From an uncultured Prevotellaceae bacterium (lineage in GTDB: Bacteria; Bacteroidota; Bacteroidia; Bacteroidales; Bacteroidaceae), in contig CAMVOK010000010.1 of NCBI GenBank assembly GCA_947169115.1, forward strand, positions 7,091 to 71,090: a DNA stretch of 64,000 nucleotides. The letters run 5' to 3'. Positions 1-64,000 of the stretch are shown here, piece after piece. Numbering within the stretch: position 1 is the stretch's first letter; each line of letters starts with the position of its first letter. A program made the translations under genes and the position numbers. The notes beneath the pieces were generated by a model. That model did not search any database, was not told where the DNA came from, and saw nothing but the letters and a program-made list of their open reading frames with translations.

Positions 1-1272
1 GACGTGGAACCTCCATTGCCCCCCATGCTGAAGACTATCGTCATCGAACGTCCCGACGACAACGACCCGATGGCAAAGGTCTATGCCCATGTCATCTGGA
101 ACAAACCATACATTGAGGAGGACCTGGCTGGCTACCGCATCTACTACCAACCCATGCAGAAGGACAATGAGGCCTGGCGGCTGATGACCCCTGACCTGCT
201 GGCGCCCACCGACACCATCTGCAAACTGGACATGACGGGACGGCGCACGGGCATGATATACATTGCCGCCTATGACCATACGGGCAACGAGAGCCGCTCC
301 TTCATCCAACAGGTGACACTGACGGACTTCAAGGCGCCCACCGCACCGGAGAACCTAAGGGCCGTGGTGCGCGAGATTAACCTCGAACGCGACACAGCGG
401 TGATAAACAGCAAGTGGGCCTACATCGACCTCTACTGGCAACCCCTGCCGGAGGACGACGACATCGACTACTTCGACGTGGCCTTTGCCAACGACACCAC
501 CCACAATTTCCTCATACGCAACAAGAGTGGCATACGCCAATCGACCTTCACCGACTCCGTGGCATTGAATGCCAACCAGCGTTACGTCTATTACAAGGTA
601 CGTGCCGTCGATTACTCTACAAATATCGGTGAGTGGAGCCACTGGATACAGGTGGAGCGCCCACACATCACACCACCCACACAACCTCACCTGGGCAAGT
701 CCAGCCACTCGGACGAGGAGGGCATGTACATGGAATGGATTGTGGGAGCCGATGCCGACATGAAACGCCACGTGCTTTACCGCCGCCTGGGCGACACGGG
801 CAAGTGGGAAATCCTGGCCAAGTACAACGCCGACTCGGTGAAGACGCAGGACAACACTATCATCGTACGCGACAACCCACCCTACTCGCAAACGCAACGC
901 TACTATTACTTCATGAAGAGTGTCAATGCCTCGCCCTTCGTGAGCCGCAGCTTGGCTGTGAGTTGGAAACATAAGGGACCACGCGTGCTCAACGTGCCCA
1001 TCGAACTGTCAGGCACTTACGACAATGGGACGCACCTGACGTGGTTCATCAACCCCAACAAGCTGCCCGCCGGAGATTGGTACTTCACCATCTACCGCAA
1101 GGGACCCAATGACAAGGACTTCAAATACTACATGTCTGCCGCCAAGGAAGACCGCGCCTACAAGGAACACACGCTGAAATCCAATGAAACGGCAGAATAC
1201 TACATAGAACTACAGTTCGAGGACGGCCGTCACAGCCAGTCGTCGAATACGGTGAGCGTCACGGCTAGTTGA
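1..1272 (+). CDS. C-terminal part of a large secreted protein built from fibronectin type III-like repeats (5' end lies outside the window)
   Basis: The frame is open from nt 1. About four ~100-aa units each end in a Y..V.A.D..GN.S-like strand pattern (YIAAYDHTGNES, YYKVRAVDYSTNIGEWS, YYYFMKSVNASPF, YYIELQFEDGRHSQSS). Overlapping ORFs are only short shadow frames. Confidence 0.6.
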   Translation, partial: DVEPPLPPMLKTIVIERPDDNDPMAKVYAHVIWNKPYIEEDLAGYRIYYQPMQKDNEAWRLMTPDLLAPTDTICKLDMTGRRTGMIYIAAYDHTGNESRSFIQQVTLTDFKAPTAPENLRAVVREINLERDTAVINSKWAYIDLYWQPLPEDDDIDYFDVAFANDTTHNFLIRNKSGIRQSTFTDSVALNANQRYVYYKVRAVDYSTNIGEWSHWIQVERPHITPPTQPHLGKSSHSDEEGMYMEWIVGADADMKRHVLYRRLGDTGKWEILAKYNADSVKTQDNTIIVRDNPPYSQTQRYYYFMKSVNASPFVSRSLAVSWKHKGPRVLNVPIELSGTYDNGTHLTWFINPNKLPAGDWYFTIYRKGPNDKDFKYYMSAAKEDRAYKEHTLKSNETAEYYIELQFEDGRHSQSSNTVSVTAS

Positions 1273-1300
1273 TAATAGACAACAGATAATTGATAATTAT

Positions 1301-2044
1301 ATGAAGGCGATACATAGAATCCTGTTATTCATAGTAGTAGCAGCGCAGTTGACAAGCTGCGGCCTACTGAATTATGATGTCGATGAAGAGGGGGTAACGA
1401 CACCTGCGAGCATGTCTGTGCCGGACACCATTTATGTAATGTGTGGCGATACATTCTCCTTGAATCCCGTGTTTTCCCCCGACACGATTAACATCAAGGA
1501 TATCTTCATTCTGCCTGAAAACAGCGAAGTGGTGGCGGTTCGCGGTTCAGATAAACTGGAGGCTGTGGGCGAAGGTGCTACCAAAATATACATTGTGTCT
1601 GTCTCGGCACGAATACAGGATAGTTGCATGGTCTATGTCTCAACCCCGTGGGAACCACGTCTCAGTGTCTGGCCTTACGAGACGGTGTTCTATGCCCACG
1701 TCACCGTGGGAGGACAACCCTTGGCGGAGGGCATGGAGGTGGCAGCCTTTGTGGGTGGCGAATGTCGCGCCATAGGCCAGGTCATGACCTCATTGGGCAT
1801 AACTTATACTCGTTTCCGTGTGGGGTCAGACATATTATACACGGACGATTACTGGGACGATGACGAGGATGATGACGAGGACGATGGAGAAGGAACAACC
1901 GGTCAGGAAAGCACTCTCCCAATTATCAACTTCCGGTGCTACGATCGCCCACATCGACGACTTTATACGACAGCAACCTACGGAGTCTTCGACGGCGAGG
2001 CACACGGCTCTTTGTCTGAATTGTTTGAAATAGCTTTTAAGTAA
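1301..2044 (+). CDS. Lipoprotein with an Ig-like (BIG2-type) domain and an acidic D/E linker
   Basis: Lipoprotein signal MKAIHRILLFIVVAAQLTSC. The segment IYVMCGDTFSLNP...VVAVRGSDKLEAVGEGATKIYIVS resembles a bacterial Ig-like group 2 domain. It also has the run DDYWDDDEDDDEDDGEG. Confidence 0.55.
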   Translation: MKAIHRILLFIVVAAQLTSCGLLNYDVDEEGVTTPASMSVPDTIYVMCGDTFSLNPVFSPDTINIKDIFILPENSEVVAVRGSDKLEAVGEGATKIYIVSVSARIQDSCMVYVSTPWEPRLSVWPYETVFYAHVTVGGQPLAEGMEVAAFVGGECRAIGQVMTSLGITYTRFRVGSDILYTDDYWDDDEDDDEDDGEGTTGQESTLPIINFRCYDRPHRRLYTTATYGVFDGEAHGSLSELFEIAFK

Positions 2045-2049
2045 TATCG

Positions 2050-2086
2050 TTCCTATAGTCCCTATAGTTCCTATAGTTCCTGTCAT
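2050..2086. repeat. 9-bp tandem word array (cctatagt type)
   Basis: tcctatagt ccctatagt tcctatagt tcctgtcat, between two genes. Confidence 0.85.
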
Positions 2087-2106
2087 AAGTCAAAAAACTT
2101 ACCACT

Positions 2107-4794
2107 ATGAAAAAGTTTCTTCCCTTCTTGGCTATATTTTTCCTACTCAACGGCTGTACGCTTTCGATGGAGGATTGGGTGCTTCCCGAGGAGGAGCGTG
2201 GAAAAGACGAACCCTACACCGTGGAGAGCGAGTATGGCACTATCACCTACCAGTTTAACGATAACGTGCTTTACGTTACCGACCGCGTACAGGAAGACTA
2301 TATTGTGCGTGTGGAGCACGATAGCATTCTCTACTTCAATGGTAATATACCAGACAAGTGGCGGCCTTATGTGGGGATGAAACTGGCTACGGGTTGTTCC
2401 CACTTGCTGCCATACGGTCTGAATCACCGTGTGGTCAGCGTTGAGGACGTGGGCGGCATCCTCAAGGTCGTGGCCACCAAGGTATCGACCGACGAGGTGT
2501 ATAAGCACCTAAGTTATTGCATTGATGCCGACATCGTGGCTCCCGACCTTGCCGGAATGTCAGAAGAAGAACTGAAAGACTATGGCTACGAACTGACCAT
2601 CGACCCCGAAACGGGCGACACCCTCATCATGGACTGGAACAACTACGATGTAGATAAGGGACTCCGGCCAGCCAATGCCAAACGTAATTCGCTAAAGATG
2701 GTGACACGTGCTGAGACGAATGAGGAGAAATCGGAAGAGGGCGCCCCAGACGATGTAAATGATGGAACAAAAAGGTCGGAATTTCTGAATTTGTTTTTCG
2801 ACACGCGTAACATAGACAAATTCCTTGATGCGACCACCGCTGCCCATGAATTCAGGAATGGCCTTCTCGAAATAGCCAAGGCTCGTGTACAAGAAGCCAC
2901 TGCGGGTTCGGGGCATCTGATAAGCGGTGATCCTTACATCGCATTAGGAATAGAGAGCGTACATTATCAGAAGGCTCATGCAGAGGAAGATAAGGATAAA
3001 GGCTTTGAACTCAAATATACCGACTCGTGGACTGAGTGGACTATGAAGGGTGAAGTGGGCTATTGTGTGTCTGCCGATCCTGGATATAAGGATACTCCTG
3101 CGGATAAGAGCAAGATGGGTATGCCTTCGGGCAGTTTTTTGGGTTATATGAAAGATGCCATATCCAAGAAGGCTGTTCCTAACAAAAATATTGCCCAACC
3201 TTCCAAGGGGTGGAACAATTTACGGATTCGTGTCATTATCACGGCAACTCCCATACCCATTGCTTTCATTGCTTCAGCCACGCTCACTCCCACCGTGGAA
3301 CTGAATGGTTGCCTCTGTTTCTCCGCAACCTATACATCCGACAGGCGCCGCGTGGGTTATAGGGTGGAGAATAAGGATTCAGAGAAGGAGGACATAGACA
3401 TGGAAGTATCCAAAGGAAAGATAACTGATGCCTCCATTGTGGGTAAAGGTTCGCTGAAGGTGGGCATGGCATTCAGGGCTGCCGCCGGACTGGAATTTGC
3501 CGGCACACTGGGTGTCACCTGTGGTGCAAATGTGGAGGCATACGTAGAGGGAGAACTTTCGTGCGATATCGGTGGAGCCATTAAGGATGGTGGCGTGGGA
3601 TTGGATAATTGCGATGGAAACTTTAAGTTCTATAGCGACTTCTATGGTGACATACAGTTGCATGTGGCTCCGTTGGGAATCAGTTTATGGGATAAACAGA
3701 TAGCGAAGTTCTGGACAATACATCTCATCAACTGGAGCAAGAAATATGGACCTTCGATCTATTTCATTAATGAGAAAGTCTATACAGGTAAAGATTTCAG
3801 ATGGGACCTGGAGAATACAGATAGTATAGGCATTTCCGGCTATTATCAATTCAAGGACCTTGATGGAGCAAAGGCTCTGTTCAACGTGAAGAATTATTAT
3901 CCTGGCATGAAACTCTACTTTGGCCCGATAAGTGACAACAACTATGTCTATATGGTACCCACAGACATTATGAATAAGCCACTTAACAGCAGCGATTGGA
4001 AAAATGCCAAGGAGGGTGAAACCTATCATTATTATTGGAAGGGTTTGCTCAACAAACAGCAGAAAGAAGGCATGCCAATCACTGAGGCTCATCTTGTACC
4101 TGTATTGATGGGCTTATACAATGACGTAGACTATTTGTACCCTGGAACTCTTACACAGAGTAATATGAATTCAATGGGAAATATTCTTGCCGATGCCATA
4201 GAGGTGAAGGATAGAGAAATTTCCGTTGATTTGGGTGACCCTGTCATCACAACCGTCGAGGCTGGACAGATTTCCGGCCAACCCACATACGACTTTTCTG
4301 ATGATCATGAGCAAGGGGCTTACGTCAGTACCGGAGGTGACGAACATGGAGGTCAGTCAGTCATGGTTAAGAAAGAACTGCGCAGATACACCTTCTACAC
4401 CACCGTTAAGGTACAGGGAGGAACACAATTGAAGGAATGGGGGTTGAAGGTGTACATCTTCGGACCTGATGGTAAGAAGAGGCTCGGCCCTCGCCACAAA
4501 CTACGCGTCAACAAACTTCGCTCTGGAATCTACACCTTCATCTTTTCATTCGAAACCGACTGGGGGACAACTACAAATATAGACAAGGAAAATCAGCATC
4601 TCTATTTCCGCGTACTACCCTATTGGACCAACCCGCGTGCCTCTGGTGACGAAATCGAAGCAGAGGATGCAGCCTCACTCAAGAAATACCCCATCAACTG
4701 GGAAATGGAGGACACCAAGAGCGAGGAAATTCTTAACAAAGGCAACGCTTCCAAGTGGGGCACCATCGACCAAAAGAGCATTCATGATTTTTAA
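2107..4794 (+). CDS. Large lipoprotein of unknown function (895 aa)
   Basis: Lipoprotein signal MKKFLPFLAIFFLLNGC. A long uninterrupted ORF with no recognisable catalytic motif, and a Gly/Ala-rich beta-looking core (GSLKVGMAFRAAAGLEFAGTLGVTCGANVEAYVEGE). Confidence 0.55.
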   Translation: MKKFLPFLAIFFLLNGCTLSMEDWVLPEEERGKDEPYTVESEYGTITYQFNDNVLYVTDRVQEDYIVRVEHDSILYFNGNIPDKWRPYVGMKLATGCSHLLPYGLNHRVVSVEDVGGILKVVATKVSTDEVYKHLSYCIDADIVAPDLAGMSEEELKDYGYELTIDPETGDTLIMDWNNYDVDKGLRPANAKRNSLKMVTRAETNEEKSEEGAPDDVNDGTKRSEFLNLFFDTRNIDKFLDATTAAHEFRNGLLEIAKARVQEATAGSGHLISGDPYIALGIESVHYQKAHAEEDKDKGFELKYTDSWTEWTMKGEVGYCVSADPGYKDTPADKSKMGMPSGSFLGYMKDAISKKAVPNKNIAQPSKGWNNLRIRVIITATPIPIAFIASATLTPTVELNGCLCFSATYTSDRRRVGYRVENKDSEKEDIDMEVSKGKITDASIVGKGSLKVGMAFRAAAGLEFAGTLGVTCGANVEAYVEGELSCDIGGAIKDGGVGLDNCDGNFKFYSDFYGDIQLHVAPLGISLWDKQIAKFWTIHLINWSKKYGPSIYFINEKVYTGKDFRWDLENTDSIGISGYYQFKDLDGAKALFNVKNYYPGMKLYFGPISDNNYVYMVPTDIMNKPLNSSDWKNAKEGETYHYYWKGLLNKQQKEGMPITEAHLVPVLMGLYNDVDYLYPGTLTQSNMNSMGNILADAIEVKDREISVDLGDPVITTVEAGQISGQPTYDFSDDHEQGAYVSTGGDEHGGQSVMVKKELRRYTFYTTVKVQGGTQLKEWGLKVYIFGPDGKKRLGPRHKLRVNKLRSGIYTFIFSFETDWGTTTNIDKENQHLYFRVLPYWTNPRASGDEIEAEDAASLKKYPINWEMEDTKSEEILNKGNASKWGTIDQKSIHDF

Positions 4795-4814
4795 GTAAAC
4801 CGTACTATCCGATA

Positions 4815-4848
4815 CGAGGGCACACGCAATACCAAGCGTGTGCCCTCG
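4815..4848 (+). terminator. Perfect 13-bp-stem hairpin just after the stop of the 895-aa gene (no clear U tract)
   Basis: cgagggcacacgc-aataccaa-gcgtgtgccctcg, starting 21 nt after the stop at 4794. Confidence 0.45.
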
Positions 4849-4849
4849 C

Positions 4850-5040
4850 TATATGGGGCGTGAGCGCAGAACCCCGCCAAAGCCCGAAGGGCTGATAAGA
4901 TTACAGGCAGGGGTAGAACCCCTGCTAAGATGTATGCAGTAGGCAAACCCCGAAGGGGTGGCAGAACTGTCTGTCGCCATTTTAGGGCTAACGTTACGTC
5001 TCTTTTTAACAGGGGGGTACCCCTGCCTGTAATCTGTTGC
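4850..5040. repeat. Nested GC-rich hairpin cluster bounded by a 17-bp inverted repeat (candidate structured RNA or MITE)
   Basis: gattacaggcaggggta (4899-4915) is the exact reverse complement of tacccctgcctgtaatc (5018-5034). Local hairpins are agccc-gaa-gggct (4880-4892), gcagggg-tagaa-cccctgc (4907-4925), acccc-gaa-ggggt (4946-4958) and cagggg-ggta-cccctg (5011-5026). Confidence 0.4.
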
Positions 5041-5207
5041 CCATTCTGGGCCTTGATGATAATTACACCGATAAAAATAAAGCCGATGAATTTGTCAAAC
5101 TCACGTTTTATGAACTTCTTTTGTGATATTATCGATAAATCAGTGAAATAACTACAATTTAGCATAAGAAATAAATGATTTTATTTCATTCTGCTCTCGT
5201 TTTTTCG

Positions 5208-5215
5208 TAATTTTG
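5208..5215 (+). promoter_or_regulatory. Bacteroidota -7 promoter box (TAnnTTTG)
   Basis: taattttg lies 31 nt upstream of the ATG at 5246, in an AT-rich intergenic region. Confidence 0.5.
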
Positions 5216-5245
5216 CAGCGGATTAGGTAAAAAGAGAAGAAAACA

Positions 5246-5830
5246 ATGGCAGAAAGTAATACAATTGTAGGAAAAAAGATTCGTGGCATACGCGAATCGA
5301 AGAATCTGAGTATAGAAGAAGTTGCTGAACGTAGTGGCTTGAGCGTGGAGCAAATCAAGTCGATAGAGAACGACGAGAATCTTCCTTCTTTGGGGCCGCT
5401 CATCAAAGTTGCTCGTGCCTTGGGGGTGCGTCTGGGTACGTTTATGGACGACAACGACGCGTTGGGTCCCGTGATTAACCGAGCAGAGGAGCGTGAGAAC
5501 AAGAGTAGTATCAGTTTCTCAAACGATGCCGTAGATGCGCGTACTCACATGGTTTACCACCCACTGGCCAACCAAAAAGCGGGCAGACACATGGAACCTT
5601 TCATTGTGGAGATTAATCCCAGCGAGAAAAAGGACTTCAATCTTTCGGCTCATGAGGGTGAGGAGTTCATCTATGTCATGGAAGGTGAGGTGGAAATTGA
5701 CTACGGAAAGCAGAAATATACCTTGAAACAGGGTGATAGTATCTTCTATGACAGCATTATAAAGCACCATGTACATGGGGTTGAGGGAAAGAGAGCCAAG
5801 ATTCTGGCCGTAGTCTATATTCCGTTCTAA
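5246..5830 (+). CDS. XRE-family HTH transcriptional regulator with a C-terminal cupin domain
   Basis: N-terminal HTH IGKKIRGIRESKNLSIEEVAERSGLSVEQIKSIE. C-terminal cupin strands EFIYVMEGEVEIDYGKQKYTLKQGDSIFYDSIIKHHV. Confidence 0.85.
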   Translation: MAESNTIVGKKIRGIRESKNLSIEEVAERSGLSVEQIKSIENDENLPSLGPLIKVARALGVRLGTFMDDNDALGPVINRAEERENKSSISFSNDAVDARTHMVYHPLANQKAGRHMEPFIVEINPSEKKDFNLSAHEGEEFIYVMEGEVEIDYGKQKYTLKQGDSIFYDSIIKHHVHGVEGKRAKILAVVYIPF

Positions 5831-5833
5831 TAT

Positions 5834-5866
5834 TCTCCTCCCCTTGCCTTCCCCGAGGGGAGGGTG
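5834..5866 (-). repeat. C-arm/G-arm hairpin element copy (intergenic)
   Basis: ctcctccccttgccttccccgaggggagggtg. Confidence 0.75.
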
Positions 5867-5893
5867 TGTATATGGACATAAAGATAGATAATC

Positions 5894-7600
5894 ATGTGTA
5901 AGAATAATATAGGAAAAGAAGATATGCAATCGTCAAACGTTACTGATGGGCTTGCTTTAAGCACACGTACCCTTGGCCAATGGCTTGAGCATTGGGCAGA
6001 GGTTACGCCTGACAAGGAATATATAGTATATTCAGATCGCGATTTGCGTTTCACCTGGAGTAAGTTCAACGAACGTGTTGACAACCTCGCCAAGGGACTG
6101 TTAGCTATTGGCGTGAAGAAAGGCAGCAATGTAGGTATTTGGGCTACGAATGTCCCAGACTGGCTTACGTTCCTATATGCTACGGCAAAGATTGGTGCAG
6201 TGTTGGTGACGGTGAACACCAACTACAAGCAGCACGAACTGGAGTATCTCTGCAAAGACTCAGACATGCATACGCTGTGCATTACGGACGGTACTTGGGA
6301 ATGTGACTATGTAGAGATGACTTACAAGATGCTGCCCGAACTGCGCGAATGCGAACGCGGACACTTGCAGAGCGAACGTTTCCCATACATGAAGAATGTG
6401 GTTTACATAGGTATGGAGAAATACCGTGGAATGTTCAATACTGCCGAACTGTTGCTTTTGGGTCAGAACATTGAGGATGAAGAACTGTTGGAGGCGAAGA
6501 AGGGGGTATCATGCCATGATGTAGTGAACATGCAATATACCTCGGGCACTACAGGTTTCCCCAAGGGTGTGATGCTTACGCATTATAATATCGCTAACGA
6601 CGGATTTTTCACGGGTGAGGCAATGGGCTTTACCGAGAAGGATAAACTCTGCGTGTGTGTGCCCCTATTCCATTGTTTTGGCGTGGTTCTTGCCACGATG
6701 AATTGCCTGACCCATGGCTGTACTGAGGTGATGGTGGAGAAGTTCGACCCATTGGTTGTATTAGCCAGCATTCATAAGGAGCGTTGTACGGCCCTCTATG
6801 GCGTGCCTACCATGTTTATTGCCGAACTCAATCATCCGATGTTCTCCATGTTCGACATGTCATGTCTGCGCACGGGCATTATGGCTGGTTCGCTCTGTCC
6901 CGTGGAACTCATGAAACAGGTGAGTGAAAAGATGTACATGACCATTACTTCGGTTTATGGTCTTACAGAATCGTCGCCAGGCATGACTCATACTTGTCTG
7001 GCGGACACATTCGAGCAACGTTGTACTACCGTCGGCCGCGACTATCCTTTCGTGGAAGTGCGTGTTATAGACCCCGAGACGGGAGAAGAATGTCCCGTAG
7101 GTGTGCAGGGTGAGATGTGTTGCCGCGGTTTCAATGTAATGAAGGGATATTATAAGAACCCACAGGCTACGGCAGAGGTGATAGACAAAGATGGTTTCCT
7201 CCATTCCGGTGACTTGGGCGTGAAGGACGAACAAGGCTACTATCGCATCACGGGTCGCATTAAAGATATGATTATACGTGGTGGTGAGAATGTTTATCCG
7301 CGCGAGATAGAAGAGTTCCTGTATCAAATGCCGGGTATTCGGGATGTACAGGTGGCTGCAGTTCCCTCGAAGAAATATGGCGAGGAGGTTGGGGCCTTCA
7401 TCATTCTGGAAGAAGGGGTTACCATGCAGCCTGAAGATGTACGCGATTTTTGCCGAGGCAAGATTTCACGATACAAGATACCCAAGTACGTGTTCTTTAT
7501 CGACCAGTTCCCTCTTACAGGAAGTGGTAAGATACAGAAATTTAAACTAAAGGAGATGAGTCTTGAACTCTGCAAACAGCAGGGAATAGAGGTTATCTAA
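5894..7600 (+). CDS. AMP-dependent synthetase/ligase (acyl-CoA synthetase family)
   Basis: AMP-binding motif [18 protein letters not shown], plus [12 protein letters not shown]...[29 protein letters not shown] and a terminal GKIQKFKL. The start could be 5894 or the ATG at 5924. Confidence 0.9.
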
Positions 7601-9849
7601 ACTCCTGACAGTACTTTCTTCAACTGATTCACTTTTTCGTGACAGCCAGCCACCCAAAGCTTATTGCCTTGGGTAATCTGGTGGTCGGCTCCGGCAACAC
7701 GGATATTACCATGCCGATTCTCTATGCCCACAACCAGACAACGGTATTGGTTGCGGATTCCACTGTCTTTGATAAGTATGCCTTCCAGGGGACTGCCTTC
7801 TCCTACCTCGATGCAGGCAAGTTGCATGGGGGATGTCTCATCAAGGCTGGGAGGGATGGTTTCGCTATTCATGCGCTGGCGGAGCTGTTCTATGCTTTGG
7901 TCGTCGCCTACGACTTCGAGTGTATCGTGGGGAAAGAGGATATTAGAACCGCCTGGTATATTCAGGCTTTGGTGGTCGCGGATAATTGCCGCGATATGTA
8001 CTCCATTTCGTCCCCCTATACGTAGTTGAGCCAGTGTCTTGCCGCCCCAGGCTGTACCTTCAGGTAAACTTAGGCGGGCGATGTGGAGATCGCGGCCACG
8101 AAGTTGACGGGCATAAGCGGGTCCGGAATTTTCTCGCTGTGAAAGATTGTCTAAAAAGGTATCCTCCATCCGCATACTTATTTTACGTATCCATTTGCTA
8201 CGAACAATGAGCAACACAATGGCAGTGGCAACGAGTATGTGCCAGTACCAACGGAAGGGGGAAAGGTAGTTGAGTACGTAATAGACTACGTTCACGGCAA
8301 AAATGAAGCGGACGATAATGGAGATTTCGACGAATGCCGTGCTTAGGGCTCCACGTTGTCGCAGTGCATTGGCTTCCTTCGAACGGTTATTCTTCATGAT
8401 GATGGGGCGCAACAGGGGAGCCAGAAGTAATAACACCAAGACCGCACAGATGGCATTGCCAGCCCAGTGCCCAAACAGGGAACGGCACATGAGCAGCAAC
8501 GATACGAATAATAATGTGATAACGGCAATGGAGAGAACGCCGTAAATTAGGGTTTGGAGGAGTAGCTTACGGAGGAAGGAATAAAGAATGTTGGAAAATG
8601 AAGCCTCAGAGGACAGGTCGAAGTCTTTGGTCTCCCGAGAGGTCTTCTTTTCTCCAGAATCGTTCTTCTTATTCTGGGGCTCTTTTTCTTTTCCTTTTAG
8701 TTTTCCAGCCAGCTTAATCATATAGGGCGTGAGGAATGTCGTAATGATACTTGTTGCAACAACGATGGGCATCAGATAACCTTCTGTTACGCCCAAAGAC
8801 TCACCCAGACCAGCAATGATAAAGGCAAATTCACCAATCTGCGCCATTGAGAAACCGCTCATTAGCGCATCGTTCCTGCTGCTGCCAGAAAGCAAGTATC
8901 CCATGGTGCCAAATATGGCCTGTCCCAAAAGGATGGTAAATACGAGTACTACAATGGGTAGCCAGTGGACAAGTAAGTCGCTGGGTGAAACCATCATACC
9001 CACGGATACGAAGAAGATGGCTCCGAACAAGTCTTTTATCGATGAAATGGACGAGTCGATGCGTTCTGCCTCTACGGTTTCGGCTAATATGCTGCCCATC
9101 ATGAACGCTCCCAATGCGGTGCTATATCCTACAGAATCGGCAACGACCACCATAAGGAAACACAGACCGATGGAGACAATGACAAGCGTTTCCTTGTTGA
9201 TGAACGAACGGTTGCGACTTAGAAAGGTTGGAATAAACCACATGCCCACCACAAACCACACCAATAAGAAGAAACCGAGTTTGACGAGGGAAAGTATTAG
9301 TTCTGAACCTTGAAAACGATTGCTGACAGCCACTGCCGACAAGATAACCATGACGACGATGCCTAATATGTCCTCCAGAATAAGTACTGACATCACTTTG
9401 CTGGCAAAGCGACGTGTCATCAGTCCCATGTCATCGAAGGCTTTATATATAATGGTTGTACTGGACATGGCCAACATTCCTCCCACAAACATACAGTTAA
9501 TGGGTGTCCATCCTAACAGATAGCCAGCTCCGCATCCCATGCCCCACATGCTGAGCATGATGAAAAAGGCTGCAATGATGGGCGATACTCCTCCCTTCAG
9601 AATCTTCTTGAATGAAAACTCCAAGCCCAGGGAGAACATGAGGAAGATGACACCTATCTGGCTCCAGACCTCAATGGACTCATGTTCCTCAACTGTGGGG
9701 AAGAGAGACATGTTAGGGCCAGCAATGAAGCCAGCCAATATGTAACCCAGCACCAAAGGTTGCTTCAACCGCTTAAAGATAATGGTTGTAATTCCAGCAA
9801 CTATTAGTATGAGAGCCAAGTCGCTGATGAGATGGGGCAATTCTGCCAT
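7597..9849 (-). CDS. CPA2-family cation:proton antiporter with two C-terminal RCK_C (TrkA-C) domains
   Basis: N-terminus [39 protein letters not shown] is typical of Kef/YbaL-type exchangers, and there are many TM segments. The C-terminal [17 protein letters not shown] and [15 protein letters not shown] units look like RCK_C. Confidence 0.85.
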
Positions 9850-9855
9850 AATCCT

Positions 9856-11154
9856 TTATTTTTGTATAGTGATGATGAACAGTTTATCGTTGTGCCTGAT
9901 TTTAGTAGGAAGCGGTATGCTGATGTGCCAACCTTTCCGACCTGTATCAACAGGCTGCAAATCATAGCGTATTTCTTCGACAGTGGCATAAAGGGCACCT
10001 GTGGTTGGACCAGTGACCAAGATTCGGTCGCCCACATGAAGTTCACATGCCTCTATCTTGAACTCTGCCACTTTTAGTTTAGAGTAATAACGAATACCCC
10101 GGCCACAATAGGTTTTCCGTTCTGTTGCCGACGAACCATGATTCTTGGTCCATTCGCCCAATAACTGACCTTGGTAATAACCATCCCAAAAACCACGGTT
10201 AAAGACACGTGCTAAGCGTTCGTTCCATTGTTGTTTGCGCTCTTCTGTGAAACTACCCTCCTGTACACTCTGGATGGCCTCCTTGTAACAACGGACTACG
10301 GTATCTACATAGTCGGCTCCTCGGGCTCTGCCTTCAATCTTGAATACACGTACACCAGCAGCCATCATTCTGTCGATGAAATCAATGGTTTTAAGGTCCT
10401 TGGGACTCATGATGTATTTGTTGTCAACTTGTAGCTCAGTTCCCGTTTCGGTATCATGCACGGTGTAGGAACGGCGACATAGTTGCATGCACTCACCACG
10501 ATTGGCCGAACGTCCCATGTTGTCGAGACTTAGATAACACTTGCCACTGACTGCCATACAGAGGGCACCATGACAGAACATCTCAATGCGTACCAGTTGG
10601 CCACTGGGACCTGTGATGTGTTGTTCCTCAATCTGCCTGTATATCTCGGCCACCTGTTCCATACGTAGTTCACGTGCCAAGACAACGACATCGGCAAAAT
10701 GGGCATAGAAACGCAGGGCCTCGATGTTGGAGATGTTGAGTTGAGTGGAGAGATGAACCTCCAGACCTATCTGTCGGGCATAAGTCATGGCTGCCACATC
10801 CGAAGCGATGACGGCAGATATCTGGGCTGCCTTGGCTGCATCCAGTATCTGTCGCATGAGTTCTATATCTTCGTCATATATAATAGTATTAACGGTCAGA
10901 TAACTTTTCACTCCAAAAACCTGGCATTCTCGGGCAATGTGGTGAAGGTCATCGATGGTGAATGCCGAGGCAGAGTGAGCTCGCATGTTTAATCGCTCAA
11001 TGCCGAAGTATATGCTGTCGGCACCGGCACGTAGGGCGGCAGCCAAAGACTCGGGGCTACCTACAGGAGCCATTATTTCATAGGCGCCCCCACCCCCTTT
11101 CCCCTCCCGAGGAAGGGGAGTAGTCACATTTGTATAATCGATATTATTTGTCAT
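9856..11154 (-). CDS. Peptidase U32 family protein (collagenase-like)
   Basis: YEIMAPVGSPESLAAALRAGADSIYFGIERLNMRA and MFCHGALCMAVSGKCYLS are U32 hallmarks. The first ~20 codons come from a repeat element (see findings). Confidence 0.85.
   Translation of the reverse strand: MTNNIDYTNVTTPLPREGKGGGGAYEIMAPVGSPESLAAALRAGADSIYFGIERLNMRAHSASAFTIDDLHHIARECQVFGVKSYLTVNTIIYDEDIELMRQILDAAKAAQISAVIASDVAAMTYARQIGLEVHLSTQLNISNIEALRFYAHFADVVVLARELRMEQVAEIYRQIEEQHITGPSGQLVRIEMFCHGALCMAVSGKCYLSLDNMGRSANRGECMQLCRRSYTVHDTETGTELQVDNKYIMSPKDLKTIDFIDRMMAAGVRVFKIEGRARGADYVDTVVRCYKEAIQSVQEGSFTEERKQQWNERLARVFNRGFWDGYYQGQLLGEWTKNHGSSATERKTYCGRGIRYYSKLKVAEFKIEACELHVGDRILVTGPTTGALYATVEEIRYDLQPVDTGRKGWHISIPLPTKIRHNDKLFIITIQK
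11085..11154 (-). repeat. Hairpin/G4 element copy with conserved left flank; forms the start codon and first ~22 codons of the U32 peptidase
   Basis: The minus strand reads atgacaaataatatcgattatacaaatgtgactactccccttcctcgggaggggaaagggggtgggggc. Confidence 0.8.
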
Positions 11155-11175
11155 CGTTTATTATTTTTTCGGTAT

Positions 11176-12210
11176 TTACGCCCTCCCCTCGGGGAGGGTT
11201 GGGATGGGGGTTTCGTCCATTATCTTGAACAGTTCTTCGACCGTTTCGGCGCGAAGCATCCGGATGCGGGTTTCGCGGAAGTTAGGAATTCCCTTGAATA
11301 GAGGGGAGGCGGCCAGATGACGACGGCTGTGCAAGATGCCGCGATACTCGCCGAGACGTTCTACGCTGGTCAGCACTTGCTGGCGTAGGACGTTGAGGCA
11401 CCATAGCCCCCCTTCGCTCCCCCCGAGGGGGGAAGAATCGCCTCCCCTCGGGGAGGTTGGGAGGTGGCTGAGGAGGGTTTTTATCTCCTTGAATATCCAA
11501 GGTCTTCCAAAAGTGGCACGACCGACCATTATGGCATCGACTCCGTAGCGTTCGAAGCACTCTTTGGCTCTTTCGGGAGTGGTGATATCGCCGTTGCCGA
11601 TAATGGGAATGTGGATGCGCGGATTGCGCTTTACCTCGCCGATGAGGGTCCAGTCGGCTTCGCCTGTGTACATTTGGCTGCGTGTACGACCATGGATGGT
11701 AAGGGCCTGAATGCCGCAGTCTTGCAGCTGCTCGGCAAGTTCGGTGATGATGAGGTGTTCCTGATCCCAGCCTAAACGAGTCTTTACGGTTACAGGTGTG
11801 TTGGGCACTGCATTTACCACGGCTCGTGTAATTTCCAGCATGAGGGGGATGTTTTGCAGCATTCCTGCTCCAGCCCCTTTCCCAGCTACTCGTTTTACGG
11901 GACAACCGAAGTTGATGTCCAGAATATCGGGATGAGCCTGTTCAACAACAATCTGTGCAGCATCACGCATGGCTTCAACGAAACGTCCATATATCTGTAT
12001 GGCAACAGGACGCTCCTCGTCGCATACCTGTAATTTCTCAATACTACGATTGACTCCTCGAACAAGTGCATCGCTCGACACAAACTCGGAATATACGAGA
12101 TCGGCTCCCATCTGTTTGCACAACAGGCGGAAACCGATGTCCGTCACATCCTCCATTGGGGCGAGGAAGACGGGATAAGGCGTATCAAAGTGAACGGGGC
12201 CGATGTTCAT
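11176..12210 (-). CDS. dusB: tRNA-dihydrouridine synthase (DusB-like) carrying repeat-derived insertions
   Basis: PVFLAPMEDVTDIGFRLLCKQMGADLVYSEFVSSDAL, DINFGCPVKRV and TIHGRTRSQMYTGEADW are Dus TIM-barrel motifs. Its ATG overlaps the upstream mod stop codon (ATGA). Confidence 0.85.
   Translation of the reverse strand: MNIGPVHFDTPYPVFLAPMEDVTDIGFRLLCKQMGADLVYSEFVSSDALVRGVNRSIEKLQVCDEERPVAIQIYGRFVEAMRDAAQIVVEQAHPDILDINFGCPVKRVAGKGAGAGMLQNIPLMLEITRAVVNAVPNTPVTVKTRLGWDQEHLIITELAEQLQDCGIQALTIHGRTRSQMYTGEADWTLIGEVKRNPRIHIPIIGNGDITTPERAKECFERYGVDAIMVGRATFGRPWIFKEIKTLLSHLPTSPRGGDSSPLGGSEGGLWCLNVLRQQVLTSVERLGEYRGILHSRRHLAASPLFKGIPNFRETRIRMLRAETVEELFKIMDETPIPTLPEGRA
11180..11210 (+). repeat. Hairpin/G4 element copy forming the last codons and stop of dusB
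   Basis: ccctcccctcggggagggttgggatggggg. Confidence 0.8.
11406..11466. repeat. Two head-to-head hairpin element copies in frame inside dusB
   Basis: gccccccttcgctccccccgaggggggaag + cgcctcccctcggggaggttgggaggtgg. Encodes SPRGGDSSPLGGSEGG. Confidence 0.8.
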
Positions 12211-14168
12211 AGTGCGTAGGTGGTTTCGTCACCACAGATATTACGAATCTTCATGCGGAGTGGCTTCTGGTCGCACTTGATGGTGGCATCCCAGAAGTCT
12301 TGGGTCTTCTTGCCATTAAGAATGACATAGCCCAAGCGGTCAATCTTCACTTCCGCATCGCTGTGCCAGGGAGCTTGCTTGTCAGCGGTGGAGCAGTCCA
12401 GACTGACCCATTCGATGGTTTCAAGTCCCTCATCGCTTATCTCAATAGGATTGAACGCTTTGCCTTTGGCTATGGACTGCTGCTGACCCTTCATGTTCAC
12501 TTCCTCAATCTTGCGCAGCACACGGTCGCTGTGGAAACTCTTCAGGTCCACTTTCCAGCCTTTGAACAGGTTGTCTTGTGTTTCCGTTAGTTCCCACTCG
12601 ACCTCGTCTTCCACCACCACTTCGTCCAGCACCTGCTTTAGGTCGCGCAGTTCTATGTCGATGATACTACGAGTGTTTTTTTCCTTGATGAACTGTTCTA
12701 TTTCCTCACGATCTGTGATATCGATGTAATATACAATGACGCGCCGTACATCGTCTGGCAGATAAGGCAGTTTATCAATAATGTTGTTCATTTGCGGTTT
12801 GTCGAGCAGACGTGTAGAACTGTCCATCAGGTTAGGCAGATAGACTGGCATCATGCCGTGTTGGGAATGAATGATACCGCCTGCCCAAAAGTCGCTCAGA
12901 CTGTCAAGGAAACACAACCCTTTTATGAGGTGCTTCAATTTGTCCATCGTCTGAACGGGATTGCGATAAAGAGACACACCGTCTTTTACTTCCAGGACAT
13001 CGAACTCTGCTTTGTCAGCCAATAGGCGGTCTCTTACGGTCTGAATGCTATTGATTCCAATGTCGCAGTGGATAAAGTTACGCCCCAACTTATTGGATAC
13101 TGCAGCTGTTACGCCGCTACCACCAAAGAAATCAGCAACAAGCATTCCTTCGTTACTGCTAGCTTTGATGATACGCTCCAATAAAGCCTCAGGCTTCTGA
13201 GTGGCATAGTCAACACGTTCTTCTGCTTGGGAGTTTACAGCATTTACATCAGTCCAAATATCATCAAGAGGTATACCCTCGGTTTCGTCAAGATATACTT
13301 TTAGGCGCATTCCTCCGGATGCAGTATAATAAATTTTGTTTTCTTTCTTTAATTGTTCTATAGTAGCTTGTGTTGTAGCTGTTCCCAAGAAGGCATCCTT
13401 GAATCTACGTTCTTTGCTATCAATTACTTCTACATGAGAAAATCTTTGTTCGATGTACTCATCGCTATAAGGCAAATATTGCGTATTATATAGGAATTCA
13501 TCACTTTTACCATAAACAAGAATGTTATCGTGGTTCTTTCCCATTGCATTTTTTCCCTTAAACCCACTAGATGTTTGTCGTTTCCATGTAACGTCATTAA
13601 TGAAGTTCTCTTCCCCAAAGATTTCATCCATCAAGATCTTTACATAGTGAACGATATGCCAATCCAAATGCACATAGATACTTGCCTCATCGCTCATGAT
13701 GCTCTTCATTGCCATCAGGTTCTCGTACATCCAATTGAGATAACGCTCTTTGTCCCATACGTCACCATACATCTTTTCCTCGAAGGCGCGTAGTTCCTCA
13801 ATGTCAAGTTCGCTTTCTGCCTGGGCAATAGCCGCTGCCACCTTGGGATTACGACGGATATACACCTTCTTGGCATAGTCGGCACCGCTGGCAAAGGGCG
13901 GGTCAACATATATGAGGTCAACAAAGATGCCTTTGTCTCTGAGATAAGCACAAGCCGACACACACTCGCCACGAATAACCAGATTGTTGGGATTCTGTCC
14001 AATCTGCTCTTTCAACTCCATCTCATAGAGGGGCATACCTCTCTGCACGCGCTCAATGACTTGGTCATTGTCACGATAACGCAACACCCGCTTGGTGCGT
14101 ACAAAATTGTCTAATATGGCCTGTCCTTCAAGCGTATTGGGGAAATAGGGAACATATTTAATAGCCAT
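12207..14168 (-). CDS. Type III-like restriction-modification methyltransferase (Mod, beta-class N6A/N4C MTase) with an extra ~250-aa C-terminal region
   Basis: Motif IV LIYVDPPFASGADY (aa ~85) comes before motif I VADFFGGSGVTAAV (aa ~340). That order is the beta-class arrangement of Type III Mod proteins. Confidence 0.85.
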   Translation of the reverse strand: MAIKYVPYFPNTLEGQAILDNFVRTKRVLRYRDNDQVIERVQRGMPLYEMELKEQIGQNPNNLVIRGECVSACAYLRDKGIFVDLIYVDPPFASGADYAKKVYIRRNPKVAAAIAQAESELDIEELRAFEEKMYGDVWDKERYLNWMYENLMAMKSIMSDEASIYVHLDWHIVHYVKILMDEIFGEENFINDVTWKRQTSSGFKGKNAMGKNHDNILVYGKSDEFLYNTQYLPYSDEYIEQRFSHVEVIDSKERRFKDAFLGTATTQATIEQLKKENKIYYTASGGMRLKVYLDETEGIPLDDIWTDVNAVNSQAEERVDYATQKPEALLERIIKASSNEGMLVADFFGGSGVTAAVSNKLGRNFIHCDIGINSIQTVRDRLLADKAEFDVLEVKDGVSLYRNPVQTMDKLKHLIKGLCFLDSLSDFWAGGIIHSQHGMMPVYLPNLMDSSTRLLDKPQMNNIIDKLPYLPDDVRRVIVYYIDITDREEIEQFIKEKNTRSIIDIELRDLKQVLDEVVVEDEVEWELTETQDNLFKGWKVDLKSFHSDRVLRKIEEVNMKGQQQSIAKGKAFNPIEISDEGLETIEWVSLDCSTADKQAPWHSDAEVKIDRLGYVILNGKKTQDFWDATIKCDQKPLRMKIRNICGDETTYAL

Positions 14169-14201
14169 TTTACACGTTGCCTTGTTTGTTTAGAATTTCT
14201 A

Positions 14202-14220
14202 AGGTGCAAAAATTGCACCT
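14202..14220 (-). other. 7-bp-stem hairpin in the ORF6N-mod intergenic gap
   Basis: aggtgca-aaaat-tgcacct. No evidence for its function. Confidence 0.3.
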
Positions 14221-14234
14221 CAAATATAGTACAC

Positions 14235-14855
14235 TCACTTATTGACAATAAACCCTATTGGATTTCTTTGTTTGTTAATCTCCCTTTGTGTTGACTCTGC
14301 TTGTAGTTGAGCGATTGCATCGTTGATATTTTCCAGTTGCCTTGCAATTATCTCTTGGTCATTGGCAACCATCTCATTGATATCGTTCTGGTCACGTAGT
14401 GTTTCATCCATATCGATACGCAATTGTTTGATTTCGGAATGAATCTGCTCTATCTGCAGTTGAGTGTCAGTCATTGCCAATAAGGCTTGCTGCATTTGGA
14501 AGAAGGCTCGCATGATATTGATGTTTACCTGAATGGCAATAGGAGTCCTGAGAAGTCCAGAGAGCATGGCTATGCCCTCCTGAGTGAACGCGTATGGAAG
14601 ATATTTGCTGTGCTTTCCCCGTCCATTCTCTATGGTGAAAAAATTGCACCTTAAAAAATCATACTCTTCTTTGGTCAGTTCGAACATGAAATCTTCTGGG
14701 AAACGTTCCTTGTTCATGCGGACAGCTCTTTTCAGATTCTTCGTCTCTATTCCATATAACATACTGAGATCGCTGTCTATCATTATCTTTCGACCTCGAA
14801 GTTCGTAAATATGTCCTTTAATGGACTCTGTACTTAGTATTACAGTATTATCCAT
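14235..14855 (-). CDS. ORF6N (KilA-N/Bro-N-like DNA-binding) domain protein with a C-terminal coiled coil
   Basis: IYELRGRKIMIDSDLSMLYGIETKNLKRAVRMNKERFPEDFMFELTKEE...GKHSKYLPYAFTQEGIAMLS matches the ORF6N family pattern. The C-terminus is heptad-like (QLQIEQIHSEIKQLRIDMDE...). Confidence 0.8.
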   Translation of the reverse strand: MDNTVILSTESIKGHIYELRGRKIMIDSDLSMLYGIETKNLKRAVRMNKERFPEDFMFELTKEEYDFLRCNFFTIENGRGKHSKYLPYAFTQEGIAMLSGLLRTPIAIQVNINIMRAFFQMQQALLAMTDTQLQIEQIHSEIKQLRIDMDETLRDQNDINEMVANDQEIIARQLENINDAIAQLQAESTQREINKQRNPIGFIVNK

Positions 14856-14875
14856 GTTACTTTCTCCTAATTATT

Positions 14876-17746
14876 CTATAATTCAGTTTCTGAACTCGCG
14901 CGTTCCAAATAGTTTTCATTAAAGAAGTTCTTGATTGCTTGCATCGTTTTTTGTCTGCGCTGCTCTGCATTGAGTGTGTCCTCCAAATAGAGAAAGTCGA
15001 AACGCTGGTATCCAAACTTGTCGTTGTTTTTCTTGACGAACTCTGACATGAAGTCGAGTTTGTCCTTGAACTTGGCGGCAAAGCCCTCGCCCTTGGTTTC
15101 GATGATGATAACCTTTTCTATCTGCTTCTGCTCATTACGGCTGAGCAAGAGGAAGTCGGGTACATACCTACCGATGTATCGCCAATTGTTACTTACACGT
15201 TTGTAGCAATCAATCTTGAAATCAGTCAGTGTATCGTCGCCATTGAAATAGACCTCCAACACCTTTTCCTTAATCAAAGGAATAACTTCTTGGGATAGGA
15301 AATGCCTCTCCAAACCGCTATCGAAGCGGTAAGGCAGATAATGGTACGTCTGACTACGCTCTGGATGTGGGTCGGATCTTGGATTGCGCAGCGCGGAAAC
15401 ATCTATGCCCAAGGCCTCCAGTTCTGCAATCTTTGCTTTCTGCTCTGTTGTCAACTCTTGCTGAGGAGGCTTCTCGTCCCATTCCATAATCTCATGAACG
15501 GCCTGCTGGTCGGGGAAGAACTTTTCGCTGTCCTCAACAGGCGATGCCAGTCGCTCAATTTGCAACAAACGGGCTTGTTTGGGCAGGATTTTCTCTTTCG
15601 TCGTAAAGTCTCGTTGAGGAGCAAACGCCTGACGGATAAGCGAACGGATGCGTTGGTGGTCGTACTTTCTGTTTTCCAGTAACACACCATCTTTCTCTGT
15701 AGTAATCTTTGCGAAGATATATTGCAGTTCTGTATCGCACTTTTTCAAATTGGCCACCGTCAACATTCCGAAACTCTCTTTGGCTATCTGATGGAGCCAC
15801 CATTGGAAGGAAGTACGTATTTCCTCTTTGTTTTCCTGTTCAACGGAAGCAATTAGATTACCTTCCATATCCTGTTGATGAATCAGGGAAATATCTGCCA
15901 GAGCCAGAATGTCCTTGCTTTGCAACAGTTGTGCAGGGTCGTTGGCATCGTCGATGATAAGTGTTTCGTAGCTGACCTTCAGTTGATAGAAATTTATCTC
16001 AGGCACCTGCATATGGAAGCGTTCTATCAGTTTTTGCTCCACGTTTGGTTTGCCGCCAAATTCCTTCAGCGTGATATTCTGCTGCTGTTGCAACTGGCGG
16101 TTTAGTTTCTCGGCATTGAACTTGTTGAGCCAGATGAGGGCGGTCTCCTGACTATTCTTTACAACCTGACGCAGACACCGGCAAGAGGTCTGGAGCACCA
16201 TATTCGTGGGACAGACGCCCTTTTGTGGCAGGATAACACCTGTCAGGCTTTTGCAGTCCCAGCCCTCCTTACCAATTTGGACAAGGAGCACTATCTTGTA
16301 TTTCGAGATAGAAGTGTCGAGAGAAGCAAAAGCTGTCTCAGAACCTTCATGCTGAGGGTATTGCTTATTTCCGCCGTGATAAGGCAGAATGGTATCTGTG
16401 GGGTTCAGTCCGTAGGATGCCACAATCTCTGACACCAACGGATAGATGCTTTCTTCAAGCGTCTCAATCTGACCGCAATAGATGGCCAGTTTGGCACAAG
16501 TACCATTCGAATACATGGTGTCGCGATACTTGTCGAGGAACTCACGTACACCGTTGGCAACAATCGTCTGGGTGTCGTTATCCTCAAACTTCACATCTGG
16601 GTTTTTCAGGAAGTTGCCAATACCCTCTACCAGCGGATAATAATACACCACGTTGGCAAGGTCGGTGTTCTTGATGGTCAGTGTTTCTGATATCTTCAAC
16701 GGCTCTGCACTATCCAAATAAGGCGTGCCTGAGAAACCGAGCACGGAGTTGAACGTATGCTTCTCCGTCCATTTGTTCACCACCTGACGGAGCTTAATTT
16801 CGCCATCAGCTGCATGATGAACCTCGTCGATATAAACGGCAAGGTGAGGGATGGAACCAATGAGTTCGCGCAGTTCTTTGGCCAATTCCATTCGTTTAAG
16901 TTCCTCTTCAGAGAAGAGCGATGGGTCTTGATTGGTATCGAAGCGATCAAGAATAACCTTTTCGGCATTGGTGATAGCCACCAGACCCTTCAAGTCTTCA
17001 AACGGTTGGTGGTTGTTGATTTTCTGGGCATTGGGGTTCTTGATGCGGTTGCTCTTGTTGGCCGTTTTCTGCTCATCCAGAATCTCGAACTTAATCAGTC
17101 GGCGCAATGGGGCAGCCTTGGCTTCAGGGATTATCCACGAGGGGTCAAACTCCTTGATATGCTTCAAACTGGGTACAATCGATGACTTCAAGCCCGACGG
17201 TGCCATCACCATGAAGTTATGAGCAAAGGCTGGATTGTTCGGCTCGTTCTGAGCAAAGTAGAGGTCAAGATAGATGAACGCGGCCATCAGATAGGTCTTG
17301 CCGGCTCCCATAGGCAGACTAAAGAGGTAGTCGGTGTAAGTGACTCCGTAGAATATCTTCAGGAACGTGGTCTCATAATTTATCTCGTCGGCGTGCTGCT
17401 TGATATATTGCTCCAGTTCAGGAGCCAATTGCTTGCCTTTTTTGTCATGTAGGCGAGAATACTGGAACAAAGCCACAGCAGCCTTGTTTGTGCTAAAAAT
17501 CTGGCGTACAGTTTCTGTCAGCTCCACCTGACCGATGTTGGTGTCGTTGAAAACACCATCGACAAAAAGTCGCCACAGAGGCTGGTTCTTGCAAGCTATC
17601 TTCAGAAACAAATATGTTTTGATGGCTTCCAACTGAGCATCGCGCATCATACCCCGCTGTTCTATATACTGCAGCAGTTCCTTGATGGTGCAATTGTCAG
17701 ACAAAAGCCACTCGTTGCGCTTCTTCTCGATGAGCTTATAGAACAT
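14876..17746 (-). CDS. Type III restriction enzyme Res subunit (SF2 helicase plus C-terminal PD-(D/E)xK nuclease)
   Basis: Walker A LPMGAGKTYLMA, DEAH-type box VYIDEVHH, motif III GFSGTP, motif VI-like QTSCRCLRQ. C-terminal nuclease signature RYVPDFLLL...VIIIETKGEG. Confidence 0.85.
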   Translation of the reverse strand: MFYKLIEKKRNEWLLSDNCTIKELLQYIEQRGMMRDAQLEAIKTYLFLKIACKNQPLWRLFVDGVFNDTNIGQVELTETVRQIFSTNKAAVALFQYSRLHDKKGKQLAPELEQYIKQHADEINYETTFLKIFYGVTYTDYLFSLPMGAGKTYLMAAFIYLDLYFAQNEPNNPAFAHNFMVMAPSGLKSSIVPSLKHIKEFDPSWIIPEAKAAPLRRLIKFEILDEQKTANKSNRIKNPNAQKINNHQPFEDLKGLVAITNAEKVILDRFDTNQDPSLFSEEELKRMELAKELRELIGSIPHLAVYIDEVHHAADGEIKLRQVVNKWTEKHTFNSVLGFSGTPYLDSAEPLKISETLTIKNTDLANVVYYYPLVEGIGNFLKNPDVKFEDNDTQTIVANGVREFLDKYRDTMYSNGTCAKLAIYCGQIETLEESIYPLVSEIVASYGLNPTDTILPYHGGNKQYPQHEGSETAFASLDTSISKYKIVLLVQIGKEGWDCKSLTGVILPQKGVCPTNMVLQTSCRCLRQVVKNSQETALIWLNKFNAEKLNRQLQQQQNITLKEFGGKPNVEQKLIERFHMQVPEINFYQLKVSYETLIIDDANDPAQLLQSKDILALADISLIHQQDMEGNLIASVEQENKEEIRTSFQWWLHQIAKESFGMLTVANLKKCDTELQYIFAKITTEKDGVLLENRKYDHQRIRSLIRQAFAPQRDFTTKEKILPKQARLLQIERLASPVEDSEKFFPDQQAVHEIMEWDEKPPQQELTTEQKAKIAELEALGIDVSALRNPRSDPHPERSQTYHYLPYRFDSGLERHFLSQEVIPLIKEKVLEVYFNGDDTLTDFKIDCYKRVSNNWRYIGRYVPDFLLLSRNEQKQIEKVIIIETKGEGFAAKFKDKLDFMSEFVKKNNDKFGYQRFDFLYLEDTLNAEQRRQKTMQAIKNFFNENYLERASSETEL

Positions 17747-17752
17747 TATTTG

Positions 17753-18232
17753 TCATTTTGTGGAGAACGCCAATGCATACATTTTCATCTGCTTGAGCAT
17801 GGCCAAGAGTCCATTTGAACGGGTGGGAGAAAGATGTTCGCGCAGACCGATTTCCTCAATGAAATAAAGGTCGGCTGCAAGAATATCCTTGGGTGTTTGG
17901 TTGTTCAGCACACGTAGCAGGAGTGTGACAATACCTTTCACGATGAGAGCATCGCTCTCTGCCTGAAAATGGACACGCCCATCGATGAGGTCGGCCTGTA
18001 ACCATACGCGGCTTTGGCAACCATCGATGAGGTTCTGTTCCGTCTTATACTGTTCGGGCAAAGGCTCTTGGTCGCTACCCATCTCAATGAGCAGCTGGTA
18101 TCGGTCCATCCAGTCGTCAAGTTCTTGGAACTCTTCAATGATCTCGTCTTGCCTACGGCGTATTTCAGCCCCCTCCTGACCTCCCTGAGGGGAGGAAGTG
18201 ATTTCGTTTATATTATCGAGATTGTTAGTCAT
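17753..18232 (-). CDS. sufE: SufE-family cysteine desulfuration (sulfur acceptor) protein
   Basis: DRYQLLIEMG...LIDGCQSRVWL...DALIVKGIVTLLLRVLNNQTPKDIL...GLREHLSPTRSNGLLAMLKQMK includes the conserved Cys-loop GCQS. The N-terminal ~20 codons are repeat-derived. Confidence 0.85.
   Translation of the reverse strand: MTNNLDNINEITSSPQGGQEGAEIRRRQDEIIEEFQELDDWMDRYQLLIEMGSDQEPLPEQYKTEQNLIDGCQSRVWLQADLIDGRVHFQAESDALIVKGIVTLLLRVLNNQTPKDILAADLYFIEEIGLREHLSPTRSNGLLAMLKQMKMYALAFSTK
18168..18232 (-). repeat. Hairpin element copy with conserved left flank; forms the start codon and first ~21 codons of sufE
   Basis: The minus strand reads atgactaacaatctcgataatataaacgaaatcacttcctcccctcagggaggtcaggagggggctg. 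Confidence 0.8.
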
Positions 18233-18257
18233 ATTTATTTCATATATTTATATTAGT

Positions 18258-18295
18258 AACTACTCCCTCCCCTAGGGAGGGAATGGGGTAGGGGC
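18258..18295 (+). repeat. Hairpin/G4 element copy (intergenic)
   Basis: gtaactactccctcccctagggagggaatggggtaggggc. Confidence 0.8.
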
Positions 18296-18298
18296 TTT

Positions 18299-19294
18299 TT
18301 ATTTTGCATCGTTGCAAATAAGTTGCAGCACACTTTGCCCTACCGCCTCCAATACATTGGGGTCGATATTGTCGGGTGTGTCATTAATGGTATGCCATGT
18401 CGGGCCAAAACTGCTGGGACCATCGCTATGATAGGGAATGATGTCAATGCAGGGAACTTGTGCAATTTGGTTGACGTTGAGGTGGTCATCAATAATACTC
18501 CCTCCTTCGCGCATGGGGAAGTAGTGGCCATAACCCAGTTGGTCGGCAACTTTCCATAACATATCTACAATCGGTTTCGCATAATAGAGCGATACACTCT
18601 CCTTGGCAAAGGTACTTCCACGTCCTCCAACCATATCAAGTAAAATTCCGAAGCGTGCCTGATAGCCATTTGATACGGCTTGTTCGGCCCATGCCTTCGA
18701 CCCCAGACACCAAGTGCTTTCCTCTTGTTCTCGCTCCACGTCGTCCCATTGTGGGGTGCCATAGTCTTCGACATCGAAACAAACGAAGTCTATGCCCGTT
18801 TTTATCGATGAACTTTGGCTGAGGATTCTGGCCAGTTCGAGCATGACGGCAACGCCACTGGCACCATCGTTGGCAGCTAACACAGGTTGGTGGCGGTTTT
18901 CGGGACTGGGATCGTTGTCAGCCCATGGGCGACTATCCCAGTGGCTGCATAAAAGTATGCGGTCACGATTCTCAGGATTCAGACTGGCCGTGATGTTACG
19001 ACAGGGAACGGTTGTTCCGTCAAATACTTTGACGTTGAGGTTCTGTTCTGTAACATTGAGTCCCAGAGTTGAAAACCAAGATACAATGCTGTCGCCACAG
19101 GCACGCCATGCGTCGCTGCCAGGTACACGAGCCCCCATGGCACACTGTGCATGAATGTTTGCCATAGCTCGCTCGCTCATGAAGGTTGGACAAGGCGCCA
19201 TAGCAATGGTGTCGCGACCATTACCTTGTTGTGTCTTGTTGCCACAACTAACCATTACGAGGAAAGAAAATAAAATGTATAGAAGTCGTTTCAT
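18299..19294 (-). CDS. M28-family peptidase / glutaminyl-peptide cyclotransferase-like lipoprotein
   Basis: Lipoprotein signal MKRLLYILFSFLVMVSC from the ATG at 19294. ILLCSHWDSRPWADND and DGASGVAVMLELAR are M28/QC-type metal-site regions. The ORF-track start at 19387 overlaps the upstream gene and is unlikely. Confidence 0.7.
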   Translation of the reverse strand: MKRLLYILFSFLVMVSCGNKTQQGNGRDTIAMAPCPTFMSERAMANIHAQCAMGARVPGSDAWRACGDSIVSWFSTLGLNVTEQNLNVKVFDGTTVPCRNITASLNPENRDRILLCSHWDSRPWADNDPSPENRHQPVLAANDGASGVAVMLELARILSQSSSIKTGIDFVCFDVEDYGTPQWDDVEREQEESTWCLGSKAWAEQAVSNGYQARFGILLDMVGGRGSTFAKESVSLYYAKPIVDMLWKVADQLGYGHYFPMREGGSIIDDHLNVNQIAQVPCIDIIPYHSDGPSSFGPTWHTINDTPDNIDPNVLEAVGQSVLQLICNDAK

Positions 19295-19383
19295 TGCTTT
19301 CAACTTTATGTAACTCCGTTCCATGACTCTTGTCACGACTCGGCCATTCGGGCAAGCCTGATGGCTCTCGCTGCTCCAAAAGT

Positions 19384-21141
19384 TCAACTCTCAACTCCCA
19401 CCTGCACTTGTCGCATAACTCGAAGGAAGTTCTCGCCCCATAGCAAACTTAGTTGTTTGTCACTATATCCTACTTGTTGCAAAAGGCGGGTTAAGTTGAT
19501 AAGTTCGCTTGCGTTAGCCAGTCCTGGAACGCCCCCGTCTCCGTCGAAGTCCGTGCCGATGCCGACATGTTCAATGCCCATCACTTGTACGGCGTGGTTA
19601 ATATGTTTCACAGCATCAAGGATGGTGGCTTGGCCATCGGTGCGCAAGAAACCATTATAGAACGTAATCTGCATGACGCCGCCAGCCTGGGCTAAGGCTG
19701 TCATCTGTTCGTCGGTCAGGTTTCGTGGATGGTCGCACAGACTACGGCAACTGCTGTGGCTGCATACGATAGGCAGTTTGCTGGTCTCCAGTGCATCCCA
19801 GAAACTGCTTTCTGCGGCGTGGCTCAAATCTACCATCATGCCAACGCGGTTCATTTCGCGTATGACATCCTTCCCAAAGTCACTTAATCCTCCGTGTTCT
19901 GCATTGCCGCGAGCCGAATCGCATATATCGTTGTCGCCATTGTGACAAAGGGTCATATATACGACACCCCGTTGACGGAATTTCTCAATGAGTGATAGGT
20001 CATGTCCAATGGCATAACCGTTTTCTATTCCCATCATAATGGCCTTTTTCCCTTGTCCCTTCAGTTGGTAAAGTTCATCGGGTGTGCGTGCCAGACTGAC
20101 AGACTGGTTGCTTTTGGCTACCATGTCCTCTATTCCTGTTAGCAGTTGGTTGGCTTTTTCGGTAGCAGCATTCAGTGAGTCTTGGTCGCGTTCGCCTTGG
20201 GGTAGGTAGGCCACCATGATGCTGGTGTCGAGATGCCCCTCAGTCATTTTGTGCAGGTCAACAAGAATCTTTGGGTCGCGATGGTCAAAGTGGATGTCTT
20301 GGCCGAAAAACATGGGGGTATCACAATGGCTGTCGAGGGTGAGCATGTGCTGATGGGCATCAACGGCTCTATGGAATGATGTTGCTTCTTCTGTCAGCCA
20401 TTGGAAAAGAGGCAACATGGCCTTTTCGCCTCGCAGGACAAAACATTCGGGGTGCCATTGTACGCCTATAATACTCTTATTCTCGCAGCTTTCTATACCT
20501 TCGACAACACCATCGGCCGACACTGCCGATACCCGCATGTGGGGACCTGCTTCGTGTACAGCTTGATGATGGAATGAGTTAACGTACAGGGTGTCTGTTT
20601 GGAATATGTGCTGTAGGATGCTGTCTTTGCTTATGCTGACGCTGTGGGAAGCATATTCTCGGGGCAGATCCTGACTATGCTTGATGATATTGCAGTTGGG
20701 CATAGCCTCATGGATGTCTTGATATATGCTCCCTCCGAGTGCAACAGCCATCACTTGACATCCCCGACAGATGCCGAGGATGGGGATTTGCCGGTCGTAA
20801 GCCAGTTTGGTAAGCAGCAACTCGGGTAGGTCGCGACGTGGGTTGATGCTATGAAGGGCTTGCGACGGTTCTTCTCCAAGATATAGCGGATTGAGGTCTC
20901 CTCCGCCCGAAAGCAGTAACCCATCAATTTGATCGAGCGTGCTTAGCAGAGCCTCGCGGTCTTCGTATGGTGGAATAATGAATGGAACGCCCCCTGCCTC
21001 CAAGATGGAACGGAAGTATCCTTCGGCCAATTCGCAGCCCTTGTCGCCAAAATTACCAGTGATGCCAATTACGGGTTTCCGACTGTGGTTGGGAAAAGTG
21101 GAATTCGTATCGGCATACGTTTGTTTCCAGTCGAAAGTCAT
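19384..21141 (-). CDS. Fusion protein: peptidase C26 / class-I glutamine amidotransferase-like domain plus M19 membrane-dipeptidase-like domain
   Basis: N-terminal half: PVIGITGNF...GGGDLNP...ILGICRGCQVMAVALGG...FHHQAV...VQWHPE. C-terminal half: TLDSHCDTP...VDLHKMTEGHLD...MVDLSHAAE...VCSHSSCRSL...GIGTDFDG. Confidence 0.8.
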   Translation of the reverse strand: MTFDWKQTYADTNSTFPNHSRKPVIGITGNFGDKGCELAEGYFRSILEAGGVPFIIPPYEDREALLSTLDQIDGLLLSGGGDLNPLYLGEEPSQALHSINPRRDLPELLLTKLAYDRQIPILGICRGCQVMAVALGGSIYQDIHEAMPNCNIIKHSQDLPREYASHSVSISKDSILQHIFQTDTLYVNSFHHQAVHEAGPHMRVSAVSADGVVEGIESCENKSIIGVQWHPECFVLRGEKAMLPLFQWLTEEATSFHRAVDAHQHMLTLDSHCDTPMFFGQDIHFDHRDPKILVDLHKMTEGHLDTSIMVAYLPQGERDQDSLNAATEKANQLLTGIEDMVAKSNQSVSLARTPDELYQLKGQGKKAIMMGIENGYAIGHDLSLIEKFRQRGVVYMTLCHNGDNDICDSARGNAEHGGLSDFGKDVIREMNRVGMMVDLSHAAESSFWDALETSKLPIVCSHSSCRSLCDHPRNLTDEQMTALAQAGGVMQITFYNGFLRTDGQATILDAVKHINHAVQVMGIEHVGIGTDFDGDGGVPGLANASELINLTRLLQQVGYSDKQLSLLWGENFLRVMRQVQVGVES

Positions 21142-21635
21142 GATTCCTCTTCAATAATGACGGTTGGTTCGGCCTTTTGGGTCTTAATGGGTACCTCTTT
21201 CTTGATGCCTTGGTCCAGCGAAATAAGTGTTTCGGTGGAAATCACGCCTGGAATCTCTTGTATTTTGCTGTTCAGCAACTCCATCAGGTGTGCATTGTCG
21301 CGGGCATAAAGTTTGATGAGCATGGTGTAGGGGCCTGTTGTGAAGTGGCATTCTACAATTTCAGGAATCTCCTTGAATGCTTCACATACCTCGCGATACA
21401 TGGCTCCTCGTTCCAACTTGATACCAACGAAGGTGCAAGTGCCGTAGCCTAAGCTTTGAGGGTGAACGTGATAGCCCGAGCCGACAATTACTTTCATGTC
21501 GATAAGGCGTTGTACACGTTGGTGGATGGCTGCACGGCTCACTCCACATACAGCGGCAACGTCCTTGAAGGGAATACGGGCGTTGGTAGAGATAATCTCA
21601 AGAATCTTTTTGTCCAAATTGTCAATCTTTTCCAT
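21138..21635 (-). CDS. Lrp/AsnC-family transcriptional regulator
   Basis: LDKKILEIISTNARIPFKDVAAVCGVSRAAIHQRVQRLIDMKVI plus a C-terminal RAM-like domain. The start is set at 21635 because the -7 box at 21666-21673 overlaps the longer ORF. Its stop overlaps the downstream ATG (ATGA). Confidence 0.85.
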   Translation of the reverse strand: MEKIDNLDKKILEIISTNARIPFKDVAAVCGVSRAAIHQRVQRLIDMKVIVGSGYHVHPQSLGYGTCTFVGIKLERGAMYREVCEAFKEIPEIVECHFTTGPYTMLIKLYARDNAHLMELLNSKIQEIPGVISTETLISLDQGIKKEVPIKTQKAEPTVIIEEES

Positions 21636-21665
21636 CTCCTTTGTGCTTTGTGTTTTTATTCTTTG

Positions 21666-21673
21666 CAAATATA
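21666..21673 (-). promoter_or_regulatory. Bacteroidota -7 promoter box (TAnnTTTG) for the Lrp operon
   Basis: The minus strand reads tatatttg, 30 nt upstream of the ATG at 21635. Confidence 0.45.
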
Positions 21674-21762
21674 ATGATTTTTTGTCAAAGAGCCATCATG
21701 AAACGGAAAAAAGTGGGGAGCATAGCTACATTAGCCATGCTCCCCACTTCAATGCAATATGA

Positions 21763-22659
21763 TTATTTTTCAATGCTCAGTAATTCTACTGTGAAAATAA
21801 GGGTAGAGAAGGGTGGGATTTTCCCACTTTCGCGGTCGCCGTATGCCAGTTCATGGGGGATGTAGAGTTCCCATTTGGAACCGACGGGCATCATAGTTAA
21901 TGCCTCTGTCCAGCCTTTGATGACTTGATTGCAGCCAAACGTGGCAGGTTCGCCTCGTTTGTATGAACTGTCAAATTCTGTGCCATCAATGAGGTGGCCT
22001 TCGTAGTTCACCTTGACGCGCTGTGTGGCTGTGGGTATTTCGCCTTCCCCTTTGGTAAGAATCTTATACTGCAAACCGCTGGGGGTGGTTACAACATCCT
22101 TCTTTTTACCATTCTCCTTCAAGAACTCCTCGCCGGCACGACGGGTGGCACCATATTTGCGTTCCATGCGTGCCTGATGGTAGTAGTCCATCTGTTTCTT
22201 TACCACTTGTTGGGCACTATCCATTGTGATGGGCAACAGGTCGTTTTCGCCAGATATTCCGGCACGGAAACCGGCCAAGAACACTTCGGGTTGCAGTATC
22301 TTTACAGAATCGTCAACCTGCTGTGCCACTTGAGGGAGCATTTGATTTTCTACCTGTGAACGAATGTCCATGCCCGCGAGACGTGCTTTCATGCGCTTGT
22401 CGGCTTCTGTCAGCGTGGCATTGTCATAGCCTTGCAGAAAGTCGGCAATATAGGCAGTATCGATGCCCATGCGCTGCACGAGATAGTCCTTCAGTCCCAT
22501 CGTGTGGGCTTTGCCAAAAAGGTAGCTGAAGTCGTGGGCGCTGATGGTATCTACCTTTTCAGCGACAGGTCCCACGACTTTCTTAGTCTTCTTCTTGTTA
22601 GAGGCAGCACTGGCTGACATACAGCACAGTACTGCCATAAGGAACAAAAGCTTTTTCAT
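21763..22659 (-). CDS. FKBP-type peptidyl-prolyl cis-trans isomerase (FkpA/Mip-like, secreted)
   Basis: Signal peptide MKKLLFLMAVLCCMSASA. FKBP core VKVNYEGHLIDGTEFDSSYKRGEPATFGCNQVIKGWTEAL...GSKWELYIPHELAYG. Confidence 0.9.
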   Translation of the reverse strand: MKKLLFLMAVLCCMSASAASNKKKTKKVVGPVAEKVDTISAHDFSYLFGKAHTMGLKDYLVQRMGIDTAYIADFLQGYDNATLTEADKRMKARLAGMDIRSQVENQMLPQVAQQVDDSVKILQPEVFLAGFRAGISGENDLLPITMDSAQQVVKKQMDYYHQARMERKYGATRRAGEEFLKENGKKKDVVTTPSGLQYKILTKGEGEIPTATQRVKVNYEGHLIDGTEFDSSYKRGEPATFGCNQVIKGWTEALTMMPVGSKWELYIPHELAYGDRESGKIPPFSTLIFTVELLSIEK

Positions 22660-23525
22660 TACTTCTCGATAGAAAGCAGTTCGATGGTGAATACCAGAGT
22701 CGAGAAGGGCTTGATTTGTCCAGCTTCGCGCTCACCGTAGGCTTGATCCTGAGGAATATATACCTTCCACTTAGAACCTACAGGCATGTGGGTGAGGGCA
22801 TTGGTCCATCCGGGAATAACCTGGTTGCAACGGAAGGTGGTAGGCTCGTTACGCTTGTAAGAACTGTCGAAGATGGTGTCGTTGATGAGGCGACCTTCGT
22901 AGTGAACCTTTACGCGGCTGGTGTCGGCAGGAACCTCGCCCTTGCCTTCCTCGATAACTTCGTAGTACACACCATTCTCCAGTTGGCTGAGACCTTCCTG
23001 CTTGGCAATCTTGGCCATGTACTCCTCGTTCTCCTGCTTCCAGGGGCCATACATCTTTTCCATTTGAGCCTTCTTGATTTCCATTTCCTTGGTGCGGGCA
23101 GTAGCCTGTGCTTCCTCAACGGTCATCAGACCACCTTCGCCCAGTGTGCCACTTACGAAACCTGCCATGAAGTTCTTCAGGCTAATGGTCTGGGTTGAGT
23201 CCTCACCAAAGATTTCGTAGTTGATGCCCTTCATCATCTGTTGGCTGATTTGCTGGCCAATCTGGATGCCGGTGTAATAAGCAGTCTTCTTCTTGTCATC
23301 GCCAGCATTGGCACCTTCGTTCAGACCTTTGATGAATTCGTCCATGTAGGTGCTGTCAACACCGAGGCGGTTCAGATACTCGCGCAGGCCCTGTGTTTGT
23401 GCCATACCGATGGCGTAGCTCAGAGTATCGATGTCGTTCTTCAGGTCAGCCTTGGGCGTACCATTTCCACAAGATGCAATCATTGCAGCTACGATAGCTA
23501 CAAAAACAAAACTAAGTTTTTTCAT
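22659..23525 (-). CDS. FKBP-type peptidyl-prolyl cis-trans isomerase (lipoprotein paralog)
   Basis: MKKLSFVFVAIVAAMIASC. VKVHYEGRLINDTIFDSSYKRNEPTTFRCNQVIPGWTNAL...GSKWKVYIPQDQAYG. Confidence 0.9.
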   Translation of the reverse strand: MKKLSFVFVAIVAAMIASCGNGTPKADLKNDIDTLSYAIGMAQTQGLREYLNRLGVDSTYMDEFIKGLNEGANAGDDKKKTAYYTGIQIGQQISQQMMKGINYEIFGEDSTQTISLKNFMAGFVSGTLGEGGLMTVEEAQATARTKEMEIKKAQMEKMYGPWKQENEEYMAKIAKQEGLSQLENGVYYEVIEEGKGEVPADTSRVKVHYEGRLINDTIFDSSYKRNEPTTFRCNQVIPGWTNALTHMPVGSKWKVYIPQDQAYGEREAGQIKPFSTLVFTIELLSIEK

Positions 23526-23568
23526 TGTAATTTATTTTTTTAGAGTTGTTGATAATCTTTTTAATGGT

Positions 23569-23599
23569 GACTATAGTTTCTATAGTACCTATAGTAATT
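23569..23599. repeat. 9-bp tandem word array (ctatagt type)
   Basis: ctatagttt ctatagtac ctatagtaa. Abuts the stop of one FKBP gene, upstream of the next. Confidence 0.85.
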
Positions 23600-24182
23600 A
23601 CAGGACTTTGATAAGCTCTACATCGAAGATAAGGGTAGAGAAGGGTGGGATGCTGCTACCAGCCCCTTGTTCTCCATAGCCCAGCAGATAAGGAATGTAG
23701 AAACGGAACTTGGCTCCTTCCTTCATTAACTGCACGCCCTCTGTCCATCCGGCGATAACTTGGTTCAAGCCGAAGTCGGCAGGCTGATTGCGCTTGTACG
23801 AACTATCGAAAACATCTCCGTTGATGAGACGACCTTCGTAGTGGCAGCGTACCTTGTCGGTGGCCTTGGGACTACGTCCCGTACCCTCCTGCAATATCTC
23901 GTACTGGAGACCGCTCTTGGTGGTTACCACGCCTTCGCGCTTGCCATTATTCTCCAAGAAAACCTTGCCCTCGGCTATGTGCTCTTTGGCATCTTCGGCA
24001 GCCTTGTTGGCGAAGTATTCGTTGAGCAGTTCTTGTGCTTCGCGAGCCGTCATTAGAGTGGGCTGCCCGTCGATTACCTCGGCAATGCTCTTGGTGAAGT
24101 CGCCAATGTTGAAACCTTTGATATTCATACTCTTGAGCTGCTGACCAATACCCAGCCCCAGAGCGTAACTGATTTTGTCCAT
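23598..24182 (-). CDS. FKBP-type peptidyl-prolyl cis-trans isomerase (no signal peptide)
   Basis: VRCHYEGRLINGDVFDSSYKRNQPADFGLNQVIAGWTEGVQLM. The start is set at 24182 (MDKISYALG) because the -7 box at 24210-24217 overlaps the longer ORF. Confidence 0.85.
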   Translation of the reverse strand: MDKISYALGLGIGQQLKSMNIKGFNIGDFTKSIAEVIDGQPTLMTAREAQELLNEYFANKAAEDAKEHIAEGKVFLENNGKREGVVTTKSGLQYEILQEGTGRSPKATDKVRCHYEGRLINGDVFDSSYKRNQPADFGLNQVIAGWTEGVQLMKEGAKFRFYIPYLLGYGEQGAGSSIPPFSTLIFDVELIKVL

Positions 24183-24209
24183 ATTTATGAGTTTTAATAA
24201 ATTCGGGTG

Positions 24210-24217
24210 CAAAGGTA
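24210..24217 (-). promoter_or_regulatory. Bacteroidota -7 promoter box
   Basis: The minus strand reads tacctttg. Confidence 0.5.
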
Positions 24218-24302
24218 CGCAAAAAGTATGTAATCTGTCTTGCTTCTACCCTTTTTTTATATAAAAATAACATAAAAGATTGTCTGTGTCCGAAAAAAAA
24301 CG

Positions 24303-24310
24303 TAAGTTTG
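24303..24310 (+). promoter_or_regulatory. Bacteroidota -7 promoter box
   Basis: taagtttg lies 19 nt upstream of the aroB ATG. Confidence 0.45.
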
Positions 24311-24328
24311 CATGGATAAAATAATCGC

Positions 24329-25381
24329 ATGGAAAAGCAGGAAGTTATCATAAGCGAAAATCTCGGACAAAGTCTGTCGGCTGCCATTGGTGGTGTAGAG
24401 CACGACAGGCTTTTTGTTTTGACCGACGAGAATACCCTACGGCTATGTTGGCCTCTGGTGTGTGAGATGCCTTGTATGCAGGGGGGACAGATGATAACCA
24501 TTGGAGCCACCGATGAGAATAAGACGCTGGAGTCGCTGGTACACGTGTGGACCGTCTTGCAGCAAGGCGGAGCTACGCGCCATTCCCTGATGATATGTCT
24601 GGGAGGAGGCATGGTAACCGACTTAGGTGGCTTTGCGGCTTCTACTTTCAAGCGAGGAATAGCATACATCAATGTGCCCACAACACTGCTTTCGATGGTT
24701 GATGCCTCGGTGGGTGGTAAGACGGGCATTAACTTTGGTGGACTGAAGAACGAGGTGGGAGTGTTCAATTGTGCACAGACAGTAATTTTGGATACCACAT
24801 TCTTGCGTACGCTTGATTATCAGAATCTGGCTTCCGGTTATGCCGAGATGTTGAAACACGGGCTTATTAGTACCGTTGAGAACTGGGCCGAACTGCTCCG
24901 TTTCGACATTGCTGAGGCCGACTATGCCGAGTTGGGCAAACTGGTGGGGAAGAGCGTTGCGGTGAAGGAACACATCGTCGAAGAAGACCCTCTGGAAAAA
25001 GGAATCCGAAAAGCCTTGAACTTGGGACATACCGTGGGACATGCCTTCGAGAGTCTGGCCATGGCTGAGGGGCGTACGGTATTGCATGGCTATGCTGTAG
25101 CATGGGGGCTGGTTTGCGAACTTTATCTGAGTGCCAAACGAATGGGATTCCCAAGGGAAAAACTCTATCAGACGATACAGTATGTAAAGAATCACTATGG
25201 CACGTTTGATTTCGACTGCAAAAAATATGACTGCCTTTACGAACTGATGACTCACGACAAAAAGAACACTTCGGGAAGCGTGAACTTTACCTTATTGGGC
25301 GACGTGGGGGACATACACATCAACCAGACGGCCACACGTGAGGAAATCTTTGATATGTTGGACTTTTATAGAGAAAACTGA
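24329..25381 (+). CDS. aroB: 3-dehydroquinate synthase
   Basis: GGGMVTDLGGFAASTFKRGIAYINVPTTLLSMVDASVGGKTGINF, GYAEMLKHGLI and LNLGHTVGHAFE. Confidence 0.92.
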   Translation: MEKQEVIISENLGQSLSAAIGGVEHDRLFVLTDENTLRLCWPLVCEMPCMQGGQMITIGATDENKTLESLVHVWTVLQQGGATRHSLMICLGGGMVTDLGGFAASTFKRGIAYINVPTTLLSMVDASVGGKTGINFGGLKNEVGVFNCAQTVILDTTFLRTLDYQNLASGYAEMLKHGLISTVENWAELLRFDIAEADYAELGKLVGKSVAVKEHIVEEDPLEKGIRKALNLGHTVGHAFESLAMAEGRTVLHGYAVAWGLVCELYLSAKRMGFPREKLYQTIQYVKNHYGTFDFDCKKYDCLYELMTHDKKNTSGSVNFTLLGDVGDIHINQTATREEIFDMLDFYREN

Positions 25382-25389
25382 CAAGTAAT

Positions 25390-26454
25390 ATGAGACACTA
25401 CTTATTTTGTTTCCTCCTGTTGCTGGCAACGGGGGTGCATGCCGGGAAAAAGAAATGGAGTGGGAACCCGATTCTCCCAGAATTTCATGCCGATCCAGAG
25501 GTGATGTATAGCCACCAGACGGGACGCTACTACATCTATAGTACCACTGATGGTGCTCCAGGTTGGGGAGGCTACTATTTTACTGTGTTTTCCAGTAAGG
25601 ACCTGACCGAGTGGCGACACGAGGGCATCATGCTCGATTTGGGAACGAATCAGGTTGCCTGGGCTACAGGAAATGCATGGGCTCCCTGCATCGAAGAAAG
25701 ACAGCAGGCTGATGGCTCCTACAAATATTATTTCTATTATAGTGGTCATGACAAGGAGCGTAACCGAAAGTCGATAGGTGTAGCCGTAAGCAATACGCCT
25801 ACAGGACCTTTTGTGGATTATGGCCAACCTATTGTTACGGATGCCGACCGTCCACAGGCAGCACATGGTGGACAGGCCATTGACGTAGATGTCTTCCACG
25901 ACCCACAGTCGGGCAAGTATTACCTCTATTGGGGAAATGGCTTTATGGCTGGTGCCGAGCTTAACGATGATATGCTTTCAATAAAGAAAGAGACGACAAC
26001 CTTGCTGACCCCCCAGGGTGGTTCCTTGCGTGACTATGCATTCCGTGAGGGCGCTTATGTTTTCTACCGCCAGGGTAAGTATTATTTCCTATGGAGTGTC
26101 GATGACACGGGGAGTCCTAATTACCATGTGGCATACGGTACGTCGTCTTCGCCCCTCGGCCCTATCGAGGTGGCTAAGGAGCCCATTGTCCTAATTCAGG
26201 ATGCGAAAAACGAGATATATGGCCCTGCTCACAACAGTGTGCTCCAAATTCCGGGCCGTGACGAGTGGTACATCGTTTATCACCGTATCAACAAGGACTA
26301 TCTGTTGCCTACGCCCAATGGTCCTGGCTTCCACCGTCAGGTGTGCATCGACCGCATGGAGTTCAATGCAGACGGTACTATCCGTCGTGTCGTGCCCACT
26401 CAAAAAGGCGTTGCTGCGGTGAAAAAAGTAAAAAAATCTAAAAAAGGGAAGTAA
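25390..26454 (+). CDS. Glycoside hydrolase family 43 protein
   Basis: Signal peptide, NPILPEFHADPEVMY...YYIYSTTDG, WAPCIEE and REGAYVFYRQGKYYFLWSVDD are five-bladed propeller GH43 motifs. Confidence 0.85.
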   Translation: MRHYLFCFLLLLATGVHAGKKKWSGNPILPEFHADPEVMYSHQTGRYYIYSTTDGAPGWGGYYFTVFSSKDLTEWRHEGIMLDLGTNQVAWATGNAWAPCIEERQQADGSYKYYFYYSGHDKERNRKSIGVAVSNTPTGPFVDYGQPIVTDADRPQAAHGGQAIDVDVFHDPQSGKYYLYWGNGFMAGAELNDDMLSIKKETTTLLTPQGGSLRDYAFREGAYVFYRQGKYYFLWSVDDTGSPNYHVAYGTSSSPLGPIEVAKEPIVLIQDAKNEIYGPAHNSVLQIPGRDEWYIVYHRINKDYLLPTPNGPGFHRQVCIDRMEFNADGTIRRVVPTQKGVAAVKKVKKSKKGK

Positions 26455-26533
26455 GACTTAAACTTATTTCGACTGGGAGGTCAAAAGGGATAGAGAGTTC
26501 TTCCTGATGTTGAATCGTAATAAACAGAAAATT

Positions 26534-27409
26534 ATGAAAAAGACACTCTTTCTTACACTGATGCTGGCTATGGTAAGCCTGAGCACAATGGCAATGTCGA
26601 GAAGTAAAATACGTAACCATGCCCGTTATCTCACCGACCGTATGGCCTACGAACTCGACTTTACTCCCATGCAGTATGACGACTGCTACGAAATCAACTA
26701 CGATTTCATCTACAATGTTCAGTATCTGATGGACGATGTAGTACGTGGGTATTACGATGCCATCAATGCTTACTACCGCTACCTCGACTATCGCAACGAG
26801 GATTTGCGTTTCATCATGACGGCCGGACAGTACATCCGTTTCATGTCGCGTGATTATTTCTATCGTCCCCTCTATTCTACCGGGTCTTCGTGGGAGTTCC
26901 GTATCTATACAACCTATAGCAATCGTTCGTTCTTCTACTATGATGCCCCCAGTGTATTCAAGGATTATCGTGGGGGACACGATCGTACCCATTACGCAAA
27001 TGGCTATTATGGCAACCGCTATACTTCCACTGACCGATACACGGGAAGGGGTAACATACTGGATTCGAAGAACTTCAACGACCAGCGTCGCCATGACTTC
27101 GGCATCAATCTACGCGACCGTAACCAGAAGCCCGATTATAACAATTATGGCAACCGGAACAGCGGTAATCGTACGGCAGATCCTCGCTATCGCGATTCGA
27201 GTGGCAACCGCAATACGCCGATGATAAACAATCGTTCTACGGGTGTAGAACATCGTGGAGCCCCCAACACATCAACGCAACCCACGAACACCCAACAGAA
27301 CACAGGAAGCCGCACAGCACCAGCCACTCGTAACTCCGGCACACGTTCTGGCAATACGGGGAACACCACTACTACACGAGAGACCCGTGGCAGTCGCACC
27401 ACTCGATAA
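26534..27409 (+). CDS. Secreted Tyr/Arg/Asn-rich protein with a low-complexity N/R/T/G tail, function unknown
   Basis: Signal MKKTLFLTLMLAMVSLSTMA from the ATG at 26534. Repeated Y-D-Y-R words, and the tail NRNSGNRTADPRYRDSSGNRNTP...TRNSGTRSGNTGNTTTTRETRGSRTTR. Confidence 0.55.
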   Translation: MKKTLFLTLMLAMVSLSTMAMSRSKIRNHARYLTDRMAYELDFTPMQYDDCYEINYDFIYNVQYLMDDVVRGYYDAINAYYRYLDYRNEDLRFIMTAGQYIRFMSRDYFYRPLYSTGSSWEFRIYTTYSNRSFFYYDAPSVFKDYRGGHDRTHYANGYYGNRYTSTDRYTGRGNILDSKNFNDQRRHDFGINLRDRNQKPDYNNYGNRNSGNRTADPRYRDSSGNRNTPMINNRSTGVEHRGAPNTSTQPTNTQQNTGSRTAPATRNSGTRSGNTGNTTTTRETRGSRTTR

Positions 27410-27430
27410 CATGGATAGAGTGTAGTTCCC

Positions 27431-28078
27431 ATGAAAGGTCTTCGGTTGTTTGCCCTGCTGTTTGCAATTCCGCAGTTGTTTCTCAATGCTCAGACCTCCG
27501 TCATAGACGAATGGGAGATAGAAGCAGAGCATAGTGCCACACACTTACAATTCCGACAAGACACTATTGAAATCTGGACACCGGCTGGCCTCACCTTATG
27601 GCGACGCCAGCCGCTTTCCGTTCCTTTTCTCCTGGAGTACGAGGCCATGGTGGTGCTTCGGGATTCGACCGACCGCCTTAGCGACCTCAACTGTTTCTGG
27701 CTTGCTACCGACCCTTCTGCGGCCGAGGGGAGTGTCTTTGCTCGTATGAACGAGCGCAATGGCGTATTTTCACGGGCTGCCACACTTCAGCTTTATTATA
27801 TGGGTTATGGAGGCAACTCGAACACTACCACCCGTTTCCGCCGCTATCACGGTCTGCCTCAACCCCCATTGTTGCAGGAATATACCGACTCTGCTCACCT
27901 GCTCATCCCCAACCAGTGGTACCACATCCGCATCGAGGCTACGCGCGAGCACACGCGTTATTATATAAATGAAGAACTACTGATTGATTATGCTGACCCC
28001 GAACCTCTCCTCCGTGGTTGGTTCGGATTCCGCACGACATGGAGTCATTGCCTCTTACGTGGTTTTCGGGTTCATTAG
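27431..28078 (+). CDS. Secreted protein, possibly a concanavalin-A-like lectin/glucanase fold (DUF6250-like)
   Basis: Signal MKGLRLFALLFAIPQLFLNAQ. LNCFWLATDP...LQLYYMGYGGNSNTTTRFRRY...WYHIRIE...GWFGFRTTW resembles ConA-like DUF proteins. The family assignment comes from memory only. Confidence 0.4.
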   Translation: MKGLRLFALLFAIPQLFLNAQTSVIDEWEIEAEHSATHLQFRQDTIEIWTPAGLTLWRRQPLSVPFLLEYEAMVVLRDSTDRLSDLNCFWLATDPSAAEGSVFARMNERNGVFSRAATLQLYYMGYGGNSNTTTRFRRYHGLPQPPLLQEYTDSAHLLIPNQWYHIRIEATREHTRYYINEELLIDYADPEPLLRGWFGFRTTWSHCLLRGFRVH

Positions 28079-28102
28079 TTATTGATTGAGGCAACCAATC
28101 TT

Positions 28103-28263
28103 CAATGGTTGCTACAACCATCATGGATTGATTGCTACAACCATCATGGATTGATTGCTGCAACCATCATAGATTGATTGCTACAACCATCATGGATTGA
28201 TTGCTGCAACCATCATAGATTGATTGCTGCAACCAACATTATTTGATTGCAGCAATCATTATG
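28103..28263. repeat. Tandem array of a 23-bp unit (about 6.5 copies) with a 46-bp higher-order alternation
   Basis: Units gattgattgctacaaccatcatg (28126, 28172) alternate with gattgattgctgcaaccatcata (28149, 28195). Degenerate copies flank them. There are no spacers. Confidence 0.9.
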
Positions 28264-28278
28264 TACTTATTAAACAAG

Positions 28279-28314
28279 CAGGGGCGCATCCAAATGAACG
28301 CGCCCCTGTTTATT
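28279..28314. terminator. Bidirectional rho-independent terminator between convergent genes
   Basis: caggggcgc-atccaaatgaac-gcgcccctg, followed by tttatt on + and ttgttt on -. Confidence 0.7.
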
Positions 28315-28330
28315 GGTCATGGAATAGAGG

Positions 28331-28519
28331 TTACCAGCCTTGTTCCCACACGTCTGGGTTTGCTGGCTTGCTCTCTTCTTCGAAATGTTGTTCTGCTTTA
28401 GTATCGAATTCTTCTACTTCGTCGTCACTACGCTCAATTTGGCTTGCACAGATAATCTCAGCACCTTCCCACATCTGGATGATGAGATTTATTTCTGGTT
28501 TTGTATAGTTCTTTTTCAT
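28331..28519 (-). CDS. Small acidic hypothetical protein (62 aa)
   Basis: Starts 3 nt after the stop of the upstream LRR gene and ends just before the terminator. It is E/D-rich. There is no homology evidence. Confidence 0.35.
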   Translation of the reverse strand: MKKNYTKPEINLIIQMWEGAEIICASQIERSDDEVEEFDTKAEQHFEEESKPANPDVWEQGW

Positions 28520-28522
28520 TGC

Positions 28523-30727
28523 TTAGAATAATATTTTTTTGCCATTCTTAATATAGATTCCTCTCTGAGTGGGCTTTGCGATGCGCTGGCCGCTTATGGT
28601 GTACCATGTATTGTCTTCTGTCTTGTTGGTAGTAACAGAAACCTCCTCAATGGCTGTCTCTTCGTCGTCGGGTGCATCTTGATAGCCATCTTCAAAGATA
28701 TTGAAGGATAAAGAGGTTGCCTTTACATCCAGGCCAGCTTCTTCAGTCATATACCAGCGGAAGGGACTTAATGTTACCTCGTCACTCTTGGGCTTCGACA
28801 ATTTTCCACTGGCCATAGCCCATCCACCGATAGATTTCAGGCCCTGCGTCTTAGTATATACACCATGATAAGTGCATTCACCCAATACCCATGGGTTGCT
28901 ATCGTCATTAGCTGCCTTAAATTCGCTTACTGATGCTTCAATCGTTTTCACACCTGCTACCTTTGCTCTTATCAAGTAGGGCTTGCCGGCAATGAGCTTA
29001 CCACTGGATAATTTTGCCACATTGATGGCTCCACCAGCGGTCTGGTTGTTCAAGATAGCTGCCACATCAAAGTTGGCTTTAAGGTCTTCGTATTTCATGT
29101 TGAAGGGTACGAACAAGGCCTGCCAATTGTTGTTCTTAAAGTTACGGGTGTAGCGAACTTTAATATTTTGGTATTGGCGTACGAAACTATTTTCATTGGT
29201 ATATGCATAATCGTCACTTAATGCCGTCTCGTCAAGCTCTGCAATATAGTTCTTTACAGAATTCCAACCCTCGGCTGCATTGTATGTGGCCATATGATCA
29301 AAGTCAATATGGAAAATGGCACTACGCACTACGTCAGCATCCAAGGAACCAAATGGATTGTTTCCCGTTACAACAGCTGGAGCTCCAGCACAATATACGT
29401 CAGTGACTTCTGAATTACCGCTAAAGGCGGCAGCACCTATCTCTTGAACAGAAGCGGGAATGGTTATTGTCGTAAGTCCACCATATCGATAGAAGGTATA
29501 GGCTCCAATTTTGGTTGTTCCTGCTGGGATAACAAGGTCTCCCTCCACTCTTTCTCCGCCCATAGTCAGAGTATGGCAGTAGTTGATGGGTGAGGAATAG
29601 TTGTTAGCAAAATCTGTCTCACACCATGCTCCTAAATCTGAGATTTCTATGCTTGTGATAGCTTTGTCATTCTCAAAAGCATTGCCACCAACCGTTGTGA
29701 TGCTGCTGGGGAAATCTATACTTGCTAAACTTGTACAGCTTTTAAATGCTTGTTCACCAATTTCCACAAGTCCATTCCCATCAATGTCAATATTCTCAAT
29801 TGCGGAACATCCAAAGAATGCTTGTGTGCCAATGGAGGTTACTGTTGCAGGAATGCTAATTTCGGTTATGTTTCTTGCTGTATAGAAAGCATAGTTCTTT
29901 ATGGCTGTGGTTCCAGAAGGGATGGTGCTCGGAGCAGTTTCTCCATCGGAAAGGAAAAGTTTCTTTGTGACGTTGACTGGATTTGCAGAAGCACTTTCAA
30001 AGTCAATCTGAGACCATGCACTTATATCCTCCGCAATAACCTTCGCATCACTCGAAAAGCCTGTTATAGCATTGTTCTTTATTTCCGTTACCGAAGCTGG
30101 TATTCTGATTTCTCCCGTAAAAGAATCCCACCTGTAGAACGCGTATGCATTGATTTTCGTCGCATCTGTTAAAACGAGATCAGTTGTGACTGGAGTACCA
30201 TTGACATACAATCCCTTCTTGTAGTTCGTGGGGTTGGATACATGGTTTGTAAACTCTATCTCACACCATCTGTTGATGTCGGTGATATCGACTCTTGCTA
30301 ATTCTTTGTCACTTTCAAAGGCTTCACCAGCGATGGCTGTAACGGTTTCAGGGATGTTAATCTGCTCTAAGGCATAACAGTACTTAAAAGCTCTGTAACC
30401 AATCGATTCCACATTGCCTTGGATAGCAACACCCGTAATTGTGCCGCAACCGAAGAAAGCATAGTCTCCAATGCGAGTAACGTTGTAGGTTACTGCATTG
30501 TTGGCGATTGTTGCTGGAACCGTAATGTTGCCCTCGGTGGCTCTGTCGATTGCCGAAATCTTAGATGAAGGTCCGTACACCTCAACTTCGTCGTCGGCAG
30601 TTACGCGGAACTTCATTATCACGCCATTCACATCGGCATCGAATGTATCTCCGATGGCTGCAAAGGACGTTGTTGTGTACATTGATGCAAAAAATGCACA
30701 CAGAATAGAGAGTAATAACTTTTTCAT
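28523..30727 (-). CDS. BspA-like leucine-rich-repeat surface protein with a T9SS C-terminal sorting domain
   Basis: Signal peptide. Many IG..AF..C..L..I.IP..V..I LRR units (e.g. IGDYAFFGCGTITGVAIQGNVESIGYRAFKYCYALEQINIPETVTAI). The C-terminus WYTISGQRIAKPTQRGIYIKNGKKILF is a typical T9SS CTD. Confidence 0.85.
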   Translation of the reverse strand: MKKLLLSILCAFFASMYTTTSFAAIGDTFDADVNGVIMKFRVTADDEVEVYGPSSKISAIDRATEGNITVPATIANNAVTYNVTRIGDYAFFGCGTITGVAIQGNVESIGYRAFKYCYALEQINIPETVTAIAGEAFESDKELARVDITDINRWCEIEFTNHVSNPTNYKKGLYVNGTPVTTDLVLTDATKINAYAFYRWDSFTGEIRIPASVTEIKNNAITGFSSDAKVIAEDISAWSQIDFESASANPVNVTKKLFLSDGETAPSTIPSGTTAIKNYAFYTARNITEISIPATVTSIGTQAFFGCSAIENIDIDGNGLVEIGEQAFKSCTSLASIDFPSSITTVGGNAFENDKAITSIEISDLGAWCETDFANNYSSPINYCHTLTMGGERVEGDLVIPAGTTKIGAYTFYRYGGLTTITIPASVQEIGAAAFSGNSEVTDVYCAGAPAVVTGNNPFGSLDADVVRSAIFHIDFDHMATYNAAEGWNSVKNYIAELDETALSDDYAYTNENSFVRQYQNIKVRYTRNFKNNNWQALFVPFNMKYEDLKANFDVAAILNNQTAGGAINVAKLSSGKLIAGKPYLIRAKVAGVKTIEASVSEFKAANDDSNPWVLGECTYHGVYTKTQGLKSIGGWAMASGKLSKPKSDEVTLSPFRWYMTEEAGLDVKATSLSFNIFEDGYQDAPDDEETAIEEVSVTTNKTEDNTWYTISGQRIAKPTQRGIYIKNGKKILF

Positions 30728-30777
30728 ATTCTTTTTGTTTTTCTTTCGTACGTGATTTAAAAATTACTTTCGGACGG

Positions 30778-30785
30778 CAAATTTA
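30778..30785 (-). promoter_or_regulatory. Bacteroidota -7 promoter box
   Basis: The minus strand reads taaatttg, about 50 nt upstream of the LRR gene ATG. Confidence 0.4.
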
Positions 30786-30884
30786 CGAAGAAAAGACGAA
30801 TTGGGCAAAAATTTCACATAAATTAATTATATTAATTCAAAAATAGAGTAAAATCAGTTTTTAAAGTTGATAGTTTGAAGCAAA

Positions 30885-31541
30885 TTACAGTTTCTCGCCA
30901 TAACAAAGGTCGCCACAGTCGCCGAAGCCAGGAACGATGTATTTGTGTTCGTTCATGCCAGGGTCGATGGTGGCGCACCAGAGGGTGGTGTCGGGTGATA
31001 CATTACGCTGAAGCATGTCCACACCTTCGGGAGTGCCGATGACACTGGCTATGTGTACCTGGTGGGGCTTTCCCGTCTTCAGCAGGGCTTCATAAGCAGC
31101 CACCATGGAGCCGCCGGTGGCCAGCATGGGATCGACGATGAGCAGGGTTTTACCCTTGACCGAGGGCGAGGCCATGTATTCGGTGTGGATGCCCACCTCG
31201 GTGTGCTCGCGGTTTGTGTACATGCGGAAGGCAGAGACAAAGGCATTCTCAGCATGGTCAAAGACGTGGAGGAAACCTTCGTGGAAGGGAAGTCCGGCAC
31301 GCAGGACGGTGGCCAGTAGCAGTTCGTCCTTTATCAGTTGGGTCTCGCAGGTGCCCAGCGGCGTGGTGACCGTTTTGGGTTTGTAGGTCAGGGTCTTAGA
31401 GATTTCGTAGGCCATCACTTCGCCGATACGACGGATGTTGTTACGAAAAAGGGCGCGGTTTTTCTGGTAGCTTTTGTCACGGATTTCGGCCATGAAATGG
31501 TTCAGGACCGAATTGTTTTCGCTGAGGTTAATGGTTTTCAT
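30885..31541 (-). CDS. upp: Uracil phosphoribosyltransferase
   Basis: PRPP-binding motif LLIVDPMLATGGSMVAAYEALL and the terminal GFGDCGDLCYG. Confidence 0.92.
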   Translation of the reverse strand: MKTINLSENNSVLNHFMAEIRDKSYQKNRALFRNNIRRIGEVMAYEISKTLTYKPKTVTTPLGTCETQLIKDELLLATVLRAGLPFHEGFLHVFDHAENAFVSAFRMYTNREHTEVGIHTEYMASPSVKGKTLLIVDPMLATGGSMVAAYEALLKTGKPHQVHIASVIGTPEGVDMLQRNVSPDTTLWCATIDPGMNEHKYIVPGFGDCGDLCYGEKL

Positions 31542-31575
31542 AATGTTAAATGTTAAATGTCAAATGTCAAATGTA
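31542..31575. repeat. 7-bp tandem word array abutting the upp start codon
   Basis: aatgtta aatgtta aatgtca aatgtca aatgta. Confidence 0.9.
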
Positions 31576-31711
31576 TCGTGCATGGCAAAGATAGGAAATA
31601 ATTGTGAATTATTTGCAATGTCCACTTCTCAAAAGTGCGAAATAAACGAAAAACTATGGGTCGAGATGGCAAAAAATCGTCTAATTGCTTCTCTAAATTA
31701 AAAGATTTCAT

Positions 31712-31719
31712 TATTTTTG
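31712..31719 (+). promoter_or_regulatory. Bacteroidota -7 promoter box
   Basis: tatttttg lies 41 nt upstream of the pckA ATG. Confidence 0.45.
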
Positions 31720-31759
31720 CATCGTCAAAATAAACCTTTAATTTTATATCTTAAATACA

Positions 31760-33373
31760 ATGGCAAAATTAGATTTAACTCAGTATGGCATCACGGGTTC
31801 GACCGTGATAGCCCACAATCCTTCCTACGAGTTCCTCTTCGAAGAGGAGACCAAGGCTGGTCTGACAGGCTTTGACAAGGGCGTGAACACCGAATTGAAC
31901 GCTGTCAATGTGATGACAGGTATCTACACCGGCCGTTCTCCCAAGGATAAGTACATCGTTGATGATGCTCAGAGCCACGACAAGGTATGGTGGACCACCG
32001 AGGGTTATAAGAACGACAACCACCCCATGAGTGAGGAGGTTTGGGCCAAGGTGAAGGATATCGCCATCAAGGAACTCTGCAACAAGGATTTGTATGTAGT
32101 TGATGCCTTCTGTGGTGCCAACGAGGCTACTCGTCTGAGCGTTCGCTTCATCGTAGAGGTCGCTTGGCAGGCTCATTTCGTAAAGAACATGTTCATCCAA
32201 CCCACTGCTGAGGAACTGGAGAAGTTCGAGCCCAACTTCGTTATTTATAATGCCAGCAAGGCTAAGGTTGAGAACTACAAGGAACTGGGTCTGAACTCTG
32301 AGACCTGTGTGGCTTTCAATACAACAAGCCGCGAACAGTGTATCATCAACACTTGGTACGGCGGTGAGATGAAGAAGGGTATGTTCTCTATGCAGAACTA
32401 CTACCTGCCCCTGCAGGGTATCGCTTCTATGCACTGCTCTGCCAACACTGACATGGAAGGCAAGAACACTGCTATCTTCTTCGGTTTGTCTGGTACCGGT
32501 AAGACAACTCTGTCAACCGACCCGAAGCGTCTGCTCATTGGTGACGACGAGCACGGATGGGACGACGAAGGCGTATTCAACCTCGAAGGTGGCTGCTATG
32601 CCAAGGTTATTAACCTCTCTAAGGAGAACGAGCCCGACATCTATGGTGCCATCAAGCGCAATGCCCTGTTGGAGAACGTAACGGTTGCTGCTGACGGCAA
32701 GATTGACTTCGCTGACAAGAGCGTAACTGAGAACACCCGTGTAAGCTATCCCATTGACCACATCGAGAAGATTGCCCAGAAGGTAAATGGCAAGAGTGCT
32801 GGTCCCGACGCTAAGAACGTTATCTTCTTGAGTGCCGACGCATTCGGCGTACTGCCTCCCGTTAGCATCCTGACTCCCGAGCAGACGAAGTACTACTTCC
32901 TCTCTGGTTTCACCGCTAAGTTGGCCGGCACAGAGCGTGGTATCACTGAGCCCACTCCCACCTTCTCGGCTTGCTTCGGTCAGGCTTTCCTCGAGTTGCA
33001 TCCCACTAAGTATGCTGAGGAACTCGTGAAGAAGATGGAGAAGAGCGGTGCCAAGGCTTATCTGGTGAACACGGGTTGGAACGGTACCGGCAAGCGTATC
33101 TCAATTCCCGACACACGTGGTATCATCGATGCTATTCTGGATGGCAGCATCCTGAAGGCTCCTACGAAGAAGATTCCTTTCTTCGACTTCGAGGTTCCCA
33201 CCGAACTGCCTAACGTAAATCCTGCTATCCTCGATCCTCGAGACACCTACGCTGAGGCCAGCATTTGGGAGGAGAAGGCTAAGGATTTGGCTGCTCGTTT
33301 CATCAAAAACTTTGGTAAGTACACCACAAATGAGGCTGGTAAGGCTCTCGTTGAGGCTGGTCCCAAACTCTAA
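31760..33373 (+). CDS. pckA: Phosphoenolpyruvate carboxykinase (ATP)
   Basis: [29 protein letters not shown] and NTGWNG motifs. Confidence 0.95.
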
Positions 33374-33400
33374 TCGGGTACTTACTCACAATTTTTATCA

Positions 33401-33430
33401 GCGGTTCCCTTTCGGGGAGCCGCTTTTTTT
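33401..33430 (+). terminator. Rho-independent terminator of pckA
   Basis: gcggttccc-tttc-ggggagccgc followed by ttttttt. Confidence 0.75.
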
Positions 33431-33516
33431 GTGTCTCTGCCATCATCGGCGGCTTAGATACTTCGTCTCAGCATAAAAAACAAACAAATTTGTTTTGTTC
33501 TGCTCTCGACTTTACG

Positions 33517-33524
33517 TATCTTTG
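33517..33524 (+). promoter_or_regulatory. Bacteroidota -7 promoter box
   Basis: tatctttg lies 26 nt upstream of the dsbD ATG. Confidence 0.45.
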
Positions 33525-33549
33525 TACCCAAATTGTTAAATAATAAGGT

Positions 33550-35712
33550 ATGAAACGGATTTCGCTTTCGTTATTGTTGCTTGTTGGTGCAGTTAACTTT
33601 CAGCTTTCTACTTTCTTGCCCCACTTCGTTCTGCAAGCGTGGCCTACGGCTGCCGATTATTGTTTTCAACTTGGTGTAGCCTATGCCCAGTTTCATGAAC
33701 CCGTGCAGTTCAGTGTTAAACAGAACAAGCTTTCAGAATCTGAAATCGAGGTGGTATTTACGGGAAAGGTAGATGCCGGATGGCATGTCTATAGTACTGA
33801 TATCCCCGATGGCGGACCAACAAAGGCCGAGCTGACGCTGGAGAAGCAACAAGGTGTGAAGCCCAAAGGCGCATTGCGAGCTACGGGCAAGGTACACCGC
33901 GAGATGGACGACATGTTTGACATGGAACTTTCCTATATGGAGGGAACAGCCTCGTTTAGCCAGAAGTTCACGGTGACGGAGCCTACCTACGAGGTGGCTG
34001 GCTATCTGACATACGGGGCTTGCAATGACGAAAACTGCATTCCTCCCACGAATGTCGATTTCAGTTTCAAAGGAGAGGTAAGCCTCACCCCCGACCCCTC
34101 TCTTGCAGAGAAGGGAGCAGATACGTCTGAAAATAAGACGGATGCCGAAATTGACGAGGCGGAAAGTGATTCTGCAAATGTATCTACCCCCCTCCCTACA
34201 GGGGAGGGGCTTGGGGAGGGTCTTCATCTATGGGTACCCGTCATTGACGAACTGAAAGCCTTCTCCGATGGAACTTCCTCGTCTCAAGGGGGAAGCCAAA
34301 GCGGGGCTTCCGCTCTACTTTGGATATTTCTGATGGGGCTTCTGGGTGGGTTTGCAGCCCTGCTTACCCCCTGCGTGTGGCCAATCATTCCCATGACCGT
34401 TAGTTTCTTCCTGAAGCGAGGGAGCAAGGAGCAGGGGGCAAGGAACAAGGGCGTTCGGGATGCCATGTTATATGGCCTAAGCATCATTGTCATTTACATG
34501 GCTCTTGGTTTGCTCGTTACCCTGCTGTTTGGTGCAAGTGCGTTGAATGCGCTCAGTACCAATGCCATCTTTAACATTTTCTTCTGTCTTCTGTTATTGC
34601 TGTTTGCGGCTTCCTTTCTGGGCGGCTTCGAAATAACGTTGCCCAGTAGTTGGTCAAATGCCGTGGATAGTAAGGCCACAAGTACCACTGGTCTGCTCTC
34701 GATCTTCCTCATGGCTTTCACCTTGTCGTTGGTCAGTTTCTCCTGCACAGGACCCATCATTGGTTTCCTGTTGGTAGAGGTAGCCTCGACGGGTAATATT
34801 GTCGGCCCTGCCATTGGCATGTTCGGCTTTGCTCTTGCCTTGGCCTTGCCCTTCACCCTGTTCGCCCTCTTCCCCTCGTGGTTGAAGGCTGCTCCCAAAA
34901 GCGGAAACTGGATGAATTGCATTAAGGTGACATTGGGATTCCTGGAACTGGCATTCTCCTTGAAGTTCCTTTCTGTAGCCGATTTGGCATACGGTTGGCA
35001 TATTTTGGACCGCGAAGTGTTCCTTTCCCTGTGGATAATCATCTTCGCCCTGCTCGGTGCCTACTTCATTGGCTGGATACGCTTCCCTCATGATGAGGAT
35101 GAATACGACGAGATGGGGGAGGTCATACAGCATCCACGTACTACTGTCACCCGTTTCTTCTTGGCTTTAGTGTCGTTTGCCTTTGCCCTTTACATGGTGC
35201 CTGGGCTATGGGGAGCCCCCTGTAAGGCTGTCAGTGCTTTTGCTCCACCCATGTCAACTCAGGATTTCAACCTCTCCAAGAGTGAGTCCCTGCACTTCGA
35301 GGATTACGAAGAGGGTATGGCATACGCCCGTGAGCACCACATGCCAGTGTTCCTCGACTTTACGGGGTATGGTTGTGTAAACTGTCGTAAGATGGAGGCT
35401 GCTGTATGGACAAACTCCGAGGTGCAGCAATTGATGGGGGATAACTTTGTGCTCATCTCTCTGTTTGTGGATGAAAAAACTCCTCTGAAGGAACCGAAAA
35501 TTGTTGATGAAAACGGAGAAAAACGTAAGCTGCGTACTGTGGGGGACCAATGGAGCTATTTGCAGCGTTATAAGTTTGGTGCCAATGCCCAGCCTTTCTA
35601 TGTCCTGGTAGATAATGAGGGCCATCCCTTGGCTCCCTCGTATAGTTATGATGAGGATGTGCAGGCATTCAAGCAGTTCCTCGAAACGGGTATCAGGAAC
35701 TACAAGAAATAG
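33550..35712 (+). CDS. dsbD: Thiol:disulfide interchange protein DsbD-like (N-terminal domain, CcdA-type membrane core, C-terminal thioredoxin)
   Basis: Membrane-core motifs LLTPCVWPIIPMT and SFSCTGPI. C-terminal thioredoxin CxxC DFTGYGCVNCRKME. The linker carries a repeat-derived insertion (STPLPTGEGLGEGL). Confidence 0.85.
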   Translation: MKRISLSLLLLVGAVNFQLSTFLPHFVLQAWPTAADYCFQLGVAYAQFHEPVQFSVKQNKLSESEIEVVFTGKVDAGWHVYSTDIPDGGPTKAELTLEKQQGVKPKGALRATGKVHREMDDMFDMELSYMEGTASFSQKFTVTEPTYEVAGYLTYGACNDENCIPPTNVDFSFKGEVSLTPDPSLAEKGADTSENKTDAEIDEAESDSANVSTPLPTGEGLGEGLHLWVPVIDELKAFSDGTSSSQGGSQSGASALLWIFLMGLLGGFAALLTPCVWPIIPMTVSFFLKRGSKEQGARNKGVRDAMLYGLSIIVIYMALGLLVTLLFGASALNALSTNAIFNIFFCLLLLLFAASFLGGFEITLPSSWSNAVDSKATSTTGLLSIFLMAFTLSLVSFSCTGPIIGFLLVEVASTGNIVGPAIGMFGFALALALPFTLFALFPSWLKAAPKSGNWMNCIKVTLGFLELAFSLKFLSVADLAYGWHILDREVFLSLWIIIFALLGAYFIGWIRFPHDEDEYDEMGEVIQHPRTTVTRFFLALVSFAFALYMVPGLWGAPCKAVSAFAPPMSTQDFNLSKSESLHFEDYEEGMAYAREHHMPVFLDFTGYGCVNCRKMEAAVWTNSEVQQLMGDNFVLISLFVDEKTPLKEPKIVDENGEKRKLRTVGDQWSYLQRYKFGANAQPFYVLVDNEGHPLAPSYSYDEDVQAFKQFLETGIRNYKK
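34174..34220 (+). repeat. Hairpin/G4 element copy in frame in the dsbD linker
   Basis: gcaaatgtatctacccccctccctacaggggaggggcttggggaggg. Confidence 0.8.
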
Positions 35713-35717
35713 GGAAC

Positions 35718-35760
35718 TCCATCCCCTTTGACCCCTCCCGAGGGAGGGGAGTGGTTACTA
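35718..35760 (-). repeat. Hairpin element copy (intergenic)
   Basis: The minus strand reads tagtaaccactcccctccctcgggaggggtcaaaggggatggag. Confidence 0.8.
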
Positions 35761-35836
35761 ACGCAAATATAAAACGAAAAATATTAATAACATAAATAAC
35801 AATTGTAAAAAAGCCTTACTCTTCAATCGTATATAC

Positions 35837-35868
35837 GCCCTCCCCCTGGGGAGGGGATGGGGAGGGGG
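35837..35868 (+). repeat. Hairpin/G4 element copy (intergenic)
   Basis: cgccctccccctggggaggggatggggaggggg. Confidence 0.8.
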
Positions 35869-35887
35869 TTGTAAATTTTATTAAAAG

Positions 35888-38713
35888 ATGAAACTACGCA
35901 TTCTTTTCAGTACAGCGGCGTTGGCCTTGACTACGCTGCTTTGTGCGCAGGGCATGGAACAGGCGATGCAGCCCCTGCCCCTCGAACCCAACACCCGTTA
36001 TGGAAAACTCGACAACGGGTTGACGTATTACATTCGTCATAATGAATACCCCAAAGGACAGGCCAACTTCTATATTGCTCAGAAGGTAGGGTCGGTCCAG
36101 GAAGAGGATGACCAACGTGGTCTGGCTCACTTCTTGGAGCACATGTGTTTCAACGGAACAGAGAACTTCCCCGAGAACGGAGTTATCCGCTATTTGGAAA
36201 CCCTTGGCGTGAAATTCGGTGAGCAACTTAATGCCTACACCAGCATTGAGGAGACGGTGTACAATATTAATAATGTACCTACTCAGCGAGAGGCTACCAT
36301 CGACTCTGTTCTGCTCATTTTGCACGACTGGAGCCACAACCTGACTCTCGATTCCAAAGAAATAGATAAGGAACGTGGGGTAATTCATGAAGAGTGGCGA
36401 CTTCGTACCAGTGCCATGCAGCGCATCCTCACGCGTCAGGCTCCCCGACTGATGTCAGACAGCCGTCCAGGAAATCGTATGCCTATCGGTTTGATGGAGA
36501 TTATCGACAACTTCCCTCCCGAAGTGCTGCGTGCCTATTACGAGAAATGGTATCGTCCCGACTTACAGGCCATCATTGTCGTGGGCGACCTCGATGTGGA
36601 ACGTACTGAGGAGAGCATTAAGCGTATGTTCTCACCCATCCCCATGCCCGAAAATGCTGCTGTGCGTGAGTACTATACCGTACCCAAGAACGATGAACCC
36701 ATTGTGGTGAGCGACCATGATAAGGAGCAAACCATACCTATTGTACTCATTTGCAACAAGCACGACGAACTGATGCCGCGCGAATATCGCAATACGGCTC
36801 CTTATATGTCTGTCAACTACGTCAAGGAAATGGCGATGGACATGCTCAACCAACGTCTCGAAGAGAAGTCTCTTGACCCAGAGTGCCCTTACGTGCAGGC
36901 TTTTGTAGAAGACGGTGACTTCCTGCTATCGAAAAGTCCGGCTTTCCAATCAACGATAATTCCCAAGGAGGGTATGATAGAGCAAGCCATACAGGCAGTG
37001 ATGGCAGAGGTCTATCGTGCAGCAGAGCATGGTTTCACGGCTTCGGAATACGGTCGAGTGCGCAGCGAGTGGTTGAGTCAGGTGGCTAAAGCCTACGACA
37101 ATCGGGAGAAGACGGAGACCGGGCACTATATCCATCAGTGTGTACGTAACTTCCTCGACAACGAGCCTATGCCCGGCATCGAATTTGAGAACATGCTTTA
37201 TAATGCCATCGCTCCACAGTTGCCTGTTGATATGGTGAACGAACTGTTCAGAGGACTGGTAAGTGTCAGCGATACGAATCTGGTGGTTCTGAGTATAAAC
37301 CCCGAGAAAGAGGGTTATGTACAGCCTACTGAGACTGCTCTGTTGCAGGCCATTCATTCGGCTCAGCAGATGAAACTGGAGGCATACGTCGATAACGTGA
37401 AGAACGAGCCATTGATTGCCAAAATGCCCAAGATGGGTAGGATAAAGAAGGAAGAAGACGGTAAGTTTGGAACAAAGGTTCTTACTCTTTCTAATGACGT
37501 ACGTGTCATTCTGAAACAGACTGATTATCAGGACAACGAGGTGCTGATGAAGGCATACAGCGATGGCGGTACCGCACGCTATGGCGTGGAAGATAAATAT
37601 AATCTGCGTATGGCAGGTGCTCTCATAGCCTCTTCGGGCTTGGGCAATTTCACCGACACTGAACTTGATAAGGCATTGGCTGGCATACAGGCCAGTGTTA
37701 GCCCCTCGTTAAGTGGGCGTAGTGAATATCTTAGTGGAAGTGCTGTCCCCAAAGACTTGCGTACACTTTTTGAACTCGTTTATCTCCATTTTGGTGAGCT
37801 CAAGCGTGACGACAAGGCCGTGGCTTCGGCTCTGGCTCAAACCAAGGAGATGTTGCGGAACCAGGCAGCCAACCCCATGAAGGCATTTAGCGACTCGCTA
37901 CAAACCACCTTCTACGGTGCTGACAATCCACGTCTGGTAATTCTGAACGAGGAGGATGTAGATAAGGTCAGCTACGACCGCGTGCTGGAAATATATAAAG
38001 AACGTTATGCCGATGCCAGTGACTTTACGTTCGTATTTGTGGGCAATTTCGACAACGACAGCATCCGTCAATACGTTCGCCAGTATATTGCCACTCTGCC
38101 TACGCTGAAACGCAATGATACACCTGTAGATAACGGATTCAACGTGCGTCTGGGCGAGTACACAACCCGTTTCCAACGCAAGATGGAAGAGCCTAAGAGC
38201 CAGATGATACAATACCTTCAGGCTCCTATTGAGAATACTCTGGAGAATCAGGTTGTTGCCGATGTGCTGGGCCAGGTACTTACCATGCGCTTGCTGGAGG
38301 TGGTGCGTGAAGACATGGGTGCAGCCTATAGCCTGGGTGCAGATTGTGGAGTATCGAAGATTAGCGACGGCACATGCCGAGTGAGTCTTCAGATTTATGC
38401 TCCCGTAAAGCCTGAGATGTGCGACACGTCCATTCTGGTTATCAGCCAAGAACTGGAAAAGATGGCCAGGGAGGGCGCTGAAGAGAAGTATCTGGCTAAA
38501 GTGAAAGAGTATTTGTTGAAAAACTATAAGGAAAACGAGCGGAAAAACTGGACTTGGATAGGCTATATTGAGGACTATTTCCGCGATGGAATCGATGATT
38601 TTAGTGAATATGAGACTTTGGTGAAGAATCTTTCGGGTGAAGATGTCGCTCGTATGGCACAACATATCTTGAACGCCAAGAACCACATTACGATAGTGAT
38701 GTTGCCCGAGTAA
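35888..38713 (+). CDS. M16-family (pitrilysin/insulinase-like) zinc peptidase, secreted
   Basis: Signal peptide. HxxEH zinc motif GLAHFLEHMCFNGTENF. The length (941 aa) fits a two-half M16 protein. Confidence 0.88.
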   Translation: MKLRILFSTAALALTTLLCAQGMEQAMQPLPLEPNTRYGKLDNGLTYYIRHNEYPKGQANFYIAQKVGSVQEEDDQRGLAHFLEHMCFNGTENFPENGVIRYLETLGVKFGEQLNAYTSIEETVYNINNVPTQREATIDSVLLILHDWSHNLTLDSKEIDKERGVIHEEWRLRTSAMQRILTRQAPRLMSDSRPGNRMPIGLMEIIDNFPPEVLRAYYEKWYRPDLQAIIVVGDLDVERTEESIKRMFSPIPMPENAAVREYYTVPKNDEPIVVSDHDKEQTIPIVLICNKHDELMPREYRNTAPYMSVNYVKEMAMDMLNQRLEEKSLDPECPYVQAFVEDGDFLLSKSPAFQSTIIPKEGMIEQAIQAVMAEVYRAAEHGFTASEYGRVRSEWLSQVAKAYDNREKTETGHYIHQCVRNFLDNEPMPGIEFENMLYNAIAPQLPVDMVNELFRGLVSVSDTNLVVLSINPEKEGYVQPTETALLQAIHSAQQMKLEAYVDNVKNEPLIAKMPKMGRIKKEEDGKFGTKVLTLSNDVRVILKQTDYQDNEVLMKAYSDGGTARYGVEDKYNLRMAGALIASSGLGNFTDTELDKALAGIQASVSPSLSGRSEYLSGSAVPKDLRTLFELVYLHFGELKRDDKAVASALAQTKEMLRNQAANPMKAFSDSLQTTFYGADNPRLVILNEEDVDKVSYDRVLEIYKERYADASDFTFVFVGNFDNDSIRQYVRQYIATLPTLKRNDTPVDNGFNVRLGEYTTRFQRKMEEPKSQMIQYLQAPIENTLENQVVADVLGQVLTMRLLEVVREDMGAAYSLGADCGVSKISDGTCRVSLQIYAPVKPEMCDTSILVISQELEKMAREGAEEKYLAKVKEYLLKNYKENERKNWTWIGYIEDYFRDGIDDFSEYETLVKNLSGEDVARMAQHILNAKNHITIVMLPE

Positions 38714-38745
38714 ATCCACATTGTTTCTTTCGAACTTATTTATGA

Positions 38746-38782
38746 CGAGCCCTGGGCAACAGCCTGGGGCTCGCCTGTTTTT
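38746..38782 (+). terminator. Putative terminator after the M16 peptidase gene
   Basis: cgagccc...gggctcg stem followed by cctgttttt. Confidence 0.45.
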
Positions 38783-38961
38783 GCGACATTAAAGTGTAGT
38801 TTGTTGGAGTAACTATCTTGTGGCTATATGGGGGGCTTTGGAAAGTTTCGTTCTGCCATATTTTACCCCCATAATATGCCAATCGTTTAAAGAATAAATT
38901 GTAATTTATTAAATTGGAAAAATTTGAATGGAAAAGATTTGTCCGATTGTCATTTTTTTTG

Positions 38962-38969
38962 TACCTTTG
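38962..38969 (+). promoter_or_regulatory. Bacteroidota -7 promoter box for the six-gene envelope operon
   Basis: tacctttg preceded by a T run, 43 nt upstream of the ATG at 39012. Confidence 0.5.
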
Positions 38970-39011
38970 CGCCCGAATTTAACTTATTAAAGGTCAAAAG
39001 TTTTAAAGGTA

Positions 39012-41675
39012 ATGAAGCAAATAAATTCAGGATATACGATGAAAAGCCGCATGATGGCCCTCTTGGCCATGGTTGTTGTCTGCTCAACTGTACAGGCACA
39101 GATGATTAACTTCAAGTTCAAAATCAAGGAAGTGAAGGAGGAGGTTCAGTCTAATGGTAAATCCGTTAAGATGGAAAACGACGTGAACTCGGGACTCGAA
39201 GTCTTCACTTTTGGTGTTGAAGCCAGAGCTCGTGCCGCAGCTAAGCGTTTCATTGAAGGCTACGAAATCAAAAAGGGTGAAGGCGACTGCTATGACCAGA
39301 AGAAAGCTAAAGGTGGTGTTGCCAATAACGTAAAGGGTGATACACGTGGCTATGCTGTACTTACTGTGGCAGGTTCAAAGAGTGATACGGCCATAGTTAT
39401 CCCCATTGCAAAATATTACGAAGAGAGCACCAATACCGTTACCTATTCCGATGTGATTGATGGTGGTAAGGTGTTGAAGACGGTGCAGAAGAGTGGAAAG
39501 CAGAAGGCCCGTGGCGATAAGCAGGGTTCGGCTCGCATCTATGGCAACAAGGTGGTTGTAAAGGGTCAGATTCGTTTGGATTCGGCTTATACCCGTGACG
39601 ATGCCCGTTTCGTAGGTGCTCCCCGCTTGATGATGGTAGATACTGATGGCAAGGGAAAGGATAAGGTGGTTCACTATTTTGACCCTGTTGTGCTTGATGG
39701 GCAACCTTACGAGGAAACGCAATATCGTCGTATGCAATTCAATCTTGCAAATGACAAACTAAACAAGAACAAAATCAATCGTGATCGTCAGGTTATCCGT
39801 AGTGAAGTCTATCATGATGGTTTCAGGGGGCAGGACTCTATCTTTATGGAAACGGGGGAACCTTACCTCTTCAACTTCCAGGAAGAATACAGTCCCATTG
39901 ACCGTAATAAAAAATACAATGCTCGTTTGCATCGTTGGTATGAGGATTATAACAAGGTTTATAAAGACGACCCTGATTACTTGTTCTGGGATGGAAACTT
40001 GCAAGACCCCATGCAGTTCCTTGACTGGAGTAGTGCTCGTTCCATGCTTGATATAGACCCCTTGGAATACAAAAAGGAGGAAAAGTCTGAGGTTTCCAAG
40101 GCCAATAGGTCGGTAAAGCTGGAGTTTGAAGTGGGTAAAACCAGTTTGAACCAAGAGGACTCGTTGACTATGGCTGAGTTGAGTGGATTGAAAGATATGC
40201 TACAGCGTTGGTATAACGATGAAAATGCTGAGGTGCGTGATGTATATGTGAAGGGTTATGCTTCTCCCGAGGGTGGGTATGCTACCAATAAGACCTTAGC
40301 TGCTGGCCGTTCGCAAACGTTGATGGGAATTCTGCGTGGCCAAGCTGGTGCCAGCAAGGTAAAGGGTTGGCATCACGATTCGGATGTGGTAAGCTGGGAC
40401 GAGGTGGCAGACAGTCTGGAACAGAAGATAGCCACGCCAGAAGCTATTGAAGCTGCACAGGCGATCCGCTTGGTGACTTCGGCTACCAAAGATCGTGATG
40501 CTCAGGCACGACAAATTCAGTCGGCTCCTTATTTTGGCTATGTCAAGGACAATGCCTTGAAGATGGTACGTCGTGTGAATATCACTATTGAGTATGTAGC
40601 AACGCGTATCCTTACCCCCGAGGAAATCTATGAGAAATACGTGAAGGATGATCCCAAGGGCTATCGTGAGGGTATTGGTGAAAAAGACTACGAATATTAC
40701 CATCTGATGAATCGACTTTATGCAGAAGAGCGTTGGGATGAACTCTATACCATCTCGAAGGCTGCCTATAAGAATGTGGAAATCACGGGCGAACAGGCCA
40801 CGAAGGCTCGCCGTAAGCTAAACCCAGATTGGGCTCCCGAAAAAACGGACTCTGTGGATAAGTACTACATCGAGGAAGATAGGCAAAGCCCCTACTTCCG
40901 TCCTTATTCGCTGGCAGCTTACTATCTCAGTATATGCAAGTTGCGTAAGGAGGAAGCTGATACCCTATTGCTGGCCGACTATCTGGACGACCACCGCAAA
41001 CGCATCAATAAGAATCCCGACCTTGGTCAGGGCTTTGGTATCTGGAACGACCCCGCTATTGTGGTTAATCACATTCTGATGTTCTGCTATGCCAAGAACT
41101 TTGACCGCGCTGAGTATTATGCCCTCAACTGGCTACCCGATGACCCCAATGACCCGAACTACCAGACATTCCATAATCTGAGTATGTTTGTGGGCTGTCT
41201 GAATGGACGTGAGAGCGATCCCGAGGTGCAGGATTACATTAAATCGACATCTCCTATGAACCATGCCGTCATAGCTGCCGCTCAGGATAGCGAGGCTGGT
41301 TATAAGGAGGCACTGGAGATACTGAACGACCCTGATAAAGTGGACAATGATGAACCCAAGGTGCATTACTTGAAAGCTATCTGTCGTTTCCGTTTGAATC
41401 CCTTCAAGGATTACGAGCATCCTGCTTATCCTTCCTATAATATTTATGATAAAGACGGTGATGAGGAGACTGGCAAACGTGATTTTGCTGCGCCCATGTT
41501 GGAAGCCTTGCGCTTGAATCCAGATTATCTGAAACAATTGGAAGTAGATGGTTACTTTAATGATGCCTATCGTCGTATGGTAAAATACTTCTGGTATCGT
41601 TTGCAGCAGGGTGCAGAAATGCCCGACATCTGTCGTGAGTATGATGAACTGCGTCAGAAGTACACCGTGAAATAA
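39012..41675 (+). CDS. Secreted 887-aa protein with a degenerate OmpA-like motif and a helical-repeat C-terminal half (envelope operon gene 1)
   Basis: Signal MKSRMMALLAMVVVCSTVQAQ (alternative ATG at 39039). VYVKGYASPEGGYATNKTLAAGRSQTLMGIL (nt ~40248-40322) resembles the OmpA_C G.TD..G....N..LS..RA core. The C-terminal half is TPR-like and helical. Confidence 0.55.
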   Translation: MKQINSGYTMKSRMMALLAMVVVCSTVQAQMINFKFKIKEVKEEVQSNGKSVKMENDVNSGLEVFTFGVEARARAAAKRFIEGYEIKKGEGDCYDQKKAKGGVANNVKGDTRGYAVLTVAGSKSDTAIVIPIAKYYEESTNTVTYSDVIDGGKVLKTVQKSGKQKARGDKQGSARIYGNKVVVKGQIRLDSAYTRDDARFVGAPRLMMVDTDGKGKDKVVHYFDPVVLDGQPYEETQYRRMQFNLANDKLNKNKINRDRQVIRSEVYHDGFRGQDSIFMETGEPYLFNFQEEYSPIDRNKKYNARLHRWYEDYNKVYKDDPDYLFWDGNLQDPMQFLDWSSARSMLDIDPLEYKKEEKSEVSKANRSVKLEFEVGKTSLNQEDSLTMAELSGLKDMLQRWYNDENAEVRDVYVKGYASPEGGYATNKTLAAGRSQTLMGILRGQAGASKVKGWHHDSDVVSWDEVADSLEQKIATPEAIEAAQAIRLVTSATKDRDAQARQIQSAPYFGYVKDNALKMVRRVNITIEYVATRILTPEEIYEKYVKDDPKGYREGIGEKDYEYYHLMNRLYAEERWDELYTISKAAYKNVEITGEQATKARRKLNPDWAPEKTDSVDKYYIEEDRQSPYFRPYSLAAYYLSICKLRKEEADTLLLADYLDDHRKRINKNPDLGQGFGIWNDPAIVVNHILMFCYAKNFDRAEYYALNWLPDDPNDPNYQTFHNLSMFVGCLNGRESDPEVQDYIKSTSPMNHAVIAAAQDSEAGYKEALEILNDPDKVDNDEPKVHYLKAICRFRLNPFKDYEHPAYPSYNIYDKDGDEETGKRDFAAPMLEALRLNPDYLKQLEVDGYFNDAYRRMVKYFWYRLQQGAEMPDICREYDELRQKYTVK

Positions 41676-41729
41676 TATTATATATAATAAGGAAAAAAAT
41701 AAGGTATAAAAGATATACGGCATACAAAT

Positions 41730-43385
41730 ATGGGACTAAAAAAGGTATTAGCAATTTCACTTTTTGCCGTTAGCGGTAACGTAGTGCTTGCACAGACAGA
41801 GTACACCCCTGAGTATTTGGCGAAAACAGAAAACTACCTCGGTCGTCTTGGCCATGGGCGTGACAGCATAGAGGCACGTAAGTTCTTCGAAATGTATGTG
41901 AAGAACTTTAACACTGCTTGGAGTAGCGATAAAATAGAAGACTGGCGTGAGTGTTATCGTCCGTGGAAAGAGAGCATGGTCTTGGCACCCTACGCTTCGT
42001 ATAACCTGACCAATACGGGTGGTGGTATGCGTATGCTTACCAAGTTAATGGAAAATGAAACAGATACCGTGCTGCGTTACGTCTATTTCAAGGATTTGAT
42101 GAAGACTGACCAGTTCCGTATCCGCAATTTGGAGAAGTTGAATGCTGTCCCTAAAGATGGTGGAGAGGCGCGTATTCCTCTTTCGAAGGGTAGCGCCCTG
42201 ATGTGGAAGGCCCATCATTACCACACATTGGGAGGTGATTCGGCCTATGTTCCTGACCGTGTTTATCGCAAGGATTCTGCTTACCAGTATTTTGTAGATG
42301 CCTTTGCCCAGATTCGTAACGAAAACGTGGGTACAGACAATGAAATCAATCCTGGATACCTTGGAGAGTATTTCCGTGTATGTCGTGACTTATATATGTC
42401 AGACAAGGAAAAATACACGGAGCAGTTCTTGACGGACTATACCACCTGTTTGGAGACCTGTGACAAGATGATGGCTGTGTATAAAGATAAGGATACGCTA
42501 AACTGGAGTTATTATGCAGGTGTGCGTAACAATACGCAGATTTGGTTCAATGAAACTGGTGCTGGCAGTGCGGGTAATATAGCTGATTTCTACGGCTCGC
42601 GTATCGATTCACTGAAAGATAATCCTACGGCATTGAAGAATGCCATACATCTGATGATGACCAACGATTCGTTGTTGAACATGCCCATTCTGTATAAGGC
42701 ATGTCGCTATGCGTATGAACAAAATCCAGACTTCGAGAATAGTATTGGTATGGCCATGGAGGCAAAGATGAAACATAAGAGAGACTCTGCCATCTACTAT
42801 TTCGGACGTGCTTTTGATTTGGCTAAAAACGATAAGGAACGTTATGTGGCTACCTATCAGATGGGAATGGGCTTGTTTGTGGAAGCTATGCCAGAAGCCC
42901 CGACCAAGGAAGAACTGGATGCTTTGAGAGCTGTTTCAAGGTCGGAGTATGATGCAGTTGTTCAAGAGTATAACGAGGCGTTGGATGCTTGGCGTTCCCG
43001 TCAGAACGTGGCCGCTAACAAAATGGGTGAAGCTTTGACTTATGCCAATCGTGCTGGTATGGAAGGTCAGTATCTGGCACCCGTCTATTATAGTATGGCT
43101 CAGGCTTATCGTAGGGCACGTACATCAGAATCGCTAAGTAACGCCGAAACTTGTCTGCACAATGCAGTGGCAGTATATCCAGCCTTTACGCAAGGAAACA
43201 ACCTCATTGAGACGGAGCAGGCTAACATTTTAGCAGCCAAGGAAGGTATTGCTCGTGACGAGGAAAAAAGACAAGCCCGTCTGGCACTTATAAAATCGGC
43301 TGAGGCTAAGAGTGCCGAACAGAGGAAATACGAGGAATACCTGCGTAAGAAGAAGGAAGAGGAAGCCTTCTGGGGTAAGAAATAA
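41730..43385 (+). CDS. Secreted helical (TPR-like) protein with a K/E-rich tail (envelope operon gene 2)
   Basis: Signal MGLKKVLAISLFAVSGNVVLAQ. No catalytic motif. Tail EEKRQARLALIKSAEAKSAEQRKYEEYLRKKKEEEAFWGKK. Confidence 0.5.
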   Translation: MGLKKVLAISLFAVSGNVVLAQTEYTPEYLAKTENYLGRLGHGRDSIEARKFFEMYVKNFNTAWSSDKIEDWRECYRPWKESMVLAPYASYNLTNTGGGMRMLTKLMENETDTVLRYVYFKDLMKTDQFRIRNLEKLNAVPKDGGEARIPLSKGSALMWKAHHYHTLGGDSAYVPDRVYRKDSAYQYFVDAFAQIRNENVGTDNEINPGYLGEYFRVCRDLYMSDKEKYTEQFLTDYTTCLETCDKMMAVYKDKDTLNWSYYAGVRNNTQIWFNETGAGSAGNIADFYGSRIDSLKDNPTALKNAIHLMMTNDSLLNMPILYKACRYAYEQNPDFENSIGMAMEAKMKHKRDSAIYYFGRAFDLAKNDKERYVATYQMGMGLFVEAMPEAPTKEELDALRAVSRSEYDAVVQEYNEALDAWRSRQNVAANKMGEALTYANRAGMEGQYLAPVYYSMAQAYRRARTSESLSNAETCLHNAVAVYPAFTQGNNLIETEQANILAAKEGIARDEEKRQARLALIKSAEAKSAEQRKYEEYLRKKKEEEAFWGKK

Positions 43386-43432
43386 AGGAAAAGGAAACAA
43401 AGTACATACTTATATAGTTTATACATAAAGTA

Positions 43433-45805
43433 ATGAGATACAGATTCATCATTTTGGTGGCTGCCGTGTGTGGCCTCATGTCTGTGACGGACATAAAGGC
43501 CCAGGTGACGATAAGCCCGGAGGACGAAGCCTTCTTTAAATCACTCTTCCCTCAAAAGGAAGGAGATAATTGGGCCGACACGTACTATCAGGACAAATTC
43601 AAAAACCGACTTTCGTTCCATGCGAACGTAGTGGACTGGGTGCTTACCATGCCCAGTGCGGGTATTGAGTTCGACCTGAATAACAAGTTTGTCTTCGACG
43701 AGCACAAGAAGCGTACATGGAAGACCAATCGTACATTGTTGCTCTTTGGTAAGTACAATGGTCACACCAAGCATACAGTGGCTCCGAAGTTTGTCTTCGA
43801 CGTGGCTGCTGTTCGTTTGGAGTTTCGCAAGTATTGGCGTACGGGTAAAGTGGGATTGAATAATAACTACCATGAGGACTATCGTACGATGGACCTGTAC
43901 AAGCCCGATACGTTGTGGCGCAAGGTGAAGACGACCGATGAGTTTGGTGATACAATAATCAAGAGGGAGGCTTACTATAGCAGTAAAGACTCGGCAAGAA
44001 TAAACGAGGGCAAGGAGTTTGAGGGCGATCCAAATCGTGGACGTTTCTCAAATATGTATGAGAATGCCCGTCGTTTGGCCAGTACCCGCACGATAGAGAA
44101 TGCCCGCAACTGGCGTGCTTACTATCTGGGTGCATTTGCCGGTTGGGACAAGTATTCGTGGTGCCTGAGTAAGAAAGGTGAACAGGGAACTTTACTCTCC
44201 GTGGGTGCAACCTTCGGTTGGAGTGTACCCCTGTTGGCTACACACGACAAGGATTATGGTCTTGACCTTGATTTAGGTCTGAATGTCGGTGTTCCTGCTG
44301 CCAAGTATGAGGGATATAAGTATGTAGATGTGGACAACAATGCATACTATGTACATGACGGTCGCTCGAAGAACGATGGCTGGACCATCAATCCCAAGTA
44401 CATCCTGCGCGACATACACGTGGCACTCGTTTATCGTTTCCGTTCCATCAGCCGTAAGGTCAGCTTGGCTATTGTTGACGATTACCAGAAGCGCATCGAT
44501 GCCTGGAATGAGCGTCAGCGTAAGATGTCGGAAGAGAAACGTCTGATAGAAGAGGAGTGGCAGCGTAGGTTGGAAGAGCAGAAACGTACTGACAAGCACA
44601 ATACCGACTCTCTGTCATGGTACAACTGGCAGCGTAAGGAATATCTGGTGGCCATGAAGGAACTCTATCCCGATCGTCCATGGCAGACTCGCCAAGACAG
44701 TATCGACTATATCCGACTTGTGCTGGGTATCGACACGGTTGACTATGTACGTGTGAAGGCTCGTGAGGATCGTCTGAAGAAGATGCAGGAAGATATGTTG
44801 CGTGACTCACTGGATTGGATTAAGCGTGTGGCCGAACGTGACAGTCTGGGCAAGGCTAAGATTGAACAACGCAAGCAGAAGCGTGCTGAGCGTGATAGTT
44901 TGGACAAGCGCAATGCCTTCATGAAGGATAGTATTGCACACGTAAAGGATAGTCTCGATCAGATTCGCAGGGATAGCATCGGTGCTGTACGCGATAGTGC
45001 TCAGAAGGTCAAGGATGCCGCACGTGATAGCATCCAGGCCATTAAGAATGCTCAACGCGATAGTTTGCAGAAGATTCGTGATGATGAGCGTCGGGCACGC
45101 TTGGCAGAAAAGAAGGCTTTGCAGGACGAACGTGATGCCGAAGAGGCTAAGCGCAAGGCCGAGCAGAAGTTGCGTCAGGATTCTATTGATGCTGAACGTC
45201 GCAAACAGCGTATCGAACAGGAAATGGAACGTAAACAACGTGAGTTTGACGCTGGCGTGAACAAGGATAAGCGCAAGGAAGAGGCTGAGGCTCGGAAGCA
45301 AGCTCGTGAGCGGGATAAGGAAGAAGAGGCTGAGGCTCGTCGCATTGAACAGGAAGCTCAGAAGCGTGCTCGTGAGAACGAGAAACGTATGAGGGCTCAG
45401 GAGGCAGAGAACCGCAAGCAGCGTGAGGCTGAGGAGCAGGAGGAACTGAAAGCAGAGGCTGAAAAGAAGAAAGCCGAAGCTGATGCCATGAAGGAAAAGA
45501 AAGCTCAGGAAGCAGAGGCAAAGAAGGCTGAGGCTGATGCCAAAAAGCAGGCTGACAAGGAAGCCAAGGATGCTGAGCGAGCTAAGAAGGAAGCTGAGAA
45601 GGCCGAGGCTGATGCCAAGAAGCAGGCTGACAAGGAAGCCAAGGATGCTGAACGGGCTAAGAGGGAAGCTGAGAAGGCCGAGGCTGATGCCAAGAAGCAA
45701 GCTGAACGTGAGGCCAAAGAGGCAGCAAAACGTGCAGAGCAAGAGCGAAAGGCTGCTGAGAAAGAGGCTGCTAAAGCTGCCAAAGAGGCCAAAACCGAAG
45801 AATAA
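43433..45805 (+). CDS. DUF3575-like outer-membrane beta-barrel fused to a ~450-aa highly charged E/K/R/A helical domain (envelope operon gene 3)
   Basis: Signal MRYRFIILVAAVCGLMSVTDIKAQ. Barrel cues LSFHANVVDWVLTMPSAGIEFDL and VRLEFRKYWR. From aa ~345 the sequence is a continuous charged helix with RDS[LI] repeats and 25-aa EADAKKQADKEAKDAERAKKEAEKA repeats. Confidence 0.6.
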   Translation: MRYRFIILVAAVCGLMSVTDIKAQVTISPEDEAFFKSLFPQKEGDNWADTYYQDKFKNRLSFHANVVDWVLTMPSAGIEFDLNNKFVFDEHKKRTWKTNRTLLLFGKYNGHTKHTVAPKFVFDVAAVRLEFRKYWRTGKVGLNNNYHEDYRTMDLYKPDTLWRKVKTTDEFGDTIIKREAYYSSKDSARINEGKEFEGDPNRGRFSNMYENARRLASTRTIENARNWRAYYLGAFAGWDKYSWCLSKKGEQGTLLSVGATFGWSVPLLATHDKDYGLDLDLGLNVGVPAAKYEGYKYVDVDNNAYYVHDGRSKNDGWTINPKYILRDIHVALVYRFRSISRKVSLAIVDDYQKRIDAWNERQRKMSEEKRLIEEEWQRRLEEQKRTDKHNTDSLSWYNWQRKEYLVAMKELYPDRPWQTRQDSIDYIRLVLGIDTVDYVRVKAREDRLKKMQEDMLRDSLDWIKRVAERDSLGKAKIEQRKQKRAERDSLDKRNAFMKDSIAHVKDSLDQIRRDSIGAVRDSAQKVKDAARDSIQAIKNAQRDSLQKIRDDERRARLAEKKALQDERDAEEAKRKAEQKLRQDSIDAERRKQRIEQEMERKQREFDAGVNKDKRKEEAEARKQARERDKEEEAEARRIEQEAQKRARENEKRMRAQEAENRKQREAEEQEELKAEAEKKKAEADAMKEKKAQEAEAKKAEADAKKQADKEAKDAERAKKEAEKAEADAKKQADKEAKDAERAKREAEKAEADAKKQAEREAKEAAKRAEQERKAAEKEAAKAAKEAKTEE
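45530..45730 (+). repeat. 75-bp tandem repeat (about 2.7 copies) inside the charged-helix coding region
   Basis: gaggctgatgccaa starts at 45530, 45605 and 45680. Units are near-identical and encode 25 aa each. Confidence 0.9.
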
Positions 45806-45838
45806 CCCCAATAATGAACTAAAATAACGAAAGACGAT

Positions 45839-46195
45839 ATGCGTTTAAGATATTTCTTAGGATTGTGTGCCGCACTGTTGTTTACGGCTTGCAGTGTGGG
45901 GGTGGATGTCGAATACGACAACACGATGTCGCCCTGCGATATTCGGATAAAGTGGGATGTGGATCCTGCTGCCGTAGTCAAAGGCAAGGTGTTATATACC
46001 CGCGTTGGGGCTACAACTACGGAATCGGTGGATTTCAGTGCTCATTATCGCTATCGTGACAATGGCAGTTTTGAAACACGCATCTTGATGCCCAAGAAGG
46101 TGAAGAAAACAGTAACCGTACAGGTGGCTGATGGAACATACGCAGCTACAATAGAGAATGATGGCTCGGATCGTGTAATTAAGGTAACATTATAG
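45839..46195 (+). CDS. Small lipoprotein (118 aa, envelope operon gene 4)
   Basis: Lipobox MRLRYFLGLCAALLFTAC. Beta-rich, with no known motif. Confidence 0.55.
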   Translation: MRLRYFLGLCAALLFTACSVGVDVEYDNTMSPCDIRIKWDVDPAAVVKGKVLYTRVGATTTESVDFSAHYRYRDNGSFETRILMPKKVKKTVTVQVADGTYAATIENDGSDRVIKVTL

Positions 46196-46203
46196 GTATT
46201 GGT

Positions 46204-46776
46204 ATGAAAGTTTTGATGAGACGTCTGTTTTTGACTACGATTATAAGTCTTTCTGCATTTGGTACGGCAAGGGCTCAGATGCTTGCGCTGAAGACCGATG
46301 CTCTGCCTTATGTGGCATTTGCTCCCAATTTGGGTGCGGAGCTTGTGACGAGTAACAAGACAAGTGTGACGCTGGAGGCCGTGGTGGCTCTGCATTCCTT
46401 CGGTACAAACATGAAGGCAGCAGCTGTTTCTCCAGAATTCCGTTACTACTTCCATGGCCGTCCTATGACACGTGAGTTTATAGGTTTCAGCGTGGTGGGT
46501 GCTACCTACAAATGGTACAACGATGATGGTAAGACGTTTAAGGGAAATGTCGGTGGATTCGGTCTGACATTTGGTTACGTATGGCGCCTGGGAGTCAAGC
46601 AGCGTTGGAACATGGAAGCCCGTGGTGGAATTGGACTCTACCGTTACAATCAGCAGTCGCGCTATGCTTGGGAGGGTTCTCAGGATGAATTCCCAGAACG
46701 CGGTTGGGTCGTGCTGCCCTATAAAGTAGGATTGGCTTTCAGTTACATTCTTCCCACGGAGAAGAAAAAGAAGTAA
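46204..46776 (+). CDS. DUF3575-type small outer-membrane beta-barrel protein (envelope operon gene 5)
   Basis: Signal peptide, then LALKTDALPYVAFAPNLGAELV...VSPEFRYYF...FGLTFGYVW. This alternating-hydrophobic strand pattern is typical of the DUF3575 family. Confidence 0.65.
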   Translation: MKVLMRRLFLTTIISLSAFGTARAQMLALKTDALPYVAFAPNLGAELVTSNKTSVTLEAVVALHSFGTNMKAAAVSPEFRYYFHGRPMTREFIGFSVVGATYKWYNDDGKTFKGNVGGFGLTFGYVWRLGVKQRWNMEARGGIGLYRYNQQSRYAWEGSQDEFPERGWVVLPYKVGLAFSYILPTEKKKK

Positions 46777-46819
46777 GGTTTGACAGTTGAATAAGGAAAA
46801 AAGAAAATATATACGTGAT

Positions 46820-49800
46820 ATGTTTACTATAAAATCAAGATATGTTTGTGTGCTCACCCTCCTCTTTGGAGCATTCGTGACGGATGCAAGGGGAGAGAGT
46901 TTACCAGACCAACCAAAGGAGATGCCTGCCGACTCTGTTTCGGCGAGCACGGGAAGTGTATCGACACGGCGTGCTCCTATCGACCCGTTCATGTACAGGG
47001 TTCAGAATCGTCATCTGGAGAAAGGAGCCGACTTCTATTCCGACAGCATCAAGTGGACAGACCATATTTCTCTTGGCCTGTTTACTGGCCCTGTGGTTCA
47101 TGGTGGGCATGTGAGTTCTATGACTCTGGGTTCGCGCATCAACTTTGGTCGCCCCATCGGTGTGATTGCTTCATTCCAGTTCAGTCGTCTGCATGGTGCA
47201 CGTTTGATATACCAGAACAATCTGTTTAAGAACAACTATCGTATCGACGGTTCGCTCAATACTCATGAATTGGGTGCTGGTTATATGTTTAACTTCACCA
47301 ATTACTTCAAGGGCTATGATCCCAACAAGCGTTTTAATGTGTTGGCTACAGCTACGGCATTTGCTGATTTTACTAAGACTAAATTTGACGGAAAGAGACG
47401 CGTAGGAGCCCGTGGTGAGTTTGGTCTGTTGTTCAACTATCGTGTATTGCGTAACCTGTCTGTATTTGCTGAACCTTATATCGGCCTTACAACCGACGAT
47501 TACGACCATGACCTTACTCCCCATCGTTATGACTTCCTTGGCGGTCTGCGTGCCGGTGTTGCTACTAACGGTGCAACAAAGTCGTTCTTCGAACATGTAC
47601 GGAACAGTAAGAATAACCTCTATCAGCCCAAGTTCTGGGGTCAGCACTTCTTCTTTGGTGCCAGTGGTGGACGCATCTGGTCGAATGCCGATAAGGATCC
47701 TATACATGGCAAGATGTCAGCTGAGTCTCACGTATTCTTAGGTTATAGATTCTCACCTGCTCATGCTTTACGTTTCCAGGCCACATACTTTAAGACGCCA
47801 GAGAACATCGAGCGTAAGCATCACGTGATGGGTGAATTGGACTACATGATTAACTTCACCAACATGTGGCGTGGTTATGACCCCAAGCGTCGTTTCCTCG
47901 TATCGGGAATCCTCGGTATGGGTGCACGCTATCTTGAGGATCCTGGTAAAGATGATGTTGTTGTTCCCATGGCGGTGGCAGGTCTTGGATTTAACTACCA
48001 TCTGACTCCGCAGATTAGTTTCTTCGCTGAGCCTTATGGTGGGTATGCTTTAGGACGTAAGGGTGCGAAGAATACGATTTTTGGTGGTATTCGTGGAGGT
48101 GTTCAATTTGACTTTATAGATACTTACACCTACATGCCTCATTATGCCCTTACTACCCATGAGATGGAGGTAGCTTCGAAGTGGCAGATGAATCCGATGT
48201 CTCACGTCTTCTATGGTGCTAGTCTTGGATCGCAGGCTGTGCATAGCCGTCCAAATAATAACGAATTTACGATGCCTTTTAATGCTTTTATAGGGTATCG
48301 CTTTACTCCTGTACAGTCGTTGCGATTCATGGGATCCTACATCAAGACAGATGAGGATATTGTCCGTGGCAAGCATACGTCTTTTGAATTAGACTATATG
48401 CTCAACTTCTCCAATTTAATCTATGGCTATAAGGAGAATCGCCGCCTGAATGTAACTGGATTTGTCGGTGCGGGTATGCGCAACATTATCAGCGAAGGTA
48501 CGAATGGTAGGCGTGCTGTGATGATAAGTTCTGGTGCCAATGTCTCTTATCGCCTCTACAAAGGTATGAGCCTCTTCTTGGAACCCTATGTGCAGCTGGC
48601 ATACACACAACCTCACCGCTATTATTCGTTTGTTGGAGGTGTAAATGGTGGTGTGATGGTAGATATGGAATATGCAACCATGTATGGCAAACGTCTTGGT
48701 GGCGATTATCAGCCTGACTGGAAAAATGAGGTGTGGCGTCACTTCTTTGTTGGAGGTGGCGGTGGTATAACGGGTGTACACACTCGTGTTTACAAGCACA
48801 TGAAGACTTACCCCATGTTCTTATTAATGGGCTATCGCTTCTCTCCCAATCAGGCTCTGCGTTTGAAGGCTGGATACATCAAGACGGATGAGAACATTGA
48901 CCGCCATCAGCATGTGAGTGCTGAGGTTGATTACATGCTCAACTTCACTAATATGTTTAATCCCTATCGTCCAAATCGTCTGTTGAACGTGATGGGTTAT
49001 TTGGGTGTCGGCGCAAAATATCTTGATAACCTGAAGGATCGTGATGGTATTCTCTCTCCCATGGGAACTATGGGTGTGGACATCGCTCTACGTATCAAAC
49101 CAGGTTTGAGCGTCTTTGCCGAGCCTCATTTGGATATCGCGAAAGCTAAGGATCAGAACTTCTTGTCGATGTATTACGGAGCCAACTTAGGTCTTGTGCT
49201 CAGCTTCGACGAACTGAATGCTTATAGTCCTCGATGGGGTACTCCCACGGCGGAGTGGATTTTCAAACCCTATCAGCGTCTCTTCTTCGGAGGCAGTGCT
49301 GGTTACTTGCGTACTCAGCGTGTGAGCTCCAAGAATCAGGTGCCTGTATCCTTGTTCATGGGTTACCGATTCAATCCCAACCATGCTTTGCGTCTGAGAG
49401 CTACCTATAATAAGACCGATGAGAAGATTAACCGTTCTAACCACGTAGGTGGAAGTCTTGACTATATGTTCAATGCTTCGAATATGATTGCTGGTTATAA
49501 ACCAAATCGTCCTCTTAACCTAATTGGTTTTATTGGTCTTGGTGTTCGTAATGTAGAGGCTGAGAACCTGAAGAGAAACGAGGTGGCACTGGGCTTGATG
49601 GGAAATGCAGGTATGGACATTGCATATCGCGTTACCCGCAATTTGAACATCTTTATAGAACCCTATGTAGGTGGTGTACATTCGCGCAGGACTAAAGAGA
49701 ACGTGAACTTCTTTATGGGTGTAAATGGTGGTTTCGTACTTAACTTACAAGATGTAGACGAGTCCTATCGTGGTGTTAAGACCAATCATAATCCTATCGT

Positions 49801-50923
49801 AGAGGCTTCTTATGGTTGGATGTTCCCCATGCTTACGGGTTCTGGTATGCACAATTCGGGTCTTTCACTTGATGTACGTTTGGGAACCTGGCTTGATCCC
49901 TATTTCGGTGTTCGTGGCTCGTTACTCTTTGAGCACTATGGATATTCTCCCTATTACAGTTCTCAGAAAGACAAAAATAAGGATAAGGATAATGGAAATG
50001 CAAATTCACGTGTAGTGAAGGGGCGTGTCGAAGGCTTGTTTAATCCTCTGAACCTCTCTTCTAACTGGCGTGAAAATGCCGATGAAAAGAAGTTTGAACT
50101 GAATTTGGCTGCTGGTATTGAACTCGGTGTGGCTGATAAGAAGTATGCCATAGGCAAGGGCGATGATAAATACGGTGTCTATGGTATCACATTCGCAGCC
50201 CAGGCTTTGTATAAAGTAAACCCCAATACAGCCATCTTCATTGAGCCTCGCTACGAACACATGGGTGCATGGTTTGTAGGTAGTGGTAAGACCGTGAAAT
50301 ATCTGGGTGACTTTAAGCATGATAATATTGCTACGATTAGTGGTGGTGTGCGTGTCATACGTGGAACGGCTGAGCAACGTGACGATGAACGCCGTCTCAA
50401 CTTTGAGCAGTCCATCTTCATGATGGCCAATGTCGGTGGCTACAAGGGCTTGGGCTACTACAAGAGAGAAAATGGTGGACGCCTAGGTAAGTTTGGTGGT
50501 CTTTCACTCGGTTTCTTGATTACCCCGGTTCATGGTATTAAGTTCAATGTTCAGCCTTCTTGGTATAAGGTGAAGGGTGGTGCAAAGCCCTATAACTATA
50601 CGCTTATGGACTACCGCCTTTCCTACCTTCTCAACTTCAGCAATCTCTACCAGAGTCCAGCTTATCGCAAGGTTGATTTCTATTGGCAGGCTGGTGTAGG
50701 TCTCTCCACTATTATCTCATCACCCAAGGGATGGAAACGCCGTGCACCAAGTGCATCGCTCGGGTTCTTGGTTGCCTATAACATCAACAAGCACTGGGCT
50801 ATTACCACTGAGCCTCTCGGCCAGTTGGTAGCAAAGAGAAATTTCTTGCCCGGCTACAGTATTAAGCCTCGCATGGCTATGATGAGGGCTGATATCTCTG
50901 TTGGCGCAATGTGGAAGTTCTAA
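46820..50923 (+). CDS. Giant outer-membrane protein made of about seven tandem small beta-barrel modules (envelope operon gene 6)
   Basis: Signal MFTIKSRYVCVLTLLFGAFVTDARG (ATG 46820; the ORF track uses TTG 46787). The module GYRF[ST]P..ALR....Y.KT.E.I.R..HV..E[LV]DYM.NF[TS]N....Y.P.R...V.G..G.G.R recurs in four clear internal copies at ~195-aa spacing, with three more divergent modules flanking them. The protein ends in ...VGAMWKF, a terminal aromatic beta-signal. Confidence 0.7.
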   Translation: MFTIKSRYVCVLTLLFGAFVTDARGESLPDQPKEMPADSVSASTGSVSTRRAPIDPFMYRVQNRHLEKGADFYSDSIKWTDHISLGLFTGPVVHGGHVSSMTLGSRINFGRPIGVIASFQFSRLHGARLIYQNNLFKNNYRIDGSLNTHELGAGYMFNFTNYFKGYDPNKRFNVLATATAFADFTKTKFDGKRRVGARGEFGLLFNYRVLRNLSVFAEPYIGLTTDDYDHDLTPHRYDFLGGLRAGVATNGATKSFFEHVRNSKNNLYQPKFWGQHFFFGASGGRIWSNADKDPIHGKMSAESHVFLGYRFSPAHALRFQATYFKTPENIERKHHVMGELDYMINFTNMWRGYDPKRRFLVSGILGMGARYLEDPGKDDVVVPMAVAGLGFNYHLTPQISFFAEPYGGYALGRKGAKNTIFGGIRGGVQFDFIDTYTYMPHYALTTHEMEVASKWQMNPMSHVFYGASLGSQAVHSRPNNNEFTMPFNAFIGYRFTPVQSLRFMGSYIKTDEDIVRGKHTSFELDYMLNFSNLIYGYKENRRLNVTGFVGAGMRNIISEGTNGRRAVMISSGANVSYRLYKGMSLFLEPYVQLAYTQPHRYYSFVGGVNGGVMVDMEYATMYGKRLGGDYQPDWKNEVWRHFFVGGGGGITGVHTRVYKHMKTYPMFLLMGYRFSPNQALRLKAGYIKTDENIDRHQHVSAEVDYMLNFTNMFNPYRPNRLLNVMGYLGVGAKYLDNLKDRDGILSPMGTMGVDIALRIKPGLSVFAEPHLDIAKAKDQNFLSMYYGANLGLVLSFDELNAYSPRWGTPTAEWIFKPYQRLFFGGSAGYLRTQRVSSKNQVPVSLFMGYRFNPNHALRLRATYNKTDEKINRSNHVGGSLDYMFNASNMIAGYKPNRPLNLIGFIGLGVRNVEAENLKRNEVALGLMGNAGMDIAYRVTRNLNIFIEPYVGGVHSRRTKENVNFFMGVNGGFVLNLQDVDESYRGVKTNHNPIVEASYGWMFPMLTGSGMHNSGLSLDVRLGTWLDPYFGVRGSLLFEHYGYSPYYSSQKDKNKDKDNGNANSRVVKGRVEGLFNPLNLSSNWRENADEKKFELNLAAGIELGVADKKYAIGKGDDKYGVYGITFAAQALYKVNPNTAIFIEPRYEHMGAWFVGSGKTVKYLGDFKHDNIATISGGVRVIRGTAEQRDDERRLNFEQSIFMMANVGGYKGLGYYKRENGGRLGKFGGLSLGFLITPVHGIKFNVQPSWYKVKGGAKPYNYTLMDYRLSYLLNFSNLYQSPAYRKVDFYWQAGVGLSTIISSPKGWKRRAPSASLGFLVAYNINKHWAITTEPLGQLVAKRNFLPGYSIKPRMAMMRADISVGAMWKF

Positions 50924-50932
50924 TTTATCAAA

Positions 50933-52732
50933 ATGCAAGACATACGCAATATTGCTATTATCGCTCATGTCGACCATGGTAAAACTACCTTGGTCGACAA
51001 GATGCTTATGGAGGGGAACCTGTTTCGCGACAATCAGCAGACGGGTGAGTTGATGTTGGACAATAACGAGCTGGAGCGTGAGCGCGGTATTACCATCCTC
51101 TCGAAGAATGTTAGCATAAACTACAAGGGTACAAAGATAAATATTATCGATACCCCGGGGCACTCAGATTTTGGCGGTGAGGTAGAGCGTGTTCTAAATA
51201 TGGCAGATGGTTGTCTTCTTTTGGTGGATGCTTTTGAAGGTCCAATGCCCCAGACACGTTTCGTATTGCGCAAGGCACTAGAGATAGGTCTAAAACCTAT
51301 TGTTGTGGTAAATAAGGTGGACAAATTAAACTGCCGACCAGAGGAAGTTTATGAAATGGTCTTTGACCTTATGTTCGACCTTGGCGGTACCGAAGAACAA
51401 CTTGACTTTCCTGTTATCTACGGTTCTGCAAAGAACGGATGGATGGGCCCCGACTATAGTAACCCCACGGGGGATATAAAGTATTTACTCGACCAAATTC
51501 TGGAACATATACCCGCTCCTAATCAGTTGGAGGGTACGCCTCAAATGCTTATTACGTCACTTGACTATTCTATCTATACAGGACGTATTGCCGTGGGACG
51601 TGTCCATCGTGGCACCATCCGCGAGGGTATGAATATCACCATTGCTCATCGCGATGGTTCGATGGAAAAGACCAAGATAAAGGAACTGCACACCTTTACG
51701 GGTATGGGGCAGGCCAAAATCTCTGAAGTAACCAGTGGCGACATCTGTGCTATCATCGGCCTTGAACATTTCGAGATTGGTGATACTATCTGTGACTTTG
51801 AGAATCCCGAACCTCTGCCACCGATTAGCATTGATGAACCCACAATGTCCATGCTTTTCACCATCAACGACTCTCCTTTCTTCGGAAAGGAAGGCAAATA
51901 CTGCACCAGCCGTCACATCCATGAGCGTCTGCAAAAGGAACTGGAGAAGAATCTGGCTTTGCGTGTAGAGCAGCCCGAAGGATTCAATGACCGTTGGATC
52001 GTTTCTGGTCGTGGTGTACTTCATCTCTCTGTACTTATCGAAACCATGCGCCGTGAGGGCTACGAACTTCAGGTTGGTCAGCCACAAGTCATCTATAAGG
52101 ATATTGACGGTGTGAAGTGTGAGCCCATAGAGGAATTGACCATCAATGTGCCTGAGGAGTTCTCCAGTAAGATGATAGATATGGTAACTCGTCGTAAGGG
52201 TGAGATGACTAGCATGGAGACGCAAGGATCGCGCGTGAACATCGAGTTTAACATACCTTCGCGTGGTATCATCGGTCTGCGTACTAATGTTCTTACGGCC
52301 AGTCAGGGTGAGGCTATTATGGCTCACCGCTACAAGGAATATCAGCCTTATAAGGGTGACATACAGCGTCGTATCAATGGTTCAATGATTGCTCTCGAAG
52401 GTGGTACGGCCTATGCTTATGCCATCAACAACCTGCAAGACCGCGGTTCTTTCTTCATCGACCCACAGACTGAGGTATATGCTGGTCAGGTAGTAGGTGA
52501 GCATGTTCATGAAAACGACCTTGTAGTTAATGTCTGCAAGGCCAAGCAACTTACGAACATGCGTGCTTCGGGTAGCGATGAGAAGGTTCGTATTATTCCT
52601 CCCATTGTTTTCTCCTTGGAGGAAGCTCTCGAATACATAAAGGAGGATGAATACGTAGAGGTAACCCCAAAATCCATGCGTCTGCGTAAGATTATCCTCG
52701 ATCATTTGGAGAGAAAACGTGCAAATCGTTAA
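50933..52732 (+). CDS. typA: Translational GTPase TypA/BipA
   Basis: [36 protein letters not shown] and NKVD. Length and C-terminal domain fit BipA. Confidence 0.93.
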
Positions 52733-52753
52733 AGTAATCCCCATCATTGTTGT

Positions 52754-54343
52754 ATGAAGAAATTCCTGTCTACCATTTTCCTAATGACAGTTCTCTCTGG
52801 GCATGCTCAGCAGAGTGATTTCGTCATAGAGAAAGGAGCATTTACAAACGAGTGGTCATCCCTCTCTGCATGGGAGTGCCCAGAATGGTTCAAGGATGCC
52901 AAGTTTGGAATATGGGCACACTGGGGACCTCAATGTCATGCAGAAGCGGGCGACTGGTATGCCCGTTTCATGTATTATCAGGGCAGTGGTGCATTTAAAT
53001 GGCATGTAAAGCACTTTGGCGACCCCAATAACTTTGGATTGAAAGAACTGTGTAATGACTGGAAAGCTCAGAATTGGAATCCGGAGGAGTTGATTAACTT
53101 ATATAAGAGCGTGGGGGCTCGTTATTTTATGACTTTGGGTAACCATCACGACAACTTTGACTTATGGGGCTCACCTTATCAGGAGTGGAACTCGGTAAAT
53201 GTGGGACCTAAGAAAGATATCGTGAAGGGATGGAGCGAAGCCTGTAAAAAGGTGGGATTACCTTTGGGCGTTAGCATTCATGCGTCTCATGCCTGGACAT
53301 GGCTGGAGCCTTCGCAGAACTATGATGGAAACTTGACGAAGGCTGATGGAGTAGGGCTCTGGTGGGAAGGCTTTGATCCTCAGGAACTCTATGCACAGAA
53401 TCATGCACACTCTATGGGATGGGAGAATTCTGGGAGTATTCACGGGCAGTGGGACTGGGCTAACGGTGCCAGTTTGCCCTCTGCTACATACAAACAGAAG
53501 TTTCAGAACCGCGTATTGGAGTTAATCAGTGATTATAATCCTGATATGCTGTACTTCGACGACACCGCCATGCCATTCTATGGCTGTGACGAGCAGATAG
53601 GTAAAAATATATTGCAGCATTACTATAATCATAGTGCCAATCAGCATAAGGGAAAGCCACAGGTCGTTGTTACGGGTAAGCAGCTGACCCCAGACCAGAA
53701 GCAATACATGATGTGGGATGTAGAACGCGGTATTCCCGACCGCCCACAGCCTCTTTATTGGCAGACATGTACATGCATAGGTGAGTGGCACTATAATCAG
53801 GATGTATATAATAGAAACAGATATAAAAGTGCTGCTACGGTTATTCGCATGCTTGTAGATGTGGTTTCAAAGAATGGTAACCTCTTACTGAGTATTCCCA
53901 TTAAGAGTGACGGTACTATCGACGATAAGGAACGCCTTATATTAAGTGAAATCAAAGCATGGATGGACATCAATAGCGAGAGTATATATGGTACGCGTCC
54001 TTACCTGCCCTTTGGCGAAGGACCTTTGGCAGAAGCCAATAATCCCATGAAAGCACAGGGTTTCAACGAGGGACAGGCATATTCGTCGCAGGATGTTCGG
54101 TATGTGGAGAAAAAGGGGAAAGTCTATGCCACTATCATGTCATGGCCGTCGGAGGGTGATTTCATGTTCAAGTCATTCCCAATAGTTAAGTCTATGGATG
54201 GCCGTAAGGTGAAAGAGGTTAATCTCTTGGGTTATGGAAAGGTTGCCTTCAAACAAGACTCTAATGGCCTCACGGTGTCTATTCCTTCTACACAGCCTAA
54301 TTCCATCGCCCCAGTTTTCCGGATCGCTTTTAAGAGAAAATAA
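52754..54343 (+). CDS. Alpha-L-fucosidase-like glycoside hydrolase (GH29-like)
   Basis: Signal peptide. WFKDAKFGIWAHWGPQ resembles the GH29 N-terminal motif, and the C-terminal beta-sandwich is of typical length. The family call is moderately confident. Confidence 0.65.
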   Translation: MKKFLSTIFLMTVLSGHAQQSDFVIEKGAFTNEWSSLSAWECPEWFKDAKFGIWAHWGPQCHAEAGDWYARFMYYQGSGAFKWHVKHFGDPNNFGLKELCNDWKAQNWNPEELINLYKSVGARYFMTLGNHHDNFDLWGSPYQEWNSVNVGPKKDIVKGWSEACKKVGLPLGVSIHASHAWTWLEPSQNYDGNLTKADGVGLWWEGFDPQELYAQNHAHSMGWENSGSIHGQWDWANGASLPSATYKQKFQNRVLELISDYNPDMLYFDDTAMPFYGCDEQIGKNILQHYYNHSANQHKGKPQVVVTGKQLTPDQKQYMMWDVERGIPDRPQPLYWQTCTCIGEWHYNQDVYNRNRYKSAATVIRMLVDVVSKNGNLLLSIPIKSDGTIDDKERLILSEIKAWMDINSESIYGTRPYLPFGEGPLAEANNPMKAQGFNEGQAYSSQDVRYVEKKGKVYATIMSWPSEGDFMFKSFPIVKSMDGRKVKEVNLLGYGKVAFKQDSNGLTVSIPSTQPNSIAPVFRIAFKRK

Positions 54344-54520
54344 TCTCTTTGCGTAGCATTACTAATGTTGAAGTTTCAACGTTACTAATGTTGTGCTTCT
54401 TTGCATTTAGGGTCTATTGCTTCACTTTACATAGATACGGAATCTATTGATTTTTATAAGGATATTCAATGCCTGGAAATAATTTTTAACTTTTAATTTT
54501 TAAATTTTAATTAATTTTCG

Positions 54521-54528
54521 TACCTTTG
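54521..54528 (+). promoter_or_regulatory. Bacteroidota -7 promoter box for rpsO
   Basis: tacctttg follows an AT-rich ttttaa-repeat tract. The leader is ~70 nt. Confidence 0.5.
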
Positions 54529-54603
54529 CATCCGCATTTGCGAAACAGTACCAATGAGAGGCGGCTGTTCGACAAACAAGTTTAACACAAATTATTAAGT
54601 ACT

Positions 54604-54873
54604 ATGTATTTAGATTCAACTAAGAAGACAGAGATTTTCACCGAGTTTGGCGGTGGTGCAACCAACACAGGTAGTGCCGAGAGCCAGATTGCATTGTTTA
54701 CCTATCGCATTAAGCACCTGACGGAGCACATGAAGGAGAACCGTAAGGATCACAGCACCGAGCGTGCCCTGACTGGTTTGGTAGGTAAGCGTCGTTCCCT
54801 TCTGAACTATCTGAAGGCTCGCGACATCAATCGCTACCGTGCTATCGTGAAGGCTCTGGGTCTGCGTAAGTAA
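54604..54873 (+). CDS. rpsO: 30S ribosomal protein S15
   Basis: 89 aa. GSAESQIALFTYRIKHLTEHMKENRKDHSTERALTGLVGKRRSLLNYLK. Confidence 0.95.
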   Translation: MYLDSTKKTEIFTEFGGGATNTGSAESQIALFTYRIKHLTEHMKENRKDHSTERALTGLVGKRRSLLNYLKARDINRYRAIVKALGLRK

Positions 54874-54879
54874 TCACAA

Positions 54880-54917
54880 TCCCCCTCCCTATCCCTCCCA
54901 CCTCTCGGGGAGGGGGA
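54880..54917 (-). repeat. Hairpin/G4 element copy between the rpsO stop and its terminator
   Basis: tccccctccctatccctcccacctctcggggaggggga. Confidence 0.75.
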
Positions 54918-54920
54918 CAA

Positions 54921-54946
54921 GCCACAGTGTTTTGCTGTGGCTTTTT
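54921..54946 (+). terminator. Rho-independent terminator of rpsO
   Basis: gccacag-tgttttg-ctgtggc followed by tttttcttttt. Confidence 0.7.
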
Positions 54947-54953
54947 CTTTTTC

Positions 54954-55010
54954 AAATAGTAAATAGTAAACAGTAAATGGTAAATAGTAAATTGTTAAAA
55001 AGTAAATTAG
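54954..55010. repeat. 7-bp tandem word array containing the YfhO-like start codon
   Basis: aaatagt aaatagt aaacagt aaatggt aaatagt aaattgt taaaaagt aaattag. Confidence 0.9.
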
Positions 55011-57601
55011 TTGATGTCTTGATGGTGGCCATGTTTGCCCTTATCAGCTTGGCTTATTTCTGGAACCCCATCATGGAAGGAATGGTTCTGACGGGTACCG
55101 ACCACAATGCTGCTGTGGGCAGTAATGTGGAATTGAGCGAATATCGTAAGACGCACAACGGTGAACGTACCCGCTGGACAAACTCCCTGTTTTCGGGTAT
55201 GCCCACCTATCAGATGTCACCCTCTTACAACAGCACCGACACGTTAGCAACATTGGAGAAGATTTATCAGCTGGGTCTTCCAGAAGTGGCCGGCTATGTG
55301 TTTATGATGCTTCTGGGTTTCTACATTCTACTTCGTGCCTTTGATTTTCGCGCATGGATGGCTGCCCTTGGTGCCATCTTGTGGGCGTTTTCCAGTTACT
55401 ATTTCATAATCATTGCCGCCGGACATATCTGGAAACTACTGACGCTTTGTTTCATTCCGCCCACAATTGCGGGCATGGTGCTCTGTTATCGTGGCAAGTA
55501 TTTGTGGGGTATTGCTGTCACTGGTATCTTTACGGGTTTGCAAGTGTTCTCGAACCACATCCAGATGTCATATTACTTCCTGCCCGTCATGGGGCTGATG
55601 GCGATAGCGTTCTTAGCCCCCTCCCGACCTCCCCGAAGGGAGGAGGAAGCATCCCCCTCGGGGGATAAGAGGTGGGCTGTTCGTTGGCTCAAAGGCTCAC
55701 TTGCTGCCTTTATCGGCGGATTGCTTGGAGTGGGCATTAATATCTCCAATCTCTACCACACTTACGAGTACAGTAAGGAGACGATGCGTGGCAAGAGCGA
55801 ACTGACGCAGAAGACGAAGGACGCTGCCGACCAGACGGGCAGTGGTCTGGAACGCTCGTACATTACAGCTTGGAGTTATGGTATAGGTGAGACGTGGACG
55901 TTGCTTGTACCCAACACAAAGGGTGGAGCCTCCGTTCCTCTTAGTCAGAACGAAACGGCCATGGCGAAAGCCAAGAATGAGTACCGTCCTCTCTACCAAC
56001 AACTTGGCCAGTATTGGGGAGAACAGCCAGGAACGAGTGGCCCCGTGTATGTGGGTGCTTTTGTGTTTTTCCTTTTCATTTTGGGACTATTTATTGTAAA
56101 AGGTTCGATGAAATGGGCTCTTTTGATTGCCACCATTTTGAGCATCCTGCTCTCGTGGGGTAAGAACTTCATGCCTTTTACCGACTTTTTCCTCGACTAT
56201 GTGCCCATGTACGATAAGTTCCGTACCGTGGCCTCCATTCTTGTCATAGCCGAGTTTACCATCCCTTTGTTGGCGATGCTCGCCTTGAAGACGTTGGTTA
56301 AGGATGAAGGGTTAAGGATGAAGGATTATTCGAAGCCCATGTTTATCAGCCTCGGGCTGACCGCAGGCGTGTGCTTCCTTTTCTGGCTGATGCCAGACTT
56401 TTTCTTTGGCAGTTATATCTCCACGAGCGAGATGCAAGCCTTGAAGGGATTGGAGGAATATGGTTGGCCTGTAGGAGATGTCATGCAGAATCTTAGTGAT
56501 ATGCGTCGCGCCATGTTCACGGCCGATGCCATGCGCTCGTTCATCATTATTCTCATAGGTTTTGGCATCCTCATGCTCTATAGGGCCAAGAAACTGAAAG
56601 AGGTAACTATGGTAGCATGTCTCTCGCTGCTTTGTCTCATCGATATGTGGTCGGTGAACAAACGTTATCTGAGCGATAGCGACTTCGTTCGTCCGCGTCC
56701 TAACACCGAGACATTCCCACTGACTGAGGTTGACCAACGCATCCTGCAAGATCCAGACACATATTATCGTGTGCTAAACCTTACTGTCAGCACCTTTAAC
56801 GACAATACCACTTCATATTATCACAAGTCGATTGGTGGCTACCATGCTGCCAAGTTGCGCCGCTATCAGGAACTCATAGAGGAACATATCCAAAGTGAGA
56901 TGCAGACCGCATGGTCTTTGGCTCCCGAGATGGAGAATGCCGATTCTCTGCTGCCTGTGCTGAACATGCTGAACATGAAGTATATGATTCTGCCTTTGAA
57001 GGATAATGGTAAAATTGAAGTGGAAAATCCGTCGGCCAACGGTAATGCGTGGTTCGTCAACGAGGTTCGTTATGTGGAGGATGCTGATGATGAATTGGCC
57101 GGATTGCATGGGCTCGACACGAAGCATGTGGCGGTAGCCGATAAAAAGATGGAATCCATCTTAGGAGCCACAGCCCCCCTCTCTACCTCCGTCGCTGCGC
57201 TCCCCAACGCTAACGCCCGTCCTTGCGTTGCCCCCGAGGGGGAAGATTCTATCAAGAGCACCTCCCCTCGGGGAGGTCGGGAGGGGGCTGCCGTGTTGAC
57301 TAGTTATGAAGCCAACGAACTGCAATACGACGTGGAGAGTCGCGACGGCGGTGTACTCGTATTCAGCGAGATTTATTATCCGGGTTGGACTTGCACCGTC
57401 GATGGTCAGTCCGTAGAGATTGGCCGTGTCAATTATGTGCTTCGTGCCATTCACATTGATGGCGGAAGGCACAAGGTTGTTCTCACCTTCAAGCCCCGTT
57501 CTGAGCGCATAACAGAAACAATAGCATATTCTGCTCTTGGCCTTCTTGCGTTGCTCTTCTTAGGATTGCTGATAAGGCTATTTGTGAAGCGAAAGAACTA
57601 A
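54977..57601 (+). CDS. YfhO-family polytopic membrane protein (putative glycosyl-carrier/glycosyltransferase)
   Basis: 874 aa with many TM segments, an N-terminal periplasmic loop and a C-terminal single TM. The architecture resembles YfhO-like proteins. It contains two repeat-derived insertions and a repeat-derived N-terminus. Confidence 0.65.
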   Translation: MVNSKLLKSKLVDVLMVAMFALISLAYFWNPIMEGMVLTGTDHNAAVGSNVELSEYRKTHNGERTRWTNSLFSGMPTYQMSPSYNSTDTLATLEKIYQLGLPEVAGYVFMMLLGFYILLRAFDFRAWMAALGAILWAFSSYYFIIIAAGHIWKLLTLCFIPPTIAGMVLCYRGKYLWGIAVTGIFTGLQVFSNHIQMSYYFLPVMGLMAIAFLAPSRPPRREEEASPSGDKRWAVRWLKGSLAAFIGGLLGVGINISNLYHTYEYSKETMRGKSELTQKTKDAADQTGSGLERSYITAWSYGIGETWTLLVPNTKGGASVPLSQNETAMAKAKNEYRPLYQQLGQYWGEQPGTSGPVYVGAFVFFLFILGLFIVKGSMKWALLIATILSILLSWGKNFMPFTDFFLDYVPMYDKFRTVASILVIAEFTIPLLAMLALKTLVKDEGLRMKDYSKPMFISLGLTAGVCFLFWLMPDFFFGSYISTSEMQALKGLEEYGWPVGDVMQNLSDMRRAMFTADAMRSFIIILIGFGILMLYRAKKLKEVTMVACLSLLCLIDMWSVNKRYLSDSDFVRPRPNTETFPLTEVDQRILQDPDTYYRVLNLTVSTFNDNTTSYYHKSIGGYHAAKLRRYQELIEEHIQSEMQTAWSLAPEMENADSLLPVLNMLNMKYMILPLKDNGKIEVENPSANGNAWFVNEVRYVEDADDELAGLHGLDTKHVAVADKKMESILGATAPLSTSVAALPNANARPCVAPEGEDSIKSTSPRGGREGAAVLTSYEANELQYDVESRDGGVLVFSEIYYPGWTCTVDGQSVEIGRVNYVLRAIHIDGGRHKVVLTFKPRSERITETIAYSALGLLALLFLGLLIRLFVKRKN
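55616..55672. repeat. Two head-to-head hairpin element copies in frame inside the YfhO-like gene
   Basis: gccccctcccgacctccccgaagggaggagg + catccccctcgggggataagaggtgggc. Encodes PSRPPRREEEASPSGDKRW. Confidence 0.8.
57172..57287. repeat. Composite ~116-bp hairpin-element insertion in frame inside the YfhO-like gene
   Basis: Ends with cacctcccctcggggaggtcgggagggggctg and begins with the inverted G-tail gcccccctctctacctcc. Encodes APLSTSVAALPNANARPCVAPEGEDSIKSTSPRGGREGA. Confidence 0.7.
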
Positions 57602-57642
57602 GAATTCTTGATAAATAACAATAAGGCGGTGGACACTTGTGT

Positions 57643-58455
57643 TTACCGCTTTATTATTGCCCGAACCACGAACCATAGATGTTCGGTGATGGCGGTTCCC
57701 CAGCCATAGTGATGTGCCATCAGTCGGAGGCGTTCGAGAAGGGAACGCCGGTGGTTCTTGGTGGTCATGCCTTCACTGAGATAGTCGGTAAGGATGAGGT
57801 GGGTGTTGAGAAAGCGCAGGCGACGTTTTTCGGCACGTTGCATCAGGCGGATGCACCAGTCATAGTCGGCAGAATAGCGATAACGGAGGTCGTAGGGTGT
57901 GGCTTTTGCCAAGTCGGTACGGACATAGAAACTCTGGTGACAGACAAGCATGCCACTACGGAACGATTTGCTGGTCAGTTTCTCTGGAGCCTTCAGACGA
58001 CGGTGGCGAAGAAAAATCCCATTGTTATCTACAAGGTCTGTTTCCCCATATAAGACAGCATAATTAGCATGGTCGCGCTCCCAGCCGGACAAGGAGGCCA
58101 GTTTTTCAATGGTGGTGGTTTCGTGGAGTTTGTCACCGGCATTCAAGAACACCAGATAATCCCCTGTAGCATACTGTATGCCCTTGTTCATGGCATCGTA
58201 TAGTCCATTGTCTGGTTCGCGGATAACACGGATAAGGTGATTTGGGGTGACAATGGTATCACTGTCTGAAAGGGAAGGGCTGACATTGCGTTCCACGTAG
58301 CGCTGGATGTGGGAGAGGGTGTGGTCAGTGGAACATCCGTCGATGATGACATGTTCGATGCGCGGATAGGTCTGTTGCTCCACACTCTGGAGAGTACGCC
58401 CTATGGTATGTTCTGCGTTGTAAGTTACAGTTATAATGCTTATCAGGGGAGACAT
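57643..58455 (-). CDS. Glycosyltransferase family 2
   Basis: ISIITVTYNAEHTIGRTLQSVEQQTYPRIEHVIIDGCSTDHT...EPDNGLYDAMNKG...LNAGD. Confidence 0.88.
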   Translation of the reverse strand: MSPLISIITVTYNAEHTIGRTLQSVEQQTYPRIEHVIIDGCSTDHTLSHIQRYVERNVSPSLSDSDTIVTPNHLIRVIREPDNGLYDAMNKGIQYATGDYLVFLNAGDKLHETTTIEKLASLSGWERDHANYAVLYGETDLVDNNGIFLRHRRLKAPEKLTSKSFRSGMLVCHQSFYVRTDLAKATPYDLRYRYSADYDWCIRLMQRAEKRRLRFLNTHLILTDYLSEGMTTKNHRRSLLERLRLMAHHYGWGTAITEHLWFVVRAIIKR

Positions 58456-58458
58456 TGG

Positions 58459-58509
58459 GGGTTAAGAGTTAAGGATTAAGGGTTAAGGGTTAAGAGTTAA
58501 GGGTTAAGT
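58459..58509. repeat. 7-bp tandem word array filling the GT4-stop / GT2-start gap
   Basis: gttaaga gttaagg attaagg gttaagg gttaaga gttaagg gttaag. Confidence 0.9.
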
Positions 58510-59670
58510 GGTATAGGTAGATAGGTAAAGGTTGGCGATGCGGTGCTCATCGTAGGTTTCGTGAGCATACTGAGCAGCCGCTTCGCCCGATTCAGGATGA
58601 GCAAGAACATAGCGAATGCCTTCGGCCAAGTCGTCTGCATCACGATAACGAGCCACATAGCCGTCCTTTTTGTGGTGAATCATTTCGGGAATACCGCCCA
58701 CGTGGAAACCCACACAGGGGGTTCCGCACGACATGGCTTCCACGATGGTGTTGGGGAGGTTGTCTTGTAGGGAAGGGGTCACAAAGACATCGGTAGCGGC
58801 ATATAACAGGGCCATCTGCTGCTCTTCGTGTATCTCGTAGTCCCCCCCCTTGCCAACTCGAATGAGTCGAATTCCAGATAACTGTTTTAGTGCATCCTCT
58901 AAGTACCAGCCGCCCTTGCGCTCGTCTGTCACCTTTTGGCTAATGAACAATACTATCTTCTCATTCTCAGGTAATCCGAATGCTTTGCGTGCCTCTGTCT
59001 TAGGTATGGGGCGGAACACCTTATGGTCAATGGCGTTGGGGATGCTCACAATACGGTGGCCTTGGGTCAAGGCACTCTGTTGTGCAAGGCTGGCAATCCA
59101 ATGACTGCATCCCACGAAGGTGATGTTGGCCTCTTTCCATATCCTATTCTTTTCCTCAAAAACCTTATATGAGAGGTCCCTTTTGCTGGGATGTAAGAGT
59201 TGTGGACAATCGTGACAGTGTTTCTGATAACGGTTACACTCATCCGTGTAATGACAGATTCCAGCATATGGCCACTGGTCGTGAAGTGTCCAGACTATGC
59301 GTTTCCCGCTCTTAAATATTTTCTCCAGTCCCTTCAGCGACAGGAAACCTTGATTTATCCAGTGTAGATGTATTACATCGGCCTCCTGAAACTCACGTGT
59401 TAGTGTAATGTCCTCACCGCAGTTGGCGATATCCACCAGCCATAGGTTACGGCGACTAAAGCGATTGGCCATGAATATTCGCAACCGCTCCCAGTAAAAA
59501 GACCAAGGTTTAAGTGAAAAATGAAAAGTGAAAAGTGAAAAATTAATACCTTTATCCTGTGTCAACATCGAAACTTCCACCCCCTCGGCTTCGAGGGCAT
59601 GTGCCAGTCGGTTGGCAGCAATAGCTGCTCCGCCAGTCCGTTCTGTGGTGTTGACGATTAAGACCTTCAT
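58504..59670 (-). CDS. Glycosyltransferase family 4 (GT-B, GT1/4 type)
   Basis: MKVLIVNTTERTGGAAIAANRLAHALEAEG. C-terminal TPSLQDNLPNTIVEAMSCGTPCVGFHVGGIPEMI is an EX7E-type motif. Confidence 0.85.
   Translation of the reverse strand: MKVLIVNTTERTGGAAIAANRLAHALEAEGVEVSMLTQDKGINFSLFTFHFSLKPWSFYWERLRIFMANRFSRRNLWLVDIANCGEDITLTREFQEADVIHLHWINQGFLSLKGLEKIFKSGKRIVWTLHDQWPYAGICHYTDECNRYQKHCHDCPQLLHPSKRDLSYKVFEEKNRIWKEANITFVGCSHWIASLAQQSALTQGHRIVSIPNAIDHKVFRPIPKTEARKAFGLPENEKIVLFISQKVTDERKGGWYLEDALKQLSGIRLIRVGKGGDYEIHEEQQMALLYAATDVFVTPSLQDNLPNTIVEAMSCGTPCVGFHVGGIPEMIHHKKDGYVARYRDADDLAEGIRYVLAHPESGEAAAQYAHETYDEHRIANLYLSTYTT
59508..59545. repeat. 7-bp tandem word array inside the GT4 coding region
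   Basis: gtgaaaa atgaaaa gtgaaaa gtgaaaa at. Encodes NFSLFTFHFSLK on the minus strand. Confidence 0.85.
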
Positions 59671-60581
59671 GCCCGTAGCTTTTTATAGATATAACGAACA
59701 ATTCGGCCTAATGTTGTGTAACGGATGCCCCAGTCTGTGATGGCATGTGCAAATTGGGCCTCAATGCCGGCGTTGGCCTCGGGGTGTTCCAGCTTTTTAA
59801 GTGGGAGAGGCTGTTGCTGAGGCTCTCGGTCAAATTCGTACCACTGTAGCAGACGGAACGAACGGAAGTGTGTACCGTTGTTAAGACCGATATTGCGCAC
59901 CATTGTGCGGCCTGGCGTAAGACATAGTCCATGAGCCCTGTAGATAGCCAGTTCCCAGCAGATATCCCAGGGGATGGGTTGTTTGTCAAGGCTGTTTAGG
60001 CAACGGAAAACACCGCCATATTGTATGCGGTCGAGGTCTTCTTCCATGAATCCCTGAAGGGCTTCATCACGGGACGTATAGTGGAGAAAATGCCCATTCC
60101 ATCGGTCGCGCCATGTTCCCCATCCCCATCCGCTCATGTGCGGTGTGAAGTAGAAGGGAGTGTCTTCCAGGGCCAGATTGGTGAAGCCGGACACGTGCAT
60201 TACACGCGGTACATCTTTGTAAAGTTCAAAGGCTTCGTTCATGTACTGGAGGTAGTAGGGCGAGGTGACAATGTCATCCTCCAGCACAATGATGCGGTCG
60301 TGTTCCGTGAACACCTGTGCAATGCCCTCCGTGATGTTACGTTCAAGGTAGATGTTTTCGGGTCGTTCTACGAGTGTAAGGCTTTTAAAGGAGTCCATAA
60401 ACTCTCTGACCGTCTGCCTTACTTCCTTTACTTCTGCCCACGATTTCTCGTTCTTTCCACCGTCACTGAACACATACACCTCCGTCTCCTTGGCCAGTGT
60501 ATTTTTGGCCAACGCCTCCAGTGTTCGTTGGGTGTTATTTGCCCTATTATAGACGAAAAGTGCTACGGGTGTGAGTTTCAT
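59667..60581 (-). CDS. Glycosyltransferase (GT-A fold, GT2/HlpA-like)
   Basis: VALFVYNRANNTQRTLEALAKN...VYVFSDGGKN...IIVLEDDIV contains a DxD-type motif. Overlaps the downstream GT4 gene by 4 nt. Confidence 0.6.
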   Translation of the reverse strand: MKLTPVALFVYNRANNTQRTLEALAKNTLAKETEVYVFSDGGKNEKSWAEVKEVRQTVREFMDSFKSLTLVERPENIYLERNITEGIAQVFTEHDRIIVLEDDIVTSPYYLQYMNEAFELYKDVPRVMHVSGFTNLALEDTPFYFTPHMSGWGWGTWRDRWNGHFLHYTSRDEALQGFMEEDLDRIQYGGVFRCLNSLDKQPIPWDICWELAIYRAHGLCLTPGRTMVRNIGLNNGTHFRSFRLLQWYEFDREPQQQPLPLKKLEHPEANAGIEAQFAHAITDWGIRYTTLGRIVRYIYKKLRA

Positions 60582-60595
60582 ATCTACAAAGATAC

Positions 60596-60636
60596 GAATA
60601 AATTAAGAATTAAGAATTAAGAATTAAGAATTAATT
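60596..60636. repeat. 7-bp tandem word array in the divergent GT / acyltransferase gap
   Basis: attaaga x4 plus partial copies (aattaagaattaagaattaagaattaagaatt). Confidence 0.9.
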
Positions 60637-60637
60637 C

Positions 60638-60645
60638 ATATCTTT
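60638..60645 (+). promoter_or_regulatory. Bacteroidota -7 box only 6 nt upstream of the ATG (leaderless-type arrangement)
   Basis: tatctttg-ccctc-ATG. Confidence 0.45.
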
Positions 60646-60651
60646 GCCCTC

Positions 60652-61662
60652 ATGAAACAGCGGAACCATGCTTTTGACCTTTTGTGTGGGTTGTGCATTG
60701 TGCGTATGGTCATGTTGCACGTTGTGGGCATGTGCCATCTGCGGGGGGAGTATCACTTCGGTAAACTGATGGCATGGACTTTCTTTTTTCTCTCTTTCTT
60801 TTTCTTCAAAGCAGGATATTTCAACAAGACGGTGGCGGGCGATTCGTGGTTTTTTGTCAGGGATAAAGCCAAACGATTGCTTATTCCCTATCTCGCATGG
60901 GGCTTGATAGGTAATCTGGTTTATTTTGGTTTTCTGTATGGCTGGCCACGTCTGTTTGCCTCCACGTGGCGTACTGTGCGTTGGAGTCATCTCTGGGAAC
61001 AGAGTCAGTTCTATGGCAATCCTCCCGTGTGGTTTCTGTTTTCCTTTTTCATGATGTATGTGAGTGTCCACCTCTGGCGGCGTTACGTGCCCCGTGTACA
61101 GTGGGCGTGGGTGGTGCTGCCAGCCGTGAGCTATTGGCTGTGGACGCAGGATAATCCGCTGTGGATGAGTCTGAGCAACCTGCCTATGGGTGTCTTCTTC
61201 TTTGAGTTGGGTCATTGGTGGCATCGGGCACAGATTCGACTGCCACGTTGGTGGTTTGTTGCACTTTCGCTATTGATGGTTGCTGTCTTTGTCTATGACA
61301 ACCGTCACTGGCATGGCGAATACGACATGGCCCTGAACAAATGGGTGCAACGGCCATGGGGTTCGGTGTTGAACACCGTGTGTGTGCTTTGCGGGTTGTC
61401 GGGCATATTGCTTTCGCTTCCCCTGCGTCGGATTCCTCTGTTGGGTTTTGTCGGAGAACATTCCATGGTCTTTTTCGTTATGCACTATCCTCTGCTTTTC
61501 CTTTATCGTTTCGGATCTTCCGTTTTCCATATTAGCATACTTCGTCAGTGGCTCCACGTTGCCATTCTGCTCATTCTCGTTTTCGTGATATGTTCCCTTT
61601 GGGTACGAAGTATCGAGAAGATACCGTGGCTAAGTGGAAGATGGAAAAAAGTTGAAACTTGA
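60652..61662 (+). CDS. Acyltransferase family 3 (OafA-like) membrane protein
   Basis: RNHAFDLLCGLCIVRMVMLHV start motif and about 10 TM segments. Paralog of the next gene. Confidence 0.65.
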   Translation: MKQRNHAFDLLCGLCIVRMVMLHVVGMCHLRGEYHFGKLMAWTFFFLSFFFFKAGYFNKTVAGDSWFFVRDKAKRLLIPYLAWGLIGNLVYFGFLYGWPRLFASTWRTVRWSHLWEQSQFYGNPPVWFLFSFFMMYVSVHLWRRYVPRVQWAWVVLPAVSYWLWTQDNPLWMSLSNLPMGVFFFELGHWWHRAQIRLPRWWFVALSLLMVAVFVYDNRHWHGEYDMALNKWVQRPWGSVLNTVCVLCGLSGILLSLPLRRIPLLGFVGEHSMVFFVMHYPLLFLYRFGSSVFHISILRQWLHVAILLILVFVICSLWVRSIEKIPWLSGRWKKVET

Positions 61663-61716
61663 AGGTCCTTTCTAAAGAAAGCGAACAAGTTCGAGCGAAA
61701 AGTTGAAAGTTTTTTG

Positions 61717-61724
61717 TACCTTTG
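61717..61724 (+). promoter_or_regulatory. Bacteroidota -7 box 5 nt upstream of the ATG (leaderless-type arrangement)
   Basis: tacctttg-ccccc-ATG. Confidence 0.45.
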
Positions 61725-61729
61725 CCCCC

Positions 61730-62797
61730 ATGAACATTGCAAAACCACGAAACCATGCCTTTGATTTTCTATGCGGCATCTGCATTATCCGCATGGTCAG
61801 TCTCCATGTGATGGCCTTTTGTGGTCATGCCGACGACGATTGGTGGCGCGAGGTGATGCAGTGGACGTACTATTTCATGTCCTTCTTCTTTTTCAAGGCC
61901 GGCTATTTCAATAAGTCGGTTTTGGGTGACAGCAAACAGTATTGTAAGGACAAAGCCAAGCGTCTGCTCATTCCCTATTTCACTACGGGCCTGATAGGAG
62001 GTGCCATCTATTTTTCCTTCCTGCCTTTCCTGCTCCATAAGTTCCACAATCCCATCGAGCCTCTGGAACTGACTCACATTTGGACCACCAGCAGTTTCTA
62101 TGGCAACAATCCCACGTGGTTCCTTTTCAGTTTCTTTGCCGCCTACATCACCATTCATTTTTTGGAGAAGGCACGCCATTGGGCTTTCGGACGTTTCTCG
62201 TCCCGTGTCTTGCAGTATTCCTCCATGCTCTATTTTGTATTTCCCTTCATCAGCTATTGGCTTTACATGCAGGGCAATCCCCTGTGGATGAGTCTTAGTA
62301 ATGTACCTATGGGACTGTTCTTCTTCGAGCTGGGACGTGCATGGAATCGTTTGATGAGCCGTTGGAGCGACGAACAGACCATTCGTATCTCCATAACGCT
62401 GATACTTCTATTTATTGCCAGCAACATCGTCTTTCACGATTGTTCCTACACCATGTCGAGCAACAAGTTTGGTGGCAACCCTATCATTACGGTGCTCAAC
62501 ATCACTGTCATTCTCTGCGGTCTGTCGGGTCTGCTCATTGCCGCCCATCTTCCCCGTGTGCCTGTTGTTAATTTCATTGGTCAGCATTCCATGGTGTTCT
62601 TCGTCAGCCACTATCCCATGCTGTACTATTACAAGTTCATGCACCTCTGTTTTGCCCGTAGCATCTATGGTCGTTATGATGAGGTATTGGTTCTTCTTCC
62701 TGTTATTTTCATCATTTGTGCTTGGCTTGTGCCCTACATTGAGCGTACACCATGGCTGAGTGGGCGATGGCCAAAGGGGGAGAAAGTTGAGAGTTAA
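61730..62797 (+). CDS. Acyltransferase family 3 (OafA-like) membrane protein, tandem paralog
   Basis: RNHAFDFLCGICIIRMVSLHV. Shares FFFFKAGYFNK, KAKRLLIPY, NP.WFLFSFF, NPLWMSLSN.PMG.FFFELG and GLSG.L with the previous gene. The start is set at 61730 after the -7 box. Confidence 0.65.
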   Translation: MNIAKPRNHAFDFLCGICIIRMVSLHVMAFCGHADDDWWREVMQWTYYFMSFFFFKAGYFNKSVLGDSKQYCKDKAKRLLIPYFTTGLIGGAIYFSFLPFLLHKFHNPIEPLELTHIWTTSSFYGNNPTWFLFSFFAAYITIHFLEKARHWAFGRFSSRVLQYSSMLYFVFPFISYWLYMQGNPLWMSLSNVPMGLFFFELGRAWNRLMSRWSDEQTIRISITLILLFIASNIVFHDCSYTMSSNKFGGNPIITVLNITVILCGLSGLLIAAHLPRVPVVNFIGQHSMVFFVSHYPMLYYYKFMHLCFARSIYGRYDEVLVLLPVIFIICAWLVPYIERTPWLSGRWPKGEKVES

Positions 62798-62810
62798 GAA
62801 GGACGGAGAG

Positions 62811-63620
62811 GTGAGTCACGAAGAATTAAAGTCAAAATACAACCCTGATGGGTCGTTACTTCGGCAGATGCAGGAGCGTATGCTCCATGTCTATCAGGCT
62901 ATCGATGACATTTGCCGTCGTCACTCCCTTCCTTACTGGCTTTCGGGTGGTTCCATGCTTGGAGCCGTGCGCCATCGGGGTTTCATCCCTTGGGACGATG
63001 ATCTTGACATAGAGATGTTACGTCCCGATTTCGAGCGACTGATGCAGATTCTTCCCCGCGAATTGCCAGAGGATATGGCCCTGCAGTGGCACACCACCGA
63101 CCCTAACTACTTTTTCCAGTATGCCAAGGTACGTGACCGTCGTAGTTGCCTGTCCGAGCGCAATGGCTACGACCGTGTTTGGCAAGAGCGGGGGGTCTTC
63201 GTCGATATTTTCCCCTTAGAGCAGATTCCCCGATGGATTCACCGTTTTTCGCTTCTCACCTTCGGGCATACCTATAAGATAATGCGTACCTCGCAGGATG
63301 TCCGTCGTGTCATGTGGCGTGTACGTCTCTGGGCTGGACTGAATTGTCACCTCGTTTTCCCCTTTTTGCGTCTGCTGTCGCGTTTGTTCCGTACCCCCTA
63401 TTACGATTTTGCCCTCGGCATTCCCTATTTCCAGCATAGTCTGCACGACGATTTCCTGCCTGTCCGTCGTATCCCTTTCGAGGACACTACGGCTCCCATC
63501 ATGCGGGAGGCCGAGAAGTGCCTTACATACCGCTATGGCGACTACCTGAGCCTACCCGATAATCCGGGGGCTCAGTACCATGCCGACGATGTAAATTTGG
63601 ATTTTCGGGTGCAAATATAA
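62811..63620 (+). CDS. LicD-family phosphotransferase (phosphocholine / polyol-phosphate transfer to glycans)
   Basis: ICRRHSLPYWLSGGSMLGAVRHRGFIPWDDDLDIEM is the LicD signature. The start is uncertain (GTG 62811, ATG 62868; the ORF is open from 62760). Confidence 0.8.
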   Translation: MSHEELKSKYNPDGSLLRQMQERMLHVYQAIDDICRRHSLPYWLSGGSMLGAVRHRGFIPWDDDLDIEMLRPDFERLMQILPRELPEDMALQWHTTDPNYFFQYAKVRDRRSCLSERNGYDRVWQERGVFVDIFPLEQIPRWIHRFSLLTFGHTYKIMRTSQDVRRVMWRVRLWAGLNCHLVFPFLRLLSRLFRTPYYDFALGIPYFQHSLHDDFLPVRRIPFEDTTAPIMREAEKCLTYRYGDYLSLPDNPGAQYHADDVNLDFRVQI

Positions 63621-63667
63621 TACTTTTTTCTCGATTTCCAAATCCGAAATCGAGCCATCGCTGATTA

Positions 63668-64000
63668 TCAGCCTCTTACGCGATTCAGCATTTCTATTAC
63701 CTCATCGCTCACTCCACTTTGGAACTTGCGGGCAAACATGCGTCCACTGCCCATGAGCTCAGGGAAGTCCTTGGCCGTCATGACGCGGATGACGGGTTTA
63801 TACACGATGTAGTGTAGGGGAGTGAGTGCATCCAGTCCGGGGTAGTCCCCTTGACTCAGCATACAGCGCGAAGCCCATTTCGTGGAGTTGAAGGCAATGG
63901 TCTGTATCAGGCACTCGTCGGGTCCGAAACTGTGCAGGAAGTATCGTCGTATTTCGGGATGTGCCTTGTACGTGTCCACCACGTAACGTGCCAGTTCCTC
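63668..64000 (-). CDS. C-terminal part of a GT14-like (core-2/I-branching type) glycosyltransferase; the N-terminus is outside the window
   Basis: The frame is open to the window edge. PDECLIQTI...LHYIVY...RMFARKF resembles the C-terminus of bacterial GT14-family proteins. The call comes from memory of the family. Confidence 0.45.
   Translation of the reverse strand, partial: EELARYVVDTYKAHPEIRRYFLHSFGPDECLIQTIAFNSTKWASRCMLSQGDYPGLDALTPLHYIVYKPVIRVMTAKDFPELMGSGRMFARKFQSGVSDEVIEMLNRVRG

Follow-up and report, generated by a model that had tools for sequence, protein, structure and literature searches.

A short C-arm/G-arm hairpin with a G-rich tail recurs across the window, by which we mean the whole 64-kb stretch of DNA analysed here, and the question is what kind of element it represents and how it comes to lie both between genes and inside them. 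The initial annotation had described it as a dispersed, REP/MITE-like mobile repeat belonging to no described family. We found 14-15 units spread over nine sites (see the table), where none is expected by chance, and every position that had been claimed does hold a unit. Each consists of a hairpin of 6-9 bp with a 2-5 nt loop, followed by the G-rich tail, as had been proposed. A strict core pattern gave three matches in the window against 0.01 expected, a profile built from the window copies (nhmmer) recovered 14 units (E = 1e-8 to 2e-3) with no further window match, and a sequence-independent detector, requiring a CT-only arm of at least 6 nt, its perfect complement and a G-rich tail, found 10 window units compared with 0 in 100 Markov simulations. 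The left flank that was said to occur often (GTAnCTAC / CAAATGTnnCTAC) exists, but in only about five of the window copies. The absence of a described family also held: Rfam gave 0 matches in the window at gathering score, and queries with the core strings, DUF559, and REP or MITE in Bacteroidales returned no description of the family in the searchable literature. No tRNAs were found in the window.

Head-to-head copies, which had been noted at two places, are real but turn out to be the rule rather than the exception, as six inverted pairs account for 12 of the 15 units, leaving three solo. The pairs are 66-155 bp long and form terminal inverted repeats, below the limit of about 500 bp that applies to the non-coding core of a MITE. 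Within them the outer C-tail is complementary to the outer G-tail, and in the folds of all six doublets outer tails and arms pair with each other; without a centre, a pair makes a palindrome of about 60 bp. Three of the pairs, located at gene junctions, enclose an AT-rich centre, and the other three lie in frame within a Dus or YfhO-family gene. The reported mix of intergenic and coding sites was borne out, and at the four coding sites (Dus and DsbD with one insertion each, YfhO with two) every insertion keeps the reading frame and contains no stop codon.

Table. Insertions in the window, and loci fetched by DUF559 protein identity
Feature	Position	Strand	Basis or context
Solo unit	5835..5878	-	nhmmer E = 1.3e-7, sequence, neighbouring genes
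Inverted pair, AT-rich centre	11085..11215	.	units 11085-11131 (-), 11172-11212 (+)
Minimal inverted pair	11402..11472	.	units 11402-11435 (-), 11437-11472 (+)
Inverted pair, AT-rich centre	18165..18297	.	between M28 peptidase stop and SufE
Solo unit	34176..34224	+	CAAATGTATCTAC flank, hairpin, G4-type tail
Inverted pair, 85-nt AT-rich centre	35717..35871	.	wholly intergenic
Solo unit	54881..54928	-	directly after rpsO (S15) stop
Minimal inverted pair	55612..55682	.	YfhO-family protein aa 213-235 (LAPSRPPRREEEASPSGDKRWAV), in frame
Composite pair	57172..57290	.	YfhO aa 732-772, in frame
DUF559 locus L212			argG-argC
DUF559 loci L216, L223			korA-korB
DUF559 locus L224			in ValRS
DUF559 locus L225			in GT2 glycosyltransferase
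DUF559 locus L227			mraY-murD
DUF559 locus L230			
DUF559 locus L233			between V-ATPase B and D

At the junctions, the 5835 unit, a C-tail followed by the hairpin CCTTCCCC-GA-GGGGAGGG, lies directly 3′ of the stop of an HTH-cupin gene and upstream of an AMP-binding gene, oriented as a left end with respect to the + strand genes. The 11085 pair replaces the C terminus and stop of Dus, and the U32 peptidase ORF takes its ATG and first 24 codons (MTNNIDYTNVTTPLPREGKGGGGA) from this pair; this junction lacks the pair in four relatives (L007, L009, L010, L013) and holds a diverged copy in L008. The 18165 pair has a DNA fold z of -3.6, and its right unit encodes SufE residues 13-22 in frame, preceded by MTNNLDNINEIT, while in six relatives (L007, L009, L010, L012, L014, L043) the M28 peptidase-SufE junction measures 20-35 nt and SufE starts MTINEIQDEII. 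The 35717 pair sits between the stop of DsbD (35712) and the start of an M16 peptidase (35888), and its right unit holds the strongest G4 motif. The rpsO-downstream spacer of L238 is free of the 54881 unit.

Inside genes, the 11402 pair occupies aa 247-269 of Dus, in frame in a variable linker after the TIM barrel, and as a single strand folds into one composite palindrome; the 34176 unit forms aa 209-226 of a DsbD linker (ANVSTPLPTGEGLGEGLH), also in frame. The 55612 pair, in whose fold a tail-tail helix closes two local hairpins, is missing from most orthologues, some of which have other inserts in that loop. The 57172 pair is made of a C-tail with a variant arm, a 39-nt filler, an internal hairpin GCCCCC-GA-GGGGG and a right unit at 57248-57290. 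Identity to L238 is 97% over its left 73 nt compared with 77% for the flanks (P about 1e-6), with no co-conversion tract found in this comparison, which gives the single, indirect sign of copying by homing; the right unit is missing in L238, and the whole element in most orthologues. An intein was discarded as an explanation because splice-junction residues are absent and the host frame stays open across the insert, and an intron because each intragenic copy is in frame and stop-free, which a spliced element would not need to be.

Presence and absence vary between lineages. Unit density is 1.56 per 10 kb in the window versus 0.15 per 10 kb across 80 related species; most relatives have no units at the orthologous sites, and the YfhO loops carry different insertion alleles at the same positions among orthologues. 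Invariable conservation, which the initial annotation had set as evidence against mobility, is contradicted by these empty junctions and varied alleles. Near-identical ends are present on at least 120 metagenome contigs. The hairpin is conserved through compensating changes: 28 distinct stems are all self-complementary, with a mean of 6.6 bp versus 2.3 bp with shuffled partners, covariation being measured per sequence because the MAFFT alignment of 80 units was out of structural register. The closest genomes are uncultured Prevotellaceae/Bacteroidaceae MAGs, with at most 84% amino-acid identity in Dus.

On metagenome contigs, the units are associated with a gene. Among 125 contigs picked solely for carrying a unit, eight contain DUF559 ORFs that abut units, whereas none was found in 1.39 Mb of related-species loci with few or no units. 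The encoded protein, of about 125 aa, is assigned to PF04480 (DUF559) with E = 7.5e-37. Conversely, loci fetched by DUF559 protein identity alone carry the right module in 8/8 and the left module in 7/8 cases; L111 has the same unit-DUF559-unit layout with a diverged unit subfamily, and L216, L095 and L097 have no adjacent left module. The unit-DUF559-unit block is inserted as a whole within host genes, with a host reading frame that is continuous through it in L099, L151 and L225, and precomputed domain lists contain DUF559 fusions with the GT2, FemAB and DegT families. Upstream of the right hairpin, at a distance of 4-12 codons, 8/8 of the junction elements examined have an ATG, and it opens the downstream host ORF in five complete cassettes as well as in two window centres. 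These two centres (11085 and 18165) are identical at 26 of 36 positions, a value reached by 0 of 20,000 shuffles. The DUF559 link is new relative to the first reading, and could not be seen in the window, which has no such gene (no match by tblastn). Where units lie far apart in L167 and L101, the DNA between them consists of ordinary host genes, with no transposase.

The DUF559 clade profile matches PDB entries 3hrl (1e-28) and 3r3p, the homing endonuclease I-Bth0305I (2.7e-7). A predicted model (pLDDT 85) also matches both, the latter with a Foldseek probability of 1.00 and a TM-score of 0.77, and residues D59, E70, D72, H76 and D85 are invariant in the clade. Close homologues number at least 3,099 in gut and rumen Bacteroidales. 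The genes are single-copy per locus and about 50-60% identical to each other, and look old, while the units are near-identical across organisms.

Based on these data, we consider that the window copies are probably end modules, and that the small selfish DNA cassettes to which they belong form a family in gut Bacteroidales whose complete members carry a Vsr-like (DUF559) gene. A complete cassette begins with a left module (C-rich tail and C-arm/G-arm hairpin) and the DUF559 gene, and ends with a stop overlapping or shortly preceding the ATG, a few A/T-rich codons and the right module, a hairpin with G-rich tail that is the inverted complement of the left one. Since the modules rarely contain stops and the 3′ end brings a start codon, such a cassette can be tolerated at an operon junction or in frame in a protein surface loop, leaving the host gene active. 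We infer how the elements move by analogy with I-Bth0305I: the DUF559 protein would recognise the palindromic modules and make a break, host repair would copy the element, whether to a new site or to an allelic one, and gene-less pairs would be moved or converted in trans. The nine window insertions (three pairs with AT-rich centre, three bare intragenic pairs, three solo units) all lack the endonuclease gene, and two pairs keep the 3′ start-codon module; thus, they look like deletion derivatives, and in our reading they have undergone internal deletion, being non-autonomous or decayed. With regard to the Vsr-like/EDxHD nuclease, it is the full-length relatives that encode one, window copies being derivatives at most.

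Several observations weigh against this explanation. The cognate nuclease in the organism of the window is putative, and joining DNA is beyond a nuclease on its own; neither an excision product nor a target-site rule nor a duplication was found. The likeness of the window centres to cassette 3′ ends is short and AT-rich, and some cassettes have no adjacent left module. In addition, the contrast between old, diverged DUF559 genes and near-identical units fits long persistence or a separate mechanism spreading the units, and DUF559 could be a homing passenger invading existing pairs rather than their mover. In this last scenario, which we regard as unlikely, a homing endonuclease gene targets the palindromic centre of pairs that spread by another route, with the units as homology arms. 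Apart from the homology, I-Bth0305I acts as a homodimer, its target is pseudopalindromic and its footprint, at about 60 bp (PMC3239194), is comparable to the size of a bare pair, and DUF559 is nearly always flanked by a left and a right unit. The scenario leaves the arrival of pairs at new loci unexplained, some cassettes have no left unit (L216, L097), and the cassette-type 3′ start-codon modules of two window centres point to gene loss rather than to sites never invaded. Among known systems, the free-standing Vsr-like (EDxHD) homing endonuclease genes, with I-Bth0305I and the “fractured genes” arrangement (Dassa 2009, PMC2677866; Taylor 2011, PMC3239194), resemble the cassettes in their detectably homologous nuclease, in its insertion between or inside conserved genes, in a hairpin that precedes the start of the endonuclease gene and in a 3′ end overlapping the downstream coding start. 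In contrast to those systems, which lie in phage replication genes, the cassettes occupy cellular Bacteroidales housekeeping operons, have no intron or intein, are read through in the host protein, and are bounded by inverted hairpin-plus-tail modules that are also dispersed without the gene.

A comparably low probability attaches to the units being REPs and the inverted pairs REPINs, moved as single-stranded hairpins by a single-copy RAYT, an HUH Y1 transposase, encoded elsewhere in the genome, with DUF559 merely sitting at favoured sites. The units share with REPs and REPINs their short GC-rich palindromes, mostly in inverted doublets, the lack of visible target duplications and vertical persistence. 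Moreover, in-frame intragenic REPs are known (PMC3733652), and of the Bacteroidetes RAYT subclasses, 2.4 and 2.6, the latter is flanked by “atypical secondary structures” that lack GTAG (PMC6006769). However, the conserved 5′ GT[AG]G was not found: in the 15-unit alignment, CTAC precedes the C-arm in about 4 copies, which on the complementary strand places GTAG 3′ of the hairpin, the rest having TTAC, ATAC, ACAC or CCAC, and most metagenome units lack the tag. A RAYT motif scan of 2.36 Mb gave one RAYT-like ORF (L099, 4653-5462), the only one in 0.9 Mb of unit-bearing contigs and unflanked by units, whereas nine DUF559 genes on such contigs adjoin units and enter host genes with them as one block. 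Each unit also differs from REPs in its long asymmetric C-/G-rich tail, pairing with the tail of its partner, and in its associated gene, a PD-(D/E)xK/Vsr-type nuclease. The REP/MITE-like label of the initial annotation was therefore right in spirit, the repeat being dispersed and lineage-variable, but a GTAG tag, a RAYT link in the 2.36 Mb scanned and a target duplication were not found. We give very little credence to the idea that the units are not mobile and serve the host in regulation, for instance by switching between hairpin and G-quadruplex, by terminating transcription, or by stabilising or processing mRNA. Exactly six of the 15 window units satisfy the G3+N1-7 rule, among 8 such motifs in all compared with 0.85 in simulations, the initial annotation having reported at least six copies; in four of the six the fold predicted to have the lowest energy is a quadruplex (RNA parameters), predicted folds include the suggested pairing of the C-arm with the tail instead of the adjacent G-arm, and many copies lie at operon junctions. 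Yet only 22 of 114 distinct units are G4-competent, so that this is no family feature, and in the commonest subfamily the number of G3+ tracts is only three. The units lack a T-run, the 54881 copy being followed by a separate ordinary hairpin and T-run terminator; copies lie within coding regions, orthologous sites in most relatives have none, and single-unit fold energies are ordinary for their composition (z -0.3 to -2.0). The quadruplex potential looks like an incidental by-product of the G-rich tail in some subfamilies.

More tentatively than the cassette origin of the window copies, we suggest that these elements may form an undescribed class of bacterial mobile element, translation-transparent, bounded by hairpin-plus-tail modules and driven by DUF559, with MITE-like and solo derivatives as in the window, which would colonise operon junctions and protein loops, including those of aminoacyl-tRNA synthetases and cell-wall genes. 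If so, this would be the first biological role for part of the large DUF559 family; the link itself, if it holds, gives a large DUF559 clade a function as selfish-element nuclease. It would also explain where many of the short Pro/Gly/Ser-rich insertions and extended N termini of the housekeeping proteins in these bacteria come from, and would constitute a third route into essential genes beside introns and inteins, by inserted DNA that is harmless when translated and carries its own restart codon. For annotation, the repeats mislead gene callers (false starts, split genes), and assembly frameshifts are likely to occur in their homopolymer arms; the repeats may also mark strain-level variation in abundant gut taxa.

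The window pairs have the terminal inverted repeats around a short non-coding core that define MITEs, and resemble MITEs such as the Correia elements of Neisseria in their AT-rich core, lack of coding capacity, many gene-junction copies and co-transcription with neighbours. They differ in that their ends are themselves hairpins and in that neither a target-site duplication nor a DDE transposase parent was found: the flanks of about 15 complete pairs, inspected by eye, showed no consistent direct repeat, some extending the palindrome, with GAAAT at the SufE unit as the single possible duplication, and no parent insertion sequence with a transposase and the same ends was encountered, the full-length relatives encoding DUF559. 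Bulk MITE catalogues of Bacteroidota exist and contain no description of this hairpin family (PMC11602168). The units likewise resemble another group of repeats, the Rickettsia palindromic elements (RPE), in adding a peptide at tolerated positions. RPE are palindromic and, like the units, lie in frame in many unrelated protein-coding genes; no enzyme is known for them. RPE, whose properties are given here partly after PMC3733652, differ from the present elements in sequence, size classes and host phylum, and here the full-length relatives carry a nuclease gene.

Inspection of the sequence located a copy at every coordinate listed in the initial annotation, which had described a dispersed hairpin repeat with a G-quadruplex-type tail. 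Allowing two mismatches, the strict core CCCTCCCCNNNGGGGAGGG matches three times in the window versus 0.01 expected, and a profile derived from the copies recovers 14 units (E 1e-8 to 2e-3), with no convincing site beyond these in the 64 kb scanned. Using a family-independent detector, which requires only that a C/T-only arm (6 nt or longer) be perfectly complemented across a 2-7 nt loop and that a G-rich tail be present, we found 10 units in the window and none in 100 first-order Markov simulations. When aligned in one orientation, the window units have a C-arm joined by a short loop to a G-arm and then, after 2-4 nt, a G-rich tail usually ending in GGGGGCT; about five copies additionally bear a flank, GTAnCTAC or CAAATGTnnCTAC, ahead of the C-arm. 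Six inverted pairs account for 12 of 15 units, each pair starting AGCCCCC and ending GGGGGCT, with complementarity between the outer C-tail and G-tail; the AT-rich centres of the three junction pairs span 40-85 nt. Folded as single strands, the pairs form either one long palindrome or two local hairpins with a closing tail-tail helix (z-scores -1.5 to -3.6), and single-unit folds are unexceptional given their composition.

Positions of units, DUF559 cassettes, tandem arrays and a second palindromic repeat (window coordinates unless a residue range, relative or contig is named)
Feature	Position	Context
Pair, AT-rich centre	11085-11215	Dus/U32 peptidase junction, genes co-directional
Pair, AT-rich centre	18165-18297	M28 peptidase/SufE junction, genes co-directional
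Pair, AT-rich centre	35717-35871	DsbD/M16 peptidase junction, genes co-directional
Bare pair, 7-nt spacer	aa 247-269	Dus, in frame, stop-free
Bare pair, 7-nt spacer	aa 213-235	YfhO-family protein, in frame, stop-free
Composite pair, 39-nt filler and internal hairpin	aa 732-772	YfhO-family protein, in frame, stop-free
Solo unit	5835	Immediately 3' of upstream gene's stop codon
Solo unit	54881	Immediately 3' of upstream gene's stop codon (rpsO)
Solo unit	34176	DsbD linker, in frame
DUF559 cassette		argG-argC
DUF559 cassettes, two loci, different proteins		korA-korB
DUF559 cassette		Within ValRS, Draconibacterium halophilum
DUF559 cassette		Within GT2 glycosyltransferase
DUF559 cassette		mraY-murD, ATGA overlap either side
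DUF559 cassette		GT4-Bac_transf
DUF559 cassette		Between V-ATPase subunits B-D
Tandem arrays, window	31542-31574, 54480-54512, 54954-55007, 56296-56328, 58459-58508, 59515-59543, 60601-60634
Tandem arrays, relatives	L013 ~9490-9560; L008 ~9460-9500
Second palindromic repeat, metagenome contigs	L093 ~6215-6240; L182 ~800-830, 3660-3690; L152 ~1560-1640; L172 ~555-570	Abutting unit ends

The subfamily string GGGAGGTCRGGAGGGGGCT is found in at least 120 contigs of public metagenomes from gut, rumen and other samples (G+C 0.33-0.73; 0.33-0.61 for the subset also passing the unit model), which hold many additional units, typically paired in the same inverted manner around centres that vary, and with strikingly constant ends (AGCCCCCTCCCGACCTCCCCGAGGGGAGG ... 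CCTCCCCTCGGGGAGGTCGGGAGGGGGCT). The palindrome itself is conserved: 114 distinct units carry 28 different stems, all 28 self-complementary, with a mean stem of 6.6 bp versus 2.3 bp with shuffled partners (maximum 3.3 bp in 1,000 shuffles). Units also tolerate translation, with in-frame inserts on metagenome contigs in MurC, a CobB-like amidase, the N terminus of argininosuccinate lyase and other proteins. The canonical G4 rule holds for exactly six window units, as claimed initially for at least six copies, and eight canonical G4 motifs occur in the whole window versus 0.85 in simulations. Among the 114 distinct units the rule holds for only 22, and the commonest subfamily has only three G3+ tracts, so that the suggested hairpin/quadruplex switch is unsupported as a property of the family; with RNA parameters, a quadruplex fold is predicted for four window units and not for the commonest subfamily. 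Two further arrangements were seen on metagenome contigs, namely three units in direct, non-inverted tandem, spaced ~57 nt apart and with a series of CTTGACT heptamers after them (L147, 2264-2430), and a second palindromic repeat, AATCGCATTGCAAAAGGTGGCC / AAAGGCCACCTTT, at unit ends on several contigs.

The sequence comes from an uncultured bacterium of the Prevotella/Paraprevotella group, whose Dus is identical to that of the nearest species-level genomes at no more than 84% of residues. The generic detector gives a density of 1.56 units per 10 kb in the window versus 0.15 per 10 kb in 1.37 Mb surrounding the Dus orthologue in 80 related species, where the units are concentrated in three species. 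The presence of the element varies between lineages, both as empty orthologous sites and as differing insert alleles. The M28/SufE junction measures only 20-35 nt in six relatives, in which SufE starts MTINEIQDEII, versus a 133-nt pair in the window; at the Dus/U32 junction, the element is missing in four relatives, and the relative L008 has a diverged copy whose stem differences are compensating changes. Both YfhO inserts are missing in most orthologues, and in others different unit-type inserts occupy the same two loops. In a further relative, L238, the rpsO solo unit is missing. The second YfhO element (window 57172-57246) is present there as its left 73 nt, at 97% identity (71/73), in contrast to 77% for the YfhO coding DNA 300 nt either side (P ~1e-6), with no co-conversion tract between the two sequences at this element. 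Such identity may reflect either a recent acquisition at the same site or strong constraint on the element DNA.

On the metagenome contig L129, the two units of one pair enclose a 130-aa ORF that Pfam assigns to DUF559 (E = 7.5e-37). Homologues abut units in 8 of 125 unit-selected contigs, and the search returned none in the window or in the 80 related-species loci. On two contigs (L099 and L151), the unit-DUF559-unit block is inserted in frame midway along a Polysacc_synt_C domain, and the host frame continues through it. A protein search gave at least 3,099 homologues at E <= 1e-10. The majority, 121-131 aa long and found in Prevotella, Bacteroidaceae, Paludibacteraceae and Draconibacterium, are free-standing, and some of the others are fused to GT2, FemAB, DegT or Polysacc_synt_C domains. 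A right module is present at all eight DUF559 loci chosen through protein identity alone, and a left module at seven of them. In a LeuRS-like gene (contig L111, 8950-10920), two diverged DUF559 inserts have the same layout, each bordered by units of a different subfamily (CCCTCTCCAC..GTGGAGAGGG plus CAGGGGGTGAGGG). In contrast, all DNA compared yielded a single RAYT-like ORF, which has no flanking units. The D. halophilum ValRS gene (CP048409; locus L224, 2304-5388) is called as three ORFs, split at the DUF559 cassette and at a bare unit pair; each frame break falls where the C and G homopolymer arms differ in length (C4/G5 and C6/G5), and correcting one base at each break would restore a single ORF, suggesting assembly errors or hairpin-arm slippage.

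We examined the 3' end of eight junction elements, comprising five complete cassettes, the diverged L008 element and two window elements. In all eight, an ATG comes after the DUF559 stop codon (or after the centre, in gene-less elements), and 4-12 A/T-rich codons separate it from the right unit. The downstream host ORF starts at this ATG in the five cassettes and in both window elements. The window SufE and U32 ORFs start with cassette-type 3' modules, MTNNLDNINEIT-SSPQGGQEGA and MTNNIDYTNVTT-PLPREGKGGGGA, of which 36-nt segments are identical at 26 positions, a score reached by none of 20,000 shuffles. Moreover, GTTACTAATAT, located 3' of the window's left hairpin, resembles the final codons (TTACTAATATGA) of the DUF559 gene in the mraY-murD locus L227. 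We read the window pairs at 11085 and 18165 as probable gene-lost cassettes; this reading, which draws on a short and AT-rich similarity, is the least secure step of the identification.

A profile of 30 DUF559 clade members matches PDB 3hrl, an uncharacterised "endonuclease-like protein" (1e-28), and 3r3p, the catalytic domain of the homing endonuclease I-Bth0305I (2.7e-7). These are also the top structure matches of the AlphaFold model (pLDDT 85), followed by 5hmC-specific restriction enzymes and Vsr; D59, E70, D72, H76 and D85 are invariant in the clade. I-Bth0305I acts as a homodimer on a pseudopalindromic target, and its footprint covers ~60 bp (PMC3239194). Free-standing relatives in "fractured genes" have a hairpin upstream and a 3' overlap into the downstream coding region (PMC2677866), and the DUF559 cassettes likewise combine an upstream hairpin with such an overlap.

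Based on these data, we classify the window repeats as REP/MITE-like derivatives of a free-standing Vsr-like endonuclease element. A DUF559 dimer would recognise the palindromic modules and make a break, host repair would copy the element to allelic or ectopic sites, and gene-less pairs would be either carried in trans or left to decay where they sit. Junction and loop positions would be favoured because only insertions leaving the host gene functional would survive. Alternatively, the DUF559 gene could home into already existing pairs, with the units spreading via another route, which we consider improbable. As to the endonuclease-derived element that we favour, Rfam and the searchable, incomplete literature gave no description of the repeat or of a hairpin-ended DUF559 cassette; bulk Bacteroidota MITE catalogues exist.

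Gene junctions also contain short arrays repeated in tandem, of period 7 nt (9 nt in L008) and with mutually unrelated motifs (AATGTCA, TAATTTT, AAATAGT, GGGTTAA, TGAAAAA and AATTAAG). One lies in frame within YfhO, and differing arrays occupy the M28/SufE junction of relatives where the window has the hairpin element; they may represent another type of filler at gene junctions of this clade. Between SufE and Dus, which adjoin in the six nearest species, window positions 12207-17746 encode an N6_N4_Mtase methyltransferase, an ORF6N protein and a ResIII helicase, and this segment therefore resembles a restriction-modification or defence island inserted there. A 23-bp minisatellite, TTGCTACAACCATCATGGATTGA (28081-28250; 6.2 copies, 91% match), is located downstream of an ORF (27431-28078) and of a convergent BspA-type leucine-rich-repeat gene (28523-30727, minus strand). 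Direct repeats are common to three adjacent ORFs at 21763-24212, the first encoding an FKBP-type isomerase, and to two adjacent ORFs at 60652-62797, and 75-nt coding repeats at 45491-45705 belong to a Lys/Ala/Glu-rich protein.

Follow-up and report, generated by a model that had tools for sequence, protein, structure and literature searches.

Composite inverted repeats at the 5′ ends of sufE and a U32 peptidase gene in a rumen Prevotellaceae genome

Results

Two unrelated genes share a start segment

The window, i.e., the whole 64 kb of DNA that we analyzed from an uncultured, Prevotella-like rumen member of the Prevotellaceae, contains the conserved gene row M28 peptidase-sufE-dusB-U32, where formerly tight junctions have been replaced by composite repeats. 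The U32 gene is an open reading frame on the minus strand at 9856..11154 (PF01136; start MTNNIDYTNVTTPLPREGKGGGGAYEIMAPVGS), and sufE lies on the same strand at 17753..18232 (PF02657; start MTNNLDNINEITSSPQGGQEGAEIRRRQDEIIEEF). The first-pass annotation claimed that these two genes share a repeat-borne start codon and N-terminal peptide, and the sequences and peptides that it quoted are exact. It placed their identity at roughly 75 percent; the similarity stands, with slightly lower values of 26 of 36 nucleotides (72%) from the ATG, ungapped, and, when the quoted segments are aligned in full, 47 of 71 columns (66%). This similarity extends upstream of both ATGs, up to a second, inverted hairpin module. 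We consider it extremely improbable that the similarity reflects chance, low complexity or an assembly artefact. Both segments are AT-rich before they run into a common repeat, and the degenerate pattern used in our searches was built from the two sequences themselves, as that explanation would have it. Against it, only 0.02% of composition-preserving shuffles in which the ATG was held fixed reached the observed score (p ~2e-4), and when the opening 36 nt of each of the 43 long open reading frames in the window were compared all against all, the U32-sufE pair came out at the maximum (26) of 903 gene-start pairs (mean 12.7, sd 2.8). In addition, the sufE copy of a related contig (L087) is identical to the window U32 copy over the first 17 nt from the ATG (17/17), and the U32 copy is not an assembly artefact, since four independent assemblies of the same species reproduce it with two base differences. 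The shared start segment is thus confirmed.

The shared segment is half of a composite repeat

Our analysis of the surrounding sequence demonstrated that the shared segment is the right half of a MITE/REPIN-like composite repeat of ~125 nt, in which two inverted modules of ~40 nt flank a variable, AT-rich core that contains the ATG. Every module combines a GC hairpin (6-9 bp) with a tail rich in C or in G and an inner motif resembling GTAnnTAC. The hairpin/G-tail element named by the first-pass annotation is therefore a repeat, as it had proposed, but a two-module composite (an inverted doublet) and not a single unit.

The composites occupy the entire M28-sufE and dusB-U32 junctions. At the dusB-U32 junction, all features being on the minus strand, the left module (11172..11210) carries a C-rich tail, the hairpin CCCTCCCC/GGGGAGGG (11181-11198) and the inner motif CGTAAATAC, and alignment with DusB orthologues shows that it encodes DusB C-terminal residues (ETPIPTLPEGRA) and the TAA stop codon (11176-11178). 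The AT-rich core (11128..11171) holds the ATG, with an A at -3, and codons 1-9, and the right module (11085..11127) contains the inner motif GTGACTACT, a hairpin (11100-11119) and a G-rich tail, is read as VTTPLPREGKGGGGA, and has, in its 3′ arm and tail taken together, a canonical G-quadruplex motif of the sense strand. The segment originally reported (11085..11154) thus covers U32 codons 1-24, with the core ATG (11152-11154) as its first codon and the G-rich tail of the right module as its far end; its gene frame has no stop, and the other two frames have 3 and 2. The first conserved U32 codons, Y25-E26-I27-M28, follow at 11071..11082, and [YF]E[IV]M is present in all orthologues. The sufE composite, also on the minus strand, begins with a left module (18256..18298) directly after the stop codon of the M28 peptidase gene (18299-18301), at a site that is empty in the related locus L116. 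Its AT-rich core (18206..18255) carries the ATG at 18230-18232, again with an A at -3, and its right module (18167..18205) comprises the inner motif, a hairpin (18180-18195) and the tail GGAGGGGGCT, and is read as EITSSPQGGQEGA. In place of ancestral sufE codons 1-6, the window has GCT GAA ATA CGC CGT AGG (AEIRRR) at 18152..18169.

Two further composites in the window also show inverted modules with the common inner motif. The third (35717..35869, no strand assigned) is purely intergenic and has an unrelated core without a usable ATG; on one side of it is a DsbD-like gene and on the other an M16-like peptidase gene, whose own start, at 35888, is retained. The fourth (34080..34223, plus strand) lies in frame in the DsbD_N/DsbD_TM linker of the open reading frame at 33550..35712 and is read as ...NVSTPLPTGEGLGEGL. 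Solo modules were also found: two in frame within dusB (11405..11470, minus strand; PTSPRGGDSSPLGGSEGGL), in a linker where insertions are frequent among orthologues, two at 55613..55680 (plus strand) and an additional one at 57261-57291 within the open reading frame of a YfhO-like membrane protein (54977..57601), and two intergenic modules at 5835-5872 and 54881-54915. The density is 15 modules in 64 kb, 10 of which have their hairpins inside open reading frames of at least 100 aa, as do 72 of the 114 hairpins detected overall. The modules contain almost no A and are therefore nearly free of stop codons and tolerated inside reading frames, where the encoded peptides vary with the frame (e.g., PLPREGKGGGG, SSPQGGQEG and SPSGKVKRGG).

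The 77 distinct modules from the window and related loci yield a consistent consensus. At the orthologous U32 site the stems differ in sequence with complementarity kept; covariation statistics were set aside as circular, since the module finder itself requires complementarity. The minimum-free-energy fold joins the two modules of a composite by long-range pairing into one long hairpin. Spacers between modules are very variable (22-150 nt), and some cores contain nested elements. A search of the whole window against Rfam matched no family, and a literature search for a described Prevotella repeat like this composite returned nothing relevant.

As in MITEs, the inverted modules lie at both ends of a short unit (<300 bp), in the four composites of the window and in many at related loci, and orthologous positions are found both filled and empty. 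The sufE junction is filled in the window, L087 and L088 and empty in L116 and about 70 loci, and the dusB-U32 junction is filled in at least 8 loci and empty in L002, L004, L013 and others. These filled and empty sites suggest that the composite may be mobile as a unit. The sufE, U32 and 35717-35869 copies showed no consistent target-site duplication, and clean insertion boundaries were not found either; a possible GAAAT duplication at the sufE composite has weak support.

Ancestral start codons are lost where composites adjoin sufE and U32

More than 100 SufE orthologues start with M[TS]INE[IR]QDEII (ancestral MTINEIQDEII), and in the DNA of ~70 species ATGACNATCAACGAAATACAAGAC is found directly 3′ of the M28 gene. 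Ancestral sufE codons 1-6 read ATG ACN ATC AAC GAA ATA (MTINEI), and this ATG is gone in the window. The empty site of L116 shows TAAAAAGCCTT-ATG AGC ATC AAC CAA ATA CAA GAC before sufE, and in L088 a composite is followed by GCC GTC ATC AAC CAA CGA CAA GAC. Ancestral codons 3-5 thus lie downstream of the right module in L088, and the core ATG is therefore not the old sufE ATG; the stretch after the module in the window is equal in length to those in L088 and L089. From the repeat to M42 of SufE, the window is devoid of ATG, GTG and TTG in the gene frame, so that no canonical start before M42 is left other than the core ATG, and a start at M42 would cost about 20 conserved residues. In alignments, residue 29 of this SufE corresponds to residue 8 of the E. 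coli protein, and residue 28 to position 7 of the NCBIfam profile. Between the window and L087, the sufE extension has 7 changed codons, of which 4 are synonymous, against an expected 23% (p = 0.054), and no indel in its 81 nt; the cores differ in length by 7 nt upstream of the ATG.

U32 orthologues start with MN[FY]EIMAPVGS or MTRKDFEIMAPVGS, and the ancestral U32 ATG is likewise gone in the window. All composite-bearing species retain the residues encoded by the Y/F-E-I/V codons upstream of the internal Met, with synonymous or conservative codon changes (GAA ATA, GAA ATC and GAG GTC). This internal Met, residue 28, is itself conserved and is the only downstream start candidate; together with an in-frame GTG at codon 10, it leaves the exact U32 start uncertain. 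Most U32 core ATGs are followed by AAT or AAC, as in the ancestral 'MN', and the U32 ATG could have been brought by the repeat or could be the native start of the gene, caught between two modules. The U32 extensions of the window and L087 are 27 codons each, with the hairpin read in different frames; their indels have therefore been compensated. Database entries of 406 aa that begin at MAPVGS were rejected as evidence for a downstream start, as the corresponding DNA also has an in-frame upstream ATG. A search of solved structures with the U32 protein gave no match by which to place its N-terminal strand. A third gene of like architecture is dusB in L012, which reads MQPTDVITLSPRGENGEGV-SIGNIHF against the ancestral MNIGNIHF. 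Alignment with orthologues, the check proposed in the first-pass annotation, shows that conservation in both SufE and U32 begins right after the right module, upstream of the internal Mets.

The reading frame is open from the core ATG

All 14 composite-bearing gene starts (8 U32, 5 sufE and the dusB gene of L012), which come from several species, have the gene frame open from the core ATG, with 0 stops in that frame and always 1-5 stops in each of the other two, a count drawn from lineages related by ancestry and so not from 14 independent trials. Loci L087-L091, L115 and L116 were retrieved through gene calls (longest open reading frame), which biases them toward open frames, and the unbiased cases are the 7 U32 genes of the window and the species-representative loci. 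Translation initiation in Bacteroidetes depends on structure and on an A at -3 (PMC6847099). Both core ATGs have this A, and the new ATGs have mean P(unpaired) values of 0.61 and 0.68, versus 0.34 and 0.39 at the old start positions (for U32, 0.61 around the core ATG versus 0.34), a modest difference. The predicted extension peptides are MTNNIDYTNVTTPLPR and MTNNLDNINEITSSPQGGQEGAEIR.

The lost ancestral ATGs, the conserved codons upstream of the internal Met and the open frames together suggest that the sufE and U32 starts most likely lie in the repeat core, and that the N-terminal extensions would be translated from the core ATG. This agrees with the earlier proposal that a repeat reshapes the 5′ ends of both genes. 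The ready-made start of that proposal is no general cassette of the repeat family, since other cores are unrelated.

The shared core is confined to two neighbouring loci

The window U32 core is closest to the sufE core of L087 (z = 5.8-6.6), above its own U32 orthologues, and the cores of the other composites are unrelated to the U32/sufE core. The concatenated N-terminal peptides gave no match among 5.8 billion protein clusters, with 5 word-sharing candidates only, and a scan of JGI metagenome contigs, a collection seemingly without this species, for the pattern ATGACNAAYAATMTCGAYNATA gave 17 hits, none adjoining a hairpin module and thus attributable to chance. The ATG-bearing core is therefore common to these two neighbouring loci only; within the family it is not conserved. 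It was probably shared by copying or gene conversion between neighbouring composites.

Discussion

Our preferred explanation is that a composite was placed so that its right module abuts the first conserved codons of sufE or U32, with loss of the original ATG, and that a reading frame would now start at the core ATG, cross the right module and continue into the original protein. The extension would add 21-24 residues, rich in N, T, I and D where they derive from the core and of P...G-rich character where they derive from the hairpin and tail. Ribosomes of the Bacteroidota ignore Shine-Dalgarno sequences and select starts by low local structure and an A-rich context that includes an A at -3; a GC hairpin set against the old ATG would disfavour the old start, and an unstructured core with an A at -3 may serve better. 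The U32 and sufE composites have the same orientation and were separated by ~1.5 kb until a restriction-modification island entered the space between them. One of the cores was probably transferred onto the other by copying or gene conversion, the direction and mechanism being inferred. Taken as a whole, i.e., overwritten junctions, starts at core ATGs and copying of the core, we consider this explanation probable, with considerable room for doubt.

An alternative to which we give a lower but appreciable weight, and which we hold to be unlikely, is that both ATGs are the genes' own ancestral starts, with solo modules inserted in frame downstream (after U32 codon 2 and sufE codon 6) and other modules inserted independently upstream, so that no sequence was imported and the 'core' consists of native leader and initial codons; the N-terminal likeness would then reflect AT-rich codon usage and a short gene-conversion patch. 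The ancestral U32 start, ATG AAY (MN), resembles the ATG AAT AAC of most composite-bearing U32 genes, and the window sufE has ATA AAC GAA ATC (INEI) upstream and GAA ATA just downstream of the right module, against an ancestral ATC AAC GAA ATA; 'ATAAACGAAAT' before and 'GAAATA' after this module similarly resemble the ancestral ATCAACGAAATA. Cores that are very different and sometimes nested are what one would expect if modules are the mobile unit, and solo modules are common, also inside genes. Against this, sufE codons 3-5 (ATC AAC CAA) in L088 and L089 lie downstream of the right module with the ATG upstream in the core, the 'INEI' match (10/12) is expected ~0.3 times by chance, given the lengths and composition involved, by our own estimate, and the core similarity includes 'AAYAATMTCGATWATA', which is in neither ancestral gene. 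This alternative also needs three extra in-frame indels in sufE (15 nt, a module plus duplication, and 9 nt) and an insertion of ~40 nt in U32. Its specific form for sufE, an ancestral ATG with a solo module after codon 6, a GAAAT duplication and a 9-nt 'RRR' insertion, has L088, L089 and L116 against it, and we retain it as a rival only.

Less probable still is that the shared segment is an untranslated leader, with U32 translated from the Met of MAPVGS, SufE from a non-AUG codon near the old start or from M42, and the open frames a by-product of G/C-rich modules devoid of stop codons. MAPVGS is indeed the called start in many U32 database entries (406 aa), and the modules are nearly stop-free by composition. 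Those calls reflect a choice by gene-calling software, however, and the conservation of F/Y-E-I/V upstream of the U32 Met spans Paraprevotella to this clade. SufE would have to forgo the residues before M42 or use a non-canonical start, and the AT-rich core after the ATG, which is prone to stops, is open only in the gene frame in all 14 cases, with substitutions that lean synonymous and without indels downstream of the ATG. The suggestion in the first-pass annotation that the true starts lie downstream of the repeat is accordingly one that these sequence comparisons make very unlikely for either gene.

If our preferred explanation of starts within the repeat core is correct, the housekeeping genes for SufE, a U32-family enzyme and DusB would have survived loss of their native starts by taking one from inserted DNA, and start-codon turnover would be driven by selfish DNA in a phylum that chooses starts without Shine-Dalgarno pairing. 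Most of what is known of rumen and gut Prevotellaceae comes from metagenome-assembled genomes, in which software sets gene starts, and a dense, stop-free repeat over gene junctions will systematically affect start calls, protein ends and linker lengths. The likeness of the two cores within one genome also makes these neighbouring repeats a small case in which concerted evolution can be tested. A more ambitious idea, which we regard as speculative and improbable, is that the inverted doublet is a portable translation-initiation cassette for Shine-Dalgarno-blind Bacteroidota, i.e., an unstructured, A-rich AUG in the loop between GC-rich modules that displaces native starts where operon junctions are tight and is homogenised between neighbouring genes by gene conversion. 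Were it true, the hairpin and G-quadruplex-capable tail after the start could give several operon genes a shared point of translational control.

Comparison with known systems

Remodelling of gene ends by repeats is already known from other bacteria, with Neisseria REP2 and Rickettsia RPE as examples. REP2 elements (Parkhill 2000; Morelle 2003; reviewed in Delihas 2011) are intergenic, 120-150 bp long, lie directly before genes, and contain internal stem-loops and an ATG fused to the downstream frame (PMC3184786). The likeness is that a repeat-borne ATG is joined in frame to the following gene, here sufE and U32 in the window and dusB in L012, with open frames throughout, and that unrelated genes appear to share such a start. 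REP2 differs in having no terminal inverted repeats, in carrying a promoter and ribosome-binding site, and in presenting the same start cassette in about 25 copies. In the composite, the conserved parts are the two inverted modules, and the ATG is in the variable core; in place of one ATG-bearing sequence before many unrelated genes, we found it at two loci only. A by-eye reading of the two cores revealed no Bacteroidetes-type TAnnTTTG/TTTG promoter motif, and sufE and U32 are probably co-transcribed with their upstream neighbours. The host also differs, being a member of the Bacteroidota, which do not use Shine-Dalgarno sites.

The RPE of Rickettsia (Ogata 2000) are short palindromic repeats inserted in frame in unrelated genes, where they add a peptide in tolerant regions (PMC10969869, PMC3184786). 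Our modules similarly lie in frame, and leave genes undisrupted, in the DusB linker and C-terminus, the DsbD linker, the YfhO-like open reading frame and the N-termini of SufE and U32. Compared by description, RPE encode a conserved peptide and are single units of ~100-150 bp, in contrast to modules of 30-45 nt or doublets of them, and the RPE host has a reduced, intracellular genome, unlike the free-living gut anaerobe studied here. Correia/NEMIS, ERIC, BOX, RUP, BRE and other MITE-like elements are small, non-autonomous, inverted-end repeats at gene junctions that are co-transcribed and sometimes extend or interrupt open reading frames (PMC3184786). Their fusions are mostly C-terminal or internal, in contrast to the N-terminal starts proposed here. 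We know of no described repeat that takes the place of seemingly essential native starts in several neighbours within one conserved gene row.

Doublets of the REP/BIME/REPIN type were reportedly described by Bertels and Rainey in 2011. REP sequences are GC-rich, imperfect palindromes of 20-40 nt, often found as inverted pairs with a short spacer (PMC3184786). They are extragenic by definition, unlike our modules, most of whose hairpins lie in open reading frames, and the spacers of the composites are longer and highly variable. The composites nevertheless resemble them in being inverted doublets of short, GC-rich palindromes, each pair of which can fold into one long hairpin.

Similarity of the U32 and sufE 5′ ends

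The U32-family protein ORF (9856..11154, minus strand; PF01136 at residues 98-330) and the SufE ORF (17753..18232, minus strand; PF02657 at residues 32-151) are identical at 26 of 36 nt, gap-free, counted from their ATGs (11152-11154 and 18230-18232), and at 47 of 71 columns over the complete segments quoted in the first-pass annotation. This score was reached by 0.02% of shuffles that preserved composition and the ATG, and when the 43 long ORFs of the window were compared all against all over their first 36 nt, this pair came out at the top of 903 pairs (26; mean 12.7, sd 2.8). The U32 copy is also found in four independent same-species assemblies, with two base differences; the 5′ sequences quoted for the two genes are correct, and their similarity is confirmed. 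The second most similar gene-start pair, with 23 of 36 bases shared, is formed by ORF 2107..4794 (plus strand) and ORF 21763..22659 (minus strand), compared at 2107-2142 and 22624-22659.

Anatomy and distribution of the repeat

The U32/sufE similarity extends upstream past the ATGs, up to a second, inverted hairpin. Read on the minus strand, a left module consists of a C-rich tail, a hairpin, and the inner motif (A/C)GTAnnTAC; this is followed by an AT-rich core, and then by a right module with the inner motif GTnAnnACT, a hairpin, and a G-rich tail. Based on this three-part anatomy, the repeat unit pairs two ~40-nt modules in inverted orientation, i.e., it is a doublet. The window contains 15 modules, 10 of them inside long ORFs, and four doublets, i.e., the U32 doublet (11085-11210), the sufE doublet (18167-18298), an intergenic doublet (35717-35869), and an in-frame doublet (34080-34223) in the linker between DsbD_N and DsbD_TM of a DsbD-like ORF (33550..35712). 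In this ORF, the complete two-module composite adds ~48 residues, ending ...NVSTPLPTGEGLGEGL. The module consensus, derived from 77 distinct copies in the window and related loci, reads GTATCTACT, C-rich arm, loop, G-rich arm, TT-GGGGGAGGG-TC/CT, and no Rfam family matches the repeat. The module family is nearly stop-free by composition and is tolerated in reading frames.

The G-rich hairpin arm and tail of the modules give rise to canonical G-quadruplex motifs (G3+ N1-7, four tracts), of which the window contains 8 vs 1.1 expected from shuffles. Six of the 8 are inside modules (11087-11108, 11191-11210, 18275-18294, 34201-34220, 35848-35868, and 54881-54899), and U32 carries its motif at codons 17-23, in the sense orientation.

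Ancestral and probable present start codons

We compared the window with 80 related loci from rumen and gut Prevotellaceae MAGs (listed as Bacteroidaceae in their records) and Paraprevotella. The gene order M28 peptidase, sufE, dusB, U32 is common to these loci, and in the window a restriction-modification island (12207-17746) sits between sufE and dusB. This island, whose products are an N6/N4 DNA methylase, an ORF6N-domain protein, and a restriction subunit of the ResIII helicase type, is absent from most relatives; one related locus (L001) has a sufE-dusB gap of similar size, and a same-species contig (L111) carries a nitroreductase-like gene and a phage-type integrase after the island, instead of sufE.

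More than 100 SufE orthologues (82-92% identity, 138-140 aa) start with M[TS]INE[IR]QDEII, and in ~70 species ATGACNATCAACGAAATACAAGAC follows the M28 stop at a distance of a few bases. At the old start, window sufE reads ...GGAGGGGGCT GAA ATA CGC CGT AGG CAA GAC, and therefore the ancestral ATG is gone. Since window SufE residue 29 aligns with E. coli SufE residue 8, the old Met corresponds to the present A22, with which the G-rich tail ends. From there the window frame holds no ATG, GTG, or TTG until M42. The sufE doublet is present in the window and in L087, L088, and L089, as well as in L091, where the gene neighbourhood is another one. Over the 81-nt sufE extension, the window and L087 differ at 7 codons with no indel, 4 of these 7 changes being synonymous vs 23% expected (p = 0.054), and the core 5′ of the ATG shows a 7-nt length difference.

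U32 orthologues start with MN[FY]EIMAPVGS, with MTRKDFEIMAPVGS in a sister clade. The F/Y-E-I/V preceding the internal U32 Met is conserved from Paraprevotella through this clade and is retained in composite-bearing species via synonymous or conservative codon changes; this conservation argues that U32 translation must begin upstream of F/Y-E-I/V. The 406-aa database entries that start at MAPVGS reflect the caller's choice, an in-frame ATG being present 16 codons upstream in the DNA. Many species carry a doublet at the dusB-U32 junction. At ten loci (L003, L007, L009, L010, L012, L014, L087, L115, L116, and the window), [YFL]E[IV]M directly follows the G-rich tail, no ancestral ATG AAY is left, and a core ATG opens the frame, i.e., the ancestral U32 ATG has been lost in the window. 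Six further loci (L017, L019, and L022-L025) retain the MTRKDF start of U32, with the doublet ~27 nt upstream. Other candidate U32 starts are a GTG at codon 10 and M28. The U32 extensions of the window and L087 are 27 codons each, with the hairpin read in different frames.

Doublets have also replaced complete gene junctions, and the last DusB residues and stop codon (11176-11210) come from the U32 doublet's left module. A third gene with the same start architecture is the dusB of L012, which reads MQPTDVITLSPRGENGEGV-SIGNIHF vs the ancestral MNIGNIHF and has lost its ancestral ATG. Across orthologues, the linker that joins the DusB catalytic barrel to the C-terminal domain is a hot spot for insertions, with two in-frame modules in the window (11405-11470; PTSPRGGDSSPLGGSEGGL). 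Related loci from other species (L001, L002, L007-L009, and L011) contain unrelated inserts of 10-40 residues at this same site.

Probable use of the core ATG

From the core ATG to the conserved body, the gene frame is stop-free in all 14 composite-bearing starts and both other frames contain 1-5 stops in every one, in a set where several loci were retrieved via ORF calls and the lineages are not independent. Reading frames are kept open from a core ATG. Both new ATGs have an A at -3 and are located where the region is least structured, with a mean P(unpaired) of 0.61 and 0.68; the old start positions score 0.34 and 0.39. Bacteroidetes initiate translation without Shine-Dalgarno pairing, and structure and A-3 tune the process (PMC6847099). 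Ribosomes would initiate at the core ATG. With a GC hairpin set against it, the old ATG would have been disfavoured, and selection may then have fixed an upstream ATG within the unstructured, A-rich core.

The main rival explanation takes the core ATGs as native, with solo modules inserted just downstream of them. A close empty sufE site (L116) reads TAAAAAGCCTT ATG AGC ATC AAC CAA ATA CAA GAC, and L088 reads GGGGCC GTC ATC AAC CAA CGA CAA GAC past the right module. Ancestral codons 3-5 are retained 3′ of the module in L088, which argues that the core ATG is not the old sufE ATG; the post-module stretch in the window is equal in length. We regard native core ATGs as unlikely, and sufE and U32 most likely start inside the repeat, as judged from sequence.

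Origin of the matching cores

Conservation within the repeat family does not extend to the ATG-bearing core. Other doublets contain unrelated cores of 22-150 nt, some with nested elements; palindromic elements are nested in the composites of L023 and L025. The dusB-U32 core is reverse-complemented between species (L017/L023/L025 vs L022/L024), which suggests either that recombination between the inverted modules flipped the core or that composites were inserted independently in the two orientations. A peptide search of 5.8 billion protein clusters gave no scored match to any other protein, with only 5 sharing any word, and scanning metagenome contigs for the DNA pattern returned chance hits only.

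The window U32 core is nearest to the sufE core of L087 (z = 5.8-6.6; 17 of 17 bases from the ATG identical), and scores lower against its own orthologues in L087, L115, and L116 (z = 1.2-4.0); its resemblance 5′ of the ATG is to its orthologue. The U32 and sufE cores are homologous. The two doublets have the same orientation and would be ~1.5 kb apart with the restriction-modification island removed. The most economical account is that one neighbouring doublet was copied or gene-converted onto the other, in either direction, by which recombination would have homogenised the two cores. The first-pass proposal that a repeat reshaped the 5′ ends of genes is upheld for both of these 5′ ends. A ready-made start is not a general feature of the repeat, the shared start being a two-locus copy in a variable core.

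Other repeats in the window and clade

Species-specific 7-8-nt tandem arrays are present in many intergenic spacers of the clade, with units such as CATAAGAC, CCTTAAAG, TGAATTGTGAATTA, GTTAAGG, and TAAATAG. They occur upstream of sufE (L001, L003-L005, L007, L008, and L010-L012), upstream of U32 (L002, L004, L008, L011, L013, L040, and L041), and in the window at 54950-54995, 58454-58513, and 60602-60633. Some reach directly into start codons, and the ancestral U32 start is within a TGAATTA array. The window also contains ~9 tandem copies of a 23-nt unit (ATTGATTGCTRCAACCATCATRG) at 28058-28287, downstream of ORF 27431..28078, and 75-nt in-frame tandem repeats at 45275-45739 that encode a Glu/Ala/Lys-rich segment of ORF 43433..45805.

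Comparison with known repeat systems

Our literature search found no description of such a repeat family in Prevotellaceae. REPINs are inverted doublets of GC-rich palindromes, and the window element is alike in anatomy. Start-donating repeats are already known, and in-frame palindromic repeats include the Rickettsia (RPE), BOX, ERIC, and BRE elements (PMC3184786, PMC10969869). The likeness to RPE is in tolerance inside genes. REPs are extragenic as a defining feature, whereas the window element is not, and in REP2 a single start cassette recurs at many genes, which is not so for the window element. At two or three gene starts, the outcome of the window element is like that of REP2.

Follow-up and report, generated by a model that had tools for sequence, protein, structure and literature searches.

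What is a small ORF6N gene doing between the two subunit genes of a restriction-modification (R-M) operon, and how did this operon come to lie within a string of housekeeping genes? We addressed these questions for a stretch of 64,000 nt from an uncultured Prevotellaceae bacterium (GCA_947169115.1 CAMVOK010000010.1:7091-71090), referred to as the window. The reading that we favour, and regard as probable, is the insertion of a Type III-like R-M module, in which res precedes mod as throughout its family, together with a facultative and autonomous ORF6N cargo gene. Open reading frames and domain calls give the minus-strand gene order sufE, res-like, ORF6N, mod and dusB:

17753-18232, minus strand: sufE, upstream housekeeping flank (Pfam SufE, 168 bits)
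17747-17752, minus strand: left junction, 6-nt spacer caaata from the sufE TGA to the res ATG, read directly
14876-17746, minus strand: res-like gene, 956 aa (Pfam ResIII, 29 bits; cut-off 22.5)
14235-14855, minus strand: ORF6N gene, 206 aa, with the ORF6N domain at residues 15-99 (Pfam, 107 bits)
12207-14168, minus strand: mod, 653 aa, beta-class N6-adenine methyltransferase of the Type III Mod type (Pfam N6_N4_Mtase, 147 bits)
12207-12210, minus strand: right junction ATGA, in which the mod TGA overlaps the dusB ATG, read directly
11176-12210, minus strand: dusB, downstream housekeeping flank (Pfam Dus, 263 bits; NCBIfam DusB, 287 bits)

The order, the reading frames, both junctions and all motifs quoted in an earlier note on this DNA are thus present as described there. 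By its alignments, the real start of sufE is probably located ∼20 codons 3' of the start of the reading frame; alignment with relatives is limited to residues 38-159, and the homologue in the related contig L088 has 139 aa. In four independent ruminant-gut metagenomes, contigs run across the two outer junctions and the joints between res, ORF6N and mod, which excludes an assembly chimera.

The earlier note had proposed that the island was spliced into a housekeeping gene string, and had suggested comparing related genomes for adjacency of sufE and dusB. In 13 related species sufE directly adjoins dusB, therefore the 5.5-kb block is an insertion, and the R-M island is placed exactly between the two housekeeping genes. 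In one relative with an empty site (L008), the sufE stop and the dusB ATG share the overlap ATGA, and the same site is occupied in two other related contigs (L088/L089; L178), the mod/dusB overlap ATGA being found in L088 as well. Most family mods at other loci end with TAA. No Res or Mod was found at dusB in the 80 dusB loci examined, and the res 5' flanks of other loci have no shared sequence right up to the ATG. We propose that the block from 12211 to 17752 was horizontally acquired as a two-subunit, ATP-dependent R-M module of a gut-Bacteroidales family, and that it would have entered exactly at the sufE/dusB ATGA overlap, with the same overlap re-created by mod.

The Res-like protein begins with a helical region, followed by an SF2 ATPase with its two RecA-like domains, then a middle region and finally a PD-(D/E)xK nuclease at the C-terminus. 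Its key motifs, judged on family alignments of 22 and 59 sequences, are:

17294-17308, minus strand: Walker A GAGKT, Res residues 147-151, invariant
16817-16828, minus strand: Walker B (motif II) DEVH, Res residues 307-310, invariant
15089-15160, minus strand: nuclease core PD(864)...E(883)xK(885), invariant

GFSGTP (residues 337-342), PDF (863-865) and ETKG (883-886) are likewise invariant across the family, and the catalytic ATPase and nuclease residues stay so among relatives down to 55% identity. In the AlphaFold model (pLDDT 76.7) a pair of RecA-like domains and, at the C-terminus, an alpha/beta domain are seen, and the best and longest Foldseek match of this model in the PDB is EcoP15I Res (4zcf_C, E 3e-10, 803 columns), with a small margin over generic SF2 helicases (7e-10) and with low TM scores. 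Sub-threshold matches to Pfam PF19778 lie at the nuclease core in 9 of 10 diverse members. Phage P1 Res, our positive control, passes all Type III Res sequence models tried. PADLOC REase_III matched neither the window Res nor 9 relatives down to 32% identity, Pfam RE_endonuc reached 14-21 bits, under its cut-off of 23.4, and neither the single sequence nor the family profile matched PDB sequences. With hhalign, only the Walker A region of the Res family aligned to P1 Res (probability 11%). The description as a Type III-like R-M system stands for the architecture, but none of the Type III Res sequence models recovers Res; "Type III-like" fits the system, whereas membership of Type III proper goes beyond the evidence.

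Mod falls closer to the known enzymes. Its DPPF (residues 89-92) precedes FGGSG (348-352), both invariant across the family, and two further regions are distinguished:

13209-13601, minus strand: Mod target-recognition domain, residues ∼190-320, hypervariable, 35.9% GC
12210-12971, minus strand: Mod C-terminal region, residues ∼400-653, conserved in the family

The best PDB matches of the Mod family profile are Type III Mods (6k0w, 7e-23; 4zcf_A, 1.5e-22), and the profile aligns through the recognition region to EcoP15I Mod and ModH5. The top 8 Foldseek matches are all Type III Mods, obtained with a model of pLDDT only 56, and the best matches by sequence and fold are the EcoP15I, ModH5 and Mbo45V Mods; the PADLOC models MTase_II and MTase_III score alike. 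Across 69 distinct Mods, residues 190-320 share 16-36% identity with the window protein, compared to 80-93% in the flanks. In L178, a 97-98% identical contig of the same species, the ORF6N gene is the same and the recognition domain is swapped, with homology breaking at 13296-13579. By sequence and structural model, Mod is clearly a Type III-like methylase with an exchangeable central recognition domain. The earlier note had seen a C-terminal extension of ∼250 aa beyond the methyltransferase core. The window Mod is indeed ∼70 aa longer after the recognition domain, but otherwise this part is a largely normal Type III C-lobe and CTD. In EcoP15I Mod, the MTase C-lobe extends to residue 516 and the Res-contacting CTD comprises residues 539-644 (PMC4490356). 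By analogy, residues ∼400-653 are presumed to hold the end of the C-lobe and the equivalent of this CTD; the Mod model has a confident fold at residues 520-653 only.

Mod presumably forms a dimer that would read a short site via its exchangeable central recognition domain and methylate adenine. Res, which combines an SF2 motor and a PD-(D/E)xK nuclease domain at its C-terminus, would be inert without Mod, dock on the conserved C-terminal region of Mod and cut unmethylated incoming DNA.

By eye the island had appeared more AT-rich than its neighbours, and a GC and codon-usage profile had been suggested. The island is modestly AT-richer (45.3% GC vs 47.8% for the window), but the res gene has 47.0% GC and ordinary codon usage. 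The ORF6N gene has the lowest GC content among the 42 genes of the window (40.1%), and the Mod recognition segment is also low; AT-richness is limited to these two exchangeable modules.

The order of the subunit genes had been taken as reversed. However, res precedes mod in all 78 unique family junctions, so that the order is fixed in a large family and is no local rearrangement. Cargo is present at 18 of these junctions and absent from 60, and 77% of the family keep just a 12-nt gap between res and mod. That the ORF6N gene is additional to the R-M pair is borne out; as an integral third gene it does not hold, being one of several alternative fillings of a mostly empty slot. The other fillings are RhuM, DUF1016/YhcG and an IS200-like gene (Pfam, PADLOC), and PADLOC assigns ORF6N and RhuM to PDC-S05 and DUF1016/YhcG to PDC-S02. 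Cargo types are scattered over the Res clades. One slot (L112) holds a truncated ORF6N copy of 131 aa, another (L125) an IS200-like gene over a RhuM remnant. In defence islands, family modules often adjoin GmrSD, DpnII-type and RhuM genes. DUF1016 and RhuM had earlier been reported between the core genes of Type I systems (PMC9881135). An optional small gene inside a restriction operon is a known arrangement, here met in a poorly catalogued family, and the locus is a real Type III-like variant carrying embedded cargo. Optional single-gene cargo repeatedly lands in the 12-nt gap.

While the outer junctions are free of scars, as had been noted, the inner slot is not:

14876-14917, minus strand: altered res 3' tail, ENYLERASSETEL plus stop, replacing the consensus V-stop after FFN (tails of 14 loci)
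14169-14234, minus strand: ORF6N-mod spacer, with scars and possible signals
14221-14228, minus strand: TATATTTG, a Bacteroidetes -7-like box in the spacer, putative promoter element
14202-14220, minus strand: perfect 8-bp hairpin in the spacer
14198-14224, minus strand: 27-nt partial duplicate in the spacer, 89% match to ORF6N codons ∼67-75
14170-14178, minus strand: relic of the consensus res end in the spacer, AACGTGTAA

At other loci TAnnTTTG-like boxes lie directly 5' of res; here just 6 nt are available. Intergenic TAnnTTTG boxes occur on the minus strand of the window at 21673 and 14228 only. Since the island seems to lack its own promoter 5' of res, its transcription probably relies on read-through from the housekeeping string, and the promoter-like box brought by the cargo perhaps boosts expression of mod and dusB. 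One RNA-labelled run gave a weak and ambiguous expression signal.

The ORF6N protein consists of the DNA-binding domain and a long helical tail with IGFI at its end. The coiled-coil tail that had been described is plausible because residues 110-200 are helix- and heptad-compatible, but a crude heptad score lies just ∼1.7 sd above shuffles. Identical proteins occupy the same slot in 8 other contigs. The ORF6N proteins of the window and L088 share 43% identity over their full length, including the C-terminal IGFI, and have different insertion points at the same chromosomal site. Further full-length homologues with 35-47% identity, annotated as "ORF6N domain-containing protein", occur in Bacteroides, Parabacteroides, Alistipes and Legionella. 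Homologues of ∼45% identity stand alone between housekeeping genes, once as three tandem copies, and relatives were found in 5 of 50,697 phage records. The protein matches the PADLOC PDC-S05 models PDLC04856 (2.6e-49), PDLC04869 (6e-49) and PDLC04849 (6e-34), which were built from genes lying within BREX, DISARM and Type I systems (bioRxiv 10.1101/2024.01.29.577857). In the sole PDC-S05 representative assayed, a RhuM-domain protein, plating efficiency was ∼1000-fold lower for T7 and T5 (PMC12881386); similarity between ORF6N and RhuM was undetectable by comparison. Pfam, NCBIfam and PADLOC detected no catalytic or effector domain in ORF6N.

Since the slot is optional and empty in 77% of the family, the comparisons point to ORF6N as exchangeable cargo and PADLOC candidate PDC-S05, and to neither a core subunit nor a controller. 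Most likely it is an autonomous accessory, a defence candidate or anti-mobile-element factor, which would travel and be expressed with the operon, and neither restriction nor its control would need it. The controller idea of the earlier note would make ORF6N an analogue of C proteins, setting the timing or the ratio of Res and Mod after transfer. A DNA-binding protein encoded between the subunit genes, directly followed by a promoter-like box and a hairpin, would suit such a role, but 77% of the family lack ORF6N and retain the 12-nt res-mod gap, non-regulators (RhuM, PDDEXK nuclease) take its place elsewhere, two alleles only 43% identical sit at the same site, and the protein is not of the Xre/HTH_3 type and is encoded downstream of res, so that we give this idea hardly any credence. 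It is possible, though rather unlikely, that ORF6N is nothing but a selfish or decaying gene, a small and promiscuous DNA-binding passenger derived from a mobile element, which persists without host benefit in an operon not easily lost. This would agree with its GC content, the insertion scars and the partial duplicate beside it, the truncated copy and the IS200-like gene over a RhuM remnant in other slots, and the homologues dispersed among housekeeping genes, alone or as tandem copies. However, 8 independent contigs carry identical, intact copies of the gene, its divergent homologue is conserved to the terminal IGFI, and it matches models built from defence-embedded genes.

We consider it unlikely that ORF6N is functionally linked to the enzyme and serves as a second-line guard, like PrrC in the Type Ic system EcoprrI. 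It would then bind Res-Mod or its DNA product, and a block of the enzyme by a phage anti-restriction protein would release or activate ORF6N. The strict position within the operon with tight spacing, the repeated recruitment of defence candidates (RhuM and YhcG nuclease) to the slot and the PrrC precedent (PMC12707154) are in line with this, while the lack of a recognisable effector domain beyond the DNA-binding head and helical tail, the close homologues in non-R-M contexts and the many family members without any cargo argue against it. It is equally doubtful that the 12-nt gap is a dedicated docking slot, with RhuM, YhcG nuclease and ORF6N all functionally coupled to the enzyme, for example as plugged-in effectors or sensors that become active once a phage has blocked or evaded it. 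If true, the locus would combine two layers of immunity in one modular cassette and be the first case of a PrrC-like arrangement in a Type III-type system, with a Res from a lineage missed by current defence finders. The enzyme itself might not perform classical restriction, and the pair could be a methylation-guided helicase-nuclease for another purpose, or an inactive Res with an orphan epigenetic Mod. The position of Res outside all Type III Res models would allow this, as would same-species L178, in which the 5' end of res is replaced, so that Mod can persist after loss of Res. Against it stand the invariant catalytic residues of Res, the fast diversification of the recognition domain, as expected under phage or plasmid pressure, and the frequent location of the module in defence islands, and we regard it as highly improbable. 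We therefore retain the reading of a Type III-like R-M insertion with autonomous ORF6N cargo.

Type III enzymes recognize an asymmetric site of 5-6 bp, methylate one strand and require two head-to-head sites for ATP-dependent cleavage 25-27 bp away. Like EcoP1I, EcoP15I, H. pylori ModH5 and Mbo45V, the system described here has two subunits: a beta-class Mod with DPPx before FxGxG, into which an exchangeable recognition domain is inserted and whose C-terminal part is conserved, and a Res with SF2 ATPase, spacer and C-terminal PD-(D/E)xK nuclease. In contrast to these systems, Res escapes Type III Res HMMs and sequence comparison with EcoP1I and EcoP15I Res and has an additional N-terminal helical region of ∼135 aa, Mod is longer, and a facultative cargo slot separates res and mod. 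The gene order is res-mod here but mod-res in phage P1; mod-res is customary for the prototypes, not strictly defining. PrrC-like guards are embedded in R-M operons and carry a nuclease or NTPase effector domain. As with PrrC and the PADLOC PDC genes, a small extra gene is nested between restriction core genes, but ORF6N is without the effector domain that PrrC carries, two-gene Type III-like hosts were not among the classes used in the PDC survey (Payne et al., bioRxiv 10.1101/2024.01.29.577857), and the defence activity on record concerns RhuM-type PDC-S05 only (PMC12881386), not the ORF6N type. ORF6N differs from C proteins in its domain, which is not HTH_3, its location downstream of res and its absence from most of the family. 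C proteins of R-M systems are small Xre/HTH_3-type regulators, a constant part of their family and encoded upstream of the nuclease gene. With the ORF6N/KilA-N-type proteins of phages and Bacteroidales chromosomes the protein has a clear ORF6N domain in common; these other homologues are stand-alone genes, whereas the one described here lies inside an R-M operon.

Five ORFs run in one direction on the minus strand from sufE to dusB, and the res-ORF6N-mod block between these two housekeeping genes occupies 12211-17752. The genes, together with a promoter-like box further upstream, are as follows:

21666-21673: TATATTTG box, 5' of the first gene of the minus-strand string (21635 to ~9856)
17753-18232, minus strand: sufE (ORF; Pfam SufE)
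14876-17746, minus strand: res-like gene, 956 aa (Pfam ResIII, 29.3 bits against a threshold of 22.5, weak but above it)
14235-14855, minus strand: ORF6N gene, 206 aa (Pfam ORF6N, 107 bits)
12207-14168, minus strand: mod, 653 aa (Pfam N6_N4_Mtase, 147 bits)
11176-12210, minus strand: dusB (Pfam Dus)

The res ATG follows the sufE stop after 6 nt, and the mod TGA overlaps the dusB ATG in the form ATGA, both as the earlier note had read them. The motifs quoted there are all present and invariant in the family alignments, and its broad call of a Type III-like restriction-modification (R-M) island between housekeeping genes was right, the finding being real. Contigs from four independent gut metagenomes (sheep, goat, other) cover the outer junctions as well as the inner joints, which rules out an assembly artefact as source of the arrangement. 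An exact look-up of the window SufE found no record.

A comparison of sufE-dusB adjacency in relatives, as proposed previously, identified the block as an insertion. In a DusB scan with one genome per species, resulting in 80 loci, sufE directly adjoins dusB in the 13 closest (DusB 68-84% identical) within the string GATase/dipeptidase - M28 peptidase - SufE - DusB, followed in most by U32, and neither Res nor Mod was present at the dusB locus in any of the 80. At the empty site of L008, one of the comparison loci, the sufE stop overlaps the dusB start (gcATGAat), so that the island entered and re-created the ATGA translational coupling. The island occupies this site, with the right junction unchanged, also in L088/L089, a bioreactor-metagenome contig (identity to the window 90% for Res, 77% for Mod, 91% for SufE, and 87% for DusB), and in L178, a same-species contig with 97-98% nucleotide identity. 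In other genomes, the flanks 5' of res and 3' of mod have nothing in common, even immediately next to the start and stop codons, and most family mods end in TAA, not TGA; therefore, what is transferred comprises little more than the coding block. No tRNA gene lies within the window, no direct or inverted repeats flanking the island were found, and an adjoining integrase is present only in the rearranged contig L178, not in the window, so a mobile element was rejected as explanation. An exact splice at an ATGA-coupled housekeeping junction without mobility gene or flanking repeat shows a possible route by which defence modules spread, and modules spread in this way may then depend on transcription of the host operon. 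A distant family member (L166:1-700, Res 60% identical) lies ~125 nt from a dusB start in divergent orientation; here the module has come to lie 5' of dusB a second time, independently.

About 10 sites in the window, compared to 0.12 expected, match the GC-rich palindrome CCTCCCCTCGGGGAGG, with 16-nt sites at 5848, 11182, 11441, 18180, 18266, 35839, 54898, 55628, and 57261. Several copies lie within ORFs, where they encode Gly/Pro/Glu-rich inserts (two in dusB and one in sufE, the latter within a probable N-terminal over-extension), and the palindrome resembles a REP-like element whose presence in coding sequence is tolerated. Its copies bracket the island at a distance, not at its junctions.

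At 90% identity, relatives of Res fall into more than 5,000 protein clusters, and at 50% into 858; the res-mod family is abundant in Prevotellaceae and Bacteroidaceae of rumen and gut. In all 86 loci with both genes, representing 78 unique junctions, res precedes mod. The "reversed order" of the earlier note is thus real, but it is a property of the family (78/78 junctions) and not a local oddity; a review of Type III systems contained nothing on an alternative gene order. Likewise, the "third gene" exists, but as optional cargo at family level, since 60 of the 78 junctions are empty and read "...FFNV TAA + 12 nt + ATG". The remaining 18 hold a cargo gene, identified by Pfam and PADLOC: RhuM (PF13310) in about 10, a DUF1016/YhcG PDDEXK nuclease in 5, an IS200-like transposase over a RhuM remnant in 1, and ORF6N in L088/L089 and, as a shortened copy, in locus L112, with the window as a further case. 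These kinds of cargo are spread across the Res clades. A cultured carrier, Xylanibacter brevis (GCA_000621725), is among those whose res-mod pair holds no cargo. In the transposase case (L125:3782-4542), the slot opens RhuM-like (ATGGACGACAAAGG...) and then runs into an IS200-like Y1 transposase, by which the cargo is destroyed or replaced. In modules outside housekeeping strings (L001, L086, L090), other defence genes often lie 3' of mod (GmrSD_N, a DpnII/MboI-type nuclease, RhuM, a Schlafen-AlbA protein), and an Xre-type HTH gene sometimes precedes such a module.

A comparison of the window Mod with 69 distinct Mods of the family gave 80-93% identity over residues 1-189 and 321-653, but 16-36%, with indels, over residues 190-320 between DPPF and FGGSG. 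Judged from the alignment, this hypervariability is characteristic of a target-recognition domain in central position. The best matches of the family Mod profile among PDB sequences were the Type III Mods ModH5 (6k0w) and EcoP15I Mod (4zcf_A), in an alignment that begins at motif IV, crosses the recognition domain, and reaches motif I. For Mod, AlphaFold with a 28-sequence family alignment gave a poor model (pLDDT 56), yet the top eight Foldseek matches obtained with it were all Type III Mods. Since only residues 520-653 were confident, no fold was assigned to the C-terminal domain. In EcoP15I Mod the methyltransferase C-lobe extends to residue 516 and a Res-contacting C-terminal domain spans 539-644 (PMC4490356); hence the ~250-aa C-terminal extension remarked on before is mostly expected, although the window Mod is longer than EcoP15I Mod by about 70 aa after the recognition domain. 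By analogy, the conserved C-terminal region is likely the platform for Res.

The Res model was usable (pLDDT 76.7) and comprises, from N- to C-terminus, a helical region, two RecA-like domains, a mixed middle region, and an alpha/beta domain carrying PD864...E883xK885. Foldseek ranked EcoP15I Res (4zcf_C) first, at E 3e-10 and with the longest alignment (803 columns), but only narrowly ahead of generic SF2 remodellers. Searches against PDB sequences with the single sequence and a 22-sequence profile gave nothing over noise, hhalign of the Res profile with phage P1 Res aligned the Walker A region only (probability 11%), and the PADLOC REase_III models matched neither the window Res nor relatives down to 32% identity. 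Pfam RE_endonuc was consistently placed at the catalytic core, but under its cut-off. P1 Res, used as a control, passes all sequence tests that the window Res fails. On the evidence from fold and sequence together, we call the system Type III-like: it is so in architecture and probably in mechanism, with a Res of a distinct lineage. In databases, this Res is annotated as "DEAD/DEAH box helicase" only. In three of the four metagenomes, res is 12 nt longer, with CTCCATTCGTGA (plus strand) inserted after 16015, an in-frame length polymorphism of four codons.

The island was earlier described as AT-rich, and its GC content is 45.3% compared to 47.8% for the window. GC and codon usage confine this feature to the ORF6N gene, which at 40.1% ranks last among 42 genes, and to the recognition segment of Mod (35.9%), while neither res (47.0%) nor the conserved remainder of mod (46.6-47.9%) stands out, their codon usage being near the pool. 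Low GC therefore marks two exchangeable modules and not the whole island. The absence of scars, claimed for the flanks, holds for the outer junctions but not for the inner slot: the window res tail is rewritten to FFN-ENYLERASSETEL, and a relic of the consensus res ending AAC GTG TAA is left, separated by 1 nt from the mod ATG. The ORF6N-mod spacer (14169-14234) contains:

14170-14178: relic of the consensus res terminus, AACGTGTAA
14198-14224: 27-nt, 89% copy of ORF6N codons ~67-75 (source 14629-14655)
14202-14220: perfect 8-bp hairpin
14221-14228: TATATTTG box

Translated in one frame, the spacer gives YLRCNFCTLE..GNV-stop, which suggests a lost second ORF6N copy or a recombination footprint. 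Contig L178 (k141_570044) aligns to window 8277-17647 with an identical ORF6N gene, but its Mod recognition domain differs (homology breaks at 13296-13579), and in place of the first ~33 res codons and all upstream of 17647 it carries other DNA, which includes a tyrosine integrase and a nitroreductase-like gene, either through rearrangement or by an element inserted into res. These changes show that specificity swapping and Res decay are ongoing within the species.

The res genes of other genomes are preceded, at 20-30 nt, by a Bacteroidetes-type TAnnTTTG box, for which the window has no room. Between 11 and 22.5 kb, the only intergenic boxes on this strand are those at 21673 and 14228, with identical sequence. 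The former is likely the promoter of the whole string including the island, and we infer that the island is transcribed by read-through from the housekeeping operon; the latter may be an internal promoter for mod and dusB. A scan for sigma-70 promoters and terminators was not above shuffles, the sigma-70 model being inappropriate for Bacteroidetes, and the box used in its place is suggestive only. The single RNA-labelled run, of ambiguous library type, gave tiny contigs and a weak signal.

In the ORF6N protein, residues 15-99 form a DNA-binding head, and the helical tail behind it carries a conserved IGFI motif at the C-terminus; domain searches detected no catalytic domain, and the coiled-coil tail was not significant in a home-made heptad score. 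It matches the PADLOC PDC-S05 models. A RhuM-type PDC-S05 gave about 1000-fold protection against T7 and T5 (PMC12881386), but since ORF6N has no detectable similarity to RhuM, this result does not transfer. A literature search found no paper tying ORF6N to restriction-modification.

Homologues of ~45% identity in Bacteroides and Parabacteroides stand alone, wedged between housekeeping genes, and such genes seem to insert there on their own. Parabacteroides distasonis has three tandem copies (~187 aa each) directly 5' of leuS (L177:4837-6570), and B. finegoldii has one between rsmD and a DUF3822 gene (L176). In the same chromosomal island, the window and L088 ORF6N proteins are 43% identical, and the gene entered inside the res tail in the window but past the res stop in L088. 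ORF6N is missing from 77% of the family, its homologues stand alone, and relatives in phages are rare (5 of 50,697 records), which together make a role as core subunit, or as the controller considered earlier, unlikely. The best reading is an autonomous, exchangeable accessory, with a purely selfish passenger as the main alternative.

Modestly new is a widespread lineage of Type III-like systems in which res always comes before mod, Res escapes current models, and the cargo slot is compact; so is its codon-precise splice into a housekeeping operon. Since Res is labelled a helicase and is invisible to the PADLOC Type III models, defence censuses of rumen and gut microbiomes probably score this family as an orphan methylase plus a PDC. 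The naturally empty or variously filled slots offer a clean test of RhuM, YhcG, and ORF6N cargo function. PDCs were defined from genes inside BREX, DISARM, and Type I R-M (bioRxiv 10.1101/2024.01.29.577857); the arrangement fits this known pattern of cargo inside defence operons, and adds a compact two-gene host to the Type I, BREX, and DISARM systems in which embedded defence genes occur.
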